Shown here: positions 1 to 64,000 of the stretch, in pieces
How the letters are laid out: every line of letters starts with the position of its first letter
Position numbering within the stretch: the stretch's first letter is position 1
Virus record (IMG/VR): IMGVR_UViG_3300024999_000053
Location: 53,964-117,963 of that record
Source of the DNA: a virus
Direction: 5' to 3' (one strand)
Length of the DNA: 64,000 nucleotides
Position numbers and translations under genes: made by a program
Notes under the pieces: model-generated
What the model saw: the letters and a program-made list of their open reading frames with translations, nothing else
The model's database searches: none
Told to the model about the DNA's origin: nothing

Positions 1-57
1 GAATTCTCTCTTTTTATTATGTTCAAAAATAAATAAATTAAAAAGGAATGATGTTAG

Positions 58-225
58 ATGATAATCAAATCCAAACGAGTGAAAAGATTTTTATATAATT
101 TAGGGTTTGAATTTACTTTAACAAATATTAATGGTAAAGAAGGATATTTATTTCAAGAAAGTCCAGAATTAAAAGAATCAATAGCATTCTATTATAAAAT
201 AAGAAAGACTTTTGAAAATAAATAA
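58..225 (+). CDS. Small DUF5659-like protein (55 aa, MIIKSKRVKRFLYNLGF...), not in the ORF track
   Basis: AAGGA upstream, open frame to TAA at 223-225; S..V..FL..LGF and YLF..SPEL pattern. Confidence 0.55.
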   Translation: MIIKSKRVKRFLYNLGFEFTLTNINGKEGYLFQESPELKESIAFYYKIRKTFENK

Positions 226-259
226 CCTCTTTAATTAAAGAGGAGGTCGAAAGACTAAT

Positions 260-934
260 ATGAATTATGTAAGCGATTTAATAAAATTAAAAGACATTGA
301 ACGATGGGTAGAGGGCTATATTATTGCTATAAATTCACCAACTGGTTCAGGAAAAACTCATTTTATTAAAACCGTATTAAAGGATTATTGTAAGATTAAT
401 AAGAAAACTATACTCCTATTGACAAATAGAGATATTTTAAAAGATCAATTTATTCATGAATTAATAGAAGATGATAAAGATGGAATAATTACAGTTAAGA
501 ATTATCAAAGTATAGAAACAAAAATAATGTATGATATACCTATCGATGATTATGATTATATAGTATGTGACGAATATCATTATTTCTTCAATGACACCTT
601 TAATTTTTGTACAGATATGTCTTTAAATTATATTTTAGGGCAAACTTCCAGTATCAAAATATTGCTTAGTGCTACATCTACTGTTCCTATTAAATATTTA
701 GAAGAAGTTAAAAACATTGATATAATTAAATATTCAATAGAACCAGATTATAGTTACATAGAAAAATTATACTTTTATAAAAACGATGACGTAATTCTTA
801 AACTGTTGAATGAATTACCGGAAAACGAAAAAGTAATATATTTTACAAAAGCAAAAACGTCTTATGATTTTAGTAAACAAATTGAAGATAGTGCTTTTAA
901 AATAAAAAAAATTTTACAACAAATAATATTTTAA
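260..934 (+). pseudogene. N-terminal RecA1 domain of an SF2 (DEAD/DEAH) helicase, truncated
   Basis: Walker A SPTGSGKT, DEYH, SAT motif III; frame ends shortly after motif IV, motifs V/VI absent. Confidence 0.75.
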
Positions 935-1007
935 AAAACTCTGCAATATGTTATAATTAAGGAAATACCACAAGAAAACAACTAAAATTAATGGGGGTAT
1001 ATAAAAT

Positions 1008-2414
1008 ATGGCAGACAAAGAAAGTGATGTGGAAAGTAGGAAAATATTTTTAGAAGAATTACCAAGAAGAGGTAAGACTTCTCAAATTGATTGGAAAAAA
1101 TCAATAGGATCTAAAATAAAGTTTATTTTTAATGATGTTCAAGGTGAATTGCCCGTTTTAAATTATATACGAGAAAAGGGCGTTGGTTTTATAATTACTG
1201 AGTATAATGATTGTAAAGATTTTAAAATATGTACTAGTAGTTTGTCAAAATGCCTTATTGGTGAAATAATTAGAACGCAAACAAAGCAATATAGTTTTGA
1301 TATTGGAGACATTGTTGAAAATGTTAATCTTGGTAAACTAGAAATTTTAGAACAAATACGACTATTAAGATATAATGGGTATACACAGAAAGGTTACAAA
1401 TATAAATGTTTAATATGTGGAAATATTGATGAAATAAGTGAATCAGATTTAAATTTAAATAAAGGTTGTAATGTTTGCTGTAAACCTTCGAAAAAAATAC
1501 TTAAAGGATATAATGATTTATGGACTACTCATCCAGATATAGCTAAATTATTAAAATTTCATGAAGTAGGGTATGAATTATCGTATGGGTCATCTAATAC
1601 AGAAATATTTATATGTCCAAATTGTGGACTTGAAAAAGATATGCGTGTATCTAGTTTACTTACGCAAGGGTTATCATGCTCTAGGTGTGGAGATGGTATC
1701 CCATATCCTGAGAAGTTCCTATTTTGTACTATACAGCAATTAGATTTAGAATTTATAACACAGTTAAATAAGGTAGTATTTGATTGGTGTGAAGATTATA
1801 AATATGATTTATATACAAGTAAAAATAAATGCATTATTGAGGTTCACGGAAGACAACATTATGAAGAACATAAAGGAAGCAGTTGGGGTTCACTAGAAGA
1901 AATTCAAGAAAATGATTTAAATAAAGAATGGTTGGCAAAAAGTAATAATATTAAAAATTACATTGTATTAGATTGTCGAAAGTCGGAGTTAGAATGGGTT
2001 AAAAACAGTATAATGAATAGTAGACTTCCTAAGTTATTAAACTTCAGAGAATCAGACATTGATTGGATAAAATGTCATGAGTATGCTTGTAATAGTTTAG
2101 TTAAAGAATCATGTAAACTATGGAATGATGGTATTAAAAGTACAACAGAAATAGGGAAAATATTGAGATTAGATAAGTCAACAATTCGCAAATACTTAAA
2201 ACAAGGCACAGAATTAGGTTGGTGTGATTATGATCCTAAATTCAAAAGAGTGGTAATATGTTTAAATACAAATGTTGTATACAATTCCATTGCAGAGATA
2301 TCAAGAATATTGAATATAAATGTTAGTAATATATGTGATTGTTGTAGTGGTAGGATAAAGTCGGCGGGAAAAGACCCTATAACTAGTGAAAAATTAGTAT
2401 GGAAATATTTATAA
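1008..2414 (+). CDS. Free-standing homing endonuclease-like protein (Zn ribbons, PD-(D/E)xK-type nuclease, NUMOD1-like C-terminus)
   Basis: CxxC pairs, YDLY...IIEVHGRQHY nuclease motif, C-terminal VICLNT...SAGK..W.Y; paralog at 17780. Confidence 0.7.
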   Translation: MADKESDVESRKIFLEELPRRGKTSQIDWKKSIGSKIKFIFNDVQGELPVLNYIREKGVGFIITEYNDCKDFKICTSSLSKCLIGEIIRTQTKQYSFDIGDIVENVNLGKLEILEQIRLLRYNGYTQKGYKYKCLICGNIDEISESDLNLNKGCNVCCKPSKKILKGYNDLWTTHPDIAKLLKFHEVGYELSYGSSNTEIFICPNCGLEKDMRVSSLLTQGLSCSRCGDGIPYPEKFLFCTIQQLDLEFITQLNKVVFDWCEDYKYDLYTSKNKCIIEVHGRQHYEEHKGSSWGSLEEIQENDLNKEWLAKSNNIKNYIVLDCRKSELEWVKNSIMNSRLPKLLNFRESDIDWIKCHEYACNSLVKESCKLWNDGIKSTTEIGKILRLDKSTIRKYLKQGTELGWCDYDPKFKRVVICLNTNVVYNSIAEISRILNINVSNICDCCSGRIKSAGKDPITSEKLVWKYL

Positions 2415-2677
2415 TGACATTAGAAGACAAACTTGATAAATTAGTTGGAATAAAAATGTTTAAAGATGGTCAAGAAAAGCTTATTAGTTTTATGAGAGAT
2501 GAATTATTCAATGGAATAACTGATAGACATGGAACTGTTAAAATTAATACTATTAATGGATATTTTAAAGACAATAATATTCCTTATGAAATTGAAAGTA
2601 AAAAAGAAACAATTAGAAAAGATGCCAATTATAATAAAAGATATTGGATTTTGTGTAAAAAGATATATGAATTATAA
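2414..2677 (+). CDS. Probable C-terminal domain remnant of the disrupted helicase
   Basis: TAATG overlap with the endonuclease stop; INTINGYF...IPYEIESKKE...YW resembles C-termini of phage SF2 helicases. Confidence 0.5.
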   Translation: MTLEDKLDKLVGIKMFKDGQEKLISFMRDELFNGITDRHGTVKINTINGYFKDNNIPYEIESKKETIRKDANYNKRYWILCKKIYEL

Positions 2678-2680
2678 AAT

Positions 2681-2737
2681 TTTGCATCCAGATTGGTTGA
2701 TTTACTATAAGCGTATATTTACCAATCTGGATGCAAA
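2681..2737. repeat. 17-bp perfect inverted repeat TTTGCATCCAGATTGGT, 23-nt spacer
   Basis: Arms at 2681-2697 and 2721-2737. Confidence 0.9.
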
Positions 2738-3008
2738 TAAGAAAATTAATTATAATACAATCTCATGAAGGAATTTTGGCACAAAATTACTGAAATGACG
2801 CTCCGCAAGACTAATGTTAAATTAATTATCTCATGACATGTCAAAGGAACGTGCGGTCATTCACAAGTTCATTCCCTTACTAAATATTCGCTATCGCTCA
2901 TATTTAGGATTTGATTATTTAATTAAATGATTTGTTTTCCTGAGAGAAGAAACATAAAATCTTCTCTCTTTTATTTGTTTTCATTTAAGTTTAGATTGGA
3001 GGTGAAAA

Positions 3009-3488
3009 ATGCAATACAAACCAGCAGATATTCTAGCGTGTCATTCGAATTCATTTATAAGCAAATTTATAAGATTTCTAACCAAATCAAAATATTCACA
3101 TCTTGCAATAATTATAAATGAAAATGAAATTGTAGAAGCAGATGGTATAGTTGGACATATTCGCTACAGAAATATTAGTGATTATAAAAATTATGCAGAT
3201 GTATATTCTTGTGATTTGACTGATGAGCAAATAAATAATATATGTGAATATGCTAAGTCAAAAGTTGGTCAAAAATATGATTATTATTTGTTGTTTGTAA
3301 TGTTTTGCAAATATGTGTTTGGTGTGAAAATTAAGATTAGAGATTCTGAGTCAGATATTTGTAGTGAATTGGTCAATGATTCCTATATGGAAGGAGCTGG
3401 AATCAGATTAAGTAAAAAGAGATTCCCTATACCAGATGAGGTTGTTGGGAATGAGAATAATTTGTTGAGATTTGTTGGGAAGGTTTGA
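3009..3488 (+). CDS. YiiX/YebB-like permuted papain (NlpC/P60) amidase
   Basis: PADIL, SKYSHLAI (His), VGQKYD, ICSELV (Cys after His, permuted order). Confidence 0.85.
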   Translation: MQYKPADILACHSNSFISKFIRFLTKSKYSHLAIIINENEIVEADGIVGHIRYRNISDYKNYADVYSCDLTDEQINNICEYAKSKVGQKYDYYLLFVMFCKYVFGVKIKIRDSESDICSELVNDSYMEGAGIRLSKKRFPIPDEVVGNENNLLRFVGKV

Positions 3489-3516
3489 TTAAATTACAAA
3501 GGAGGAATAAATAATA

Positions 3517-4908
3517 ATGCAAAAAGATTTTTCAAAACGTCCATTCGGATTAATAAGTTCTCCACCTGATGATAGAGATTATTCTTTATCAAAATTAATG
3601 TCAGTTGTTGGAATGTCTACACCAATTGAACCTGAACCAGATATATTTGAATATGAAGTGCCAGATATTAAAGATCAAGGAGATATCTGGCTTTGTGTTA
3701 GTGCGTCTGGATGTGTCCAGAGGGAGATAATTGAAAAACAACAGACTGGTGAATATAAAAAATTATCAATAGGATTTAACTACACCTTTAGAGAAAATTG
3801 GGATCTTCAGGAAAAGGGTTTGCGTCTTAGAGAATATTTAAAGGGGTTAGTAAAGTATGGAATACCTGAATATGAGTATTTTCAAATACAAGATAAAGAA
3901 TACCCTTTCATTAAAGAGGAATTAGGTAAGGTAAATTTACCAAGTGTATTAAAAAATGCACATGAGCATCGCATCACAGCTTTTGCCAACATAAAACAAG
4001 AAGAAATTAAACTAGCTTTAAGAACTCTTGGCCCAGTTTTAGTTAGTATTAGTATATATACTTCTTTTGGATATATCTCAGCAACTAATCCAATTATTCC
4101 TATACCAGATGTAAAAAAAGAACGAGTTTTTAATGGTCATTGTTTATTAATAATTGGTTATAACAATCAAACTAAACTATTTAAAATAGCTAATTCGTAT
4201 GGTAAAGGTTGGGCAGATAATGGATGTTGCTATGCAAGTTATGATTACAAATTTCAAGAATTGTGGAGTATTACAGACCTTGAAAAACCAAATTACACCC
4301 ACGACTTCAAATTAAATTTCACAACAAACAAAACTCAAACTACTCCTAATAACACAATTAATCTCTCATTTTCAACATTCGATTCAATCACACCTTTAGG
4401 AACTCAAACTATTGAATGTAGAATGCAATGTGGAAATTCATCATCTCAATATACATATACCACCAATTCAAAAGGAATAGTTAATGAGAATATAGTTCTT
4501 AATAAAGTAGGAGTAACAAAAATCACATGTTCTTGGAAATCTCCAGATAATAAAATTAATACAAAAACTATAAATGTATTAGTAGAACCAAAACAAATCA
4601 ATCCTATTACTCCTATTGAACCTAAGAAAATTTATTCATTATCTATTTCATCAGACAAAAGCAAATGTAATGTTAAATATATATTTTATATTACAATTAA
4701 AACATCAGCACCAAATCAATTAATTTCATTAAAAACTATTAGGTCAAATGGTAAAATTCGTAATACTACTGAGAAAACAGATAATAAAGGTGAATTTGAG
4801 ATGGGATTTGCTGAAGGTGTTGTAGGGATATTTAAACAAGAAGTAAGTTGGAAAGATGGTAATAATGAAATTAGAAGTGCAAGTGTAAATGTTAATATTG
4901 TAAAGTAG
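3517..4908 (+). CDS. C1 (papain-family) cysteine peptidase with C-terminal beta-rich Ig-like domains
   Basis: DQGDIWLC, GHCLLIIGY, IANSYGKGW catalytic motifs; D.RDY N-terminus. Confidence 0.85.
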   Translation: MQKDFSKRPFGLISSPPDDRDYSLSKLMSVVGMSTPIEPEPDIFEYEVPDIKDQGDIWLCVSASGCVQREIIEKQQTGEYKKLSIGFNYTFRENWDLQEKGLRLREYLKGLVKYGIPEYEYFQIQDKEYPFIKEELGKVNLPSVLKNAHEHRITAFANIKQEEIKLALRTLGPVLVSISIYTSFGYISATNPIIPIPDVKKERVFNGHCLLIIGYNNQTKLFKIANSYGKGWADNGCCYASYDYKFQELWSITDLEKPNYTHDFKLNFTTNKTQTTPNNTINLSFSTFDSITPLGTQTIECRMQCGNSSSQYTYTTNSKGIVNENIVLNKVGVTKITCSWKSPDNKINTKTINVLVEPKQINPITPIEPKKIYSLSISSDKSKCNVKYIFYITIKTSAPNQLISLKTIRSNGKIRNTTEKTDNKGEFEMGFAEGVVGIFKQEVSWKDGNNEIRSASVNVNIVK

Positions 4909-4945
4909 GATTAGATAAATAATATAAATAATATGAGGTGAAATA

Positions 4946-5650
4946 ATGAAAATCTGTATAAATGCCGGACATGGAGCAAAAGGAGTTAATAATTCAAGTT
5001 CAAATGGAATTGACCCTGGAGCAATTGGCCCATCAGGATATCAAGAATATATTGAAACAAAAGAAATAGCTTATTTAGTATCTACAAAATTAAAATTCAA
5101 TGGAATTGAAATATTAGTAGTTCAAGATGGAGATTTATGGGATGTAACAGAAAAATCAAATAGTTGGAAGAGTGACTATTTTGTTAGTATTCACTGTAAT
5201 TCTTTTTCAGCAGATTCTCATGGGGTAGAAACTTTTTCATTATCATCGACGGGAAAAGGTCGAGTATTAGCAGAAAAAGTGCATAAGGAATTAGTTCCTG
5301 CTACCAATTTATTTGATAGAGGTTTGAAGACTGCCAACTATCATGTTTTACGTGAAACAGATTGTCCTGCAATATTAACAGAAATTGGATTTATTTCTAA
5401 TTCTACAGAAGAAGCATTAATGAAAGATTCTACATGGGATAATAAGGTTTCGAGTGCAATAGCAAGAGGGATTTGTAATTTCTTAGGGATTATTTATAAA
5501 GAAGGAGTTGTAAATAAAGTGTCAGATATAACAACAAAAGATGATAAAGATGTATATTTATCAGTACGTGTTCTTGAAAGTAAAGCAGATGAAGTAATAA
5601 AGCAGATTATAAAATTTGGCTATGCTTGTAAAAGATTAGAACTTGCTTAA
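4946..5650 (+). CDS. Endolysin, N-acetylmuramoyl-L-alanine amidase (Amidase_3)
   Basis: INAGHG, DPGA, SIHCNS, PAILTEIGFISN motifs. Confidence 0.95.
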   Translation: MKICINAGHGAKGVNNSSSNGIDPGAIGPSGYQEYIETKEIAYLVSTKLKFNGIEILVVQDGDLWDVTEKSNSWKSDYFVSIHCNSFSADSHGVETFSLSSTGKGRVLAEKVHKELVPATNLFDRGLKTANYHVLRETDCPAILTEIGFISNSTEEALMKDSTWDNKVSSAIARGICNFLGIIYKEGVVNKVSDITTKDDKDVYLSVRVLESKADEVIKQIIKFGYACKRLELA

Positions 5651-5806
5651 ATAATTATTTCTATATTCAGTTGTCATATGTATAGGTGGCAGATATTACT
5701 GAATTGCCCTCAGTTTTTTATCTGCCGAATCCTGATTGTAATGTTCGTAGCACTACAACCATTAATTCATTATAACATATAAAATAAAGGAGGGCAAATA
5801 TTATTT

Positions 5807-6283
5807 ATGGATAATATAGCGAAAGAGGTGTTAAATGTGGACGAAAATGAAATTAAAGAAGTTTTACAGAGCCATTCTGGTAAAATCATAGACTTACAAA
5901 CTAAGACAAACATACATGAAGAAAAGATTTGTGGATTAGATAATAAAATTATTAATCACGGTGAAAAACTCCATGAACTTGAGTTAAAAGACATTGCGTA
6001 TGAAACTAGATTCAATTCTCTGGATAGTACCTTAGCTAGAGTTGAAAATACTACATTGCAAAATTTACAAACTTCTAACCTCTTAATAAATACAATTAGT
6101 CAAATTGCTATTGGAAATTCAACAGGTAATACAGAAATAAAAAAACAGGAAATATTAAGTGATACAGAAATAAAAAAAATAAAATTAAACAACAATTTAA
6201 GTATGGCATTAAAAATTATAGGGATTGTAAGTTTGCTAATAACTTCATTTGTGGCTGTTAAATATGGAATTACTATTAAATAA
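5807..6283 (+). CDS. XhlA-like coiled-coil protein with C-terminal TM helix (lysis accessory); start may be GTG 5837
   Basis: Coiled coil plus single C-terminal hydrophobic helix, next to endolysin. Confidence 0.6.
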   Translation: MDNIAKEVLNVDENEIKEVLQSHSGKIIDLQTKTNIHEEKICGLDNKIINHGEKLHELELKDIAYETRFNSLDSTLARVENTTLQNLQTSNLLINTISQIAIGNSTGNTEIKKQEILSDTEIKKIKLNNNLSMALKIIGIVSLLITSFVAVKYGITIK

Positions 6284-6307
6284 ATAAAAGTAAGGGAATG
6301 ATTCTAT

Positions 6308-6538
6308 GTGAACAAATTAAATAAATTCATAAATTGGATTACATCAAAAATAACATTAAGAATTACAACCGAATTAAAAGAAGAAATTTTAAAACAGAAT
6401 GAAAATATTTACATGTTACTTAAAGAAGAATTGGCAATTATTAAAGAACAGAATCTTTCAAACACAAAACAAGTAGCAGAGATATTAAAACAATTAGATG
6501 TACTTGGAAGGATGTTAAGAGGCAAGGGATTTAATTAA
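6308..6538 (+). CDS. Hypothetical coiled-coil protein
   Basis: RBS AAGGGA, in lysis operon. Confidence 0.55.
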   Translation: MNKLNKFINWITSKITLRITTELKEEILKQNENIYMLLKEELAIIKEQNLSNTKQVAEILKQLDVLGRMLRGKGFN

Positions 6539-6559
6539 AGTATAAAAAAATTAAGGAGA

Positions 6560-6961
6560 ATGATTAATATGGATCAAACTATTTTATACCTTGGAATCAG
6601 TTTATTAGCACTCGTTACAATAAATATAATTCTAGGATCAATTTCGTCCCTCTTCCAAAAGCAATTTGATAAAACAAAATTATTTCAAGGAATCATAAAG
6701 GGAATAGTGGTAACAGCGTGTTTTGTGGCAGTTATTTATGTCGGAAAATTGACTCCTAATATAATCGTTGTCAATGTAAATGGAATTAATGTTGATTTAT
6801 TTACCGCAACGCATATGCTAATGCTTTCGTCTTATATTTTCTATGGCAAAGAGGTTTTAGTTAAATTATCTAGTTTTGTTAGTGGTAAATATAAAACAGA
6901 GGAAATTGCAACAACTGATGATACAGTAAATAAATCTATTACAATTGAAGGAGAGAAATAA
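6560..6961 (+). CDS. Putative holin (3 TM helices)
   Basis: Three hydrophobic segments, FDKTKLFQGIIK pattern, charged tail, lysis context. Confidence 0.7.
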   Translation: MINMDQTILYLGISLLALVTINIILGSISSLFQKQFDKTKLFQGIIKGIVVTACFVAVIYVGKLTPNIIVVNVNGINVDLFTATHMLMLSSYIFYGKEVLVKLSSFVSGKYKTEEIATTDDTVNKSITIEGEK

Positions 6962-6963
6962 AA

Positions 6964-7080
6964 ATGACAATTATAAAAAATATTATTAACAAGATTGATA
7001 AATTATACACAAATTTCTGCATCGCTTTATATTTTGGTGCAAGAAGGATTTTATTGAAACTTGATTTAATTGAGTATTAA
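6964..7080 (+). CDS. Small hypothetical protein (38 aa)
   Basis: GGAG RBS within holin 3' end, ATG 6964 to TAA 7080. Confidence 0.4.
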   Translation: MTIIKNIINKIDKLYTNFCIALYFGARRILLKLDLIEY

Positions 7081-7349
7081 CAAAACCAATAACCCATAAT
7101 AATAAATTTTAAACAACCTTTAAGCGTTTCAAATACAAGAGTGGTATAATCTTATACAAAAACTATTTGCTACGCTTAGAGGTGTATTGTGGTTTCTATA
7201 ACCCTTGTTACAGTAGGGTTTTATGTGGCAACAAATTAAAAAAGTAATTGAGGTAAGTTAAATATTATGACTTATATTTATTCTGTGGTGGTTGGTATTT
7301 TGATTTATAGTATTTATATTATTCATCTATCTATGAGAGAATCATAAAT

Positions 7350-7440
7350 CCGAGCAAATTCCAGTTTTAATGGATAGGTATAGACTAGGTAGTAAATCGA
7401 AGTAATCAAGAGCAAATGAAAGTATAAGAGAGGTAAAATA
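7350..7440 (+). repeat. AAA-N7-TTT core plus 55-bp arm, copy 1 (homologous to 39652-39742)
   Basis: Arm 7386-7440 matches 39688-39742 at 46/55 with identical 17-nt spacing to the core. Confidence 0.8.
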
Positions 7441-7534
7441 GGGTATAAAACGTAATTTAGGTTAATTTGATAATATTTAGTTGGTTTTGGAGAGATGGTT
7501 TTATGATCATCTCTCTTTTATTATTGATAATTTT

Positions 7535-7599
7535 ACTAAATGGCTTTTATGGGTAGCTCCCATATCAAAAAGAAGGTGTCCTTTCCTTCGCCATTTAGT
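7535..7599 (+). ncRNA. Three-way-junction leader RNA, copy A
   Basis: Outer stem ACTAAATGGC/GCCATTTAGT; hairpin TATGGG-TAGCT-CCCATA; hairpin GAAGG-TGTCCTTT-CCTTC. Confidence 0.6.
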
Positions 7600-7666
7600 T
7601 TTTATATTTTTAAATTAAAGGACAAGAAAAAGTGAATAAAAATAAAAAAGAAAAGGACGTGTTAAA

Positions 7667-8788
7667 ATGGAAAATGTATTAACAAAAGTTTATGAAGAAC
7701 AAGAAGTAGCATTCAGAGAAAACAATGGACAAAGTGAAGTAAGAATTGATGAAGTGGCTAGATTTTGTGGTTGGACAGAAATTGCAAAAAGCGGAAATGA
7801 ATGCATTAAATGGGCAAGAGTCAATAAACATTTAGTTGATTTAGGAGCGTCGACAGTAGTGGCGACAGGTGATTTTATTCCAGAATACATTATGTATCCA
7901 CTTATAGGTAAAGCAAAAAATGATAGAGCAACACAATTTATGTTATGGGTAGGAAAGGTATTAGTAGAAATTAGACAGAATGGTGCTTATATTTCTCCAA
8001 ATATAACAGAAGAGCAAGAAATCAAGTTAGATAAATTCTCGACAAATAAAAAGATGAAGAATACATTCAAAACTTGTAATATAGAATCGATAGAGAATGA
8101 ATATCGTGAATGCATGATGTATCATAAAAATAAAGATGGTAAAGAGAAAAATGGTATTCAGAATATAATAATTAATGCTTTAAGTGACAGAAAACAAACA
8201 TTAATAGATAGTGGCAAAGGGTCTTTTGCTTTAGTTTTAGCAGAAGTTGTGAATACAATCTCAAAAAAGAAAACTGAAACTAGCAATAAGAGAAATGGAC
8301 AAACAATTAGATATAAGAATGGAATTATAGATAAGCAGACACAAATAATCAATGAAAAGGATGAGGAGTTAAATAATTTAGAAAGTAAACTGAATTATTA
8401 TGAACCAGAAGACTATGAATGGATTGAGTTAAATGTCCATCCATTTTCTCATAATTACATGACAAGCGCAGCAAAAGATTGGAATACTGGAAATCCAAAA
8501 ATCGTCAAGAGTGAAGGATATTACAAATGGCAAAATAAATTTCCATATCAAGAACTTCCTACATTTGATGATTTAGGAATAGATTTTAATAAAAGAGTTT
8601 GTGCTTGGTTTAGATTTGTTGCAAAATCAACTTTTGACCCAACTAATTGTTCAAAAACTGCATTAGATACTATATGTAAGTATTACGACGTAGATGATAA
8701 TAAAATAGAAATGATGGAGTGCAAGAAAATAAATAGTTGTAAAGAATTTTGGGAAGGAAAAATCTATATAGCATTTAGGAATCAATAA
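7667..8788 (+). CDS. BRO-N/antirepressor-like protein with C-terminal RusA-like domain
   Basis: DEVARFCGW...FIPE...A..F..WV...L.EIR.NGAY (BRO-N); C-terminal FDPTNCSKTALD...DDNKI. Confidence 0.7.
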   Translation: MENVLTKVYEEQEVAFRENNGQSEVRIDEVARFCGWTEIAKSGNECIKWARVNKHLVDLGASTVVATGDFIPEYIMYPLIGKAKNDRATQFMLWVGKVLVEIRQNGAYISPNITEEQEIKLDKFSTNKKMKNTFKTCNIESIENEYRECMMYHKNKDGKEKNGIQNIIINALSDRKQTLIDSGKGSFALVLAEVVNTISKKKTETSNKRNGQTIRYKNGIIDKQTQIINEKDEELNNLESKLNYYEPEDYEWIELNVHPFSHNYMTSAAKDWNTGNPKIVKSEGYYKWQNKFPYQELPTFDDLGIDFNKRVCAWFRFVAKSTFDPTNCSKTALDTICKYYDVDDNKIEMMECKKINSCKEFWEGKIYIAFRNQ

Positions 8789-8872
8789 TACATAAATAAA
8801 ATAATATTGAATAACGAGGGGTTGTCCGATCTGGACAACTCTTTAATAATCAATAAAAGGAGAAATAAAACA

Positions 8873-9136
8873 ATGCACACCTATTTAAAATTAAATGAAG
8901 AAAAGTTAGATTTATTGATTAAAGTATTACATGATTCACAATATGAAACTGAACATGAAAAGGTCATAGCAAATGAATTATATGAGAAATTTAGACATTT
9001 GTGTTTAGATAATTTTTATAATCTTGGTGAAGGTTGGGATGATGAAGAGGAAGATGTGGATGAGAATTGTGAAAATGATTTATCTCTTGTGAAGAAAAAG
9101 GATATAGCAGGTTATGATGATGATTTGGGTTGGTAA
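8873..9136 (+). CDS. Hypothetical acidic protein
   Basis: AAAGGAG RBS before ATG 8873. Confidence 0.6.
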   Translation: MHTYLKLNEEKLDLLIKVLHDSQYETEHEKVIANELYEKFRHLCLDNFYNLGEGWDDEEEDVDENCENDLSLVKKKDIAGYDDDLGW

Positions 9137-9280
9137 TACTTGTCCAATTTAATTATGTACAGATAGAACGCATATCCTATTAGTAAATTAATAAATAAAG
9201 TTAACAAATAAAATATTTCAATAGAAATTGAGACATTTCATTAATTTGAAGTGTCTTTTATTTGTGTTGAAATAACACAT

Positions 9281-9338
9281 AAGCAGACTAGGATAGGCCA
9301 TCCGAAAGAAACACTCGCCTTAGTGTTTTTGTCTGCTT
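9281..9338 (+). ncRNA. Three-way-junction leader RNA, copy B
   Basis: Outer stem AAGCAGAC/GTCTGCTT; GGAT-AGGCC-ATCC; AAACACT-CGCCTT-AGTGTTT. Confidence 0.6.
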
Positions 9339-9385
9339 CTATTTTTTAATAATTAAGGCAAATAATAAAAGAAGGCGGTATAAAA

Positions 9386-11242
9386 ATGATTAAATGTATG
9401 TTAGACAGAAAGACTTTTGCAAAGAAACCAAATGGATTTGAATCTAGTGGAATCCAACTAAGATTAATTAAAACAGAAATAGAAATTGAAGAATTAGCAA
9501 ATTTATTGTGCAATGGAGCAACATTTAAACCTGCATATCTTAATGGTACTAAAAGTAAAGATTGGATCAGTCAACAAATATTTGCTTTAGATTTTGATGA
9601 AGGGACTACTATTGCTAAAGAGTTAGAAAGATGTAAGGAGTTAAATATTAATCCAGTATTCGGGTATAAAACATTTTCTTATACAGAATATAAAGAGAAA
9701 TTTAGACTAGTATTTTGTAATAATGAAGTAATAACTGATGTTGAGATAAGGAATGACTTTCAAAATCTATTAATTAAATTATTCTCTAATAGTGATAGTG
9801 TTACTTTTGATCCTACTAGACTATTCTTTGGAGGTAAAGGGTTAATAGAGTGTAATTATAATAATAAAATAAATGTTAAAGAAATAATGGAAAATAATAA
9901 AGATTTATTAAATGAAATAAATAATGATAATAATAAATCTCTTTCTTCTTCAAATAAATCATCTAAGGGTAAATTGAGCTTTCTCAATACTAATACACTA
10001 AACTCTTCTTCTATTAGTATTGCAGAAGCTCACACTCCTACCCCTATGGGCGTTACAGGTGTTTTAGGGAATATTGAGGCTATAAAATCCCTTGATATTG
10101 TTGCTATGAAGGAAATTCTTAATATTGATGAAGAATTTAAAACAATATGTACTAATAAGCAAGAAGTTTATAATTATATGAATGGAATAGACTTGTGTGA
10201 ATTTACAAATATCTATGGAATGATAAATTGTATTCTACCAGAACACGAAGATGATACACCTTCTGCTCATATCTATGAAACAGATAATGGTACTCAGATA
10301 TATAAGTGTTTTGGATGTAAAGCAAAATATACAATAATATCGTTAGTAGAGAAATTAGCAAAATGTAAAAGAGTCAAAGCTATAGAATTTATTAAACAGG
10401 TTTATAATATTGAATTGCAACAAACTGAATGGCAAAAAGAACAATTAGAAATACTCGATACGAATATAGAATTATTGTTGTCCGATGAATTTAAGGAGAT
10501 TTATCCACAGTTACATTCATTAATAAGGACTAGGAAATCTAATCTCATTGCATTAAATAATTATGCCAAGATGAATGTTAAGGACGAGGATTTTAGTCTA
10601 GATGGAAATCCATTATTCTTTGTATCTTTAAATAATTTGATGGACGTATTTGGATCAAAAGATAAAACTAGAACATCTCAAAGTATTACATTATTTACTT
10701 TACTTAGTTTACTTAATAAAATTCCTCATGATAATTTGCCAGAAGAAACTTTAAAGAAAGCAAAACATATTGCTGCAAAATATAAGCATAAGAAGTTGGT
10801 TAATTATTATAGTATTGATCAATATGGAACAGAAACTTTAGAAGAAAGTAATAAGATTGCTATTTTATTAAAGGAAAACAATATTTCTTTGAAGGGTTTG
10901 TCAAGAGAATATTTACTGAGGACTTTTGGCGTAGAATTTACTAATAAGGTATTCCCTCAATATGAATATGAGAATAATTTAGGAACAACAGAACAATCCG
11001 ATGAAAATAGTAGTAGATTAGTTGGATACATATTGAAAGGAATAGAGGTACAAGGATATGTATTAGAGAAAGATTTAAAAGTAAATGGTATGACTGAGAA
11101 TCAATGGAGACGTAGTATTCAGGAAATATTGGATAGTTATGGATTGGTAAAGGTGACTGCTAATAAGGAGATTAAAGAAAAATATAATATTGATTGTCCT
11201 GTTAGAAGTTATCCTAAAATTATTATTAAGAGGGATAACTAA
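9386..11242 (+). CDS. Primase-polymerase (AEP-like) plus CHC2 zinc-finger replication protein
   Basis: IFALDFD, KFRLVF, D.TRLFFG N-domain; CILPEHEDDTPSA...YKCFGC zinc finger. Confidence 0.7.
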   Translation: MIKCMLDRKTFAKKPNGFESSGIQLRLIKTEIEIEELANLLCNGATFKPAYLNGTKSKDWISQQIFALDFDEGTTIAKELERCKELNINPVFGYKTFSYTEYKEKFRLVFCNNEVITDVEIRNDFQNLLIKLFSNSDSVTFDPTRLFFGGKGLIECNYNNKINVKEIMENNKDLLNEINNDNNKSLSSSNKSSKGKLSFLNTNTLNSSSISIAEAHTPTPMGVTGVLGNIEAIKSLDIVAMKEILNIDEEFKTICTNKQEVYNYMNGIDLCEFTNIYGMINCILPEHEDDTPSAHIYETDNGTQIYKCFGCKAKYTIISLVEKLAKCKRVKAIEFIKQVYNIELQQTEWQKEQLEILDTNIELLLSDEFKEIYPQLHSLIRTRKSNLIALNNYAKMNVKDEDFSLDGNPLFFVSLNNLMDVFGSKDKTRTSQSITLFTLLSLLNKIPHDNLPEETLKKAKHIAAKYKHKKLVNYYSIDQYGTETLEESNKIAILLKENNISLKGLSREYLLRTFGVEFTNKVFPQYEYENNLGTTEQSDENSSRLVGYILKGIEVQGYVLEKDLKVNGMTENQWRRSIQEILDSYGLVKVTANKEIKEKYNIDCPVRSYPKIIIKRDN

Positions 11243-11243
11243 T

Positions 11244-11966
11244 ATGCAGAATAATTTAGTTTATAAATTCTATAATAGCAATAATGAATTACTTTATGTT
11301 GGTATCACAAATAGTATGAAACTTAGGCTAAAGCAACACAAGCAAGATAAAGAATGGTTTACTGAAATCAAAAAAATATGTGTTAGTGATAAAATGACTA
11401 GGAATGAAGCACATATCTATGAAATATACTATATTGCAAATGAAAATCCAAAATATAATGTAGACTATATCAATGGTGGCAAGGTAAGTTTTATGATGGG
11501 TGAATTATCATTCAAAGAATATAAAAAAGAGAAGAGAAAGAAGATAGACGTTGATGTTGTTTTGAGAATGTATAATGAAGGTAAATCAATAGATGAAATA
11601 GCCACAGAATTAAAATACTCTACTGAATACATTACTCAAAACTTGAGATCAAAATTAATAGAATTAGGGGAAGTAAAACCAAATCGTAGAAATGGGAAAA
11701 ATGAAAGATTTGAAATGTTTGTTAATTGTCTTACATACTTGTCTAATAAAAAATATTTTACAATAGAAGATATTGTATATAAGTTCATGAATGATTATGA
11801 ATGTACAGAGGAAACTGCAAAAACATATTATAAAGACGAGTTTGCAGTTTTACTTATTGAAGAGGTTAATAAAATAGGTTTGAAAAGAATTAGAGCGAAT
11901 AAGATAATTAAAGAGCAATTTGGAATGATAGGGGATGGGTATCCATTTATTATTTGTGAAATTTAA
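11244..11966 (+). CDS. GIY-YIG nuclease plus HTH plus C-terminus paralogous to the upstream primase
   Basis: VYKFY...LLYVGIT...RLKQH; HTH GKSIDEIATEL; RBS GAGGG before ATG 11244. Confidence 0.75.
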   Translation: MQNNLVYKFYNSNNELLYVGITNSMKLRLKQHKQDKEWFTEIKKICVSDKMTRNEAHIYEIYYIANENPKYNVDYINGGKVSFMMGELSFKEYKKEKRKKIDVDVVLRMYNEGKSIDEIATELKYSTEYITQNLRSKLIELGEVKPNRRNGKNERFEMFVNCLTYLSNKKYFTIEDIVYKFMNDYECTEETAKTYYKDEFAVLLIEEVNKIGLKRIRANKIIKEQFGMIGDGYPFIICEI

Positions 11967-11996
11967 TAATAAATCAATAAAAGGAGTGGATACTTA

Positions 11997-12221
11997 ATGA
12001 GTAACAATTGCAAATACTGTTCTAATAATAAATCTGATGAGATTAATGAGATTATTATTTCAAATAAAGATAATATATGGAATGAAGATGAAGAATTTTT
12101 CATTTATATAGAAGACAATTTAATGATTATGTTGGAAGCAGACGATAATGGTTCAAGTTATCTTGGAGATAGGGTAATTAATTATTGTCCAATGTGTGGA
12201 AGGAAATTGAATGATAAGTAA
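11997..12221 (+). CDS. Small zinc-ribbon phage protein
   Basis: CKYC...INYCPMCGRKL. Confidence 0.75.
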   Translation: MSNNCKYCSNNKSDEINEIIISNKDNIWNEDEEFFIYIEDNLMIMLEADDNGSSYLGDRVINYCPMCGRKLNDK

Positions 12222-12241
12222 GTTATAAATAAATATCCCCA

Positions 12242-12271
12242 TTGACATAAATATAAAAATAATGTTACAAT
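12242..12271 (+). promoter_or_regulatory. sigmaA promoter TTGACA-18-TACAAT (extended -10)
   Basis: Near-consensus boxes with TG. Confidence 0.65.
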
Positions 12272-12276
12272 ACATT

Positions 12277-12368
12277 TGTAAATGATTCATTATTATTTTC
12301 CATTTCATTTACACTCTCTTTCTTTGTGAGGGAGTTCTAATTTTATTAGGATTCCCTCTATTTTTTTC
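12277..12368 (+). ncRNA. Candidate small RNA ending in an intrinsic terminator
   Basis: Promoter upstream, no RBS-led ORF, hairpin TGTAAATGA/TCATTTACA, terminator GAGGGA...TCCCTC plus T-run at 12328-12367. Confidence 0.45.
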
Positions 12369-12591
12369 TTTTTATTAGTTTCTAAACATTTATTATGAAT
12401 CATAATTTAAATCATGTTTCATAAATGATATTTCTAATAATAATTAATATGATAATTATCAAGATATTATAAATGATAATAAATATAATTACATATTCAA
12501 TTATTAATTAATGCAAAAATAAAATCCCTTGACTTCTGCACTAGATTGTGCTATGATAAGTCATCTGAAATAAGGGGAGAGTGCTAATATT

Positions 12592-12894
12592 ATGTTAAGT
12601 TCTGTTATATATGGGGTACTGAATAAAGTTTTAGACATAACAGGAGAGGTAGATTGTAATTTAGTGGATAATTGTAGACTAGAATTAATGGTAGACAAAA
12701 TATCATGTGAAGATTTTGTTCAGAAGACCAAGCATTTTATACTAGAAGAAGATATTTTGAGCTACAATGAAAAAGATTCTAAATTTGTTTTAAAAGTTAC
12801 TATGAATTTAACAGAAGACTTTATAAACAAAGTAATCGCTTATGCAAAACAATATTGTTTAGAGGAATTTGAAGAAATGAAGAAAAATAAGTAA
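12592..12894 (+). CDS. Hypothetical protein with own sigmaA promoter (TTGACT...TATGAT near 12530)
   Basis: RBS AAGGGGAGAG; promoter; downstream hairpin. Confidence 0.65.
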   Translation: MLSSVIYGVLNKVLDITGEVDCNLVDNCRLELMVDKISCEDFVQKTKHFILEEDILSYNEKDSKFVLKVTMNLTEDFINKVIAYAKQYCLEEFEEMKKNK

Positions 12895-13126
12895 GTAATT
12901 AACTGAATAAAGGGGAATTAAATTTCCCTTTCCTCTTTTACATTTGTATAAATACAAAAATAAAATTATCCTTGACAATAAAATATGCTAGTGGTATAGT
13001 TAGGACAAGAGAAAGCGAGGTGAGGGAATATATGATTGTATTAGCAGATATCAATACATAAATTACAAAGTTTACAATCTCCATAAATTAAAAAATAAAA
13101 TAATAAACGAAAGAGGTAATTTGTAA

Positions 13127-13369
13127 ATGAATCAAAATATTATTAATGCAAAAGTTAAAATTGTAACAGTTGATGGAAAAGAATATATCCAATTAGAAGG
13201 TGATACAATGGTTGATGAAATGAGTGGTCGAATATTTGTTGCAAGAATGAGTTTAGAAGATGTAAAATATTCTGTTGGTATGGGAGAAGATGGTAATAGA
13301 ACTGGTGATATTACATTTAAACTTTCTCCCGATGAAAGTCATCAGATGGTGAGTTATAGTTTTAGGTAA
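13127..13369 (+). CDS. Hypothetical protein
   Basis: RBS AGAGG; TTGACA-17-TATAGT promoter at 12972. Confidence 0.65.
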   Translation: MNQNIINAKVKIVTVDGKEYIQLEGDTMVDEMSGRIFVARMSLEDVKYSVGMGEDGNRTGDITFKLSPDESHQMVSYSFR

Positions 13370-13454
13370 GTTAGTAAATTACCCATAGCAGAGGGGTTAT
13401 ACTCTGCTGATTAATTACTAAATGCACAAATAAATATATAGGAGATGATTTATT

Positions 13455-13745
13455 ATGATGCAATTTATACATGGATCAAGACAATTAATAGATAGTTTAG
13501 TTTGTAATTATTGTGAAATAAAATCTAATAATTATATTGAAGCAGAATATCGAGAAAATGAAGAATATGATGTAAAATGGTCTTGTGATAATTGTGGTAA
13601 AGAAAATAATATACATATGACTTCTACTATTAAGGGAGGTTTCGCACTTCCACCTAGTTATGGCAGAGAAATAATTGTAATGCCAAATTGGAAAGTTCTT
13701 AAAGAACATGTGATTGAATTACCAAAAGGTACATGTATTATTTAA
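13455..13745 (+). CDS. Hypothetical zinc-binding protein
   Basis: CNYC and CDNC; AGGAG RBS. Confidence 0.6.
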   Translation: MMQFIHGSRQLIDSLVCNYCEIKSNNYIEAEYRENEEYDVKWSCDNCGKENNIHMTSTIKGGFALPPSYGREIIVMPNWKVLKEHVIELPKGTCII

Positions 13746-13848
13746 AATATAGTTTTAATAAAAGTAAAGTTAATAAATAAAATATACGGGAGAGAACTTG
13801 CAAGTGTAATGGGTGGCCACCCTCCCTGATCAGGAGGATGATTTAATA

Positions 13849-14847
13849 TTGGAAGAGAACGTTTTTATGGTTGAATACATAATTGAGAATGGTTTAGATA
13901 AATTAGCATATGGTTTTATTTATATAACTACTAATTTAATTAATGAGAAGAAATATATTGGTCAAAAGATTTTTGACGATTATGGAAATGGTAGATGGAG
14001 GAAATATTTAGGTAGTGGGAAATATTACAAAAGAGCAGAAAGTTTATATGGAAAAGATAATTTTTCCAGAATTATTGTTGCAATTGCTTATTCTAAAGAA
14101 GAACTTAATGAGTTAGAAATGATATTTATAAAAAAATATAATGCCGTAAAAAATATAAATTTTTACAATATAACCGAAGGAGGAGGTGGAATGTCAGGAT
14201 ATCGTCTATCAGAAGAAACTATTCAAAAAATACGTAAGAAAAATTTAAATATGTCTAAAGAGACAAAGGATAAAATGAGTAAATCAGCAAAAGGTAAAAT
14301 TGTCTCAGAAGAAACAAAGCAAAGAATGAGTGCATCTCACTTTGGAAATAAACACTCAAAAGATACTATACAAAAAATGAAAAAACCAAAAACCGAAGAA
14401 CATAAATTAAAAGTCGGTTTGGCGTTAAGGGGGAGAAAAAGAACAGAAGAACACAATAGAAAATTAAGTATCGCATTAAAAGGAAAGAAACACTCTTTAG
14501 AAACCATAGAGAAATTTAAATTAATACAAAAAGGTGAAAGAAACCCAATGTATGGTAAACATCATTCAAATGAAACAAAAAATAGAATTCGTAAATCAAA
14601 AATTGGACGCTGTTTAGGAGAGGATAACCCCAATGCAAAAAAAGTTATATGTATCAACACATTTAAAATATTTTCAACTCTAAAAGAAGGAGCCAGTTTT
14701 TATAATGTTTGTGAATCAAGTATATCACTATGTTGTAACAAAAAGTTAAAATCAGCAGGTAAACATCCAATTACAAATGAAAAATTAGTCTGGCAATATT
14801 ATTCAGAATACATAAAGTCAAACCCTCCACTTCCAACTGCAATATGA
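13849..14847 (+). CDS. GIY-YIG homing endonuclease with NUMOD3 repeats and NUMOD1-like C-terminus
   Basis: GFIYITTNLINEKKYIGQK, YLGSG, FYNI; repeats SEETKQRMS/HSLET/NPMYGKHHS; TTG start after AGGAGG. Confidence 0.9.
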   Translation: MEENVFMVEYIIENGLDKLAYGFIYITTNLINEKKYIGQKIFDDYGNGRWRKYLGSGKYYKRAESLYGKDNFSRIIVAIAYSKEELNELEMIFIKKYNAVKNINFYNITEGGGGMSGYRLSEETIQKIRKKNLNMSKETKDKMSKSAKGKIVSEETKQRMSASHFGNKHSKDTIQKMKKPKTEEHKLKVGLALRGRKRTEEHNRKLSIALKGKKHSLETIEKFKLIQKGERNPMYGKHHSNETKNRIRKSKIGRCLGEDNPNAKKVICINTFKIFSTLKEGASFYNVCESSISLCCNKKLKSAGKHPITNEKLVWQYYSEYIKSNPPLPTAI

Positions 14848-14889
14848 CCAAATACATAAATAAATTATTCTATCCATTAAAGCAAATTT

Positions 14890-14968
14890 TGAGGACTAAC
14901 AATTAGATAGTGCAATATCTAATAAAAGTAAAAGAATACTCACTCCTCTACTTTTAAGTTAGTCCTCA
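14890..14968 (+). ncRNA. Three-way-junction leader RNA, probable copy C
   Basis: Outer stem TGAGGACTAAC/GTTAGTCCTCA; ATTAGATA-GTGCAA-TATCTAAT; AAAAGTA/TACTTTT. Confidence 0.5.
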
Positions 14969-15012
14969 TTAATATAAATAATTTATTATAAATTGGATGA
15001 GGTGATATAAAA

Positions 15013-15384
15013 ATAAAAATCGAAATAGGAAGCACAAGAATAGTTTTTGTATTTAATAAATTTGTGATTAAAATTCCTAATCTATTCGTTCAATATGACC
15101 ATTTTCTTTATGGATTATTAGCAAATTTAAAAGAAAAGAATATGTCAGGTAAACATAAAGATTTAGCAAAAGTCTTTTATTGCAATAATCTTGGAATATT
15201 TTTAATTATGGAAAAAGCAGAAGTTGTATTAAATGATATAGACATTGGTGAGTTTTGTGATTTATTAACTGATAAATATAAGGATGATAAATTAAAAGAA
15301 TTTATGTTGTCGGATTGGAAACCTAGTAACTGGGGTTATATACGAGGGAGATTAGTAAAAATTGATTATGGAGATTTTAAGTAA
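15013..15384 (+). CDS. Minimal protein-kinase-like protein (probable ATA start)
   Basis: GSTR loop, VIKIP lysine, IMEKA hinge, DWKPSN catalytic loop, IDYG; RBS GAGGTGA before in-frame ATA 15013. Confidence 0.6.
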   Translation: MKIEIGSTRIVFVFNKFVIKIPNLFVQYDHFLYGLLANLKEKNMSGKHKDLAKVFYCNNLGIFLIMEKAEVVLNDIDIGEFCDLLTDKYKDDKLKEFMLSDWKPSNWGYIRGRLVKIDYGDFK

Positions 15385-15428
15385 GTTTAAGAAGGATTAA
15401 TTATATTAATTTAAGGAGGTGATATAAA

Positions 15429-15539
15429 ATGGAAACTATTAAATTATCTATTGAAGAAGTTATTAAAATATTGGAATCTAAGACAGATAAAGATCAAAAT
15501 ACTTTTAAAATAATAAATGCATTGAAAGGACTTGAATAA
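15429..15539 (+). CDS. Small hypothetical protein (36 aa)
   Basis: AAGGAGGTGA RBS. Confidence 0.55.
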   Translation: METIKLSIEEVIKILESKTDKDQNTFKIINALKGLE

Positions 15540-15833
15540 ATGAATGAAATAAGTAAAGAAGAAAGACAAGTAATTATTGATAATTTTAATTATGAACATA
15601 ATAAATTATTTTTAAGAATGGAGTACAAACCAATTATCGATCAGATTTTAGACTTATTATCTGACAATAAAATAACTCTTGATAATGCTATTTCTATCTT
15701 AGATTGGACAAAAGATGAAATAGAGAATATGAAAATTGTTAGGGGAGGAAATGTGCCAAAATATTTCAGTTCAGCTCATTATATTAATTCTGTAAATTGT
15801 GTAGGTCAATGTGTCAAGGATGTAATGGAATAA
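15540..15833 (+). CDS. Hypothetical protein
   Basis: Abuts upstream stop, AAAGGA RBS. Confidence 0.6.
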   Translation: MNEISKEERQVIIDNFNYEHNKLFLRMEYKPIIDQILDLLSDNKITLDNAISILDWTKDEIENMKIVRGGNVPKYFSSAHYINSVNCVGQCVKDVME

Positions 15834-15875
15834 GAGACTGTATTTAAATTATTAAGTAGTAAAAGAGGTGATATA

Positions 15876-16016
15876 ATGGAAAAGTTTTTAAATGAATTGA
15901 GTTCAGTTTGGAATGATTTTTCAGATGAGGCGAGAGATAATTGGGCAATATTGCTTGGTGGTAAGAATGGTAAGAGTGAAGTTATGGCTATTATGAGTAA
16001 GGAAGATGATATATAA
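15876..16016 (+). CDS. Small protein (46 aa) resembling a tape-measure core segment
   Basis: GAGGTGA RBS; FLNELSSVWNDFSDEARDNWAILLGGK. Confidence 0.5.
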   Translation: MEKFLNELSSVWNDFSDEARDNWAILLGGKNGKSEVMAIMSKEDDI

Positions 16017-16107
16017 AAGAGTGCTGGTAACACTCTCTGGGAAATAATTTATGTAGTGAGAGCAAATAAAAATAAATGGGTGATGGCCGACATTAAGGAG
16101 AAAATAT

Positions 16108-16707
16108 ATGATTTATTTATTGGACGAAATTAATTTATTAACACAATTGAATTCTTTAGGGAAAATTAAGAGCAAAATTATCAATATAGATACAGGAGAA
16201 TTAATTTTAGATAGATTAGAAGTGGCATCTCAGAATAAAGAGTTAATACATACACAATGGTTAAGAGGAATTGGAAAGACACATGGATTAGTTAAATTTG
16301 CTAAGAAATATGGGTATATTGTTTTTCATCCAAATGCAACACAAATTATAGAAGAAGAGGGATATAAATATATTTATGGATGGTATGAAGTACATAATGC
16401 TAAAAGAGAAACAGATATAAGAAATGTAGTGATTGATGAAGGTTTTAGCGATTCACAAATTATGACCATAAAAGAACATGGTTTTAAAATAATCACTGGA
16501 TTTTATACTTGCTCCAAAATAAAAGACGAAAGACCATTTAGTGAAAAAGTATTAGAAACCCTTGTAGGCGAAATAGAGGAACTTACTCCTAAATTGGAGA
16601 AACTTAGAAAAAGTGAGGACTATGGGACATATAAGAATCTGATCAATGCTTATAAAGAAATTTTAGGTTTAATACAAAATCATATACAAAATTACGATAT
16701 TAAGTAA
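16108..16707 (+). CDS. Small P-loop NTPase-like protein
   Basis: RGIGKT and VVIDEG motifs. Confidence 0.5.
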   Translation: MIYLLDEINLLTQLNSLGKIKSKIINIDTGELILDRLEVASQNKELIHTQWLRGIGKTHGLVKFAKKYGYIVFHPNATQIIEEEGYKYIYGWYEVHNAKRETDIRNVVIDEGFSDSQIMTIKEHGFKIITGFYTCSKIKDERPFSEKVLETLVGEIEELTPKLEKLRKSEDYGTYKNLINAYKEILGLIQNHIQNYDIK

Positions 16708-16719
16708 ACTAGTAAACAA

Positions 16720-16755
16720 ATACTCCTAACTGCTTTAATTAGTAGTTAGGAGTAT
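16720..16755. terminator. Bidirectional terminator-like hairpin between convergent genes
   Basis: ATACTCCTAACTGCT...AGTAGTTAGGAGTAT. Confidence 0.7.
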
Positions 16756-16782
16756 CAATATAAGAATTAGAGAATAATTATT

Positions 16783-17055
16783 CTATTTCCACTTTTCATT
16801 TTCTTCGGTATCTTTTAATTTTTCTTCTTCAGTTTTAATTCTCATAAAGAACATAAGATAACCACAATCATTGCATATTTGTGTAATAGTTGGTGCATGA
16901 TTTATTGTAAGCCCTGGTGATTCCATACGAATACAAGCAACCATGTTAAACGGTTTAACATTTTCACTTTTACATATTGGACAAGTTATTGGGAAATTTG
17001 GATTTCTTTGGGAATTTATGCTTGTGTCTCCAGTTGTATACACATATTTAGACAT
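16783..17055 (-). CDS. Zinc-ribbon protein
   Basis: CPIC and CNDCGY; GGAGG RBS before ATG 17055. Confidence 0.7.
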   Translation of the reverse strand: MSKYVYTTGDTSINSQRNPNFPITCPICKSENVKPFNMVACIRMESPGLTINHAPTITQICNDCGYLMFFMRIKTEEEKLKDTEENEKWK

Positions 17056-17224
17056 TGATTTAATACCTCCTATCTTAGTTATAATCATTGGATAATATGT
17101 GCATGTATATTATACCATTATTCATCGTAATTATACTAATCTAAACTGCAGTTTAGATAGTTTTATTTATCCAATAAAAGTATGTTTTCCTGCGGTAAGT
17201 TAAATTTAATAATAGGAGTAAATA

Positions 17225-17369
17225 ATGAAAAATAATGATAGAGTTTTTATTGTCAGTAAAGAAAAAATCAAAGCAGTTTTTAGAAGATAGTAAAAAGAAT
17301 GTTATTAGTCCTGAATTTTTGAAGAAATGTTTGTATGCTTATAAGATGTTGAATAAGGGAAGGGAATAG
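17225..17369 (+). pseudogene. Small gene with +1 frameshift in an A6 run
   Basis: Removing one A yields MKNNDRVFIVSKEKSKQFLEDSKKNVISPEFLKKC...RE*. Confidence 0.5.
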
Positions 17370-17382
17370 GAGGAAAATTATT

Positions 17383-17568
17383 ATGTCTGGTTTGACACCT
17401 AAAAAGAAAGAAGAATTGAAACAGATGATGGGTAAGTATTCAGGGAAAGTTGGATTGAGTTTGTTGTTGAGGGAGAATAGGGATGTAGATGATATTATTC
17501 CTATTAATTGGTCTGAGGATGTTTTGAGTGGTAAGAAGAGGGTTTTGATTTGTGGGTGTGATGATTAG
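17383..17568 (+). CDS. Hypothetical protein
   Basis: AGGAGG RBS; terminator at 17605-17627. Confidence 0.6.
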   Translation: MSGLTPKKKEELKQMMGKYSGKVGLSLLLRENRDVDDIIPINWSEDVLSGKKRVLICGCDD

Positions 17569-17662
17569 AGTTAGTTTATATAATTTTATATTGATTTAGT
17601 TTTTGAGAGCTGTTTAGGCTCTTTTTTGTTTTGTTTGGGTTTTTAAGTGAAATTGAATTTAA

Positions 17663-17754
17663 TATTGGTTGGATAGGAGTCAGGCCAGACTTTTATCTGT
17701 AAAACGAGACACTTTAGTTTTCCTTAGAACTTGAGTGTCTTATTCCAATTAGTA
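17663..17754 (+). ncRNA. Three-way-junction leader RNA, copy D
   Basis: Outer stem TATTGGTTGG/CCAATTAGTA; ATAGGAGTC-AGGCCA-GACTTTTAT; GAGACACT/AGTGTCTT with TTCCTTA loop. Confidence 0.55.
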
Positions 17755-17779
17755 AACCTATTAAGGAAGGGGATAAATA

Positions 17780-27235: not shown

Positions 27236-27595
27236 ATGGGTAGCCTAAGAAAATATGTTGGCACAAATCTTAGTTCAAAAAATGATACAATTTTAATTGA
27301 TTATGTAAATCAAATGGAAGAACAAGGAATTTCTAATTCACAGTTGGTTAAAACTTGTTTAAAATTTTATATGGATTATTATCCAAAAAAACTTAAACTG
27401 GATGAATTTAATGAGAAAATTACTGATAATATTGTGTCAGGCAATATTAAGGTTTCTGTAAACAGTGTAAATCCAAGAAAGACTAGAAAGAAAAATGAAG
27501 TTGTTGTGGAGCCTGAGCAGTTTGAAGTGGTTATTCCTGATAAAAAGAAGGACAGTATTTTTATTAAAACTATGAATAATCTTATGTCCGAGTGA
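27236..27595 (+). CDS. ParR-like RHH adaptor
   Basis: Directly after parM; D..LIDY.....ISNSQLVK.CL..YM; flexible tail. Confidence 0.65.
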   Translation: MGSLRKYVGTNLSSKNDTILIDYVNQMEEQGISNSQLVKTCLKFYMDYYPKKLKLDEFNEKITDNIVSGNIKVSVNSVNPRKTRKKNEVVVEPEQFEVVIPDKKKDSIFIKTMNNLMSE

Positions 27596-27615
27596 TTAAT
27601 TTGATTTAATTTATA

Positions 27616-27655
27616 AAAACACTATCCAAAATTAACTGGATAGTGTTTATTTTTT
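27616..27655 (+). terminator. Intrinsic terminator after parMR
   Basis: AAACACTATCCA...TGGATAGTGTTT plus T-run. Confidence 0.8.
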
Positions 27656-27711
27656 TCGCTTATTTCATCCGACCCGAACACATAAACATTTTGTCAAAAA
27701 AGATATATACA

Positions 27712-27790
27712 TGTTGATAACTTTTTATGCTATAATATTCCTGTGGATAATTTAATTTATTAGAAGGAGAATTGTATCAACCTGTCGAAT
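27712..27790 (+). promoter_or_regulatory. DnaA boxes and sigmaH-like promoter overlapping a Spo0A box upstream of rep
   Basis: TGTGGATAA 27742-27750, TGTTGATAA 27712-27720; AGGA(27765)-18-GAAT; TGTCGAA 27783-27789. Confidence 0.5.
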
Positions 27791-28047
27791 ATATAACTTA
27801 ATCAAATTAACTCAATAAAATGCAAAAACACCTGACCTCTTGCAAAGATCAAGTGTTTTCTGGCAAAATGTTCTCACCAACATTAAGCTTTTAGTTCTTA
27901 AAGATATTGTACCCTAAGTTTAAGATAGAATCAAGTATAAACTTAGTGAATAATTTAGTAAGATTGCTAAAGTTAGTAGTTGGTGCAGAGATGTACATGC
28001 TACTAACTTTTTTATTGAGTAAGGTTATTAAAATTTAATAGGTAATG

Positions 28048-28128
28048 AAAAAATCTCCTAGTTAGTGCTTGAGTTGTGGCGACACATCACTAAACTAGGA
28101 GACCCCTGAAGACTCGTATTGAATTCTT
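28048..28128 (-). ncRNA. Antisense copy-number control RNA in the rep leader
   Basis: Minus-strand TTTACA-17-TAAAAT promoter with TG (28163-28135); terminator hairpin 28054-28102 followed by U-run; TGGCGAC loop. Confidence 0.65.
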
Positions 28129-28219
28129 TAAGTCATTTTATCATGATTTTAAAAATTTGTAAACAGTCTTCAGCATCGCTACGCTCATTTTTTGAAAATG
28201 CTGAAAGAAGGTTTTAATC

Positions 28220-28933
28220 ATGGATCTAATTATTCCTAACGAATTACCAATTGTTGTTCAACCTACTGTAGTTAATGTTTTTGGTCAGACCCAAGCTGAA
28301 TTATTATCTCGTTTAAAATACTGGATGAATAGAGCAACTAAATATCGTGATGGTTTTCTATGGGTTTATAAGACTGTAAATGATTGGGCCTTAGAACTCA
28401 ATAAATCAGTCAAGACGATTCAAAGAGCAATTAAGGATTTAGAGAATAAGAAAGTTCTTATCTCAGAACAATTTGAATCTAAAGATTGGTATCATGGAAA
28501 ATCATATAGAATTGATTTAGATGTATTGTATAAATTATTAGGTGTGCCTAAACCTGTGGATAAAAAAAGACAAGATGTCCAAGAAGTTGAACAAAATGTC
28601 TCAATCATTACACCTATACCATCAATATCTAATTCTGTATGTATGGATTCTAAAAATTATGATTGTCAAAAAGAAGAATTTTGGAAAGATGAAGATTGGC
28701 CTTTGGTGAAGATATTAGGTGATTGTCGAGTAGATCCAGATTCCAATTTCGGTGTAACAATAGGTAAAATCTGTAAGGAATTAAAAGTATCATCAGACCA
28801 ATTGAAAGAAGCACTTTCAATATTATTTAATGCGAAATTTCATATTAAGAATCCATTTGGTTTCGTTAAAAAAGTTCTTAGAGATTTTGTTTCAGGAGAA
28901 AGTGCCTATTTTAATTATCATTATCAATCATGA
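28220..28933 (+). CDS. Plasmid/phage replication initiator with N-terminal wHTH
   Basis: A.LLS.L.YW, DG..WVYKT..DWA.EL..S.KTIQRAI..LE; internal DnaA box 28555-28563 and ACAA.ATGTC repeats; I.NP.GF tail. Confidence 0.75.
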   Translation: MDLIIPNELPIVVQPTVVNVFGQTQAELLSRLKYWMNRATKYRDGFLWVYKTVNDWALELNKSVKTIQRAIKDLENKKVLISEQFESKDWYHGKSYRIDLDVLYKLLGVPKPVDKKRQDVQEVEQNVSIITPIPSISNSVCMDSKNYDCQKEEFWKDEDWPLVKILGDCRVDPDSNFGVTIGKICKELKVSSDQLKEALSILFNAKFHIKNPFGFVKKVLRDFVSGESAYFNYHYQS

Positions 28934-29166
28934 AAGGATATGTTGAAATGCAAAGACAAAAAACATGGGAACTTAAAGAATGTCAAGATTCATATCAAGA
29001 ATTAATTGATTCAGTCGAATCAGAAGAAATTCAAGTAAGTGAAAGAATGAAAGTTATTGCTAAAGAAATAGCAATAACTTCATATTTGAATAATTTAGAA
29101 CCTAATTTAGAAAATTTCAAGAATAGAGTTGTTAGAGAAAATAGAGTTATGAATCATAATTATTAG
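28930..29166 (+). CDS. Hypothetical protein coupled to rep
   Basis: ATGA overlap with rep stop. Confidence 0.5.
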   Translation: MKGYVEMQRQKTWELKECQDSYQELIDSVESEEIQVSERMKVIAKEIAITSYLNNLEPNLENFKNRVVRENRVMNHNY

Positions 29167-29181
29167 ATTTATTAATTAATA

Positions 29182-29553
29182 TCAACCCTCCACAATATCA
29201 ATGAAAAATTCACCTTGACTATTACCTAATTTTCCATCCATTCGACCAAACAGCAATTGTCCACCATTACTATATTTTACAGAACTAACATTTTCACCAC
29301 AACATTCGCATTTCATATCCTTTGTCATAAATAATCCATCATGTGTGGCATCAGGAAACATATCTTTAATAATTTCATTAAATGTTATAATTACTTCTGC
29401 TTTTGCTTTTTCAATTGATGAGTAATATTCAGGTTTTGCAAAAACTCCAGATTCATCTTCATTATTATTTAATTGCACTCCAAATCTCACTTGGTATTTG
29501 ATGTTGTTAGTATTAGTGGTATTTTTACATTTGAATTGTTTAATTTTACTCAT
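29182..29553 (-). CDS. Hypothetical protein
   Basis: GAAGGA RBS, last gene of long minus-strand operon. Confidence 0.6.
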   Translation of the reverse strand: MSKIKQFKCKNTTNTNNIKYQVRFGVQLNNNEDESGVFAKPEYYSSIEKAKAEVIITFNEIIKDMFPDATHDGLFMTKDMKCECCGENVSSVKYSNGGQLLFGRMDGKLGNSQGEFFIDIVEG

Positions 29554-29585
29554 TTTTTCCTTCTTTCATTGCTTTATTTTTATTA

Positions 29586-30011
29586 TTAACATCCATTCTC
29601 ACAAACTAAATACCTTTCTGATTCTCTTTTTGATCCCCCATATCTCCTCGTATTCCACCTTTAGAACAAGATTTCCTCTCGACATTCAGGACAAATTCCC
29701 TCTTGTTTGCAATATTTTTCATTTTCTGTTTCAAGATAGTCATAGAATGCATTTTCATCCAGTATTTCTATAATTGGTATTTCTTTATTAATAAACTTAA
29801 TCCATATGTCATTTGAAACATCGTACTCAAGGAAGTTTTCAATGTCATTATCATCATTGCTTTTATTGCGTTCAGATTTTTTAACATTATTTTTTAATGA
29901 TTGATTATACATATAATCTGCATAATCATTGCATGGGAAATTACAAGAACTATTCTTTGCCCTATCGCACATATTACACATTTTATGTATTTCCTTATAA
30001 TCTTCCTTCAT
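29586..30011 (-). pseudogene. Cys-rich hypothetical protein with frameshifted C-terminus
   Basis: CPEC followed by out-of-frame GNLVLKVEYEEIWG and SKRESERYLVCENGC*. Confidence 0.45.
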
Positions 30012-30049
30012 TTATTTCTCCTTTATTTATTATATAGTAATTTGTTTTA

Positions 30050-30477
30050 TTAAATATTTGGCAAGTAATAATCAACGATATATCTTACTGCTTCTTCTAA
30101 TGTTTCGCATCTTTTTGTAATACACAATTCCATCCAAGGATGACTTTTATTTTTACCAAATCCAATAACTGGCTTATCCCATACATCATGTGCCATACAA
30201 ATTTCCATTGCAGTGCCAATACTATCAGAAAAATCAAGATTTACTATAGTTAAATCGCTTCTTTTTACCATTTGTAAGTCAAATTTTTAACTTCTGATTC
30301 GGTATATGTATTTGGATTCATTTCAAAATTATAATATCCCACAGGATTGATTGTGTGTATTTGATTATCAGAAGATATTCTTAGTAATCTTTCTGCTTTT
30401 AATCTCCAAGAATTCATTTCTTCTAATGTTAGTCCACTCATTTTTCCTGCTATGTAAATGGTAAATTTATTATTCAT
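30050..30477 (-). pseudogene. Nucleoside 2-deoxyribosyltransferase-like gene split by a single-base deletion
   Basis: IYIAGKM, INP, then D..MVKRSD.TIVNL..SIGTAME; adding one A near 30285 fuses both ORFs. Confidence 0.75.
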
Positions 30478-30480
30478 TTA

Positions 30481-31050
30481 TCAACATTCTCCAATCTTCT
30501 CTAAAATATATTCTACACAAAGCTCAAAATCATAGTTTTTAACCATATAATCTACTTCTTGATTGACTATTTCATATGTGAATTTTTCTTCATCATCTGA
30601 TTTCCTTCTATTCCATTCCGTTTGATCAAATCCATCCCTATTAATTGCTCTTTGTTTTCTAGTTGGTTCATTTACATCAATGAAAAATGATATGATATTG
30701 TCTTTGAAATATTTCTTGAGTTCGATTAATCCTAACAAATCGAGGACTACTATGTAACTATGTTTTGATAAATCAATGCTGTTTTTGCTGACTCCATAAA
30801 ACCATGTGTCTTTTTCCCCTCCAACTAAGGTATTGTATTTTCTACATTCAATAAATTCTTCTTTCTCAATCATATCTTCAAATTGTTTTCTTGTAATGAA
30901 ATGATACGGATTCCCTTCTGATTCATTGGGACGCATACTTCTAGAAGTATGCGATACTACCATAGAATAATTGTAATTATCTGATATATATTTTGTGATT
31001 GTATCTTTACCAGCCCCACTAAAAGCACAAATTACTACAAGGTGATTCAA
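30481..31050 (-). CDS. gmk: Guanylate kinase
   Basis: FSGAGKDT, SHTSRSMRPNE..G..YHF, WFYG. Confidence 0.9.
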   Translation of the reverse strand: MNHLVVICAFSGAGKDTITKYISDNYNYSMVVSHTSRSMRPNESEGNPYHFITRKQFEDMIEKEEFIECRKYNTLVGGEKDTWFYGVSKNSIDLSKHSYIVVLDLLGLIELKKYFKDNIISFFIDVNEPTRKQRAINRDGFDQTEWNRRKSDDEEKFTYEIVNQEVDYMVKNYDFELCVEYILEKIGEC

Positions 31051-31051
31051 A

Positions 31052-31678
31052 TTACTTCACCTCGATATCATCAAAAATTACAGGTATTTTACTTTTTAAT
31101 TCTTCTAATAGCATAATAGCAACTTCACGCATTTGTGGGTGTGCTACCTTTGCTGTTCTTAATCTAAAGAAGTGTCTTAATTCTCTAAGATTCATAGTAA
31201 CAACAATTTCGGTCTTTAATGAATTAGGCAATACTGAACGTGCTTCTTGAGGACTTGCTCCTAATGCTAGTAATTCAAAATATGTAATTTCTGCTTGTAA
31301 ACATCCAATTCTCCAAGATTGATATAATTTAGAATCCTCATCCCAAAACAAAGGTTTAATAACTGTAATTTCTTTACCAAATTTCTCTTGATTATAATTA
31401 CAATATCTGGTGCTTTCTTGAGCATAGGAAGCAATTCTATGTCTCACAATTTCATGTGTAACGCCTCTATCGCAGATGAACTTAACTGAGATATTAAAAT
31501 GTTCAATCATAGCCTCATGGCCTCTTTTAATTAGGTCTGCAACGAATTTTTTAGATGAGTCTGGAGTAATTTTGTCTTCACTTTTATAACAGGTTCTTCC
31601 TACTATTTCAATATGTTTAAGAATTTCATATCCATTGACTTGATCTAATATTTCTACACTTGCATTAATAATTTTCAT
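31052..31678 (-). CDS. thyX: Flavin-dependent thymidylate synthase
   Basis: GHEAMIEH, RGVTHEIVRHRIASYAQESTRY, ARSVLP, AHPQMR. Confidence 0.97.
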   Translation of the reverse strand: MKIINASVEILDQVNGYEILKHIEIVGRTCYKSEDKITPDSSKKFVADLIKRGHEAMIEHFNISVKFICDRGVTHEIVRHRIASYAQESTRYCNYNQEKFGKEITVIKPLFWDEDSKLYQSWRIGCLQAEITYFELLALGASPQEARSVLPNSLKTEIVVTMNLRELRHFFRLRTAKVAHPQMREVAIMLLEELKSKIPVIFDDIEVK

Positions 31679-31704
31679 TTAATTATTCCTTCTTTCATTT
31701 TTAA

Positions 31705-32205
31705 TTAAAATTTAATCTTATCATATATCCCTTTAAACCTATAAATGCATTGATGTCTATGGGTACATTCTCCACAATTTCTATGATAAAAATCTAACTG
31801 CGAGTAGCATGATAAACGGTTCTTATAAGGAACATATCCATTTTCAATAACTTTTAATTCTTCATCTGACATTTCAACATTGTCTTCTGATTCATTTTCA
31901 TTTTGTGATAATTCTAATTCATATTGTTCAGGGGTTCTTAAAAAACCATAAACAACAGATTCAATTATCTTTCCATCATCAAACTTTACAATATAATAAT
32001 CTGTAGTTTTCTTTTTCATGTTTCTTTTTATAATAGTACATTCCAGACCTCTATAGTCACTAACCAATCCTAAAAATATAACTCTATCATCTATATTAAA
32101 TTCATATTCTTTTACAATAGATGATGTTTCATCATATTTATCTTGCTTTTTAGGCTTGCTTGATGTTTGACTTAATAAACTTTTACCCTTCGCTATAACT
32201 TTCAC
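31705..32205 (-). CDS. Hypothetical protein with SH3/KOW-like domain
   Basis: FNIDDRV...G....I....YYIVKFDDG; TTGACT-17-TATAAT promoter at 32279-32251. Confidence 0.55.
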   Translation of the reverse strand: MKVIAKGKSLLSQTSSKPKKQDKYDETSSIVKEYEFNIDDRVIFLGLVSDYRGLECTIIKRNMKKKTTDYYIVKFDDGKIIESVVYGFLRTPEQYELELSQNENESEDNVEMSDEELKVIENGYVPYKNRLSCYSQLDFYHRNCGECTHRHQCIYRFKGIYDKIKF

Positions 32206-32309
32206 ATCCTTTACAATTTATTTACTTCATATGTATTCCTTCCAAAAATAATTATATCTCAATTCATTCACAAAGTCAAAATAATTATTTATGTATTTGT
32301 ACTTACAAA

Positions 32310-33762
32310 TCAATACTGAGTAAAACCAATAACCCTATCATCCACCCAATTGTCACCTTCTGGCAAATAAATATTAATCAATGCATCTTCATTGCGATGC
32401 ATACTTAAACAATTATTATCAAATGCATCAATTTCAAATTTTTCAAAATAAATTTTTATATTTTCATTAATGGTTAAAATATCAAAACAACTATTGCTTT
32501 GAATTCTAGCATCATTTATAACCAATTTAATTTTAGATAACAAATTGCCATCTGATGCTGATTCAATTGTAATGGGTTTATTTAATGTTTTTGCCATAAA
32601 AAATTCTAAATCAAAATCTTTCATTATGTAATTCCTCCTATTCTACTTCAGAAACCTTTTTCATCTCTAAGTCATTAGGGATAAACACAATTTTACCAGT
32701 AATATCATTTCTAATCATTTCTGCTAATTCTGCAATGTATTGAGGACGATATTTAATTTGATCATATCTGAATAATAAAAACTCATTTTCTTTTAGATTT
32801 ACAGTTTGAATATTGTCAATAATATATTTAATTTTCTTTTTATTTTGTCTTTTATTCATATTTCATTCCTCCTCAAATTTGCCATATATAAGCCTTCGTA
32901 AATCAATCCTCAACACAATCTTCTCACCCTAACAAAATTAAAACTCATTCTACACACCATTCTGTCGCTCACAAAGCATTTCTACTTCAATAAGTCAGGT
33001 TCATTTAATAAATCATGAGCGACCTTAATGATTTGTCTCAAAATAATATCACACTCGTTAAAATCTTTACCTTTAAAATCTGTAATTAAAAATTCCATCA
33101 TTCTGTCATAATGTTTTGCCTCAAGTTCTTTATTTGTTAAAATTTCTTTGTTTAATATATTTACATTATTTCTCATATTAATCAATCTCCTTTAAGTTTA
33201 TTTATTTATTTCATAAAATGTTGGCAAAGTGAAATAAGAATTATATTTTCTATTGCTTATTTCACTTTGCATTTTAATTCATGTTTATGTAACGACAATC
33301 TTTCTTATAAATAATGGTCGAGTTTCAAATCTTCTGGTGCTAGTAGGGTCGTAACAACTGCATTTATTACATGGACAATTTATACAGTCAGTAATAGAAC
33401 CAAAATATTCTAAACTCATTTTTGAAAATTTCCAATTTACACAATCTGTACAGGTAATACGTTCATCTTTATCCATGATAATCACATCCTTTCTTTAATA
33501 TTATTTAGATTTTTTTACAACATTATCTTAAACCTAATTCTCTTTGCAACATACTAACTTCACCTTCTAATTCAAAGATTTGCTTTTGCAATTCTTCTCT
33601 TGTATCACCATAGTTTAACTCATTATCTAATTCCTCAAATAAATTATCTAATTCTTCACCTTTAAGATAAATTGAAGAAAACCCATCAAATTCTACAATC
33701 CTATCTCTATTGTTTTGATATGGATTAATAATTTTTATATCCATTTTATTTCTTCCTTTCAT
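32310..33762 (-). CDS. Five small hypothetical genes (32310-32624, 32638-32859, 32982-33185, 33285-33485, 33523-33762)
   Basis: Co-oriented ORFs with GGAG/AAGGA-type RBS. Confidence 0.55.
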
Positions 33763-33972
33763 ATCCGATAAATTTTATCTTCTATTTGCCGAACTCCTCA
33801 TATGTTTCCCAAATCATGTCTATTACATCTCTCCGTATTTCTTCTTCGCTATAACCAGAACTGAGTACACCTTTTCATTTATTTTTGTAATTAAAAACTC
33901 AATAAAACCTCTTATTCCTATAGACATTTTATATCCCCCTTTTCTAATTATCCTTAAAACATTTCTTTAAAG

Positions 33973-34215
33973 CTAATAATTTTTATGCTGTATGTCTTCA
34001 TCTTTTATATTAAATCTGTTTTTAATTACATCTAACATTAGAAAAGAATGTGCAAGTTCTTCAGTTAAATCGTCTATTGAGAATTTTTTACTACATCTTA
34101 GAAATCTTGTTAATACTTTTGTAACTTCACTCATTTCCTCAATTGTACAATAAATAGCATCATTTATGTCTTTTTCGGTTTCCAATCTTTTTTGAAGTGT
34201 TTTTAATTCTTTCAT
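33973..34215 (-). CDS. MazG-like NTP pyrophosphohydrolase
   Basis: IEEMSEV...LTEELAH helical motif; C-terminus probably frameshifted. Confidence 0.6.
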   Translation of the reverse strand: MKELKTLQKRLETEKDINDAIYCTIEEMSEVTKVLTRFLRCSKKFSIDDLTEELAHSFLMLDVIKNRFNIKDEDIQHKNY

Positions 34216-34267
34216 TGATTTTATTCCTTTCTTTTTTAATACAACGAAATAGGTTTTTCGAGGGATA

Positions 34268-36260
34268 TTATTTTTCTGCTTTATACATATCTACTAATTC
34301 TGATCTAAATAAGTCTAATTTTTTTAAAGCATATTCTAATAATTCCCCATCTTCAAAATCTTCTTCTCTACAATATTTACAACTCCTATAAACATCGCTG
34401 TCTTTATTCTCTTCTTCGTTTCTCCATCCATCTTCTTCAGCACATTCATCTGAACACCATTTTCTACCGCAATCACAACTTACATAATAACCACATTCAC
34501 AAGTTGACTCACCACATACATCGCAATCAAAGAAATCTACACTCATTTTAATTTCCTTCTTTCTTTTATTTCTAAAACAACTTTTTAGCATCTTCAACGA
34601 CTAATTTATTTTGATAAATTTTCTCAAAACCATTCTTTAATTCTGGAAGAAAATAGTGTGTTTGTGGATAAGTTGTTTTCAATTCAAAATTACCTTCTGC
34701 ATAATCAATAAAGTCCAAATATTTTTTAATAAAATTAGAATCACAATTATCAAAACATGTATTTATAAAAAATTTTGTATTTACAATTTCTGCTATTGAT
34801 TTTAAGAATAACATTATTGAATCAGTAAGTTCCTCATTTGTTTCTATTCTATCTGGATTTTCTTGTTTAGTTTTATTTACGTATTCGGTTATTTCACCAT
34901 ATGCTTTCTGATAACCATTAATTTCTCCTTTCTCAAAACCAATATTATATCCTTCGGTTTGACCATTTTTAAATCCTAGTTTTTGTCCAGTCTCTGCTCC
35001 TTTAGCGTACCCTTGGTCATATCCTAATTGTAATATTTTGTTGTAAAATTTAGAGATAGGATTGAATATTGTAATCAACTCCTTAATTTAATCTCATTCC
35101 CCAACACTTATATTCTTTTTTATTCATCTCGTTTCCATTTAATAATACATTTATGTAATTATCATCTAGAATTTCTGTGACAATTCCCATTTTATGATTG
35201 TAATAAACCTCATCATCAATTTTAAAATCAAAATCAGTTAAATAGTAATTTAGATAATTATATCTCTCACAAAATTTATTTAATTCATCATATGTAATAA
35301 TTTCACACTTTTTATTATATTGGTTAAAAGAAAAAGTAATTGTTGTTTGTGATAATTCGAATATATACTTTTCTAGTTTACTGTCAGTTTCTCTTTTAAT
35401 ATCTAAAATTTCTAAATCAAATTTCTTTCTGAAGTTTTCTATAACCGTGAAAATAGAATCAATTGATCTCATAGCATGATAATCATTATTCATTTCAATG
35501 GTTTCGTTAAACATTTCCCATCTTCCTTTCTTAGTTTGGATAATCATTATTTCTTGGATTATATCACATCTTTTCTTATATATTCATTAATAATACTCTT
35601 TAAATCACTCTCAATTTCATTATTCCAAAACCAAATAGGAGTATTAAATTTAACTTCACAATAATCATATCTTTCACACCACTCACAATCATGCATAGAC
35701 TGAGCAGTACCTAGTGGTTCATGTTCTATATTACCTTGATTGATGTAATAATTACATCCAGACCATTTATAGTTCTTTTCTTGTGGGTGATGATTAAAAT
35801 AATCGGCATTAATGGCATCTAACTCTTCTTGTGTGGTAATTTTATATAATTTCAATATTAATTTTCTCCTTTTTTGATTTATTTAATTTTCAAATTTTTC
35901 TTTAAGTTTTAAATATATCTCATATTCTTTATCAACTTCACTCTTTATCTCCCTATTCCAACATTCGCTACAGATTCTATATTCTTTAAGAAATTCTTTT
36001 TCAAATTGTTCTTTGCTATCATAATCTTCTAATTTAATAGTTTCATGATTTGCTTCTTGATATTTACATTCACCTTTTTTATTCTTTGATTTGAAGGCTA
36101 TTTCAAATCCTGTGCCAATTAAACAGTCAAAATACATAGGACAATAATCATAAATTAATAATTTGTCTCCTAAATCATTTTCTCCACTTCTCCATTTTAG
36201 AAAGTCTGATTCTTTATCATTCGCAAGGACATATTCCCATAGTTTTATTTCAATCACCAT
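34268..36260 (-). CDS. Hypothetical genes: Cys-rich 34268-34546, GxxxG-repeat (Yae1/FliH-like) 34572-35078, 35083-35514, 35559-35855, 35883-36260
   Basis: Tightly packed co-oriented ORFs with RBS; GYDQGYAKGAETGQKLGF repeat. Confidence 0.6.
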
Positions 36261-36266
36261 TCTTTC

Positions 36267-36944
36267 CTACAATAAAATTCCAACACTAAAATCAGCATAA
36301 TATGTTATTGTTCCTTGTTTATTATCTTCACACCATTTGTCTAATAATGATTGAAGTTCTTTTTGGTCTTCATCTGAGATATTGTCCATAGCATCTTCAT
36401 GTAAATCACTACAAGCATCTTCAATAATATCAGAGGCATCAATAGATAATTCCATTATATATGTGCCATAAATCCACAAATCACATTTAGATATATAATC
36501 ATGCTCTTCTAAATATTCTTCTATTTCTTCAGGAGATAAATATTTATCATAATTATCAATATAGACCATTTCATAATCTTTGCATGCTTGTTCATATGAT
36601 ATTTTCGTTGCTTTATTCCATACTTCTAAATCTTTTTGCCATAATTCCTCTTCTCTTTTCCATCTTGCTTCATCGCAATTACATTGTGATGTACCTCTAT
36701 CAAGAATTTCTCCACAATGTAAGCATTTACTTTGCACTCCATTATAACAATGATTACAACCTACAATAGTTTGTTGTTTATATGGAAAATGAATTTTACT
36801 ATTTTCTTCTTTAAGGCCAAAAGGACTATCATCTACTTGAAGCCCTGTGCCTCCACAGTGAGAGCAGATAACTTCATGTTCTTGTAAGTCTTTTTGGAGT
36901 TTTAGGTTGAATGATACATCAATTTGTTCAGTTCTTATTGTCAT
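36267..36944 (-). CDS. Phage protein with DnaJ-type CxxCxGxG zinc finger
   Basis: CSHCGGTG, CNHCYNG, CLHCG. Confidence 0.65.
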   Translation of the reverse strand: MTIRTEQIDVSFNLKLQKDLQEHEVICSHCGGTGLQVDDSPFGLKEENSKIHFPYKQQTIVGCNHCYNGVQSKCLHCGEILDRGTSQCNCDEARWKREEELWQKDLEVWNKATKISYEQACKDYEMVYIDNYDKYLSPEEIEEYLEEHDYISKCDLWIYGTYIMELSIDASDIIEDACSDLHEDAMDNISDEDQKELQSLLDKWCEDNKQGTITYYADFSVGILL

Positions 36945-36964
36945 TTATTTATTTTACTCCTTTA

Positions 36965-37690
36965 TTATTTAATTTGAATCAATTTATTCCATGTTGTAAT
37001 AAACATCCTAGGCAATATAGTATAATCAGCAAACCCATATAATCCACAAGAGAAAAAATCGTGGCATTCAATAATAAAAGTCCCATTTTCATTATTAATA
37101 CCGACATCTAAGGTATATGCAGAATTTTCATCATAATTCCAATGATTATTTGCAATTATCATTTCTTCCATGAGTTTAATGTCAGGAAATAATGTGAAAT
37201 CCCCAGCATAATTTTGTAATCCTACTAATTTATCATTATATATAAATGCTCTCCATTCAGATTGAATATTAATTAATTCGGACAGCATAAAATTACCTGC
37301 AGGTAGAATACTCCCATGATTTAAAATATCTGTAAAACCTTTAATTTTATCATCTGATTTAACAAACCATTTCTTTTTAAGTGGTTCTTTGTGGTTGTTT
37401 ACAGTAATAATTTCACGTTTTGTAAAATGTTTATTCCTTAAATTAATAGGTATATTTAATGGTTTAACATTTTTAATACCATGAAAATCAGATAAAAATT
37501 CTTGAACAAATTCCACAGAACCTATAGGAATATAATTTAAGGCATTGAATCCTATCATTTCGTTAACTAAATCATAATCATATATTCTTTCATTCTGAAA
37601 CCAATTATTATATTTAATAGCTTCAATTAAGTGAAATGAAAAATCATGAGTAATTTCTTTATTAATTGTTTGTATTAAAAATCTTTTCAT
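36965..37690 (-). CDS. ATP-grasp (R2K-like) protein
   Basis: PIGSVEFV, FVKS..KIK, SEWRAFI, AYTLDVG, IIE.H.FFSCGLYG. Confidence 0.8.
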   Translation of the reverse strand: MKRFLIQTINKEITHDFSFHLIEAIKYNNWFQNERIYDYDLVNEMIGFNALNYIPIGSVEFVQEFLSDFHGIKNVKPLNIPINLRNKHFTKREIITVNNHKEPLKKKWFVKSDDKIKGFTDILNHGSILPAGNFMLSELINIQSEWRAFIYNDKLVGLQNYAGDFTLFPDIKLMEEMIIANNHWNYDENSAYTLDVGINNENGTFIIECHDFFSCGLYGFADYTILPRMFITTWNKLIQIK

Positions 37691-37735
37691 TTAATTTTTC
37701 CTTTCCTTTCTTTTAGTTATTATAACATAAATTTA

Positions 37736-39632
37736 TCAATTAGAAGTATATAATTCTATTTTTTTTTGATAGTTTTTAATTTCTCTTTGCCATTTACATA
37801 ATTCATTTGGTTTTGAGCAAACAACTTTACCAAGTTTAAATAAGTAATTGAAACTAGTATGATAACACCAAGCCGAACAACAAAATGGCCTACAAGTGCA
37901 TTGATATAATTGATTACTAATACTTAGATTCATTTAATTTTCCTCATTCTCGATTTTCTTCTTAATAATATCTAAAATTTCCAAGCAAGCTTTCTTGTAC
38001 CCTTTTGACCACGCATAGGTACTTTCATTATGATAATCTATATTGATAGAATTTATCTCATTAATTAACCATTCTTTCAACTCTTTCATTGCGAACCATT
38101 CTCCTTTCTTTTTGTGTCACCTCCCTTCTGTCATTTTATTTTATGTTTATTTAAGAAAATTGTGAGTATTATATTTCGTCTCTGATAAATTTAATATAAT
38201 CATTTATCTGACAAAGATGGCAAACGTATTGTTTATCTAAAAGATATCCATCCCAATCTTCAATTCCGATTTTATTTAAACAATACAATTTACAGAATTG
38301 TTCTTTTAATTCTAATAATTTATCTTCCATTAAAATTCCTCATCCAGTGCTAATTTCCAACATTCAGAACAAAATATGTTGCTTCCTAAAATACATTTGT
38401 TGTGCTGATTCTCATTTAAATTTACATGACTTGGACATACGCCAATTAATTTATACAATTGAGAATTTGGTTCTAATTGAAGATATTCTATTAATTTATC
38501 TTTTCCTGTCATTAAAGTATTTGGGATATAATTAGGATGAGGACATGAATCTTTATGGTTTAATAAGCATCCTTCTCCAAAAGGTTCTTCCCAATCAGGT
38601 GAATAGCAAACTCCACTGTCGAAATGTATGCATTGTTTCATTTTTTAACAACAACTCCTTTATTCATCAGTTTCTTCCTTATCTTTTTTACCACTATTAG
38701 ACTTCATACTGATCATTCCTGGAATCAACATTGCCCAAAGACAATTTGCATCTTTAGTATAATAAATTCCAATTGATGTTGCGAGGGCTGTTGCTATCCA
38801 TGCCATCCCATATGCAATCCGCATATTATAAATACTCCTTTCTCTCACATAAATTATTATTTTACTTGGTTAATTATTTGCTTTCTTAACATCGGCAAAA
38901 CCAACAAAACAAGTACAATCATTGAACTCAGGATTATCATCTAATCTTATTGCTAATGGTCTTTTTGAATCACAAATATCAACGTCAAATATTTTACCAA
39001 AATATCCTTTAAAGATTCCATTAATTACTTCTACAAAATCGCCTACTGATGGCATGTTTTCATAATATACAATTATTTCATTTAGTGAATCTCTAATAAA
39101 TTTTGCTTGTTGTAAATCAAAACTAAGACAATTAGTACCATCTACTTCATTTAGCATAATAAAATCATTATCTTTAGGAGCATTGTGAGTCCATTTATCA
39201 GTATAGTTTGGTTCAATAAAAATATTATCTAGAGAATATTTATTTTTTAACATTAGTTATATTCCTTCTTTCTTATTTTAATATAATTTTTCGCTCAATT
39301 CTTCTATAAGTTTATATATTGTTTTAATCTCTGTAAGATTACTATATTCTTCAAGCATATCTTTGATTGTATTTACTTCATTTTCTACAATTTCAATAAT
39401 ATTTAAAGCATCTTCTAAATTAACTTTTCCATCTTCATTTGAATCATATTCTAATTGTTTTCTATATTCTCCTCTCATTTAATAAATCCTCCTCTTCGTC
39501 ATTAGTATCATTTATAACATTAATGCTATTGGTAATACCATTATTACCTAATATTTCATGAATATCATGTGCAATATCTTCAGCATCTTTTTCAGAATCT
39601 ACTTCTATGTATACTTGTAATATGAAGTACAT
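37736..39632 (-). CDS. Small hypothetical genes (37736-37933, 38330-38641, 38660-38848 membrane, 38870-39253 KOW, 39278-39478, 39462-39632)
   Basis: Co-oriented ORFs; VGDFVEVINGIFKGYFGKI KOW motif in 38870-39253. Confidence 0.55.
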
Positions 39633-39651
39633 ATTTTTGCTCCTTTCTAAG

Positions 39652-39742
39652 CAAATGAAACATATTTTTTATTGGGTGCTATCATATTAGGTAGTAAATG
39701 GAAGTATTAATGAGTAAATGGAAGCATGAAAGAGGTAAAATA
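39652..39742 (+). repeat. AAA-N7-TTT core plus 55-bp arm, copy 2
   Basis: Direct repeats AGTAAATGGAAG; 46/55 identity with 7386-7440. Confidence 0.8.
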
Positions 39743-39753
39743 TGATATTTTGA

Positions 39754-40233
39754 TTAATTTTGATTAATATCGGTTAAATTAACCTCGATTTTACTATTGC
39801 TAACCAATTGTCTATATTTAACTCCTGCTATATCTAGAATAAATCTAGAAGCAATTGTTTGTTCTGAATCGCTGTATTTATTACTCAAGTATACAATTTC
39901 TGATATACCAGACTGGATTATACTTTTTGAACATTCGTTACAAGGAAATAATGTTGTGTAGAGAATACAATTAGTTAGGTCAACTTTTGCATGAAGAATA
40001 GCATTTTGCTCTGAGTGGACTACATATAGATATTTTCCTTCCAATCCTTCTTTATTTTGCCAAGGCATTTGAGAATCATCACAATTATTTGGCATACCAT
40101 TATATCCAGTAGAAATGATTCTATTTGATTTATTGACAATACATGCACCAACTTGAGTTCTTGTGTCTTTACTTCTAAGTGACGATATGTATGCTACGGA
40201 CATGAAATATTCGTCCCAATTTATGATTTGCAA
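39754..40233 (-). CDS. dCMP deaminase
   Basis: WDEYFM, RSKD..TQVGA, GYNG, HSEQNAI, PCNEC. Confidence 0.95.
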   Translation of the reverse strand: MQIINWDEYFMSVAYISSLRSKDTRTQVGACIVNKSNRIISTGYNGMPNNCDDSQMPWQNKEGLEGKYLYVVHSEQNAILHAKVDLTNCILYTTLFPCNECSKSIIQSGISEIVYLSNKYSDSEQTIASRFILDIAGVKYRQLVSNSKIEVNLTDINQN

Positions 40234-40302
40234 TTTGTTCTATTGCTCCTTTCTTGTGAGGTGGGAGAGATATATTTCAATCTCTCCATATTAAAATTAA
40301 TT

Positions 40303-40734
40303 TTATTTTCTACCTGTGCTTCCAAACCCACCCCGATTTTCATTTTCTAAATCATCAACTTCATCGAATGTTACAGTTGGCATTTTCTTTTGAATCCTAA
40401 ATTGGCAAATACGATCATTAATTTTAATCTCTGTATCTCGCATTGCTAATGCAGGATATTTCCAAATATCATTATTCCCTTTATAGATTTCATCAATTAG
40501 TCCTAAATGATTTGTTTGAATAATTCCAAATGTTTTATACGTACTTGAGCGTGGAATAACATACGCCTCATATCCTTCTGGTAATTCCATTGACACACCA
40601 AGAGAAATTAGTTTGAATTCTCCTGCTTTTAGGGAGATATTTTCTGCTGATCTTAGGTCAAACCAATCTGATTTATTTTCAATGTTTGTAATTTTATCAA
40701 TTTCCTTTGAGTGGTATTTGATTTTAATATTCAT
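40303..40734 (-). CDS. dut: dUTPase
   Basis: [28 protein letters not shown]. Confidence 0.95.
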
Positions 40735-40751
40735 TATTTATATTCCTCCAA

Positions 40752-41549
40752 TTAATTATTTAATGATTTATTCTTAAACACAGTGTTTACATCATTGTCT
40801 CTATTAACCATTGCACCAAAGTATTTGATTTCTCCTTCTCTTCTTAATTCTATAGCGTCTTCTATATTTGCACGATAACCTAAAAACTTCTTCTTACCAT
40901 TTAATTTTATATTAGCTTCCCATTTTTTATGACAACTATCCCAAGATACACCAGGAAATCCAGAAGTATTATTAGATTGCTTCCCTTTATTAATTCCATT
41001 AATTTGATATGTAGTAATTTCAAGATTGTATTTTCTACAATTCTTTCTATCTCTGTCTATATGATTTACAACCTTTGATTTGTCTTTAGGAGGTTTAAAA
41101 TTCATTACATAATTATGTAATCTTCCTATAGCGTGATTAGCAACATATTTTTCTACAGTTAAATTCCATCTATGAATTTTACACTTTTCTACATCTTCTA
41201 TGTCTATTGGTGCTCTTGCCTCTTCAATTTGATCTTCATTATATAGTATTATTTCAGCATATGTATCATGTAAAACTATTTCATTTAAATCCCTATTAGT
41301 TCTCCGTTTTGTATAACCAAATGTTTTCATTTGTTGATAATGTCTTCCGCAATAATATTTATCTTCTATACAGCCAACTTTTGTATCACTACCACAAATT
41401 TCACAAATATGTTTTGTTTTATCTATGTCTTGTAATATCTCTCCGAATTTCCATAATTGCCAATAGTGTCTTTTACAAATATTTTTATTTAATTTTTCAT
41501 TAAATCTAACACCTTTATTACTATTACATATTTCACAAAATCTCTCTAT
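40752..41549 (-). CDS. HNH endonuclease with AP2 domain and two N-terminal CxxC...CxxHY fingers (probable ATA start)
   Basis: VNHIDRDRKNCRKYNL, NTSGFPGVSW...W.A.I...LG AP2; frame open 73 codons upstream of ATG 41330. Confidence 0.8.
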   Translation of the reverse strand: MERFCEICNSNKGVRFNEKLNKNICKRHYWQLWKFGEILQDIDKTKHICEICGSDTKVGCIEDKYYCGRHYQQMKTFGYTKRRTNRDLNEIVLHDTYAEIILYNEDQIEEARAPIDIEDVEKCKIHRWNLTVEKYVANHAIGRLHNYVMNFKPPKDKSKVVNHIDRDRKNCRKYNLEITTYQINGINKGKQSNNTSGFPGVSWDSCHKKWEANIKLNGKKKFLGYRANIEDAIELRREGEIKYFGAMVNRDNDVNTVFKNKSLNN

Positions 41550-41564
41550 TTTTCTCTTCTCCTT

Positions 41565-42044
41565 CTAACTTATTTTTATTCCATATTGATTATTTGATGA
41601 CAACCAAATACCCAACGCATCATCAAATACATTGCTACTGTCCTCTTTGTATCTTCCAAATTTAATAACAATATTTTTATATTCAACTAATTTACACAAT
41701 TTATTTATTAACTCATCAGGATAGTAACCAGTGTAAATAACTATATCATCTTCAGATACTAATCTAAAATCATCTACAAATTCTAAAACTTCATCAAATT
41801 GCAACATTGGTTCTAACCCACCAATAACGATAGCTTGAGTAATGGGGTTATTGAGGTATCTATTTATAATAGATTTAATAGATACCTCAATATTTTTCTG
41901 ATTTGCTAATTTAGAATTTTGACAAACTGAAATGTCAAATTTTCCTTCTATAGCACATTTCCAATCACATTTACAAGTTGCTATCATCATTGATGTTTTT
42001 TTATAATCTTGGAAATTCTCATCCATTATGTTCTTAATCCACAT
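41565..42044 (-). CDS. nrdG: Anaerobic RNR activase (radical SAM)
   Basis: CKCDWKC...CQN, GGLEPM, IYTGY, SSNNQ; follows nrdD. Confidence 0.85.
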   Translation of the reverse strand: MWIKNIMDENFQDYKKTSMMIATCKCDWKCAIEGKFDISVCQNSKLANQKNIEVSIKSIINRYLNNPITQAIVIGGLEPMLQFDEVLEFVDDFRLVSEDDIVIYTGYYPDELINKLCKLVEYKNIVIKFGRYKEDSSNVFDDALGIWLSSNNQYGIKIS

Positions 42045-42057
42045 TTTAATACCTCTC

Positions 42058-43962
42058 TTAATCTAACAAGAACCATTTGCGCTTATCAAATTCTTGCTTT
42101 CTTTCTTTGCTATATGATTGTGTAGGAACAAGATACCCAACTATGCGACTAAAGACATCTTGAACTGATTTTCCACACGTTGGACAAATATTTCCAAAGA
42201 ATCCATGTCCTTCATCACACACAGATATTTGAACATTATATGCAAAATAGATTATACCTGAATTGGCTAAATGATTTAACATATCCCATGATTGTTCTTC
42301 ACCGGCAAATTTACCTTGTAGATTGACATGAAGGATCTGGCCTCCTCCACATTCCTTATCTAACACAGCACCAAGTTTTATTTTTTCTTGAATTGTGCTA
42401 TTCTCCATTAATGGTATCCATTGATTACTGTAGAGAAAATCTTGTTCAAATTCTGGATATAGTAGATTATCTTTAGTACATAGAATTGAATTTGCACGTT
42501 CAGCCGGAACAGCTTCAACATTTATACTATAATCAAAACTATAACTATCTTTAATTTCATTGATAGTTCTTAGAATTTTTGTAGCAAAATCAAACCCTTC
42601 TTCAGTATAAGAATTACTACCAAAAGCATCTTCTTGAATTAACCCCATATCTCTAATTGCTTCATACATTGCGGTAATACCTAGAGTATTATATTGATTA
42701 TCCATTTTTACAAGTCCATATGTATAATTTGGAAGAAGTCCTTTCTCAATGTTTCTTTTGATGATATTTCTTACAACATCTAATACCTTAATACTTAAAT
42801 GAATTCTTTTTGATAAAAGGCTGATATATTTATCTTTATTTTTATTAGATAATAAAGCAATTCTACGTAAATTCGTGGTATTAACTTGAACACTACCAAC
42901 AGAAAGAGAAGTCCCTCCAATACTATTGATAAATCCATTTAATTTAGAAGTGTTACTTAAGAGTCTGCAACAATTTGAGAGGGTTGTAACATCATTTCCA
43001 ACATAGAAATTACTATCAAACCACTTCATATTGTGTTTATTGCACCATCTAGCAAACTCTTCATCTACAAATTTACCTTCTTGGAACAATAATGAATATG
43101 TCAATACCGGAAATGTCATCATTAGTTTTTCTCTAATTTTAGCTGCCACTCCCATAAATACTTTTTGATGTTCAATAATCCCATCAATGTGATCAATTAC
43201 AAATTCTCCATCAGGAAATTGTCTTGCTCCAAATAACTCTACTAAGTAATTTTTATCCATAATAGAAATGTTAGTAAATGCACATTCTGTCACACGTAAA
43301 TATGGTTGATTTAAATCATATATGAATTTTTGGAAACATTGTTCCCTATAATATTCAGGATCTTTAAGAAAAAAGTTATTCTTAACATCATTGTTCCAAT
43401 AATAATACGAATAAACTAAGTAACTTGGTAGGCCAACTGCACCAGAACTACGATTAGCAGTCCAACTAATAAATTCTAATACATGGTCATTATATGTGGT
43501 TAAATGTTTTGCAGGAGTTGACTTAAATTTGTCAATAAAATATAATCCTTTTTCTACAATTTGATCTAAATCGTATGCATAACAATACGGAAGATACGTA
43601 CTGGTCGTAGCGTTATGTAAGTAATAATCACCATTCCATTCAGATTCTAACCATTCTTCTGCTGTAGACAATCCATATTTTTTAGTAATTTCATAAAAAA
43701 TCTTATTGAAAGAAAGTAATTTTAAATGAGGTTTAGTCATATCTGATTTTAATGTATTAATATCTTTTGTACTACTATTAGCATTTGCATCAATACTAAC
43801 ATCTGCAACAGTTTTACTATCTATAAAATTGTCAATAAAAGAATTGAAATTTAAATTGTCATTGTGAAATCCATTGATGCGCTCAAATTTTTCACCATAT
43901 TTTTGTTCCATTTTATTCAAACAAGCTACAAAATTTTTGTTAAGTTTTAATCTAATATCCAA
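42058..43962 (-). CDS. nrdD: Class III anaerobic ribonucleotide reductase (no ATP-cone)
   Basis: YLHN, PYCYA, TFPVLT, NCCRL, PAE, RIVGYL glycyl-radical loop, C-terminal Zn site. Confidence 0.92.
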   Translation of the reverse strand: MDIRLKLNKNFVACLNKMEQKYGEKFERINGFHNDNLNFNSFIDNFIDSKTVADVSIDANANSSTKDINTLKSDMTKPHLKLLSFNKIFYEITKKYGLSTAEEWLESEWNGDYYLHNATTSTYLPYCYAYDLDQIVEKGLYFIDKFKSTPAKHLTTYNDHVLEFISWTANRSSGAVGLPSYLVYSYYYWNNDVKNNFFLKDPEYYREQCFQKFIYDLNQPYLRVTECAFTNISIMDKNYLVELFGARQFPDGEFVIDHIDGIIEHQKVFMGVAAKIREKLMMTFPVLTYSLLFQEGKFVDEEFARWCNKHNMKWFDSNFYVGNDVTTLSNCCRLLSNTSKLNGFINSIGGTSLSVGSVQVNTTNLRRIALLSNKNKDKYISLLSKRIHLSIKVLDVVRNIIKRNIEKGLLPNYTYGLVKMDNQYNTLGITAMYEAIRDMGLIQEDAFGSNSYTEEGFDFATKILRTINEIKDSYSFDYSINVEAVPAERANSILCTKDNLLYPEFEQDFLYSNQWIPLMENSTIQEKIKLGAVLDKECGGGQILHVNLQGKFAGEEQSWDMLNHLANSGIIYFAYNVQISVCDEGHGFFGNICPTCGKSVQDVFSRIVGYLVPTQSYSKERKQEFDKRKWFLLD

Positions 43963-43964
43963 TA

Positions 43965-44162
43965 TTATTGCCCCTTTACCCAATTTATTGCGTCTAAATA
44001 ATTCATTGTTTTTTCTTCAACTTCTAACATTGGGGTTGATTGGAATCCTTTTGATGTCATGATATCTATATCAGAGCATAATTCGTAGTTAATATTTTTA
44101 CTGTCAAGTTTGAATTTAAGAATTTTACATTTAGGACAATCGTTTGAATAAAGTGTAGTCAA
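43965..44162 (-). CDS. nrdH: NrdH/glutaredoxin-like protein
   Basis: CPKC, STPMLEV; immediately upstream of nrdD. Confidence 0.8.
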   Translation of the reverse strand: MTTLYSNDCPKCKILKFKLDSKNINYELCSDIDIMTSKGFQSTPMLEVEEKTMNYLDAINWVKGQ

Positions 44163-44236
44163 TTATGTATCCTCCAATTATTTATTTTATTCTTACATTA
44201 TCTAATACGATAAAAAGATTGTTTGATTGATATCTA

Positions 44237-44524
44237 TTATTCCACTAACAAATCATATGTCTTTTCAAATATATCAATTTTACAAGGATAAATTTCTTCA
44301 CTAACTCCAATAATAAGCATATCTTGTGGCGTAAAATACATAAATCCTTCAAGTGTAGGAATTAAATAACATTCATCATTTTCATGAGTAACAGGATGAC
44401 CATTATAATTAAATGACCAAGGCATATCACATATTATATTTGCTCCATTATTCCTTCCGTATTCTAAGAACTCGTCAAATGTAATTGCATCAATTATTAC
44501 TGGTTTCTTACGATATTTTGCCAT
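44237..44524 (-). CDS. Conserved phage protein flanked by two AAA-N7-TTT sites
   Basis: KYRKKPV, IPTLEG, YPCK.DIFEKTY. Confidence 0.8.
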   Translation of the reverse strand: MAKYRKKPVIIDAITFDEFLEYGRNNGANIICDMPWSFNYNGHPVTHENDECYLIPTLEGFMYFTPQDMLIIGVSEEIYPCKIDIFEKTYDLLVE

Positions 44525-44568
44525 TTATTTTACCTTCTTTCTTATAAACTATCCGATAAAAATCTTCT

Positions 44569-45170
44569 TTAATTGCTCCAACTTTCTATAATGTGATCTA
44601 TTTCTGAAATTAATAAATACGACAACCCTTTTAACCATTTAAATTCATCTTTTGTAAGATTAGGATATTTATTTAATAAAACTTTATATTCCTCTTTTAC
44701 TTTATTAAAATCCATTATATGTCACACCTCCTACAAATCCCAATGTCTATTTTTCTTCAGAATCTCAATAACCTCTCCTGCATATGGTTCATCAATATTT
44801 ATAACCAAATACTGATTGCTAGGGTTTTTATTAAACTTAACTCTACTAATTCTAATATTTTTAAGAATTCTACTTAAATCAATAGAATCTTGCTCTGGTG
44901 CATGTTTGTATAAGTCATCTTGTTTTATGACTACATATTTGTGGAAGTCAATACCATGTAAAGAAATATTATTTATATAAATTATGTATCACCTTCTTTC
45001 TTAACAATAAAATTATCAGGTGCTTGCCAATACCATTGATATTGATTAAATTCACCACAAATATTCTTAAATTTCATGTAAACTTGCTCTGCATCAGGTG
45101 TTGCTAATATTCTCAAACAACTAGAAGATTTTTCACAATCAGTAAATTGACACATTGATATGTTAGCCAA
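44569..45170 (-). CDS. Small hypothetical genes (44569-44715, about 44730-44960, 44982-45170)
   Basis: RBS-led short ORFs; stop of 44569-44715 lies inside the 44553-44576 site. Confidence 0.5.
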
Positions 45171-45443
45171 ACTTTAATCTTCCATCCTTTCATTTTTAAT
45201 TTCTGATTCATTATTATAGAACTCTAATGATTCAATTGTCACCTTTTTATAATATAGTTTTTATTATACTCTTCAAAGTCACACTGAATCCAATCGCCAT
45301 CTCTGCCGTGTAAAATTTTAATATGTATTCACCTCTTTTGATTTAGCAAGAATTTGATTGGTGGTTCTAATAATCTGTATGATCAAACTCTTGCTAATGT
45401 TATGATAATTATTTTATGATTTGTGTTTAGGAATTATGATTAT

Positions 45444-45590
45444 TTAACCAATCTTTTTGTAATATGTAGTTGTATTGGTTAGATCGCTTTTACTGAACAT
45501 GAAGTTTGCTGTGTCTTGGGAATTGTATTCTTGAGAAGTGCAGGTAGTCCAAATTCCGTCGATTCGATTGATGAGTTTTGTGGGATTCAT
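45444..45590 (-). CDS. Stand-alone 48-aa protein MNPTKLINRIDGIWTTC...
   Basis: Perfect TTGACA-17-TATAAT (45645-45617), GAGGAGGTGA RBS, downstream hairpin 45343-45397. Confidence 0.65.
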   Translation of the reverse strand: MNPTKLINRIDGIWTTCTSQEYNSQDTANFMFSKSDLTNTTTYYKKIG

Positions 45591-45663
45591 TTTTGTTTCA
45601 CCTCCTCTCTATTTATATTATAGCATGTGGGGAATTTGATGTCAAGGAATTTTATTTATTGGT

Positions 45664-48600
45664 TTAAACAATTGTCTGAAACATATCTTTCAAATATGTT
45701 TGCTTCTTTTTTGTTTCTCTCGTTTTGATTGCGGTTCTTATTGCTGAATTTTGCCCGACTAATACACAATATTTCTTTGCTCTTGTAACGCCAGTATAAA
45801 GCATTTCTGTGTTCAGGAGGACATATGCTGAAGATTCAATACATACAATTGCCGTATGAAAACCTGATCCTTGAGAACGATGAATTGTGCAAACGTATGC
45901 CAGTTCTAATTTCTTAACCCCTGCTCTATCTAACACTATCTCTCCAATTCCCACAAAATCAACAACACAAACTCCATTGTCAATTTCTTTTACTATTCCC
46001 ATATTCCCATTGAAGATTGGAGTTATCTCTCCATTAGTATTAATTGCCCTATAATTATTTTTAGTGTTAATAACTTTATCTCCAAGTTTAATTTTATAAA
46101 ACTTATCCTTGTCAATTTTTACTTCAATAAAAATATCTTTATCGTCTACTGGATTGATTATTGATTGAATTTTATTATTTAAGTTATATGTTGATAAATC
46201 TCCTCTTGTTCTCATTGGAGATAATATTTGTGTTTCTATGATGTCATTGGTAATTTTATAATGTTTCAAGAAATGTTTTAAAACTCTATCAGATGGAGAA
46301 TCATCTTCTTTATAGATGTCTAATTCCATATCTTGAAGTTCTCCAAGTATCAAATTACCTTCAAATTTAGGTTTTAGTATTTGTTCTTGTTCAGAAATTT
46401 TAATTGAGGTAACAATAATTCCTGACATTTCTGCTTGTCTGTGGATTTTAGTTAAAGTTATACTTGGTATTACATTTGAATTTAGTATGTCCGAAAAAAC
46501 TTGACAATTTCCTATTGGAGTTAATTGTTTTATATCACCAACTATGATTAATTTTGCTCCGTTTGGTATTGCTTTAAGTAAACTTAAAAATATATCACCA
46601 TTTATCATCGTTGTCTCATCGATTAGTACTACGTCTGTATCCAGTGGATTCTCTTCATTATATGTAAATTCACCATGAGAATACCCTAAAAGTCTATGTA
46701 TGGTGCTTGCTTTTAAACCTGTTGCTTCTGTAATTCTGACTGATGCTTTCCCTGAGAGGGCAGCTGCCGATATAATATAATCTTTAAAAACTTGAACAAT
46801 TCCATTTAAAGTAGCAGTCTTACCACAATTACCAGTGATAAAAATACTTCCATTTCTTCTTAAAATCAACATATGAGAAGGAACTGTAAAACAATATTTA
46901 TATCCATCGATTGTTTTATACTTTTCTATTTTATTTATATTATATTTGTCTTTTGCTTGAATACCTACCGTAATAGCTCTCTGTGATACATGTACATCAT
47001 AGTCTATAGATTTTCTAGTATATAGTTTTCCACTCGTTAAATAAGATTGCCCCCTTCTGTCTTGAAATCCTAATTTTGCTCTTTTCCCAGTTGCAGAAAA
47101 AACAAATTGCACGAAATCGGCAGTAGATTTTACGTTTGCGGAAAAACTTTCTCTATTGTTCCTAATAGAGCCATCCCAATTTAAAACTTCAGACGCAATT
47201 ATTTTCAATTGTTCATAAGAGCAATTATACCAATATTCTGCGGTGAATTCTTTTTCTAGTCTGGGGGGATTTACATAGAAATCTGAAAACCCCTCTGCTG
47301 CAGAATCTGCTTCTCTCCATTTCAAATTATTGAGTTTAAATAATTCTATTAATCTTTTCTTTTTCCTATCTTTTCTAACATGAAAGCGGCAAGTGAAATT
47401 TGAATTCCCTATCATTAATGATCCGTCTGCTATTACAGCAACCATCAATCTAATTTGGTCATCAGTTAAATCAATCCCCTTTCCATCATATTTGAATGTT
47501 GTAATAAATCTACCAGAAAAACCATGTTGGTTTCCATAGTGCATTTCTATCAAATCACTACATTTCTTTATATTTAAATTATTTTTGGAACTTAAATATA
47601 CTATATTATGATTATCACAAACACATTGATCAACGCTCCCAGTTTCATTTTTAATATGATTTAAGTATTCTTCTTTTTCTTTTATGTATCTTTCTGGTAA
47701 TACTAACTCTGCTGTTCCGTCTCTATTATACTGAAGTACATTTTCACCTTCAATATAATCGGAAATCTTCTTCCATCCAACCCCATTAAAATATTCCGTA
47801 TCACAATCCACACACCCTGCTGATCCAGTTAATGCAACAATATTCTTATCGATAATTAATTTAACTGCTTCAATTTGTTCGGAAGTGTAAGCAAAACCTT
47901 GTTCTTCCTCCACACTTTTAATCGTATCTTCCCAGTCTCCAAGTTCAAATTCTTCACTACGTTCTGCATTTAGTAATCTAATTAATTCATTGTGAATATT
48001 CATTTCTAAATCGTAGTATCTCTTTAGTCCAATTAATTGACCGTCATCAGAAACATTAATTTCTTTTTTATCAACTAATTGTTTAGCTACATCATTTATA
48101 ATATCTTGTTCAATAAATCCAATTTGATCAAAAACAATATTCATTAATTCACTAAAATGTAAGTAACTCCTTCCTATTTCTCCATTTCCAGCCAATGTAT
48201 TTATAATACAAGCTTTTACTCTCCTTGAATCATTCCCTATCATACCCATTTTCTGTGCTATTTCATCAGCTTTTTTAAAACCAACACCACTAACCTCAAC
48301 TAATCTATATGGATTATTTTTAACAATATCAACCACTGTGTCAGGAGATTTATAAAAATCCAATAACTTATTTATTAGATTAGCACTCAAGTTGGCATTG
48401 CTCAATTCTGTATAAATTTGAGAATAGTCTTTACAATCTTCAAATTCTTCAATTATTCTCATCGCGGTAGCATGACCTATTCCATTAATTGACGTAAGTG
48501 CAGAAATGTCTTTATCTTCTAATAAGGTAATTACATCATCATATTTTTCAAATAATTTATATACTATATTTGGATTAATTATGCCTTCTAAAAAATCAAT

Positions 48601-48915
48601 TTGTTGTGACTTATTAGTTAAATCTATTTTTTTATTGATAAAAAGTATTTCGTATGTGTCTCCATACTTTTCATGTCTTTCGATTAACCTACAAGCAACC
48701 TTATAAGTTACATAACTTTCTAACTTGCATACTTTTCCTTTTAATTTAATTTTGGATTGCCCCCATAGTTTGGGTAAGCCATCACAATTTTCAAGTTTAT
48801 TTATTATGTTGGCTACAAAGATGGCATGTTCACCAGAAGCAACCTCATATGAATTTTTAGGAAAGAATATCCTACCTAATTCTATTTCACATTTAATTAT
48901 TTTATTATCTACCAT
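45664..48915 (-). CDS. recD2: RecD2/TraA-like SF1B helicase containing an intein
   Basis: HhH, NPY.L..V.GVGFK.AD, split Walker A, ASTIHRLL, IDE, GD..QL.PI, HRQA, FNG..G, AY..TIHRSQGS, YTG.TRA. Confidence 0.92.
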   Translation of the reverse strand: MVDNKIIKCEIELGRIFFPKNSYEVASGEHAIFVANIINKLENCDGLPKLWGQSKIKLKGKVCKLESYVTYKVACRLIERHEKYGDTYEILFINKKIDLTNKSQQIDFLEGIINPNIVYKLFEKYDDVITLLEDKDISALTSINGIGHATAMRIIEEFEDCKDYSQIYTELSNANLSANLINKLLDFYKSPDTVVDIVKNNPYRLVEVSGVGFKKADEIAQKMGMIGNDSRRVKACIINTLAGNGEIGRSYLHFSELMNIVFDQIGFIEQDIINDVAKQLVDKKEINVSDDGQLIGLKRYYDLEMNIHNELIRLLNAERSEEFELGDWEDTIKSVEEEQGFAYTSEQIEAVKLIIDKNIVALTGSAGCVDCDTEYFNGVGWKKISDYIEGENVLQYNRDGTAELVLPERYIKEKEEYLNHIKNETGSVDQCVCDNHNIVYLSSKNNLNIKKCSDLIEMHYGNQHGFSGRFITTFKYDGKGIDLTDDQIRLMVAVIADGSLMIGNSNFTCRFHVRKDRKKKRLIELFKLNNLKWREADSAAEGFSDFYVNPPRLEKEFTAEYWYNCSYEQLKIIASEVLNWDGSIRNNRESFSANVKSTADFVQFVFSATGKRAKLGFQDRRGQSYLTSGKLYTRKSIDYDVHVSQRAITVGIQAKDKYNINKIEKYKTIDGYKYCFTVPSHMLILRRNGSIFITGNCGKTATLNGIVQVFKDYIISAAALSGKASVRITEATGLKASTIHRLLGYSHGEFTYNEENPLDTDVVLIDETTMINGDIFLSLLKAIPNGAKLIIVGDIKQLTPIGNCQVFSDILNSNVIPSITLTKIHRQAEMSGIIVTSIKISEQEQILKPKFEGNLILGELQDMELDIYKEDDSPSDRVLKHFLKHYKITNDIIETQILSPMRTRGDLSTYNLNNKIQSIINPVDDKDIFIEVKIDKDKFYKIKLGDKVINTKNNYRAINTNGEITPIFNGNMGIVKEIDNGVCVVDFVGIGEIVLDRAGVKKLELAYVCTIHRSQGSGFHTAIVCIESSAYVLLNTEMLYTGVTRAKKYCVLVGQNSAIRTAIKTRETKKKQTYLKDMFQTIV
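46828..47814 (-). mobile_element. Intein (329 aa) with LAGLIDADG-type endonuclease in the RecD2 Walker A
   Basis: GSAG|CVDCDTE...YCFTVPSH...ITGN|CGKT; VIADGS and LNWDGS motifs. Confidence 0.92.
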
Positions 48916-48929
48916 AGTTCCTCCTTAAT

Positions 48930-51900
48930 TTAAACTCTTGCTCTTTCTTCTTGGACTATAATTTCACCATTGTCCATTAATTTTGTAATTTTCATAATTG
49001 AGTGTTGAAATATAGAATTTTTATATTTCCTTGGTTTAAATTGATCTCCCATTCTAAATCCAGATACAAGCAATTGATTTCCTCTTTTAAAGAATGATTC
49101 TTCAACTCTTTTTTTCTTACCGTCTGATAATGTTTCAGAAAGAGTTTTATTATAATGTAAAAACAATCCTCCATATAGTTTTAATGTTACAACACCACTA
49201 GGGGTCAATAATTCTACTGTATGCTTTAATTTATCTCTATCCAAAACTGTGCCTAAAATAAGACTCAATTTATATCTGCTGAATTCTCTTCCTCTAAAGA
49301 ATCCTGTTTCAGTGGCAATTGGATCTTCAGGTAAATCATTAAAATCATCAATGGTATATCGTTTGGTATTTACTTTAGATAATTCGTGTTCCGTTTTATA
49401 GTAACTCATACTGTCCATTTCCCACTTTGCTAAACTTCCTTCACTATATTTATTATAAGTATTATTGTAAATAAGAGTATTGTATTTTTTAGCAACTTCT
49501 GTATCTTTTAAAAGCATTGATATTTTAACAATATTTTTATCCAATCCTTTTTTAAATCTTCCTTTATGAACCATATATAAACCATTGTTTGCTTGAATGT
49601 AATCTAAATCTTCTCTTAATTCATTATACTTATCTAAGAAAACATCTAGTACATTATTAGGAACATAATACCATTCACCTTTCAAACCTTCTGGTAAATC
49701 TTCTTTAATAACTAAATTTGTTTTCGTGCAAATTGCCTTATAGATATTATAGAAGATAATTTCTTGCTCATAGGTTTTTGAAATTAATCCATTTTCAATT
49801 AACATAGGAATATTTGCCATAGTAAAAGAATCTTTAAATTCTACAATGGAAGTAATATATTTATTCATCAATTCAACTCTACTTCCAAAGGAATCAAGTG
49901 AACCACATTTTATTAAATTAACTACGGCGTTCTTAGTTAATTGATTTCCACATCTTTCAATGAAATCAGAGTAAGAATCAAATGGTCTAGTTTCTAATAT
50001 TTTGGCAATATCTTCTGAACCAACTTCCGATAATGCTCTTAATCCATAGAGTATTTTATTTTCATAAATAGAAAAAGCTTCCTTAGAATAATTAATATGA
50101 GGAGAATCTACTATATTATTCATTTCTGATACCGCTTTTGCAATTTTCCCGTAGTTTGTTGTTTTCCCTTCTCCGATTGCCCCTGAATTAACTGTTAGGC
50201 AAGAGCATTTCCAGTACATATGACCATATTGATAAGCAAGATTCATTTCTTGAAGAAGTATCCCTGTATATGGGCTAACATGATTTCTTGAGAAGGAATA
50301 CCCAAGACTTGGCGTAATTTGATATTCCCAAACATAATCCAATAGTAACTGTCTAGTTTTATTCTTCAAACCCTCTTCGAAAAAAAGTTTTTTAGAATCT
50401 TCGATTGTTTTCTTTGATTTCTTTGAGATCCCTTTTCTGAGCTTGTTGGCTTGTGTTAAGGTAAAGTTTGAAATCTTAGAATCCATTGAAATTTCCATTA
50501 CGGTTTCTTGCGTATCTGCAATCCCATATAAATGTAATAAATGAGGTTCTAATACGGTAATTTCGTCTTCATTTAGTCCATATTCCCTCATCTCTTTGTA
50601 CCATAAGCTGATGTCATTCTTAAATCGAACATATTTATCAAGAGGTTGTTCGCCACCCTTATTAGCCAATCTCATAAGTGAATTTCCTGTAACTAATTCC
50701 AAGAAGGTTTGAGGTTGAATTTTCATTAGTGCTTGATGCCCGACTGTTCCCTCGTATTGAAATGCGTTTGTTACATCTCCACTGTAAAGCATTTTCCACA
50801 TATCCTTGTTTGTATAATTAATTACGTCAGGGTGTAAATAATAATTATATGTGTCTCTAATAGTTCCCCTCCATTCCATTTTACCTTCTTCCAGTAAGGT
50901 GTTCATACAAGTGTGAATACGATCTAAAGCCTCAATAGTTAGAATATCAAATTTAAGTCCCCCTGAATACTCTGAATCATGTAAGTTCCAACAAGTAATA
51001 GGTTCTCCATTGGGAGCCTTCATCATAGAATTCTGAGCAACATAACCATTGGGGAAAATAATAACTCCTGAAGCATGAATACTTCTTCCCACAATCAACC
51101 CCTCTAGTTCCAAAGCTGTCTCTCTTAGTTGTGGATAGTTTTCTAGAAGATTGATTAATTCTTTAATAGGTTTTCTTTCATCTTCTTCATTACCCAATAA
51201 ACAATCATTTAGACTCCATTGCGCCCCTCTTTCTACTGGAATCATATCAGAAATAGCTTGAATTTCATCGTAGTTGAAGTTTAAGCCTCTTCCAGCAGTT
51301 AATATAGCTAACTTAGGTTTTAACGTCTTAAAAGTGGCTACATTAAGAGTATTTTCATGTCCGTACTTATCCTTAATTGCATTTAGAATATTTTGTCTGG
51401 ATGCTGCATTAGAATCCAGATCAATATCGGCCAGTTCAGGTTTACTACTATGAATGTGCCTCCATGATGGTAAGTTAAATGTAATTGGATTCATTTGAGT
51501 AATGTCAATGAGATAGGCTATATAGAATCCTGTGACACTTCCTCTTGCAATTCCACAGAGGCTTACTTGCCAAATCAAATCTACTAAATCTTTCGTTAAA
51601 CTATAATAAGAACTTAGTCTCTGATTAATCTTTTCACTAATCAACCAAAGTTGCTTACACTCTTCTTCAATTCTTTCTAGATTAATTTTATTGAATTCTT
51701 GTTTTTTATTAGTCATTCCTTCTTGAATTAAAAACAATAAATATTTATCAACAAGATATTCAGAGTAATAAAATTTATTTATGTATTCATAATCAATGAT
51801 ATAATCTTTCATTATATGATTATCATTAAACTCTGGAATCTGAGTTAGCGGTACAACTGGATCGAGTGCTAAATCATATGTTTCAATTTTACTAGCAATT

Positions 51901-52790
51901 TCTAAAGTATTGTTTGTCATTTCTTCAAATAATTCTCTGTCGATGTAATCTTTTAAATAATCCCAAACTTCATCTTTTGTCATCACATAAGTTGAAGAGT
52001 AGAACGCACTAACTTCTCTATCTCCCTGTTTTGAGTTTAAGAATGACTCGTGAATTTGTCTGTGATTTTTAGTTAAATAATGAGCATCAGTAGTATAAAT
52101 AACTTTAATATTATATTTAACACCTAGATCAATAATAAACTTGTTGTAAGCTATTTGATCTTCTTGGAAACTTGGTTGGCACTCTAAATAAAAATCATCT
52201 TCAAAAACATATTTACAACCATTAATGAAGTCTTCAATCTCCTTCAATGCAGTAGAACTTCCTCCTTGAAACTCTTTAAATTTATTGCCTATAAGAGACC
52301 CTAAACAGGCAGAAGATGCAATCACCTGTCCTTTGTGTTCTAACATTACCTCGACCATCTGTTGGGTTGTGAGAGGTGTTCTTTCCATAGGCCCAGTCCT
52401 AAAAGAATTCATCCATGCTAATGTTGACATTTTTCTTAGTGCTAAATGACCTTCTTTATTTTTAGCTATAAGTATAAAGTGGGGAAATTTAGTTACTCCA
52501 GAAATATAATTATCTTTTACTTCTTCTATTGAATTTATTAAATAGATTTCATTTCCTAATCCCAATGTAAAATTAGGATTTGTTTTATGTATTTCTTTTG
52601 TTACTTTTATAGCCTCTATGTGACCACTTAAACACTCATGATCCGTGACAGCCAGACCATTAAGACCTATTTTTTCAGCATACTCAATCAAAGCTTTAAC
52701 TTTATTTGTCGAATCCGATAATTTCAAATTACTTAATTCTGTGTGGCAGTGCCCTGAAAAATAAGACAAGTCAGTTTCTAATTCCTGCAT
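48930..52790 (-). CDS. dnaE: DNA polymerase III alpha subunit (SPbeta YorL-like)
   Basis: PHP HCHT/TDHE/TDAHY, RGS, ADIDLD, SIHASG, KFDIL, GYSFSRNH. Confidence 0.95.
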   Translation of the reverse strand: MQELETDLSYFSGHCHTELSNLKLSDSTNKVKALIEYAEKIGLNGLAVTDHECLSGHIEAIKVTKEIHKTNPNFTLGLGNEIYLINSIEEVKDNYISGVTKFPHFILIAKNKEGHLALRKMSTLAWMNSFRTGPMERTPLTTQQMVEVMLEHKGQVIASSACLGSLIGNKFKEFQGGSSTALKEIEDFINGCKYVFEDDFYLECQPSFQEDQIAYNKFIIDLGVKYNIKVIYTTDAHYLTKNHRQIHESFLNSKQGDREVSAFYSSTYVMTKDEVWDYLKDYIDRELFEEMTNNTLEIASKIETYDLALDPVVPLTQIPEFNDNHIMKDYIIDYEYINKFYYSEYLVDKYLLFLIQEGMTNKKQEFNKINLERIEEECKQLWLISEKINQRLSSYYSLTKDLVDLIWQVSLCGIARGSVTGFYIAYLIDITQMNPITFNLPSWRHIHSSKPELADIDLDSNAASRQNILNAIKDKYGHENTLNVATFKTLKPKLAILTAGRGLNFNYDEIQAISDMIPVERGAQWSLNDCLLGNEEDERKPIKELINLLENYPQLRETALELEGLIVGRSIHASGVIIFPNGYVAQNSMMKAPNGEPITCWNLHDSEYSGGLKFDILTIEALDRIHTCMNTLLEEGKMEWRGTIRDTYNYYLHPDVINYTNKDMWKMLYSGDVTNAFQYEGTVGHQALMKIQPQTFLELVTGNSLMRLANKGGEQPLDKYVRFKNDISLWYKEMREYGLNEDEITVLEPHLLHLYGIADTQETVMEISMDSKISNFTLTQANKLRKGISKKSKKTIEDSKKLFFEEGLKNKTRQLLLDYVWEYQITPSLGYSFSRNHVSPYTGILLQEMNLAYQYGHMYWKCSCLTVNSGAIGEGKTTNYGKIAKAVSEMNNIVDSPHINYSKEAFSIYENKILYGLRALSEVGSEDIAKILETRPFDSYSDFIERCGNQLTKNAVVNLIKCGSLDSFGSRVELMNKYITSIVEFKDSFTMANIPMLIENGLISKTYEQEIIFYNIYKAICTKTNLVIKEDLPEGLKGEWYYVPNNVLDVFLDKYNELREDLDYIQANNGLYMVHKGRFKKGLDKNIVKISMLLKDTEVAKKYNTLIYNNTYNKYSEGSLAKWEMDSMSYYKTEHELSKVNTKRYTIDDFNDLPEDPIATETGFFRGREFSRYKLSLILGTVLDRDKLKHTVELLTPSGVVTLKLYGGLFLHYNKTLSETLSDGKKKRVEESFFKRGNQLLVSGFRMGDQFKPRKYKNSIFQHSIMKITKLMDNGEIIVQEERARV

Positions 52791-52872
52791 TTACTCACTC
52801 CTTCCTTCTTATATAATATATCACACTCAAAATATATAATTAAGTGTAATATATTATATTTTGGTTTATAAT

Positions 52873-54618
52873 CTAGAATCTAAATTTTACTACACTTGGA
52901 GCATACATATATTCTTCAATCATAACTTGTGGTGTAATTTTACCCATGTATTCATTAACACTAAATTTACCAATGGCAGTAAGATTAATAGCAGGATGAC
53001 TTTTGATTTCATTAAATTTTTCTTCATTGGTAAAAAACTTAATTAATGAGATTCCATTGAATTTAAACTTAATTGTATTTTTGTTTTTACCCATTAATTC
53101 AATATCACTTGTATTGATTAATAAATTTTCTAAAGCGAACAATGGCTCATCTACTGAGTTTCCCCAAATGTTTTTATGTTTCCCTACTGATTCAATTAAA
53201 ATCTTATTTAGTGTTTTTTCAGTAAAAATTGCATCAACATCAAACAATAAGAAATTTGAAACTTCCATCTCTCCAACCATTGTATATAACTCATCCATTT
53301 TTTCACTAGGAACTGAAATTCCACAAGCATTAGGATGACCCAAAGCATAATCAAACAAACCACTATTATTACACCATTTTTTAACATCTTTAATATCTTT
53401 TTTATCATATCCTCTGGCACTTCCTGCAAAACTACTACCATGAGCACTAAGTAAGAAACATGGTCTTTGATAAAAATTAGTAAGTTTATTTGCTAATAGT
53501 CCATTTAATGATTTCTCAGTAAGTCCAGTTGCATTGAGAATTATAATTCCATTATTGTCCAATTTAAAATCATTTACTTGAGTTTTAGCTATTTCCATTG
53601 CATCATCTACGAGTTTCTTTTGTTTTCTCTTACATTTCCCTGCGATACGTACAACGTAATCTTGAAGAGATAGTTCGACTTCTCCTTTCCCTCTAATTTT
53701 ATCAATATGTGGTTCATCGATATTGAGGAATGCTTTGAACATTAATTCTTTTTCTTCGTATGTCCCCATTCTGATTAATGCATTGACTAGAGGAGCAATA
53801 TAGAATCCGATTCCGATAATAGATACTTCATTTTTCATATCATACGCCTTATCTTTAACTAAAGCTGAAATGAATTTGTTCTTATTTTGTTCTTTGGACA
53901 TTTGTTTGATGCCCTTTAAGACTAAATAACGACTCTCTAAGTTCCTTAAATCTGCAACGTCAGCAATCATACCAACAGCTACTAAATCGAGGTAATTGTC
54001 TGCGAAATTTAGGTTTAATTTCTTATCAATGTATGTAAAGAATTTCCAACAAACCCCTACTCCTGTCATAGATTTGTTCGTAACCTTTTGAGAGAGTTGA
54101 TTATTTATAACAATTGCATCTTCACTGTATCGATCACATTCATGATGGTCTAAAACTAAAATGTCAATTCCTTTTTTCTTGTAATATTTATGTTGTGCAT
54201 AGTCATTACTCGATGAATCTGGTAAAATTATTAAACTACAATCAAACTTATGGATTTTAGTCATTGTAATATCATCTAATCCATGTGCTTTATCGTCGTG
54301 AATAACGAAATGAAGTTTAGCTTTACTCCCAAATTTTTCGATTAGAAGTGAAGCATACTGATAGGTAAAAGAAGCACTAGAACTACCATCAAAATCTGGG
54401 TCTACTACAATGACGATATCACTTCCTAATTCAATATGCCTCATTAAACACTTATATCCTAATTCCATATTATCATATAAGTCCTCGGATTCTAAGTGAG
54501 ATTCATTAGGATTAAGAAAATCAGGGATATTGATAATGTCTCTGTTTTTTAAAACAGTATCTAATATATTATTAAATCCTATTACATTACCCTTTAGGCT
54601 ATATTTAAAATTACTCAT
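52873..54618 (-). CDS. recJ: RecJ-like DHH exonuclease (YorK-like)
   Basis: VDPDFDG, HG, LDHH, G.GV, G.IAD, GSARG, GHPNACG. Confidence 0.9.
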   Translation of the reverse strand: MSNFKYSLKGNVIGFNNILDTVLKNRDIINIPDFLNPNESHLESEDLYDNMELGYKCLMRHIELGSDIVIVVDPDFDGSSSASFTYQYASLLIEKFGSKAKLHFVIHDDKAHGLDDITMTKIHKFDCSLIILPDSSSNDYAQHKYYKKKGIDILVLDHHECDRYSEDAIVINNQLSQKVTNKSMTGVGVCWKFFTYIDKKLNLNFADNYLDLVAVGMIADVADLRNLESRYLVLKGIKQMSKEQNKNKFISALVKDKAYDMKNEVSIIGIGFYIAPLVNALIRMGTYEEKELMFKAFLNIDEPHIDKIRGKGEVELSLQDYVVRIAGKCKRKQKKLVDDAMEIAKTQVNDFKLDNNGIIILNATGLTEKSLNGLLANKLTNFYQRPCFLLSAHGSSFAGSARGYDKKDIKDVKKWCNNSGLFDYALGHPNACGISVPSEKMDELYTMVGEMEVSNFLLFDVDAIFTEKTLNKILIESVGKHKNIWGNSVDEPLFALENLLINTSDIELMGKNKNTIKFKFNGISLIKFFTNEEKFNEIKSHPAINLTAIGKFSVNEYMGKITPQVMIEEYMYAPSVVKFRF

Positions 54619-54642
54619 ATTTTCCTCTTTTCATTATTATTA

Positions 54643-55725
54643 TTATTTACCTTCCGTACACCCAACATATATTTTACTATCCATTAACTTTAGTAATGTT
54701 TCCTTATTAATATCTGAGGGGGAACTTTTGTAAGGAAGTAATCCTTCCGTATCCCATAGAACTGTTACTATACAATAAGGAGCTAATTTATTTACAAATC
54801 TTTCAATAATGTGGTTTGCCCATTTTTTAGCTTCAATACTATCCACCTCTTGATATTCTTTATCTAGAGCAATAATAACTTCTCTGACTTCTAAACTAAG
54901 TATTAAATCCCTTTGAAAATTACTAAAACTACCTCCACATAGAGCCACTGCAAAATTATCTTCTTTAAAAAAAGAATAACATTGAAGGACAGATTTTTCC
55001 GACTCCACAAGCATTATTTTACTTTTCCTCTTAATTGCTTCTTTATTAATATTTATCCCATAAAGATTCTGAGACAAAGGATGAGAATACATCACGTTTC
55101 TCATTTGAAAAGGACAATACTTACCATATTGTTCAACTTCCTCTTCTAGCATCAATCTAGCTCTTATTCCCATTAATTGGTTGTCAATATTATAATGAGG
55201 TATTATTATTTTTTGCTGTAATGTGCAATAAAGAATTCCATATTTAATCATAGAGGGTATATCAATACCTTCGTCTACCCAACCTTGCCAATACATTCTC
55301 TGAAAAATATTTAAGATACTTGCATCATAGAAATCTTTTTTAGTAATTGGCATTAAGTCTTTCTTTTTTCTTCTAATATTATTAATAAAATCCCAATCAC
55401 TTATTTTTCCATTTTGTGTACCAAAACCACAAGTTAAAGTTGGAATATCAAGTTGAATGCAAATCCAATTAATTGCCTCACCAAAAGAATAATCTTTATT
55501 TCTGCAAACTAATTCGATAATGTCAAAACTGTCAAAGCATTCTGAGTAGCAATGGAAATATTTACTTTCCTTGTAGTAATAAAGTTTATATTTTTGTCCG
55601 TGGTGACATGCGGTTCGGAAGAGGAATGCTTCCTCTGTGTCTATGTATTCATCTGACCCCATTCTGCCCAACAACTTAATAATGTCACTCTCTGTAATTT
55701 TAGATTTTAATTCTTGTGCATTCAT
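54643..55725 (-). CDS. DNA primase (CHC2 plus TOPRIM; YorJ-like)
   Basis: TACHH...FHCYSEC; IIIPH; LYG; VESEKSVL; IALD. Confidence 0.8.
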   Translation of the reverse strand: MNAQELKSKITESDIIKLLGRMGSDEYIDTEEAFLFRTACHHGQKYKLYYYKESKYFHCYSECFDSFDIIELVCRNKDYSFGEAINWICIQLDIPTLTCGFGTQNGKISDWDFINNIRRKKKDLMPITKKDFYDASILNIFQRMYWQGWVDEGIDIPSMIKYGILYCTLQQKIIIPHYNIDNQLMGIRARLMLEEEVEQYGKYCPFQMRNVMYSHPLSQNLYGININKEAIKRKSKIMLVESEKSVLQCYSFFKEDNFAVALCGGSFSNFQRDLILSLEVREVIIALDKEYQEVDSIEAKKWANHIIERFVNKLAPYCIVTVLWDTEGLLPYKSSPSDINKETLLKLMDSKIYVGCTEGK

Positions 55726-55737
55726 AAAACCACCTTA

Positions 55738-57342
55738 TTATTCTTCAAGGTTTATTTTATTAAATTCAGTAATCAATTCAGAGGCACTAGTTACTGCTTC
55801 AATTGGTTCACATACTCCAACATCTTCTAATGCAAATTCAATAAATGTTGGTTCTATATCTGTAATTAATTCAAAGTCTACATTAGTTACAAAACAATCA
55901 ATCTCACGAACAGTTCCAAGGTTTAATTTTGTCCAAACAATAACACTCTTCCACTTTCCTCCCCTATTTTTAATTATGTAATATGCCATTGTTGGAACAA
56001 GATAAAAACCCTTATCTAATATAGGTTTTAATTTTTGTAAATCCGCACTAGTTACTGGTAAAGCTAAAATACCATAGTCTGGTTTTTCAAGAATTGCTTT
56101 ACTTCCTTTTAGAGCATTGCCATCTTTCTCCTCTTTGTAATTGGAGGATAATTGAGTTGAAGAACCTAAGAAGATATCATATTTATTTGCTAATTGCTTT
56201 AATGCTGCTGAGAAAAGGAATAAGATTTGATCAGTCCTTAGTTTTGTTCCTGTTTTTTGTCCATAATAAGCATAAAGTGAAGGAGAGTCATTTATGTAAT
56301 CGAAAAAACAATGAGTTATATTTTGATTTATAATATATGTTTCTATAGTTTCTTCTATTGTTTCTATTGTGAAATCAGGTTGATATTCACCATATAATAA
56401 ACTTTCCTTAACAATTTCTCCCGATTCATAGACTATTTTTGATTCTTCTTCTGTGATATCTTTCCATTCAGTCAATCTATCCTCATCTATTCCACTAATA
56501 TGAGCCAGTAAACAAGTTTGTAGTTCTTCTTTGGATAATTCTGTTGAAATGAACAATACAGGTGATTTTGCTCCTGTGGACAACCAAATATGTTTATTCC
56601 AATCAAATATTTTGTCAGACGATATATTACACGCTTCTGCTAGAGAATTTCTTGTTTTACCTCCTCCTGATACCGAACTTCTAATCATACATTTTCTTGG
56701 TCTTAATCCCCTAAAAATCGTAGTCATATAACCAGATTGCATAGGATATCCATAACTTGTTTCTTGATTTTTACAATCTTCAATAATGCCCACAATTCCA
56801 TCTCCAGCATGAAAATTATAATTATCACTAAAACTACTTCCCCAAAGATTCTTAAATTCATTAAATTTATTTAGAAGTTGAGCTAACACTTGTCTACTAT
56901 TCATTTTATTAAATAATTCTAATTTACTTTCATTGTTTTCATCGTATATAAAACTAATATCCATCTTCAAGGATTCTGTAGCTATTCTTAAAATAGAAAA
57001 CTTTCTAACAGTGTCAAAATATAATTCAATATTTTGAGTTTTATCGGCAGTTTCCTCAATAGCACGTTCTATGTATAATGCACCATCATTAATATTCCAC
57101 AAACTCATAGAAGCTGGAAATTGAGATATTTCATTTTCAATTTCCAAGGAAGTAATTTTACTAACTCTAGATTTTTTTGCAATATTTTGGATACTACCAA
57201 AAATTAACTTATGAAACGATTCTGCGAAATCATTAGCATTGGCTTCATATTTTTTATTTAAAATTAAACGAGGGTTGTGACAATATACTCCAAATAATAA
57301 GAAAATATATCGTTTGTCCATCAGTCCTAGTACATCCATCAA
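55738..57342 (-). CDS. dnaB: DnaB-like replicative helicase (YorI-like)
   Basis: SGGGKTR, FISTEL, FFDYI, STQL, KNRGG. Confidence 0.85.
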   Translation of the reverse strand: MMDVLGLMDKRYIFLLFGVYCHNPRLILNKKYEANANDFAESFHKLIFGSIQNIAKKSRVSKITSLEIENEISQFPASMSLWNINDGALYIERAIEETADKTQNIELYFDTVRKFSILRIATESLKMDISFIYDENNESKLELFNKMNSRQVLAQLLNKFNEFKNLWGSSFSDNYNFHAGDGIVGIIEDCKNQETSYGYPMQSGYMTTIFRGLRPRKCMIRSSVSGGGKTRNSLAEACNISSDKIFDWNKHIWLSTGAKSPVLFISTELSKEELQTCLLAHISGIDEDRLTEWKDITEEESKIVYESGEIVKESLLYGEYQPDFTIETIEETIETYIINQNITHCFFDYINDSPSLYAYYGQKTGTKLRTDQILFLFSAALKQLANKYDIFLGSSTQLSSNYKEEKDGNALKGSKAILEKPDYGILALPVTSADLQKLKPILDKGFYLVPTMAYYIIKNRGGKWKSVIVWTKLNLGTVREIDCFVTNVDFELITDIEPTFIEFALEDVGVCEPIEAVTSASELITEFNKINLEE

Positions 57343-57858
57343 CTACCCCTCCTTTATCAATTCATCTAAGTTAAATACAAAATCTTTCTTTTTAACATAC
57401 ACTTTATCCATATTTACTTTTACTACATTTATTTTTTCTTCACCATTATCATTACTATCCCGAACACTTGCTTCAATTTTTTGTTGATTATTAAAATAAT
57501 TTCTCGCTTTTTCATAGGAATATTTCACTAGTGCTATTCCATATTTGGAATCTGAGAAAGATTTACCCTCGATAGATTTAATATACCACATGGTATAAAC
57601 CATCCCATCATATGAATATCCCAATTGATCTTTATATTCTTTCATTTGTTTGAATATCAATCCTGTTGGTCTTTCAACATTAAGATACTCACAGATTGTT
57701 TTTATTAATAAATTATATGATTGTCCAGTAAGTTGAATTTGGTCGTAACACTCTTTGCAGTATGTTTTATTACTATGAACAAATTTTTCTTCCTTAATTA
57801 TTAATTTGTCACAACCCTTACATTTAGACTTTCTTCCCAAACTATAAACACCTCCCAT
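57343..57858 (-). CDS. YorH-like zinc-finger protein
   Basis: CKGC/CKEC; SY.GM.YT..Y..YGIALV.Y.Y..A..YF; synteny. Confidence 0.65.
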   Translation of the reverse strand: MGGVYSLGRKSKCKGCDKLIIKEEKFVHSNKTYCKECYDQIQLTGQSYNLLIKTICEYLNVERPTGLIFKQMKEYKDQLGYSYDGMVYTMWYIKSIEGKSFSDSKYGIALVKYSYEKARNYFNNQQKIEASVRDSNDNGEEKINVVKVNMDKVYVKKKDFVFNLDELIKEG

Positions 57859-57906
57859 ATAAGAAAGGGAAGCATTAAAACTTCCCTATTCTCATTAAAC
57901 CAATAC

Positions 57907-58908
57907 TTATTGTAGTTTATATTTAATTACTAATTCTTCTAATTCAAACACAACCACCTTAGCCAAATCTAATTGTGTTTCTTTTAATCCATCAAAGAGC
58001 TTAGGTGTGACTCCATCTTCTTCTAATCCTAAATTTCTTTTCAAAACAGTCATTGCTTCTTCAAGATATCCATTATTAGCTAGAATTCCTCCAAGTTCAC
58101 TACCCCTAGATTTAATAAATTCGAAGGTAGTTTCTTCTTGATATTGAACAATAGTAGTTTTAGCAGTAATGTTTTCCTCACCTAATCCCCCTATGGCTGT
58201 TTCAACTGTTGTTCTTAAATCCTTAGTATTAATCTTAATGGGGAGGTTGAAGGTATCTTTTAAATTAGGTAGCATAGGACTTGAACTAAAAGTTACAAAA
58301 CGCTCTTCCTTTCCTTCAATCAATTCCTTCCACATAAACCCAACAAGGTAAGCCCCCTCCTTTATGTATGAAAGTGAATTTTTACTAAGTTTCATGTCAA
58401 TCTTTTTTGTTCCATCAGAATCTTGCCCTGGAACTGACTGTGCAACAAAATGAACTGGATAACCTAGATTTCTTAGGTCTCCGATTGCACGTAGAATTTT
58501 CTTAAAATATTGAGTCCCTTTACCATATGTTCCGACATCTGCAAGAATCGCTACATCATGACCATCTGTTACATACTGTTCAGCAAGTTCTTCAAATTTA
58601 TCTACTGTGTCAATTACAAGGCAGGAGAACTTTTCTTTCAAAAGAGGATTTTTCAATTGAGAAATCGTACTTTTTAGTTCTGCAACATTATTAATTTTAA
58701 TCGCCATAATGTTTGGGATGTTTTGATATCTATCTTCAAACATTAGAAATAAAGGTTTTCTACCATCTGTACTTAGTGACTCAAGATATTCCTTTAACGT
58801 AAATGTTTTACCTTCTCCACTATTACCAATCCAAACCATTGAATATTGTGTTAAATCCATTGATACCTTATTTGGTTGAAGATCCATTAAATTTGCCATA
58901 TTATACAT
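57907..58908 (-). CDS. AAA_24/Sak4-like ATPase (YorG-like)
   Basis: GNSGEGKT, LVIDTVD, YGKG. Confidence 0.75.
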   Translation of the reverse strand: MYNMANLMDLQPNKVSMDLTQYSMVWIGNSGEGKTFTLKEYLESLSTDGRKPLFLMFEDRYQNIPNIMAIKINNVAELKSTISQLKNPLLKEKFSCLVIDTVDKFEELAEQYVTDGHDVAILADVGTYGKGTQYFKKILRAIGDLRNLGYPVHFVAQSVPGQDSDGTKKIDMKLSKNSLSYIKEGAYLVGFMWKELIEGKEERFVTFSSSPMLPNLKDTFNLPIKINTKDLRTTVETAIGGLGEENITAKTTIVQYQEETTFEFIKSRGSELGGILANNGYLEEAMTVLKRNLGLEEDGVTPKLFDGLKETQLDLAKVVVFELEELVIKYKLQ

Positions 58909-58991
58909 TACCCCTTATTTAATTTATTATTTTTGTTGGAGTAGATGATTTTTCAATCTACTTCAACTCTCAATTTTAAGTAAGTTTGTTT

Positions 58992-59939
58992 CTATTTTTG
59001 TTGTTGAAAAGGATTAAAGGTAACTGGAGGAGTTGTAGTTCCTTGAACAAAAGGATTTCCAACTGGTGTATTTGTGGAGGGTTTAGCTACTTTAGCAGGT
59101 TCGTTTTTGATTTTATCAAGTTTAAGTTTACGTTTAGTCAATGCTTGACTATATTCAGTTTCATCTATTTCATGTTCTGGAGGAGTACCCATTGGATTTC
59201 CACCAGTAACTTCCTTGCGACTAATAGTATTTGTAACTAATCTAACATTGTCAGCACCAAATGCCATTTTTTCAACAATTTCAACAGTTTCTTTGGTGTT
59301 TACAAGTTTTCCGACCAGTTTAGCGAAGCCACCTTCAAAGAATCCAATTGATATGAAGGGTTCAGCTATTGCTTTTGGTACAATAGTCACCACTGGGATG
59401 ATAGCACCTTGATAACCAAGCACATTCATTGTTACTTTTTTATTTCCAGATAATTCACCTTTGAATGATTCATCCTCAATCTTAGTAATAATTCCTGTAA
59501 TCTCAAACTTTGATTCCAAGGGAGTTTTTTCTAAGTCTTTAGCTTCAATTCTATTAGCAAAATTCCCCTTTACTCCTGAGTATGTTTTTACTTCGCCATC
59601 TTTACCTTTGTAGTCTTGAACATTGAATTGACCAGATCCAATTTTAATATTATCTGCTTCATTTGGAAATTGCTCTAATGCTTTATATTCGTTCATTACT
59701 GTTTCTAAACCTTTAAAGATTAAATTCTCACCAGAACCATCTTTTTTTACTTTTTTAGAGAAATAAGATACTTCAATTTCACTACCATCTGAAGTTCTTA
59801 CAACAAGATCACCACTAATAGCTTGTTCCTTTCCAATTACATTACCATCTTGATCTTTTTTGTCTACTTCTTTAATTGTCAAGTCTTTTTTAACGAGAAC
59901 TCCAGCGATAAACACATTATTCATTGTTTCTTTTAACAT
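58992..59939 (-). CDS. Putative ssDNA-binding protein (YorF-like)
   Basis: N.V.I.G.L tandem OB-like strands, flexible tail ending NPF; first gene of replisome operon. Confidence 0.6.
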   Translation of the reverse strand: MLKETMNNVFIAGVLVKKDLTIKEVDKKDQDGNVIGKEQAISGDLVVRTSDGSEIEVSYFSKKVKKDGSGENLIFKGLETVMNEYKALEQFPNEADNIKIGSGQFNVQDYKGKDGEVKTYSGVKGNFANRIEAKDLEKTPLESKFEITGIITKIEDESFKGELSGNKKVTMNVLGYQGAIIPVVTIVPKAIAEPFISIGFFEGGFAKLVGKLVNTKETVEIVEKMAFGADNVRLVTNTISRKEVTGGNPMGTPPEHEIDETEYSQALTKRKLKLDKIKNEPAKVAKPSTNTPVGNPFVQGTTTPPVTFNPFQQQK

Positions 59940-60116
59940 ATGTATTAATTCCTTCTTTCAATTATTATTTGTTTTATTATTTAATGCACATGATCTATTA
60001 AAATATATTGAAAGAAGGTGGCCCACAAATTCTTTTTACAGGAACCCTACACTTGCCTTTGTTTTTCAACCAATCAATCCTCTCTATAAAATATTATTTA
60101 ATTATTAACCACTATA

Positions 60117-60145
60117 ATTATAACATAATCAAATCTCCATGTCAA
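60117..60145 (-). promoter_or_regulatory. Consensus sigmaA promoter of the replisome operon
   Basis: TTGACA-17-TATAAT with TG. Confidence 0.85.
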
Positions 60146-60355
60146 CAAATTTTATTTCTTACTTCTAACAAAACTAAACCACATAAAATTCCACTTTCAT
60201 TGGATAGAATATATAACATAATTATTTATACATATTTTATGACCACAAACCCTTATATAGCAACGGTTACAGGGTTATTTTTAGTAATTTTGCTTAAAAT
60301 TAAAGTTTATAGTCATTTTAGACATAATCCAATAAAATGAAAATTTCTTGAGGGT

Positions 60356-63300
60356 CTAATAATTGCTGATATTTTTGATTTTTGAAGATAATTCTCTCAC
60401 AAAATCATTAATATCCATTTTTGAATCAATGGTAATATTAATTGTAATATTTTGTACAGTGTTTTCAACCTTTGATTCTTCTTCTACATCTTCTTTCTCA
60501 ATCTCTTCAACCCAATCCCATTCTTTAGGTTCTCTATTACATAACACTTGTGATAAAACTTCTACACAGCTTTCATATTGTTTAATAGCCATAATATCAT
60601 AATTGCTATCATCACAATGTTCTAAGTCGTCACATATGTCATTGAAAAATACTGTTCCTTCAGTATACCCTGCATTAATATCTTCTACATCGTAAAAAAC
60701 TAAGTCGTTTTCATGATCGGGTAATAATGCATAAATTTTTTCATCTCTCATTTTAAACAACATTGAACTATTTAATTCTGATTTTTTCATTTTATCCATC
60801 CTTCCCTTCAATTTCATCTATAGTATCCAAACATCTTCCACTTAGATTCATAATTTTTGCATTTTGTTCTTTTGATAATCCATTATCTTTAACACCTGAC
60901 ACTAAATAATTCAAATGATTGGTAATTTCACTTAATTCAAATACACTTAGCATTTACTCTAACTCCTCTCCACTACCACAAACAAATCTCCACAATCTAT
61001 CTTATGCAACCAATATAATTCATCGCTATCTAAATTAACTTGAATGCGATAATGCAATGAAGTTTCTTCCATAATAACTCTATAAGTATCTTTTTTAAAT
61101 GATTTAAAATCTTTAATGAATCTCACTTTTCTTATGATTGTCACCTCCTTAATTATTTACCGATCTTATGTATTTGAAGTGCATTATATTTTTCAGAATA
61201 CACATTCTTAACTTTTTCTGGTATTAGTTTATCATTAAACATTTCCTTGCAAAATTTATTTAATTTTTCATAATCTTCCATAAAGATTTTCAAGTTTTTT
61301 ATAAAGTCTTCGTCCATGATTCACCTCCTTAAATGAAATAACTGTTTTAAATTATTTTATTAAAGATTCGATAGTTCTCTCTAACCCTAATTCTTGTCTA
61401 CAATAATGTAAGAAATCTTTACTATTCATTAAACTTTGAAGTTCATTTAATGAGTAATTTTTAGTAGATGAATAACATACCACTTCTTTTGTAATATTTC
61501 TTCCTTCTGATTGCCAAAGACTTAATTCACAATTATCAACCATATGCCTACTATTAAATAATTCGATTGCTTCTTCCTTAGATTCTGCAAATATTGGAGT
61601 AATCCATCTATATGAATAATCTTTTCCTTTGAATCTATATTTAAACAAATATAATTTATATAGGTCATATGTGAACTTAACTGCAATAGTATAGACTTTC
61701 CCCATAATTCACCTCTTTTCATCCCTAAAACTAAACTTTCCTTGGATTAGTGTACTTCAGTTCCAAATTCACAAACACACTCATAATTTCCTTGTGTTGT
61801 ATTATCGATATGTATTGGAACTAATGAGTTTTCAAGATTATAAATATCTCCATCTTTAACTTCTTTCCCATTGACTGTTTTTAAAGGAAGTTTATCAACT
61901 GTATATTTTAAATATAATGCTTTCCCAACTTTACCATGATTATCTTTATTCAAATTTTCACCATCTTTATAATCTATTCCTCAATAATCTCAACATCATC
62001 TTCATACATCCATAACCACTCACCCTTGCTATCTTGAACAAATACATCAAGATCGTCCCATAATGTCTGTGATTCTTCCTCACCAGTTAAAACATTTGCC
62101 CATTTTACCTTTTCTTCTGATGACATATTTTTAAAATATTTTGCTTCGATTAATGATCCGACAGGAATATCTTCGATAAAATCATTGGTTAGAATTTTAA
62201 CTTTCACTTTCTTCGCCTCGATTCATTATTTATTTCACATAACCCAACCACATATTAATTATAACATATCGAACTACGTGTGTCAAATATTTTATTTTTA
62301 TATTTAATAAAATTATTCATCTTTCTAATCCCATGAAAATATCCTTTCAAGTTATCGATATGTAACTCCTTTATATTCTTTCATATCGCTATTTAATTTA
62401 ACTTCTTCTTTTAATGAATATTCAATATCCAAATGTTGCAAAGCACTCGTAAACCCATCCATAAAATCGTCAGGATTCCCATGAATGTTATCATTCCAGT
62501 ATATGATATATTTTTGATCTTCATCAATTAGAGCAGTTTGTGCGTAATCTCCGAATTGAGCATCACTAAATCTTACATCGTTAATTGACGTACACTCACC
62601 TTCATTGATTAATTCATCTAATGTTTCTTGATCAATAACTGCTACTTGAGTTAGATTTAACATTGCTTATTCTCTCCTTTCAAATGAATGTTCTTTGAGT
62701 TATTTATTTTCAATTTTTGCATATGCATTTATACATCTTTTACAAGTCACATTCTTATCTTGAATATCCTGAACATCTTTACCAACATATTGTAGACATA
62801 AACTCATATTGGATTTTAGATATGCGATATGTATGACTCCACCTTTTGTTGCTTGAGCCTTCTTTAAGTCCATATTTATTCTCTTTTCTTTAAAATTTAT
62901 TAGATTTTACTCTTCCATTTTTGATAAGCTTTCTCACATAATATAAATAACATATTATCTCCTAGACAATCGTACCACATTTTATAACATTTCATAATCT
63001 CTTGAGCGTCACTGTCACCATCATTGGCTAATTTACCTATATATAGACCATCTTTTTTTAATGCGTTAACCAATTCTTCTTTTCCTAAAATCATCTGAAA
63101 CTTCCTTTCTCTCTATTTATTGAAGTTTATACCCGAAGTTCTCCAAAGTTTCATCATCCATAATTGAATAAAAAATATCATTAAAGGTACCATTAGAAGC
63201 TATATCTCTTTTACAAATACATAAATATTTGGCTTCATGTATTATGAAATTTGGCTTTAATATACTAAATATAAATAACCATTCATTACTGATTGCCTTT

Positions 63301-63660
63301 TGGCCATCCAAATAAAAACTATCTCCAATTTTATATTTCATGATTAACTCCCTCTTTTTATAAATATCATAAAACGAATATTTAACTTAATAATTTACCA
63401 CAATCTTTACATGCAATCCAACCATAAGGATGAGTTGATTCAGTATGTAAATGATGACAACCAGTATCCTCTTTTCTACATTCACATTTATCAGATAATT
63501 GTTTAACCTTATCAAGAAACCATTTTTGAAAATCTACTGCATTACCTTCAAAATTCATGTCTGAACTGATTCCTTTTCCACAATACATACAATCATATAT
63601 AACTGCCATTGTATAGTTCACTTTCCTCTCTAGTAAATCTAACATTTTAAGATATTCCAT
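60356..63660 (-). CDS. Array of small hypothetical early genes (60356-60817, 60959-61144, 61352-61705, 61747-61953, 61974-62207, 62352-62663, 62900-63094, 63117-63341, 63382-63660 and shorter ones)
   Basis: Co-oriented ORFs with strong RBS, several bounded by AAA-N7-TTT sites. Confidence 0.6.
62258..62286 (-). promoter_or_regulatory. Consensus sigmaA promoter
   Basis: TTGACA-17-TATAAT with TG. Confidence 0.85.
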
Positions 63661-64000
63661 ACGCCAATAACTTATCTCTCAAATCCTGAATTTTATTAAA
63701 CATAGCAAGAACTAAATTGTCTCCTGTTAAGTCCCTCTACTCTGTCCCATATCGTAAAGCATGGAAATTAAATTCACCATAAGATTGGTCTAAGATAACT
63801 TCATATTTTCCACTGTCTAGGATTACTGATTCTTTCATAGTTATTCGCCTTCCTTTTGTAATTCTTGTAAACTCCTATGATAATCAATCCATTCCTGACT
63901 TTCAAGTTTCTTTTTTACTACAATGTCAAAATACTCTTTTCGCATATCTTGTAACGTAAATTTCTCCAACCCTTTCTTTTTTAAACTCTTATTTACTAAT

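What the first reader, a model, noticed from the sequence alone, without database searches (positions are those of the whole stretch)
7350..63388. Quasi-palindromic AAA-N7-TTT sites at gene boundaries: candidate integron-like cassette system
Seen: sites resembling CCNATNAAA-N7-TTTNATNGG with variable 7-bp spacers, AAA starting at 7356, 17176, 33956, 39658, 44212, 44558, 60185, 60334, 61336, 61727 and 63371, plus N6 variants at 34247 and 62336. Most lie between a stop codon and the next RBS. Two contain the stop itself (44569-44571, 63382-63384). Pairs bracket single genes (33973-34215, 44237-44524, 61352-61705). Established: inverted binding sites around a 6-8 bp spacer are the core-site geometry of tyrosine recombinases. 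Inference: small accessory genes are gained and lost as cassettes by a recombinase encoded elsewhere. Caveats: bare AAA-N7-TTT is common by chance at this AT content, so the evidence is the flanks and positional bias; a repressor operator is the alternative.
Basis: partly seen in the sequence, partly recalled or inferred. Interest (0 to 1): 0.8.

Follow-up and report, generated by a model that had tools for sequence, protein, structure and literature searches.

The report
Dyad-symmetric docking sites between phage genes
About half of the listed sites belong to a real 28-base mirror-symmetric DNA motif that sits between genes in this uncultured phage and its relatives, most likely as a docking site for an unidentified paired protein rather than as an integron-like cassette junction.

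Summary
The window is the right half of a 118-kb, 29% GC SPbeta-like phage record, probably of a Clostridium host. Refined, it is ATCC-N4-AAA-N6-TTT-N4-GGAT, a 28-bp 11-6-11 dyad. Of the 13 listed sites, 7 fit with 2 or fewer mismatches of 14 fixed bases, 3 are borderline and 3 are chance A/T tracts. In the whole genome, matches with at most 1 mismatch number 6 against 0.42 expected. Two complete related phages not used to define the motif carry 8 and 5 such sites against about 0.1 expected, nearly all intergenic. Sites often abut the upstream stop codon and end just before the next ribosome-binding site. RNA hairpins are weak, so a dimeric DNA-binding protein is the best reading (operator or stoperator-like). 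The genome's one Xer-like tyrosine recombinase gene is followed by a perfect site, but the two complete motif-bearing phages lack its ortholog. Gene-swap breakpoints fall at site edges and also at site-less gene boundaries, and no spacer crossover or excised form was seen. The integron-like reading is therefore unproven and unlikely. This scan has found similar intergenic palindrome arrays in other phages, including SPbeta-like ones.

The parts
7348..7375 (.). Perfect 28-bp site (0 of 14 fixed bases missed). It overlaps by 1 nt the stop of a 26-codon ORF.
17169..17196 (.). Site with 2 mismatches; the left arm is perfect.
34239..34266 (.). Site with 1 mismatch, 1 nt after the stop of gene 34268-34597 (- strand).
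60177..60205 (.). Site with 1 mismatch (spacer 7) or 2 (spacer 6), 33 nt upstream of a sigma-70-type promoter. The positional homologue in L003 is a perfect 11-bp-arm palindrome.
60327..60355 (.). Site with 2 mismatches that abuts the stop of gene 60356-60817. The L003 homology breakpoint lies at its outer edge.
61721..61747 (.). Site with 1 mismatch (spacer 5) that overlaps the stop of gene 61747-61953 by 1 nt.
62328..62355 (.). Site with 2 mismatches that overlaps the stop of gene 62352-62663. One metagenome contig variant carries a perfect version.
39650..39677 (.). Borderline site (3 mismatches) in which only one arm is good.
44205..44231 (.). Borderline site (3 mismatches). The outer GGAT box is not kept in close relatives.
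44551..44578 (.). Borderline site (3 mismatches) with one perfect arm, containing the stop of ORF 44569-44715. The outer box is not kept in L052-L054.
33956..33968 (.). Listed site that does not fit the motif (no hit at 3 or fewer mismatches). Chance A/T tract.
61336..61348 (.). Listed site that does not fit the motif. Its flank is the ribosome-binding site of the next gene.
63371..63383 (.). Listed site that does not fit the motif. Relatives L004 and L005 diverge exactly at the stop codon and have no site there.
7366..7456 (+). Conserved 90-nt non-coding block that begins at the right arm of site 7348. Copy 1.
39669..39757 (+). Copy 2 of the 90-nt block, beginning at the right arm of site 39650. 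It has the same + orientation although the local genes are on the - strand.

Best explanation
The real members are copies of one 28-bp dyad-symmetric double-stranded DNA motif, ATCC-N-A-T-V-AAA / 6-bp spacer / TTT-B-A-T-N-GGAT. It lies in the short spacers between genes of this SPbeta-like phage and of co-occurring AT-rich phages.

The most likely role is a docking site (operator) for a dimeric phage-encoded DNA-binding protein. From many gene boundaries this protein would control or block transcription of the small-gene operons, working like the stoperators of cluster A mycobacteriophages or the SPBRE/MrpR system of SPbeta.

Shown: the motif, its dyad symmetry, its excess over chance, its intergenic and stop-adjacent position, and its presence in independent genomes. 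Inferred: that a protein binds it, and what binding does. The binding protein is not identified. The phage's Xer-like tyrosine recombinase is only one candidate.
For: - Excess of the full motif in G000: 6 vs 0.42 at 1 or fewer mismatches. Excess of the half-site in intergenic DNA: 18 vs 6.2 +/- 2.5, reached by 0 of 200 shuffles.
- Relatives, 36 loci totalling 332 kb: 9 hits vs 0.57, with reverse-pattern control 0, and all hits at spacer 6 or a neighbouring register.
- Held-out complete genomes. G007: 8 vs 0.09 at 1 or fewer mismatches, and 20 (15 intergenic) vs 1.67 at 2 or fewer. G006: 5 vs 0.11, and 12 (all intergenic) vs 2.03.
- The frequency matrix of 38 sites is mirror-symmetric at every fixed and semi-fixed position.
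- Many sites pair one good arm with a non-complementary arm, and RNA folds are weak. The 11 window sites fold at -0.3 to -5.4 kcal/mol, and only 1 of 11 beats 195 or more of 200 shuffles. This points to protein recognition of duplex DNA, not a hairpin.
- Of 38 sites, 12 start within -3..+3 nt of the upstream stop, and most end 3-12 nt before the next Shine-Dalgarno sequence.
- SPbeta's own early region shows the same design with another word. TAAAA-N6-TTTTA occurs 14 times vs 0.67 expected, and 12 of 14 lie at or between gene ends.
- Known precedents: stoperators (PMC9283540, abstract seen in the search listing) and SPBRE bound by the recombinase-fold repressor MrpR (PMC10516654, passages read).
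Against: - No binding protein was identified. The 10 tested proteins, 9 of them among the 17 shared by G000, G006 and G007, gave no DNA-binding Pfam domain beyond HNH/AP2 nuclease parts.
- At 28 bp with 11-bp arms, the site is longer than usual repressor operators.
- At homologous positions in close relatives the outer boxes are sometimes lost: 44551 in L052-L054 and 61721 in L132/L133. Individual copies are therefore weakly constrained.
- Most sites are not at recognisable promoters.
- The G000 statistics are post hoc, although the G006 and G007 statistics are not.
Confidence: 0.45

Rival explanations
1. The sites are core sites of a tyrosine recombinase. Either one of them is the resolution site of a plasmid-like prophage and the others are secondary sites, or, they are junctions at which gene-plus-site modules are exchanged like cassettes.
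For: - The 11-6-11, 28-bp geometry equals that of dif. The abstract of PMC2731167 in the search listing gives 28 nt, and passages of PMC5357621 read give XerS and XerH arms ending in AAAA or TTTT, with the site next to the recombinase gene.
- G000 has one catalytically plausible Xer-like recombinase (HxxR, H and Y aligned to XerC-like and XerA chains; PF00589 at E 1.7e-16). A perfect site starts 9 nt after its stop. The site is also there in L028 and, as another allele, in L029/L030.
- Homology breakpoints sit at site edges or near the spacer/arm border. Relative positions are +3, +2, -7, -1, -5, +20, -8, +20, +22, -8, +27 and 0.
- The 90-nt block shared by 7348 and 39650 starts at the first base of the right arm.
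- The window also carries an actin-like partition gene and an FtsK-like gene, which fit a plasmid prophage.
Against: - G006 and G007 (both estimated 100% complete) have 5 and 8 strong sites but no ortholog of this recombinase. Their PF00589 genes lie more than 1.8 kb from any site.
- There is no site after the recombinase gene in 8 of 11 relatives at 86% identity or less, nor in Tsamsa, FADO, MT835469 or the Clostridium MAG.
- Spacers differ between sites; the best pairs share 5 of 6 bases.
- Breakpoints at +20..+22 coincide with the end of the upstream coding sequence.
- Many swaps lack any site: the boundaries of 63382-63660, 62900-63094 and 60959-61144, and the extra gene in L014.
- The gene family 44237-44524 occurs in many contexts without the site.
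- No site-to-site joint appears among the metagenome contig joints shown (that table is truncated).
Confidence: 0.15
2. The element acts in RNA. It would be a hairpin in the polycistronic mRNA between the stop codon and the next ribosome-binding site, serving processing, stability or translational coupling, or as a weak terminator.
For: - The consensus is self-complementary.
- Some copies fold well: L003 at -18.4 kcal/mol (0 of 200 shuffles as good), L004 at -7.2 (1 of 200), and the recombinase-adjacent copy at -7.9 (7 of 200).
- The position is always between a stop and a Shine-Dalgarno sequence.
- The spacer shows a sense-strand bias, with A at its last two positions in 19 and 21 of 38 sites.
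Against: - Of the 11 window copies, 10 fold no better than shuffles.
- The variable N4 parts of the two arms are usually not complementary.
- There is no U-tract. The terminator scan found 4 vs 4.2 expected in 29-48 kb, none at a site.
- No Rfam family matched.
Confidence: 0.1
3. There is no function. The copies would be shared ancestry of intergenic linkers spread by recombination among co-infecting phages, plus chance A/T tracts.
For: - Three to six of the 13 listed sites are at background level.
- Sub-families share spacers by descent, for example 7348, 60177, G002:2952 and L133:3174.
- The variable regions are 10-40 times deeper than the core genes in metagenome contigs, so the modules are widely shared.
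- The outer boxes decay at some homologous positions.
Against: Descent alone does not explain the mirror symmetry kept at both arms in sites with unrelated spacers and N4 parts. It also does not explain the 50- to 90-fold excess in two genomes that share only 17 (both) to 52 (G006) proteins with G000.
Confidence: 0.15

Closest known systems
Stoperators of cluster A mycobacteriophages (L5 gp71-type repressors); PMC9283540 and PMC6550527, seen as search listing and abstract starts
   Same: Many copies of one protein-binding word are spread over the phage genome in short intergenic spaces, away from promoters. They are thought to block transcription through gene boundaries.
   Different: By that abstract, stoperators are asymmetric and are bound by a monomeric repressor. 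Recalled, not from a call: they are 13-14 bp and have one orientation relative to transcription. The sites here are 28-bp dyads, and no repressor is identified.
SPBRE elements bound by MrpR (YopR) in Bacillus phage SPbeta; PMC10516654, passages read
   Same: A related phage lineage, with a repeated element in about ten intergenic regions. It is bound by a repressor that has a tyrosine-recombinase fold but no recombinase activity.
   Different: No YopR homologue was found in this 72%-complete record. SPBRE is a 15-bp motif at promoters. Its sequence appears only in a figure, so it could not be compared.
TAAAA-N6-TTTTA palindromes of SPbeta's early region and the 18-bp palindrome of SPbeta-like phages noted earlier in this scan (e1-5724962)
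   Same: Both have an A-tract, a 6-bp spacer and a T-tract at the core. Both sit at or on stop codons between small early genes. The phage lineage is the same.
   Different: The word differs: the exact SPbeta word occurs 0 times in this window vs 2.06 expected. The sites here add outer ATCC/GGAT boxes. One literature search found no paper on this palindrome.
dif-type core sites of Xer recombinases, including the single-recombinase XerS/difSL and XerH/difH modules; PMC5357621 passages and PMC2731167 abstract
   Same: Two roughly 11-bp inverted arms flank a central region of 6 bp or so, about 28 bp in all. The arms end in A or T runs. One copy lies directly beside the recombinase gene.
   Different: dif is one site per replicon, whereas at least 8 sites occur here. 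Motif-rich relatives lack the recombinase ortholog. The adjacency is not kept in most recombinase relatives.
Integron attC sites and gene cassettes
   Same: An imperfect palindrome follows the 3' end of a gene and often overlaps its stop codon. Some sites bracket single small genes.
   Different: Recalled, not from a call: attC sites are 57-141 bp, are recognised as folded single strands, and form one array beside intI, attI and Pc. The sites here are 28 bp and dispersed over more than 100 kb on both transcription arms. The recombinase is Xer-like and lies 44-106 kb from the window's sites.
PeSL (promoter-early stem-loop) cassettes of T4-type phages; PMC2839356 and PMC4122927, search listing and abstract starts
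   Same: Conserved intergenic motifs flank small variable genes, and insertions, deletions and replacements are found at them.
   Different: PeSLs combine a promoter and a terminator. Most sites here have neither a sigma-70-type promoter nor a stable stem-loop.

Membership tests
Integron (intI / attI / attC cassette array) | attC sites are long (recalled: 57-141 bp) imperfect palindromes with paired R''/L'' and L'/R' boxes | tested here: not met
   The sites are 28 bp, 11-6-11, with no second pair of boxes. The attC definition is recalled, not taken from a call.
Integron (intI / attI / attC cassette array) | A single co-oriented cassette array lies next to the integrase gene | tested here: not met
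   The recombinase is at genome 8898-9914. The sites are scattered from genome 9923 to 116291, on both transcription arms.
Integron (intI / attI / attC cassette array) | Gene presence or absence between relatives maps to the sites | tested here: inconclusive
   Breakpoints fall at site edges in about 12 comparisons. Many swaps occur at boundaries without a site. Site edges also coincide with stop codons.
Xer/dif-type tyrosine-recombinase core site | Two inverted arms of about 11 bp flank a 6-8 bp central region | tested here: met
   The matrix of 38 sites is mirror-symmetric. The spacer is 6 in 8 of 9 relatives' hits and in all G006 and G007 hits by design of the search.
Xer/dif-type tyrosine-recombinase core site | The site co-occurs with its cognate recombinase | tested here: not met
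   None of the 5 related records, including 2 complete ones with 5 and 8 strong sites, has an ortholog. The site adjoins the gene in 3 of 11 recombinase relatives only.
Xer/dif-type tyrosine-recombinase core site | Cleavage and strand exchange occur at the spacer borders | not testable with these tools
   This needs biochemistry or raw-read junctions. Only assembled contigs were available.
Stoperator-type operator array | Many copies of one binding word lie in short intergenic spaces across the genome | tested here: met
   Of 40 sites at 2 or fewer mismatches in three genomes, 38 lie outside long ORFs. The excess over shuffles is shown.
Stoperator-type operator array | The site is asymmetric and has one orientation relative to transcription | tested here: not met
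   The site is dyad-symmetric. Only the spacer shows a sense-strand bias.
Stoperator-type operator array | The sites are bound by the phage immunity repressor | not testable with these tools
   No repressor was identified. Pfam scans of the tested proteins, most of them shared by the three genomes, gave no candidate.
SPBRE / MrpR system of SPbeta | An MrpR (YopR) homologue is encoded | tested here: not met
   There was no match at E <= 10 in the 118-kb record, which is only 72% complete.
PeSL cassettes | The motif is a composite of an early promoter and a stem-loop terminator | tested here: not met
   Only 60177 and 62328 lie near sigma-70-type promoters. The hairpins are weak.
Intrinsic terminator | A stable G+C-rich stem is followed by a U-run | tested here: not met
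   Folds are -0.3 to -5.4 kcal/mol in the window. The terminator scan found 4 vs 4.2 expected in 29-48 kb, none at a site.

The most novel reading that the evidence does not exclude
The 28-bp dyads are core sites for site-specific recombination, by the phage's Xer-like enzyme or by non-orthologous tyrosine recombinases in relatives. Under this reading, gene-plus-site modules move between co-infecting large AT-rich phages as cassettes, which would be an integron-like exchange system native to phage early regions. This would explain the stop-codon adjacency, the breakpoints at site edges, the 90-nt block joined to two different left arms exactly at the spacer border, and the very high metagenomic depth of the variable modules.
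Probability: 0.1. Interest if true: 0.85.

Novelty: new variant of a known kind. Interest (0 to 1): 0.45.

Why it matters
Genome-wide arrays of one binding word between small early genes keep turning up in unrelated phages, but outside the mycobacteriophage stoperators neither the binding protein nor the purpose is known. This case gives a well-defined motif with 11-bp arms and a fixed 6-bp spacer. The motif is shared by several large uncultured phages of one habitat. The same design occurs with a different word in the model phage SPbeta, where it can be tested genetically. If the sites prove to be silencing operators, they would show how large phages keep dozens of accessory genes under one control. 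If they prove to be recombination sites, they would be a new route of gene exchange among phages.

Tried and rejected
- Megablast of the polymerase region against GenBank phages found no match. Relatives were found by protein search instead.
- tRNA and Rfam scans of the window found nothing.
- Unbiased 8-10-mer enrichment in intergenic DNA recovered ribosome-binding sites, ATAAATAA leaders and extended -10 boxes, but not this gapped motif.
- A home-made Gibbs sampler timed out and was dropped.
- Simple counts of one-sided words such as TTTTANNGGAT were too few to be useful, and my strand labels there were partly wrong because of spurious ORFs.
- I tried to derive SPBRE from seven SPbeta upstream regions. 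This gave only AT-rich words, and the paper gives the motif only in a figure. SPBRE therefore could not be compared.
- I tested the idea that the site next to the recombinase gene is a conserved Xer-dif-like module. It was rejected on 11 relatives and on Tsamsa, FADO, MT835469 and a Clostridium MAG.
- I looked for a shared DNA-binding protein among the 17 proteins common to G000, G006 and G007. Pfam gave none for the 10 proteins tested, 9 of which are among the 17.
- Sequencing runs: no RNA holder was listed, so expression, transcript ends and processing could not be examined.
- Only assembled contigs of four DNA runs were laid, at 85% likeness. The joint and loose-end tables were truncated (40 joints and 932 loose ends not shown). 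Many joints have short sides and may come from other phages, so no enrichment test of breakpoints was possible. The joint 45342->61336 is explained by similar ribosome-binding sites.
- The structure, complex, atlas and large homology-search tools were not used.
- Supplementary files of papers were not consulted. The ChAP-seq peak tables of PMC10516654 might give the SPBRE coordinates.

Full report
**What the DNA is.** The window is bases 53964-117963 of a 117,963-bp IMG/VR virus record with 29% G+C, estimated 72% complete.
- It carries a replication module: a PolC-like polymerase 43% identical to SPbeta YorL, a RecJ-like nuclease, DnaB, an ExoV/Dda-like helicase and NrdD.
- It also carries an actin-like partition gene, an FtsK-like gene, a GIY-YIG endonuclease and several HNH endonucleases.
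- Genes run on the + strand to 19.8 kb, then -, +, and - from 29.2 kb to the end.
- The closest recombinase relative in a bacterial assembly is a Clostridium MAG at 81% identity. The DNA holders are groundwater and sediment metagenomes.

**Check of the observation.**
- Flank mismatches of the 11 N7 sites are 2,4,6,2,5,4,2,4,5,5,7 of 10. That is the same range as the other AAA-N7-TTT strings, of which the window has 121, 32 of them intergenic.
- It shows an excess only within intergenic DNA: 3 vs 0.14, 6 vs 1.6 and 22 vs 11.8. That excess is partly circular, because the pattern was derived from those sites.

**Refining the motif.** The sequence just after the genome's only tyrosine recombinase gene turned out to be a perfect dyad. 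Relatives hold near-perfect palindromes at intergenic positions. These gave ATCC-N4-AAA-N6-TTT-N4-GGAT.
- In the whole genome, hits at 1 or fewer mismatches of 14 fixed bases (spacer 5-8) number 6 vs 0.42 expected, reached by 0 of 200 shuffles. At 2 or fewer there are 13 hits (12 sites) vs 7.1. At 3 or fewer there are 80 vs 76.9, which is background.
- The half-site ATCC-N4-AAA is about three-fold enriched in intergenic DNA: 18 vs 6.2 +/- 2.5.
- In 36 non-redundant loci of relatives (332 kb) there are 9 hits at 1 or fewer mismatches vs 0.57, with reverse-pattern control 0.

**Held-out test.** Two complete phage records were reached only because they share a small gene with the window. They were not used to define the motif.
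- At 1 or fewer mismatches (spacer 6) they have 8 and 5 sites, vs 0.09 and 0.11 expected.
- At 2 or fewer mismatches they have 20 and 12 sites, vs 1.67 and 2.03 expected. Of these 32 sites, 27 are intergenic by my ORF calls. The backwards-pattern control gave 0.
- The motif is therefore real and clade-wide.
- A frequency matrix of the 38 sites outside long ORFs, from the three genomes and oriented with transcription, is mirror-symmetric throughout. It reads ATCC-N-A-T-V-AAA, 6 bases, TTT-B-A-T-N-GGAT.
- Twelve of the 38 sites begin within -3..+3 nt of the upstream stop codon. Most end 3-12 nt before the next Shine-Dalgarno sequence. My distances ignore ORFs under 40 codons, so some large values are overestimates. 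One example is site 7348, which in fact overlaps the stop of a 26-codon ORF.

**DNA or RNA.** As RNA, the 11 window copies fold at -0.3 to -5.4 kcal/mol, and only one beats nearly all shuffles. Three copies outside the window fold better: L003 at -18.4, L004 at -7.2, and the recombinase-adjacent copy at -7.9 kcal/mol.
- The N4 parts of the two arms are usually not complementary. Arms such as ATCC-TAGC-AAA recur paired with unrelated partner arms.
- There are no U-tracts, no excess of terminator-like sites and no Rfam match.
- Mirror symmetry without conserved pairing points to a dimeric protein reading duplex DNA.

**The recombinase.** G000 has one PF00589 protein (338 aa) and no serine recombinase.
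- It aligns to XerC-like and XerA structures with HxxR, H and Y in place. It is about 45% identical to the 'integrases' of Tsamsa- and FADO-type Bacillus phages, where the gene sits just before the tape-measure gene.
- A perfect site starts 9 nt after its stop. The 95%-identical relative keeps that site. Two 92% relatives have another allele about 20 nt further on. Eight relatives at 86% or less have none, nor do the distant phages or the MAG.
- G006-G010, including the two complete motif-rich genomes, have no ortholog. Their own PF00589 genes are not beside sites.
- The geometry does recall dif and the XerS/XerH single-recombinase modules. Even so, the motif is not tied to this enzyme.

**Breakpoints.** Blast comparisons with 20 or so related contigs show the small-gene regions to be highly mosaic.
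- Relative to the sites, homology ends at +3, +2, -7, -1, -5, +20, -8, +20, +22, -8, +27 and 0. That is at site edges or near the spacer/arm border.
- A 90-nt conserved block follows both 7348 and 39650 from the first base of the right arm.
- However, site edges coincide with stop codons. The +20..+22 cases coincide with the end of the upstream reading frame.
- Many swaps have no site at all: the boundaries of 63382-63660, 62900-63094 and 60959-61144, and an extra gene in L014.
- Of three loci lacking gene 44237-44524, two keep one site-like sequence and one keeps none.
- The outer boxes at 44551 and 61721 are not kept in close relatives.
- In metagenome contigs the variable regions are 10-40 times deeper than the core genes. 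Some joints or loose ends lie at 60352/60353, 60183 and 62347. The last of these creates a perfect site in a variant. Others lie elsewhere, and none of the joints shown links two sites (tables truncated, 85% likeness).

**Comparison with known systems.** The behaviour is most like operator arrays: stoperators and SPBRE/MrpR in SPbeta.
- SPbeta's own 38-kb early region has TAAAA-N6-TTTTA 14 times vs 0.67 expected. Twelve of these lie at or between gene ends, and several lie on stop codons. That word is absent from this window.
- Only 2 of the 14 SPbeta palindromes lie in promoter regions reported as MrpR peaks (aimR and yorE). It is therefore probably not the SPBRE, though I could not see the SPBRE sequence.
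- Earlier notes of this scan describe the same kind of array in other phages, one of them in SPbeta-like phages.

**Verdict.** The motif is real, but the listed set is diluted by chance sites.
- The most likely role is as docking sites for an unidentified dimeric DNA-binding protein at gene boundaries (confidence 0.45).
- The recombination or cassette reading is not excluded but lacks its key supports (0.15 including resolution-site variants, about 0.1 for true cassettes).
- The RNA-level reading (0.1) and the non-functional reading (0.15) are less likely.

Noticed in passing
window 25813-27233: Gene 26214-27233 is an actin-like ParM/Alp7A-type protein (ALP_N, E 1.4e-10). The 401-nt divergent region upstream holds repeated TGTAGA / GTATAC-type words. 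Together these look like a partition locus with a centromere, suggesting a plasmid-like prophage.
   Followed up: partly
window 7268-7530; 39669-39790; L043:1519-1608: A 26-codon hydrophobic ORF (7268-7348) is conserved in L019. It is followed by the dyad site, a 90-nt conserved non-coding block with two direct 12-nt repeats 22 nt apart, and a terminator-like hairpin (about 7488-7527). The block recurs at 39.7 kb, antisense to the local genes, and once in a relative. It may be a small RNA or a type I toxin-antitoxin-like unit.
   Followed up: partly
window 60247-60289 and about 7195-7225; L003:651-684; L004:2921-2965: A second mobile intergenic element, an AACCCT...AGGGTT hairpin followed by T's, often lies shortly before a dyad site. 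It moves independently of the neighbouring genes.
   Followed up: partly
window 1008-2414, 13813-14847, 17780-19813, 40752-41330: Several free-standing homing-endonuclease-like genes are present: HNH types, a GIY-YIG SegE-like type with NUMOD3, and an HNH_3 plus AP2 type. Their families are shared with the two complete related phages.
   Followed up: partly
window 44716-46047 and 59368-64000: In groundwater metagenome contigs these small-gene regions have 10-40 times the summed depth of the core replication genes. The modules are evidently shared by many co-occurring phages.
   Followed up: no
L002 (SPBc2 62000-100000): TAAAA-N6-TTTTA occurs 14 times (0.67 expected) in SPbeta's early region, mostly at or on stop codons of the yoq and yop genes. 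One literature search found no paper on it.
   Followed up: partly
L026 (Tsamsa) 1489-2466; L027 (FADO) 1501-2487: Homologues of this phage's tyrosine recombinase sit directly upstream of the tape-measure gene in large Bacillus siphoviruses. This is an unusual place for an 'integrase'.
   Followed up: no
whole genome, intergenic leaders: ATAAATAA(A) is strongly over-represented just upstream of ribosome-binding sites, for example 12 vs about 1.5 expected for two of the 10-mers.
   Followed up: no

Follow-up and report, generated by a model that had tools for sequence, protein, structure and literature searches.

Candidate three-way-junction leader RNAs in a groundwater phage present a loop complementary to the ribosome site of their own gene, and one is of the int-alpA RNA type

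The DNA analyzed here, referred to below as the window, is a stretch of 64,000 nucleotides from a virus contig (IMG/VR record IMGVR_UViG_3300024999_000053, positions 53,964 to 117,963), in which endolysin and holin-like genes are followed by genes for the anti-repressor Ant, a primase and endonucleases. The original prediction described four related elements, A to D (Table 1), in front of potentially toxic genes for an antirepressor, a primase, a kinase-like protein and an endonuclease. Three of these assignments stood: the gene behind A is the anti-repressor Ant (phrog_2011), that behind B is primase-like, and that behind D is homing-endonuclease-like (phrog_9084). The gene behind C is the unknown phrog_4301 rather than a kinase-like one. 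The phage is contained in nine sequencing runs from four studies, all of DNA, from groundwater and sediment; no cultured phage gave a near match to 15 kb of it, and B gave nothing beyond a chance match of 24 nt. Neither tRNA nor tmRNA was detected in the window with ARAGORN, and Rfam 15 scans of the window, of positions 7000-18000 and of 146 nt around B returned only noise, with no match to a self-cleaving ribozyme, a tRNA-like RNA or a riboswitch. A resemblance of the junction to a hammerhead was weighed on visual inspection and abandoned, and a literature text search found the motif letters in no relevant paper.

Table 1. Positions in the window of the four elements, their target copies and neighboring hairpins
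Feature	Position	Strand	Detail
Terminator-like hairpin and T run directly before A	7489-7516	+	
Element A, three-way junction	7535-7599	+	Fold -25.6 kcal/mol, z -5.6; top match of unbiased genome scan for a three-way junction with two sites
A, upstream ("decoy") target copy AAAGGACA	7617-7624	+	Eight Watson-Crick pairs with loop 2
A, target copy AAAGGACGT over Shine-Dalgarno region of Ant gene	7652-7660	+	Nine pairs with loop 2, two of them G-U
Terminator-like hairpin (9230-9257) and small hairpin (about 9262-9279) before B	9230-9279	+	Both conserved among AT-rich relatives, with compensatory changes
Element B, three-way junction of int-alpA type	9281-9338	+	Fold -20.1 kcal/mol, z -3.4; model R1 83 bits, model R2 71.5 bits
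B, upstream target copy TAAGGC	9354-9359	+	Matches loop 2
B, target copy AAGGCGG over Shine-Dalgarno region of primase-like gene	9372-9378	+	AAGGCG (9372-9377) opposes loop 2; ATG 9386
Element C, three-way junction of high stability, TGCA in loop 1, doubtful member	14890-14968		+ strand fold -26.0 kcal/mol, z -6.1; - strand fold z -7.2
Terminator-like hairpin before D	17605-17623	+	
Element D, three-way junction with long hairpin 2	17663-17754	+	Fold -31.1 kcal/mol, z -4.1
D, single target TTAAGGAA over Shine-Dalgarno region of endonuclease-like gene	17761-17768	+	TAAGGAA (17762-17768) opposes loop 2; ATG 17780

Folding bore out the observation of four three-way junctions, as the outer stem and two hairpins form the minimum free energy structure on the + strand in all four, with z between -3.4 and -6.1. 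A descriptor scan of both strands of the 117,963-bp genome gave 412 candidate junctions, and when these were ranked by energy per base, loci A to D took seven of the top ten places (the two strands of a locus being counted separately). Under the further requirement that loop 2 fit two sites within 90 nt downstream, the 15 genome matches were headed by A and B. The palindromic tetramers reported for loop 1 were read directly at 7555-7558 (AGCT), 9296-9299 (GGCC), 14911-14914 (TGCA) and 17683-17686 (GGCC), as were the complementarities between loop 2 and the leaders of A, B and D.

Element A consists of a 10-bp outer stem, a first hairpin with loop TAGCT and a second hairpin whose loop, TGTCCTTT (7577-7584), opposes AAAGGACG at 7652-7659, ahead of the ATG at 7667. 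At locus L152 the same terminator-like hairpin module is followed directly by a Shine-Dalgarno site, without a junction, and L006-L010, which carry relatives of the gene behind A, have no junction upstream. The leader of A contains a 16-codon GTG frame (7632-7682) that overlaps the Ant start, and L001 and L002 have ATGs behind the decoy site; an upstream ORF driven by that site was rejected as a general feature, being absent from B and most other members.

Element B is built from an 8-bp outer stem, TA, the first hairpin GGAT-AGGCC-ATCC, GAAAG, a second hairpin with loop CGCCTT (9316-9321), and TT. Both of the hairpins that precede it are conserved in its AT-rich relatives. A candidate internal promoter over B (TTGAAA and TAGGAT, 16-17 nt apart) was discarded, as it is not kept in L003, in L004 or in the GC-rich members; promoter-like sites were no commoner than in shuffles (108 versus 113). 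Nested folding of the complete leaders of A and B preserved the junction and left the Shine-Dalgarno region unpaired, so that only a pseudoknot formed by loop 2 could mask it.

Element D has AGGCCA as loop 1 and presents TTCCTTA (17720-17726) in its second hairpin. Its energy on the + strand compares with -22.5 kcal/mol on the - strand, and G-U pairs exist only on the + strand. A D-like element with an identical loop and target stands before a homologue of the same gene at L012. A CCTCC...GGAGG hairpin at the endonuclease gene 13813-14847 was also considered, and was unsupported by folding (z +1.2). Element C folds 7.6 kcal/mol better on the - strand than on the + strand, the ORF after it has no ATG, GTG or TTG start behind its Shine-Dalgarno sequence, and no relatives of the downstream gene were found. 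Copy C had been described as imperfect, which understates the matter: its own leader is no better a partner for its loop 2 than the average leader of the genome, and we consider its membership in the set doubtful.

When loop 2 was paired with 208 leaders of this genome and the duplex energies were ranked, its own leader placed 22nd for A, 5th for B, 89th for C and 35th for D. Loops A, C and D can pair with further strong Shine-Dalgarno sites of the genome as well. By this measure neither A nor D has a loop that fits its own leader exclusively, and the case for co-variation is made from relatives rather than from this window alone. Nor was the proposal of one homologous family supported, as models built from B-type sequences do not find the other three elements: A scored 10.6 bits (E about 6), and C and D were likewise not found. 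Attempts at a single model for all four copies failed, since R1 and R2 recover B-type sequences only and mixed-type MAFFT alignments were structurally wrong. A and D have only their architecture in common with the B type, and calling them one family is an argument from shape.

Co-variation among homologs had been named as one test of the prediction, and it was found. In 41 distinct relatives of B, 13 of the 17 stem pairs have changed on both sides, comprising all eight pairs of the outer stem and all five of hairpin 2; the sequence of hairpin 1 was fixed by the search pattern and therefore carries no co-variation information. Across these 41 sequences 92.9% of the stem cells pair, versus 63% in shuffles, and pairing falls to 27-48% when the 3' partner is slid out of register. 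The stem pairs of the relatives include 19 G-U or U-G and only 4 A-C or C-A combinations, an excess that identifies the structure as sense-strand RNA. The folding of D, confined to the + strand, agrees with this.

Loop 2 also changes together with its leader in the relatives, both at the ribosome-binding site and at the upstream duplicate. For 29 distinct loops the best Watson-Crick run was 5.97 with the own leader and 4.06 with other leaders, and the second-site run, again counting Watson-Crick pairs only, was 4.69 and 2.68, respectively; none of 50,000 permutations reached either observed value, in tests that do not remove relatedness among the sequences. Two sites of at least 5 bp were present for 20 of the 29 loops, versus 16% of cross pairs, with D and some relatives having a single site only. 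The changes are readily followed in the sequences of loop 2, upstream copy and Shine-Dalgarno copy, which are CGCCTT, TAAGGC and AAGGCG in B; TGCCTTT, AAAGGCA and AAAGGCG in L001; CCTCCCTGC, GCAGGGA and GCAGGGAGG in L110; CTCTCAG, CTGAGA and CTGGGAG in L045; ATCTGCA, TGCAGA and GCAGA in L146; and ATCCTGGA, TCCAGGA and CAGGA in L103. Two paralogues in the single locus L003 differ in the same concerted manner, AACTCAC standing with GTGAGT and GTGAG, and AACTCGC with GCGAGT and GCGAG. Several ribosome sites deviate from the standard consensus at precisely the positions that match loop 2, AAGGCG in B among them. The two target copies are about equally good partners of loop 2, and the sequence favors neither an on nor an off resting state.

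The module is portable, as had been suggested, and was found before unrelated genes: primase, helicase-like, GIY-YIG, treble-clef and other endonuclease-like genes, Ant and genes of unknown function. When 1.07 Mb of loci were scanned with the descriptor, many of the matches were false ones in GC-rich coding DNA, and only those in AT-rich leaders were kept. Variable ORFs stand behind identical GC-rich elements, and none of ten matched a defense gene in PADLOC. The idea that the junction is itself a terminator was rejected, given that the GC-rich members have no consistent T run after the outer stem.

The palindrome in loop 1 proved to be a real feature of the set, as 11 of 12 distinct loops hold a 4-nt palindrome where 2.5 would be expected on the basis of 7,697 hairpin loops in this genome (P about 0.001 for 6 conservatively independent types), and the Rfam consensus loop of int-alpA, gAcgu, is likewise a palindrome. 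Read directly, the palindromes lie off-centre to their stems, and they are therefore no simple extension of a DNA palindrome. Such a loop may allow pairing between two RNAs, and we infer from it a possible dimer, against which it can be said that a 4-nt palindrome in a 5-nt loop offers a small platform for a kissing complex.

A match to a characterized Rfam family had been named as a result that would remove the novelty. This applies in part, as the B type is a divergent branch of int-alpA RNA (RF02996, gathering cut-off 35.8 bits), with the window copies themselves falling below the model: RF02996 found no match at gathering in the window, none at E up to 10 on 11 kb or on the 146 nt around B, and none in the whole genome. 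Model R2, derived from six AT-rich sequences including B, recovered 55 of 67 metagenome loci that had been selected by pattern, with scores inflated by the 18-nt search pattern. GC-rich relatives are int-alpA RNA by the RF02996 cut-off, which 12 of 20 loci reached (58.9 bits for L105), and another phage (L139) has a counterpart of B in front of its primase gene that scored 46.7 bits; further AT-rich B-type loci did not pass at gathering with Rfam's filters (0 of 15). Since the loci found by R2 and tested are int-alpA by Rfam, B is linked to this RNA by homology through intermediate sequences.

The structural consensus points the same way. The B type matches that of int-alpA in its 8-bp outer stem, UA, a first hairpin of 4 bp whose 5-nt loop is palindromic, GAAAR, a second hairpin of 5 bp with CCU in its loop, two junction bases and a purine-rich tail, and B itself has the consensus stem lengths and junction bases (UA, GAAAR and the two that precede the 3' strand). 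These bases are not shared by A, C and D, which retain only the three-way shape. As its name conveys, int-alpA lies between the integrase and alpA genes of integrated elements, whereas the window elements stand before Ant, primase and endonuclease genes, in the early or replication part of a virus contig of 118 kb, with each genome carrying several copies that have different addresses. At L105, a P4-type integrase lies upstream and a DUF927 primase downstream. Rfam itself classes int-alpA as a small-RNA gene and not as a cis-regulator. It is a computer-predicted motif that the main text of the paper describing it (PMC5737381) does not mention, and we found no stated function for it; of the papers found to contain the term, one names the RNA in a list only and one uses the words for a gene order. 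The int-alpA family is already catalogued, and the matching of loop and ribosome site suggests a way in which it might work.

Given the fold and its co-variation, the sense strand, the match of loop 2 with both sites, the unrelated genes downstream and the kinship of B with RF02996, the reading that we favor on balance is that A, B and D are cis-acting leader RNAs of the int-alpA kind, forming a portable translational gate; translation as the controlled step, the direction of the effect (silencing, possibly switched by kissing loops, in the original prediction), the toggle and the dimer are what we infer. The elements lie on the sense strand between the boundary of the preceding transcription unit and the gene, with the second hairpin presenting 6-9 unpaired bases complementary to the Shine-Dalgarno region of that gene and, in most members, to a near-copy 6-23 nt behind the junction. 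Loop 2 would hold one of the two copies at a time: bound to the upstream copy it would form a compact pseudoknot that leaves the ribosome site open, and bound to the Shine-Dalgarno copy it would block initiation, so that the module would set or gate translation of the gene behind it. Since loop and targets change together, the copies would be private, and one genome could accommodate several of them acting in parallel. Through the 4-6-nt palindrome of loop 1 two RNAs might further pair loop to loop, and such a dimer would bring a second loop 2, so that both copies would be occupied and repression would grow with RNA concentration. A bolder version, which we hold only tentatively, is that int-alpA-type junctions are natural re-addressable switches, toggling between loop, decoy and ribosome site, paired through the palindrome and dependent on concentration, of which mutually blind sets would time or cap toxic genes in phages and satellites.

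A less likely account is that the junction is cut or terminated from the leader as a small RNA of about 60-90 nt that acts in trans as well as in cis and determines immunity or timing, as c4 does on icd-ant in P1 and P7 and the CI RNA does in P4. The Rfam C4 consensus laid on the P4 CI RNA has the same layout, with an outer stem, a small first hairpin and a second hairpin whose 12-nt loop is rich in U and C, P4 also has repeated targets (the c4-a1b1 match), an Ant homologue stands behind A, GC-rich int-alpA members occur in elements with a P4-type integrase and a DUF927 primase, int-alpA is typed by Rfam as an sRNA gene, and the private pairs of loop and target resemble the specificity difference between P1 and P7. 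However, there was no model match in either direction (C4 on the window, R2 on P4), the conserved CCaCC tail of C4 is absent behind the outer stems, the GC-rich members, lacking a consistent T run there, have no terminator of their own, and with both targets directly downstream in cis a trans form is unnecessary. The conserved purine tail (AgGG) in which the int-alpA model ends, at a fixed distance, suggests that the upstream copy is part of the fold, and together with the terminator-like hairpins just upstream of AT-rich members it would suit a fixed pseudoknot of junction and upstream copy, serving as a stabilizer of the mRNA 5' end, a processing mark or a translation activator that keeps the leader open, with the likeness to the Shine-Dalgarno region a by-product of duplication. 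We think this improbable, given that the Shine-Dalgarno copy tracks loop 2 outside the ribosome-site core (L110, L045, L116 and the L003 paralogues) and that the second-site statistic is as strong as the first.

The conserved int-alpA junction (TA, GAAAR and YT, with hairpin 1) might instead bind a protein or small molecule that chooses which copy loop 2 takes, much like a riboswitch or a protein operator, given that AT-rich and GC-rich members share some 20 identical bases surrounding hairpin 1 and the junction although the stems vary freely. That invariance was largely imposed by the search pattern, however, A, L002, L003, L004 and L017 keep the logic of loop and target with a different junction and hairpin 1, and the downstream genes share no pathway; a sensor of this kind therefore seems quite improbable. 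Least credible of all, and already disfavored by the data, is that these are inverted repeats acting as DNA (as terminators, as sites for recombination or an endonuclease, or as small mobile repeats) or folds that arose by chance in AT-rich spacers. The better fold of C on the - strand, the homing-endonuclease genes nearby and the comparison with L152, in which A looks like an optional insert in a shared leader, speak for it; the compensating changes in both stems, the sense-strand G-U excess, the co-variation of loop and leader, the z-scores and genome-wide ranks, and the off-centre palindromes speak against it.

Should only the catalogue match hold, the result would be a routine extension of a known family to AT-rich phages, from integrated elements with P4-type integrases and primases to large groundwater phages. 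The translational gate would give more, as a loop that tracks both the ribosome site and a second site of the same leader offers a concrete mechanism. If it is right, an orphan Rfam family gains a mechanism, risky mobile genes (homing endonucleases, anti-repressors, replication initiators) travel with their own brake, C4-like logic extends well beyond enterobacterial phages, and nature holds a set of orthogonal translational regulators that is the counterpart of engineered riboregulators.

Besides int-alpA, known systems of similar layout are the C4 RNA of P1 and P7 and the CI RNA of P4, which lie in the leader of the operon they control, an anti-repressor or early operon, and have repeated targets of which one overlaps a ribosome site; C4 is processed by RNase P. 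The comparison with C4 made in the original prediction is apt in architecture, in that the alignment of the P4 CI RNA shows a three-way junction with the antisense loop in the second hairpin, but it did not extend to a model match: the C4 model (RF01695) gave 74.9 bits on P4 as a positive control and matched none of the window elements, even when 146 nt were scanned with E up to 10, and R2 does not match P4. Repeated targets, one over the ribosome site, are common to C4 and to A, B and 20 of 29 distinct relatives. C4 differs in its 17-bp outer stem, absence of 5'-side junction bases, UUCG-type first loop and CCaCC tail, and no such CC-rich tail was found behind the outer stems of the window elements. 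It also has one target set upstream of the RNA, as in P4, whereas here both targets lie downstream and one loop serves both.

In phage T4, one account (PMC2988022) describes endonuclease and late genes in which RNA structure hides the ribosome-binding site and holds back translation on read-through transcripts, the ribosome site being one arm of a local hairpin and relief coming from a late promoter inside the structure. Several genes downstream of the present elements are likewise endonuclease-like; unlike the T4 hairpins, here a distant loop would pair with the ribosome site, a decoy copy exists, and the promoter analysis established no promoter inside the elements. Engineered cis-repressed riboregulators and toehold-type switches place a short, programmable anti-RBS sequence upstream of the gene, and orthogonal sets of them are obtained when a few bases and the target are altered in concert. 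By comparison, the elements described here are natural, carry the anti-RBS bases in a hairpin loop of a three-way junction, and have a competitor site built in.

All four stretches that the original prediction had described as three-way-junction leader RNAs (elements A to D) do have a + strand fold in which an outer stem encloses two hairpins (z -5.6, -3.4, -6.1 and -4.1, respectively), and the palindromes in the loop of the first hairpin (loop 1), as well as the matches between the loop of the second (loop 2) and the leader, were found at the coordinates predicted for them. When the entire genome was searched on both strands with a structural descriptor, 412 candidates emerged, and seven of the top 10 by energy per base came from the four loci. 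With the added demand that loop 2 match two sites no more than 90 nt downstream there were 15 hits, of which A and B were the best two and the other 13 were weak and G-U-rich. Nested folds of the full leaders kept the junction and left the Shine-Dalgarno region unpaired. A hairpin over the ribosome site of the endonuclease gene at 13813-14847 (13821-13837; CCTCC, a loop containing TGATCA, GGAGG) was also considered, and was rejected given its z of +1.2 in the energy model.

The window makes up the right-hand 64 kb of one virus contig (117,963 bp, 29% G+C), and the DNA runs holding most of it are groundwater metagenomes, with no RNA runs among those listed. A terminator-like hairpin precedes each of A, B and D.

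Elements and genes of the junction-bearing region, in the order given
Feature	Position	Strand	Remark
Endolysin and holin-like gene	within 5-20 kb region	+	first in gene order
Element A	7535-7599	+
Anti-repressor (Ant) homologue	7667-8788	+	gene after A
Element B	9281-9338	+
Primase-like gene	9386-11242	+	gene after B
GIY-YIG endonucleases	11190-11966; 13813-14847	+
Element C	14890-14968	unassigned
ORF, family phrog_4301	from about 15007	+	behind C
Element D	17663-17754	+
Homing-endonuclease-like gene	17780-19813	+	gene after D

Copy C is the weakest of the four, and we do not assign it to the family. Its - strand fold is better than the + strand fold by 7.6 kcal/mol, and its own leader ranks only 89th of 208 in fit to its loop, no better than the median leader. 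The frame behind it (14999-15384) has a strong Shine-Dalgarno site, GAGGTGAT, with no ATG, GTG or TTG before 15064, and matches phrog_4301 solely from profile position 42 of 225; a search for relatives of this gene found none. This frame may be the remnant of a gene, or its translation may begin at a non-standard codon.

Across the relatives loop 2 is highly variable, and two downstream sites change in step with it, one lying 6-23 nt behind the junction (the upstream copy, or decoy) and the other just 5' of the start codon (the Shine-Dalgarno copy). In L003, a related locus with two paralogous elements 3.7 kb apart, the loops differ by one base (AACTCAC and AACTCGC) and both targets carry the corresponding change (GTGAGT and GTGAG as opposed to GCGAGT and GCGAG).

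Loop 2 and its leader targets in related virus and metagenome loci (L numbers)
Element	Loop 1	Loop 2	Targets in own leader
L110		CCTCCCTGC	upstream GCAGGGA; Shine-Dalgarno GCAGGGAGG
L045		CTCTCAG	upstream CTGAGA; Shine-Dalgarno CTGGGAG
L146		ATCTGCA	upstream TGCAGA; Shine-Dalgarno GCAGA
L103		ATCCTGGA	upstream TCCAGGA; Shine-Dalgarno CAGGA
L014 (B-like backbone ahead of D-type gene)		AATCCTTA	upstream TTAAGGA; Shine-Dalgarno AAGGA
L017:2499-2565	AGTCATGA	TTCCTG	two CAGGAA sites
L134:6739-6809	AGGCC	with TTCCGAT	ATCGGAA, TCGGAAGG
L140:4114-4178, with counterpart on L139 - strand		TCTCTCT	CAGAGAGA, TAGAGAGA

For the statistics we began with 70 elements, 55 of them metagenome matches to the B type (set A7) and 15 others including A-D. 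Excluding those that misfolded or formed no junction in the energy model (L046, L086, L088/L124/L128, L090, L106 and L138) and those with less than 70-80 nt downstream, and keeping one element per distinct loop, left 29 loops. With G-U allowed, loops matched their own leader better than permuted leaders (p about 5e-5, uncorrected for shared descent). With Watson-Crick pairs only, the best run was 5.97 in the own leader vs 4.06 in others and the second site 4.69 vs 2.68, and neither own-leader value was attained in any of 50,000 permutations, shared descent again being uncorrected; 20 of the 29 loops had a pair of sites each 5 bp or longer, as compared with 16% of cross pairs. As partners for loop 2, the two copies are roughly equivalent. 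Since more than 20 different loop types have matching targets, inheritance of a single chance match is unlikely, and the predicted co-variation of loop 2 with the ribosome site is well supported.

The junction itself is also maintained. In four virus contigs, primase homologues keep it at the position of B, and searches with a covariance model, built first from B and its relative L001 and then from six AT-rich sequences (model R2), found further copies ahead of other genes. A hairpin-1 motif scan of public contigs yielded 66 virus and 67 metagenome loci, of which the model matched 12 and 55, respectively. Among the 41 distinct sequences of the metagenome matches, two-sided changes occurred in 8 of 8 outer-stem pairs and 5 of 5 hairpin-2 pairs, and 92.9% of pairing cells were paired, vs 63% for shuffled sequences and 27-48% after sliding of the 3' partner; hairpin 1, whose sequence the search pattern prescribed, is uninformative on co-variation either way. 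G-U pairs exceeded A-C pairs by 19 to 4, which places the structure in the sense-strand RNA. A DNA-level element or a chance fold, the reading under which the stems would have no role as RNA, is disfavored by the stem co-variation, by the G-U excess and by the agreement of loop 2 with its own leader.

Although the Rfam search of the window gave no match, a GC-rich sequence found with the B-derived model (in L105) scored 58.9 bits on int-alpA RNA (RF02996; cut-off 35.8), and 12 of 20 further loci also pass. The AT-rich element ahead of a primase homologue in L139 scored 46.7 bits and has its first 27 bases and outer stem in common with B; none of fifteen other AT-rich loci passes RF02996 at gathering. 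The int-alpA consensus shares its stems and junction bases with B, with a loop 1 of gAcgu, a loop 2 containing CCuU, and a 3' tail whose closing AgGG is the upstream copy of the target. Given these shared features and the scores of its relatives, B is a divergent AT-rich int-alpA member. The idea of a new family is therefore only half right: one copy belongs to a known family, and A and D, like the elements of L002, L003, L004 and L017, are variants on the architecture, and no model connects them to int-alpA. Next to the RNA of L105 lie a P4-type integrase with small ORFs on one side and a variable ORF on the other, beyond which come genes for an HTH protein and a DUF927 primase. No published function of int-alpA turned up in the literature searched: the describing paper is silent on it in its main text, the name otherwise served as an entry among listed sRNAs or denoted an order of genes, and a search with the letters of the motif found no relevant paper.

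Nine metagenome loci (including L091, L098, L099, L112, L126, L129 and L133) share an identical 56-nt int-alpA element, with the leaders compared being near-identical up to the start codon and seven different proteins downstream, a pattern suggestive of cassette exchange with its boundary precisely at the start codon. PADLOC matched none of 10 GC-rich downstream proteins, five of them from this group. Elsewhere, behind a GC-rich B-type junction (L047:3631-3688, - strand; 35.5 bits on R2) lies an apparent short CRISPR-type repeat array in place of a gene, and two junction-bearing contigs also carry a group I intron (L065:5275-5522, 86.4 bits) and three tRNA genes (L002:5824-6054), respectively.

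Applied to all the collected loci, the descriptor search gave much noise in GC-rich coding DNA, and most of its 72 hits ahead of a start codon were false. Among its hits were A, L003 and L004, and also AT-rich leader elements not seen before, built on other backbones (L017, L134 and L140 with its L139 counterpart). Several loci thus carry a pair of copies with different addresses, much as A, B and D coexist in the window. Upstream of the junction, window 9180-9280 and the flanks of the AT-rich relatives share a conserved block of about TTTCAATAGAAAT, a terminator-like hairpin starting GAGA or GAGG, and a small hairpin with compensating changes. This block stands ahead of many B-type junctions and different genes and may be a portable promoter-leader cassette, in which a sigma-70-type -35 box could not be placed. 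The hairpin module upstream of A (7441-7540) is 85% identical to L152:6855-6950 (- strand), where it leads directly, without a junction, into a Shine-Dalgarno site and another gene; the identity stops right after ACTAAA, the start of A's outer stem. At ribosome-site distance from A's decoy lies a 16-codon GTG frame (7632-7682) ending 16 nt inside the Ant gene; ATGs are similarly placed in L001 and L002, and most members have none. Spacers between small ORFs hold near-consensus sigma-70-type promoters with TG extensions (12242-12271, 12529-12557 and 12972-13000) and a strong terminator (12328-12358), all dissimilar to the junction-bearing leaders.

A palindrome was present in 11 of 12 distinct loop 1 sequences (AGCT, GGCC, TGCA, GATC, TGATCA or TCATGA; L012 is the exception), although it was not among the search criteria, and the genome's own 7,697 hairpin loops give an expectation of 2.5; counting conservatively six independent types, P is about 0.001. 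The palindromes lie off-center, towards the 3' side of the loop, and so are not merely the tip of a longer DNA palindrome. Their presence suggests RNA-RNA pairing.

Loop 2 co-varies with the ribosome site also at positions dispensable for ribosome binding, and apart from this match the site is unpaired. In the most economical interpretation, the element controls the initiation of translation in cis. Pairing of loop 2 with the ribosome site would repress the gene behind the junction, the upstream copy would compete for loop 2, closing a pseudoknot and freeing the site, and loop-1 pairing between RNAs could supply a second loop 2. Other RNA-level roles were weighed against this: that the element is processed into a small RNA acting in trans is unlikely, that it is a fixed structural leader more doubtful still, and that it senses a protein or ligand quite improbable. 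Control in cis is plausible from the sequences, and was not in print within the literature searched.

There is precedent in phage T4, where endonuclease and late genes are held back by hidden ribosome sites (PMC2988022). The layout is that of the Rfam C4 consensus (RF01695) as it fits phage P4, a three-way junction whose second hairpin has a 12-nt antisense loop, and P4 also has a repeated target. However, no model match was obtained in either direction between C4 and the window or B-type elements, the junction bases differ, the CC-rich tail of C4 is missing behind the present outer stems, and here both targets lie downstream. The elements are thus probably C4-like in their working, and not members of C4.
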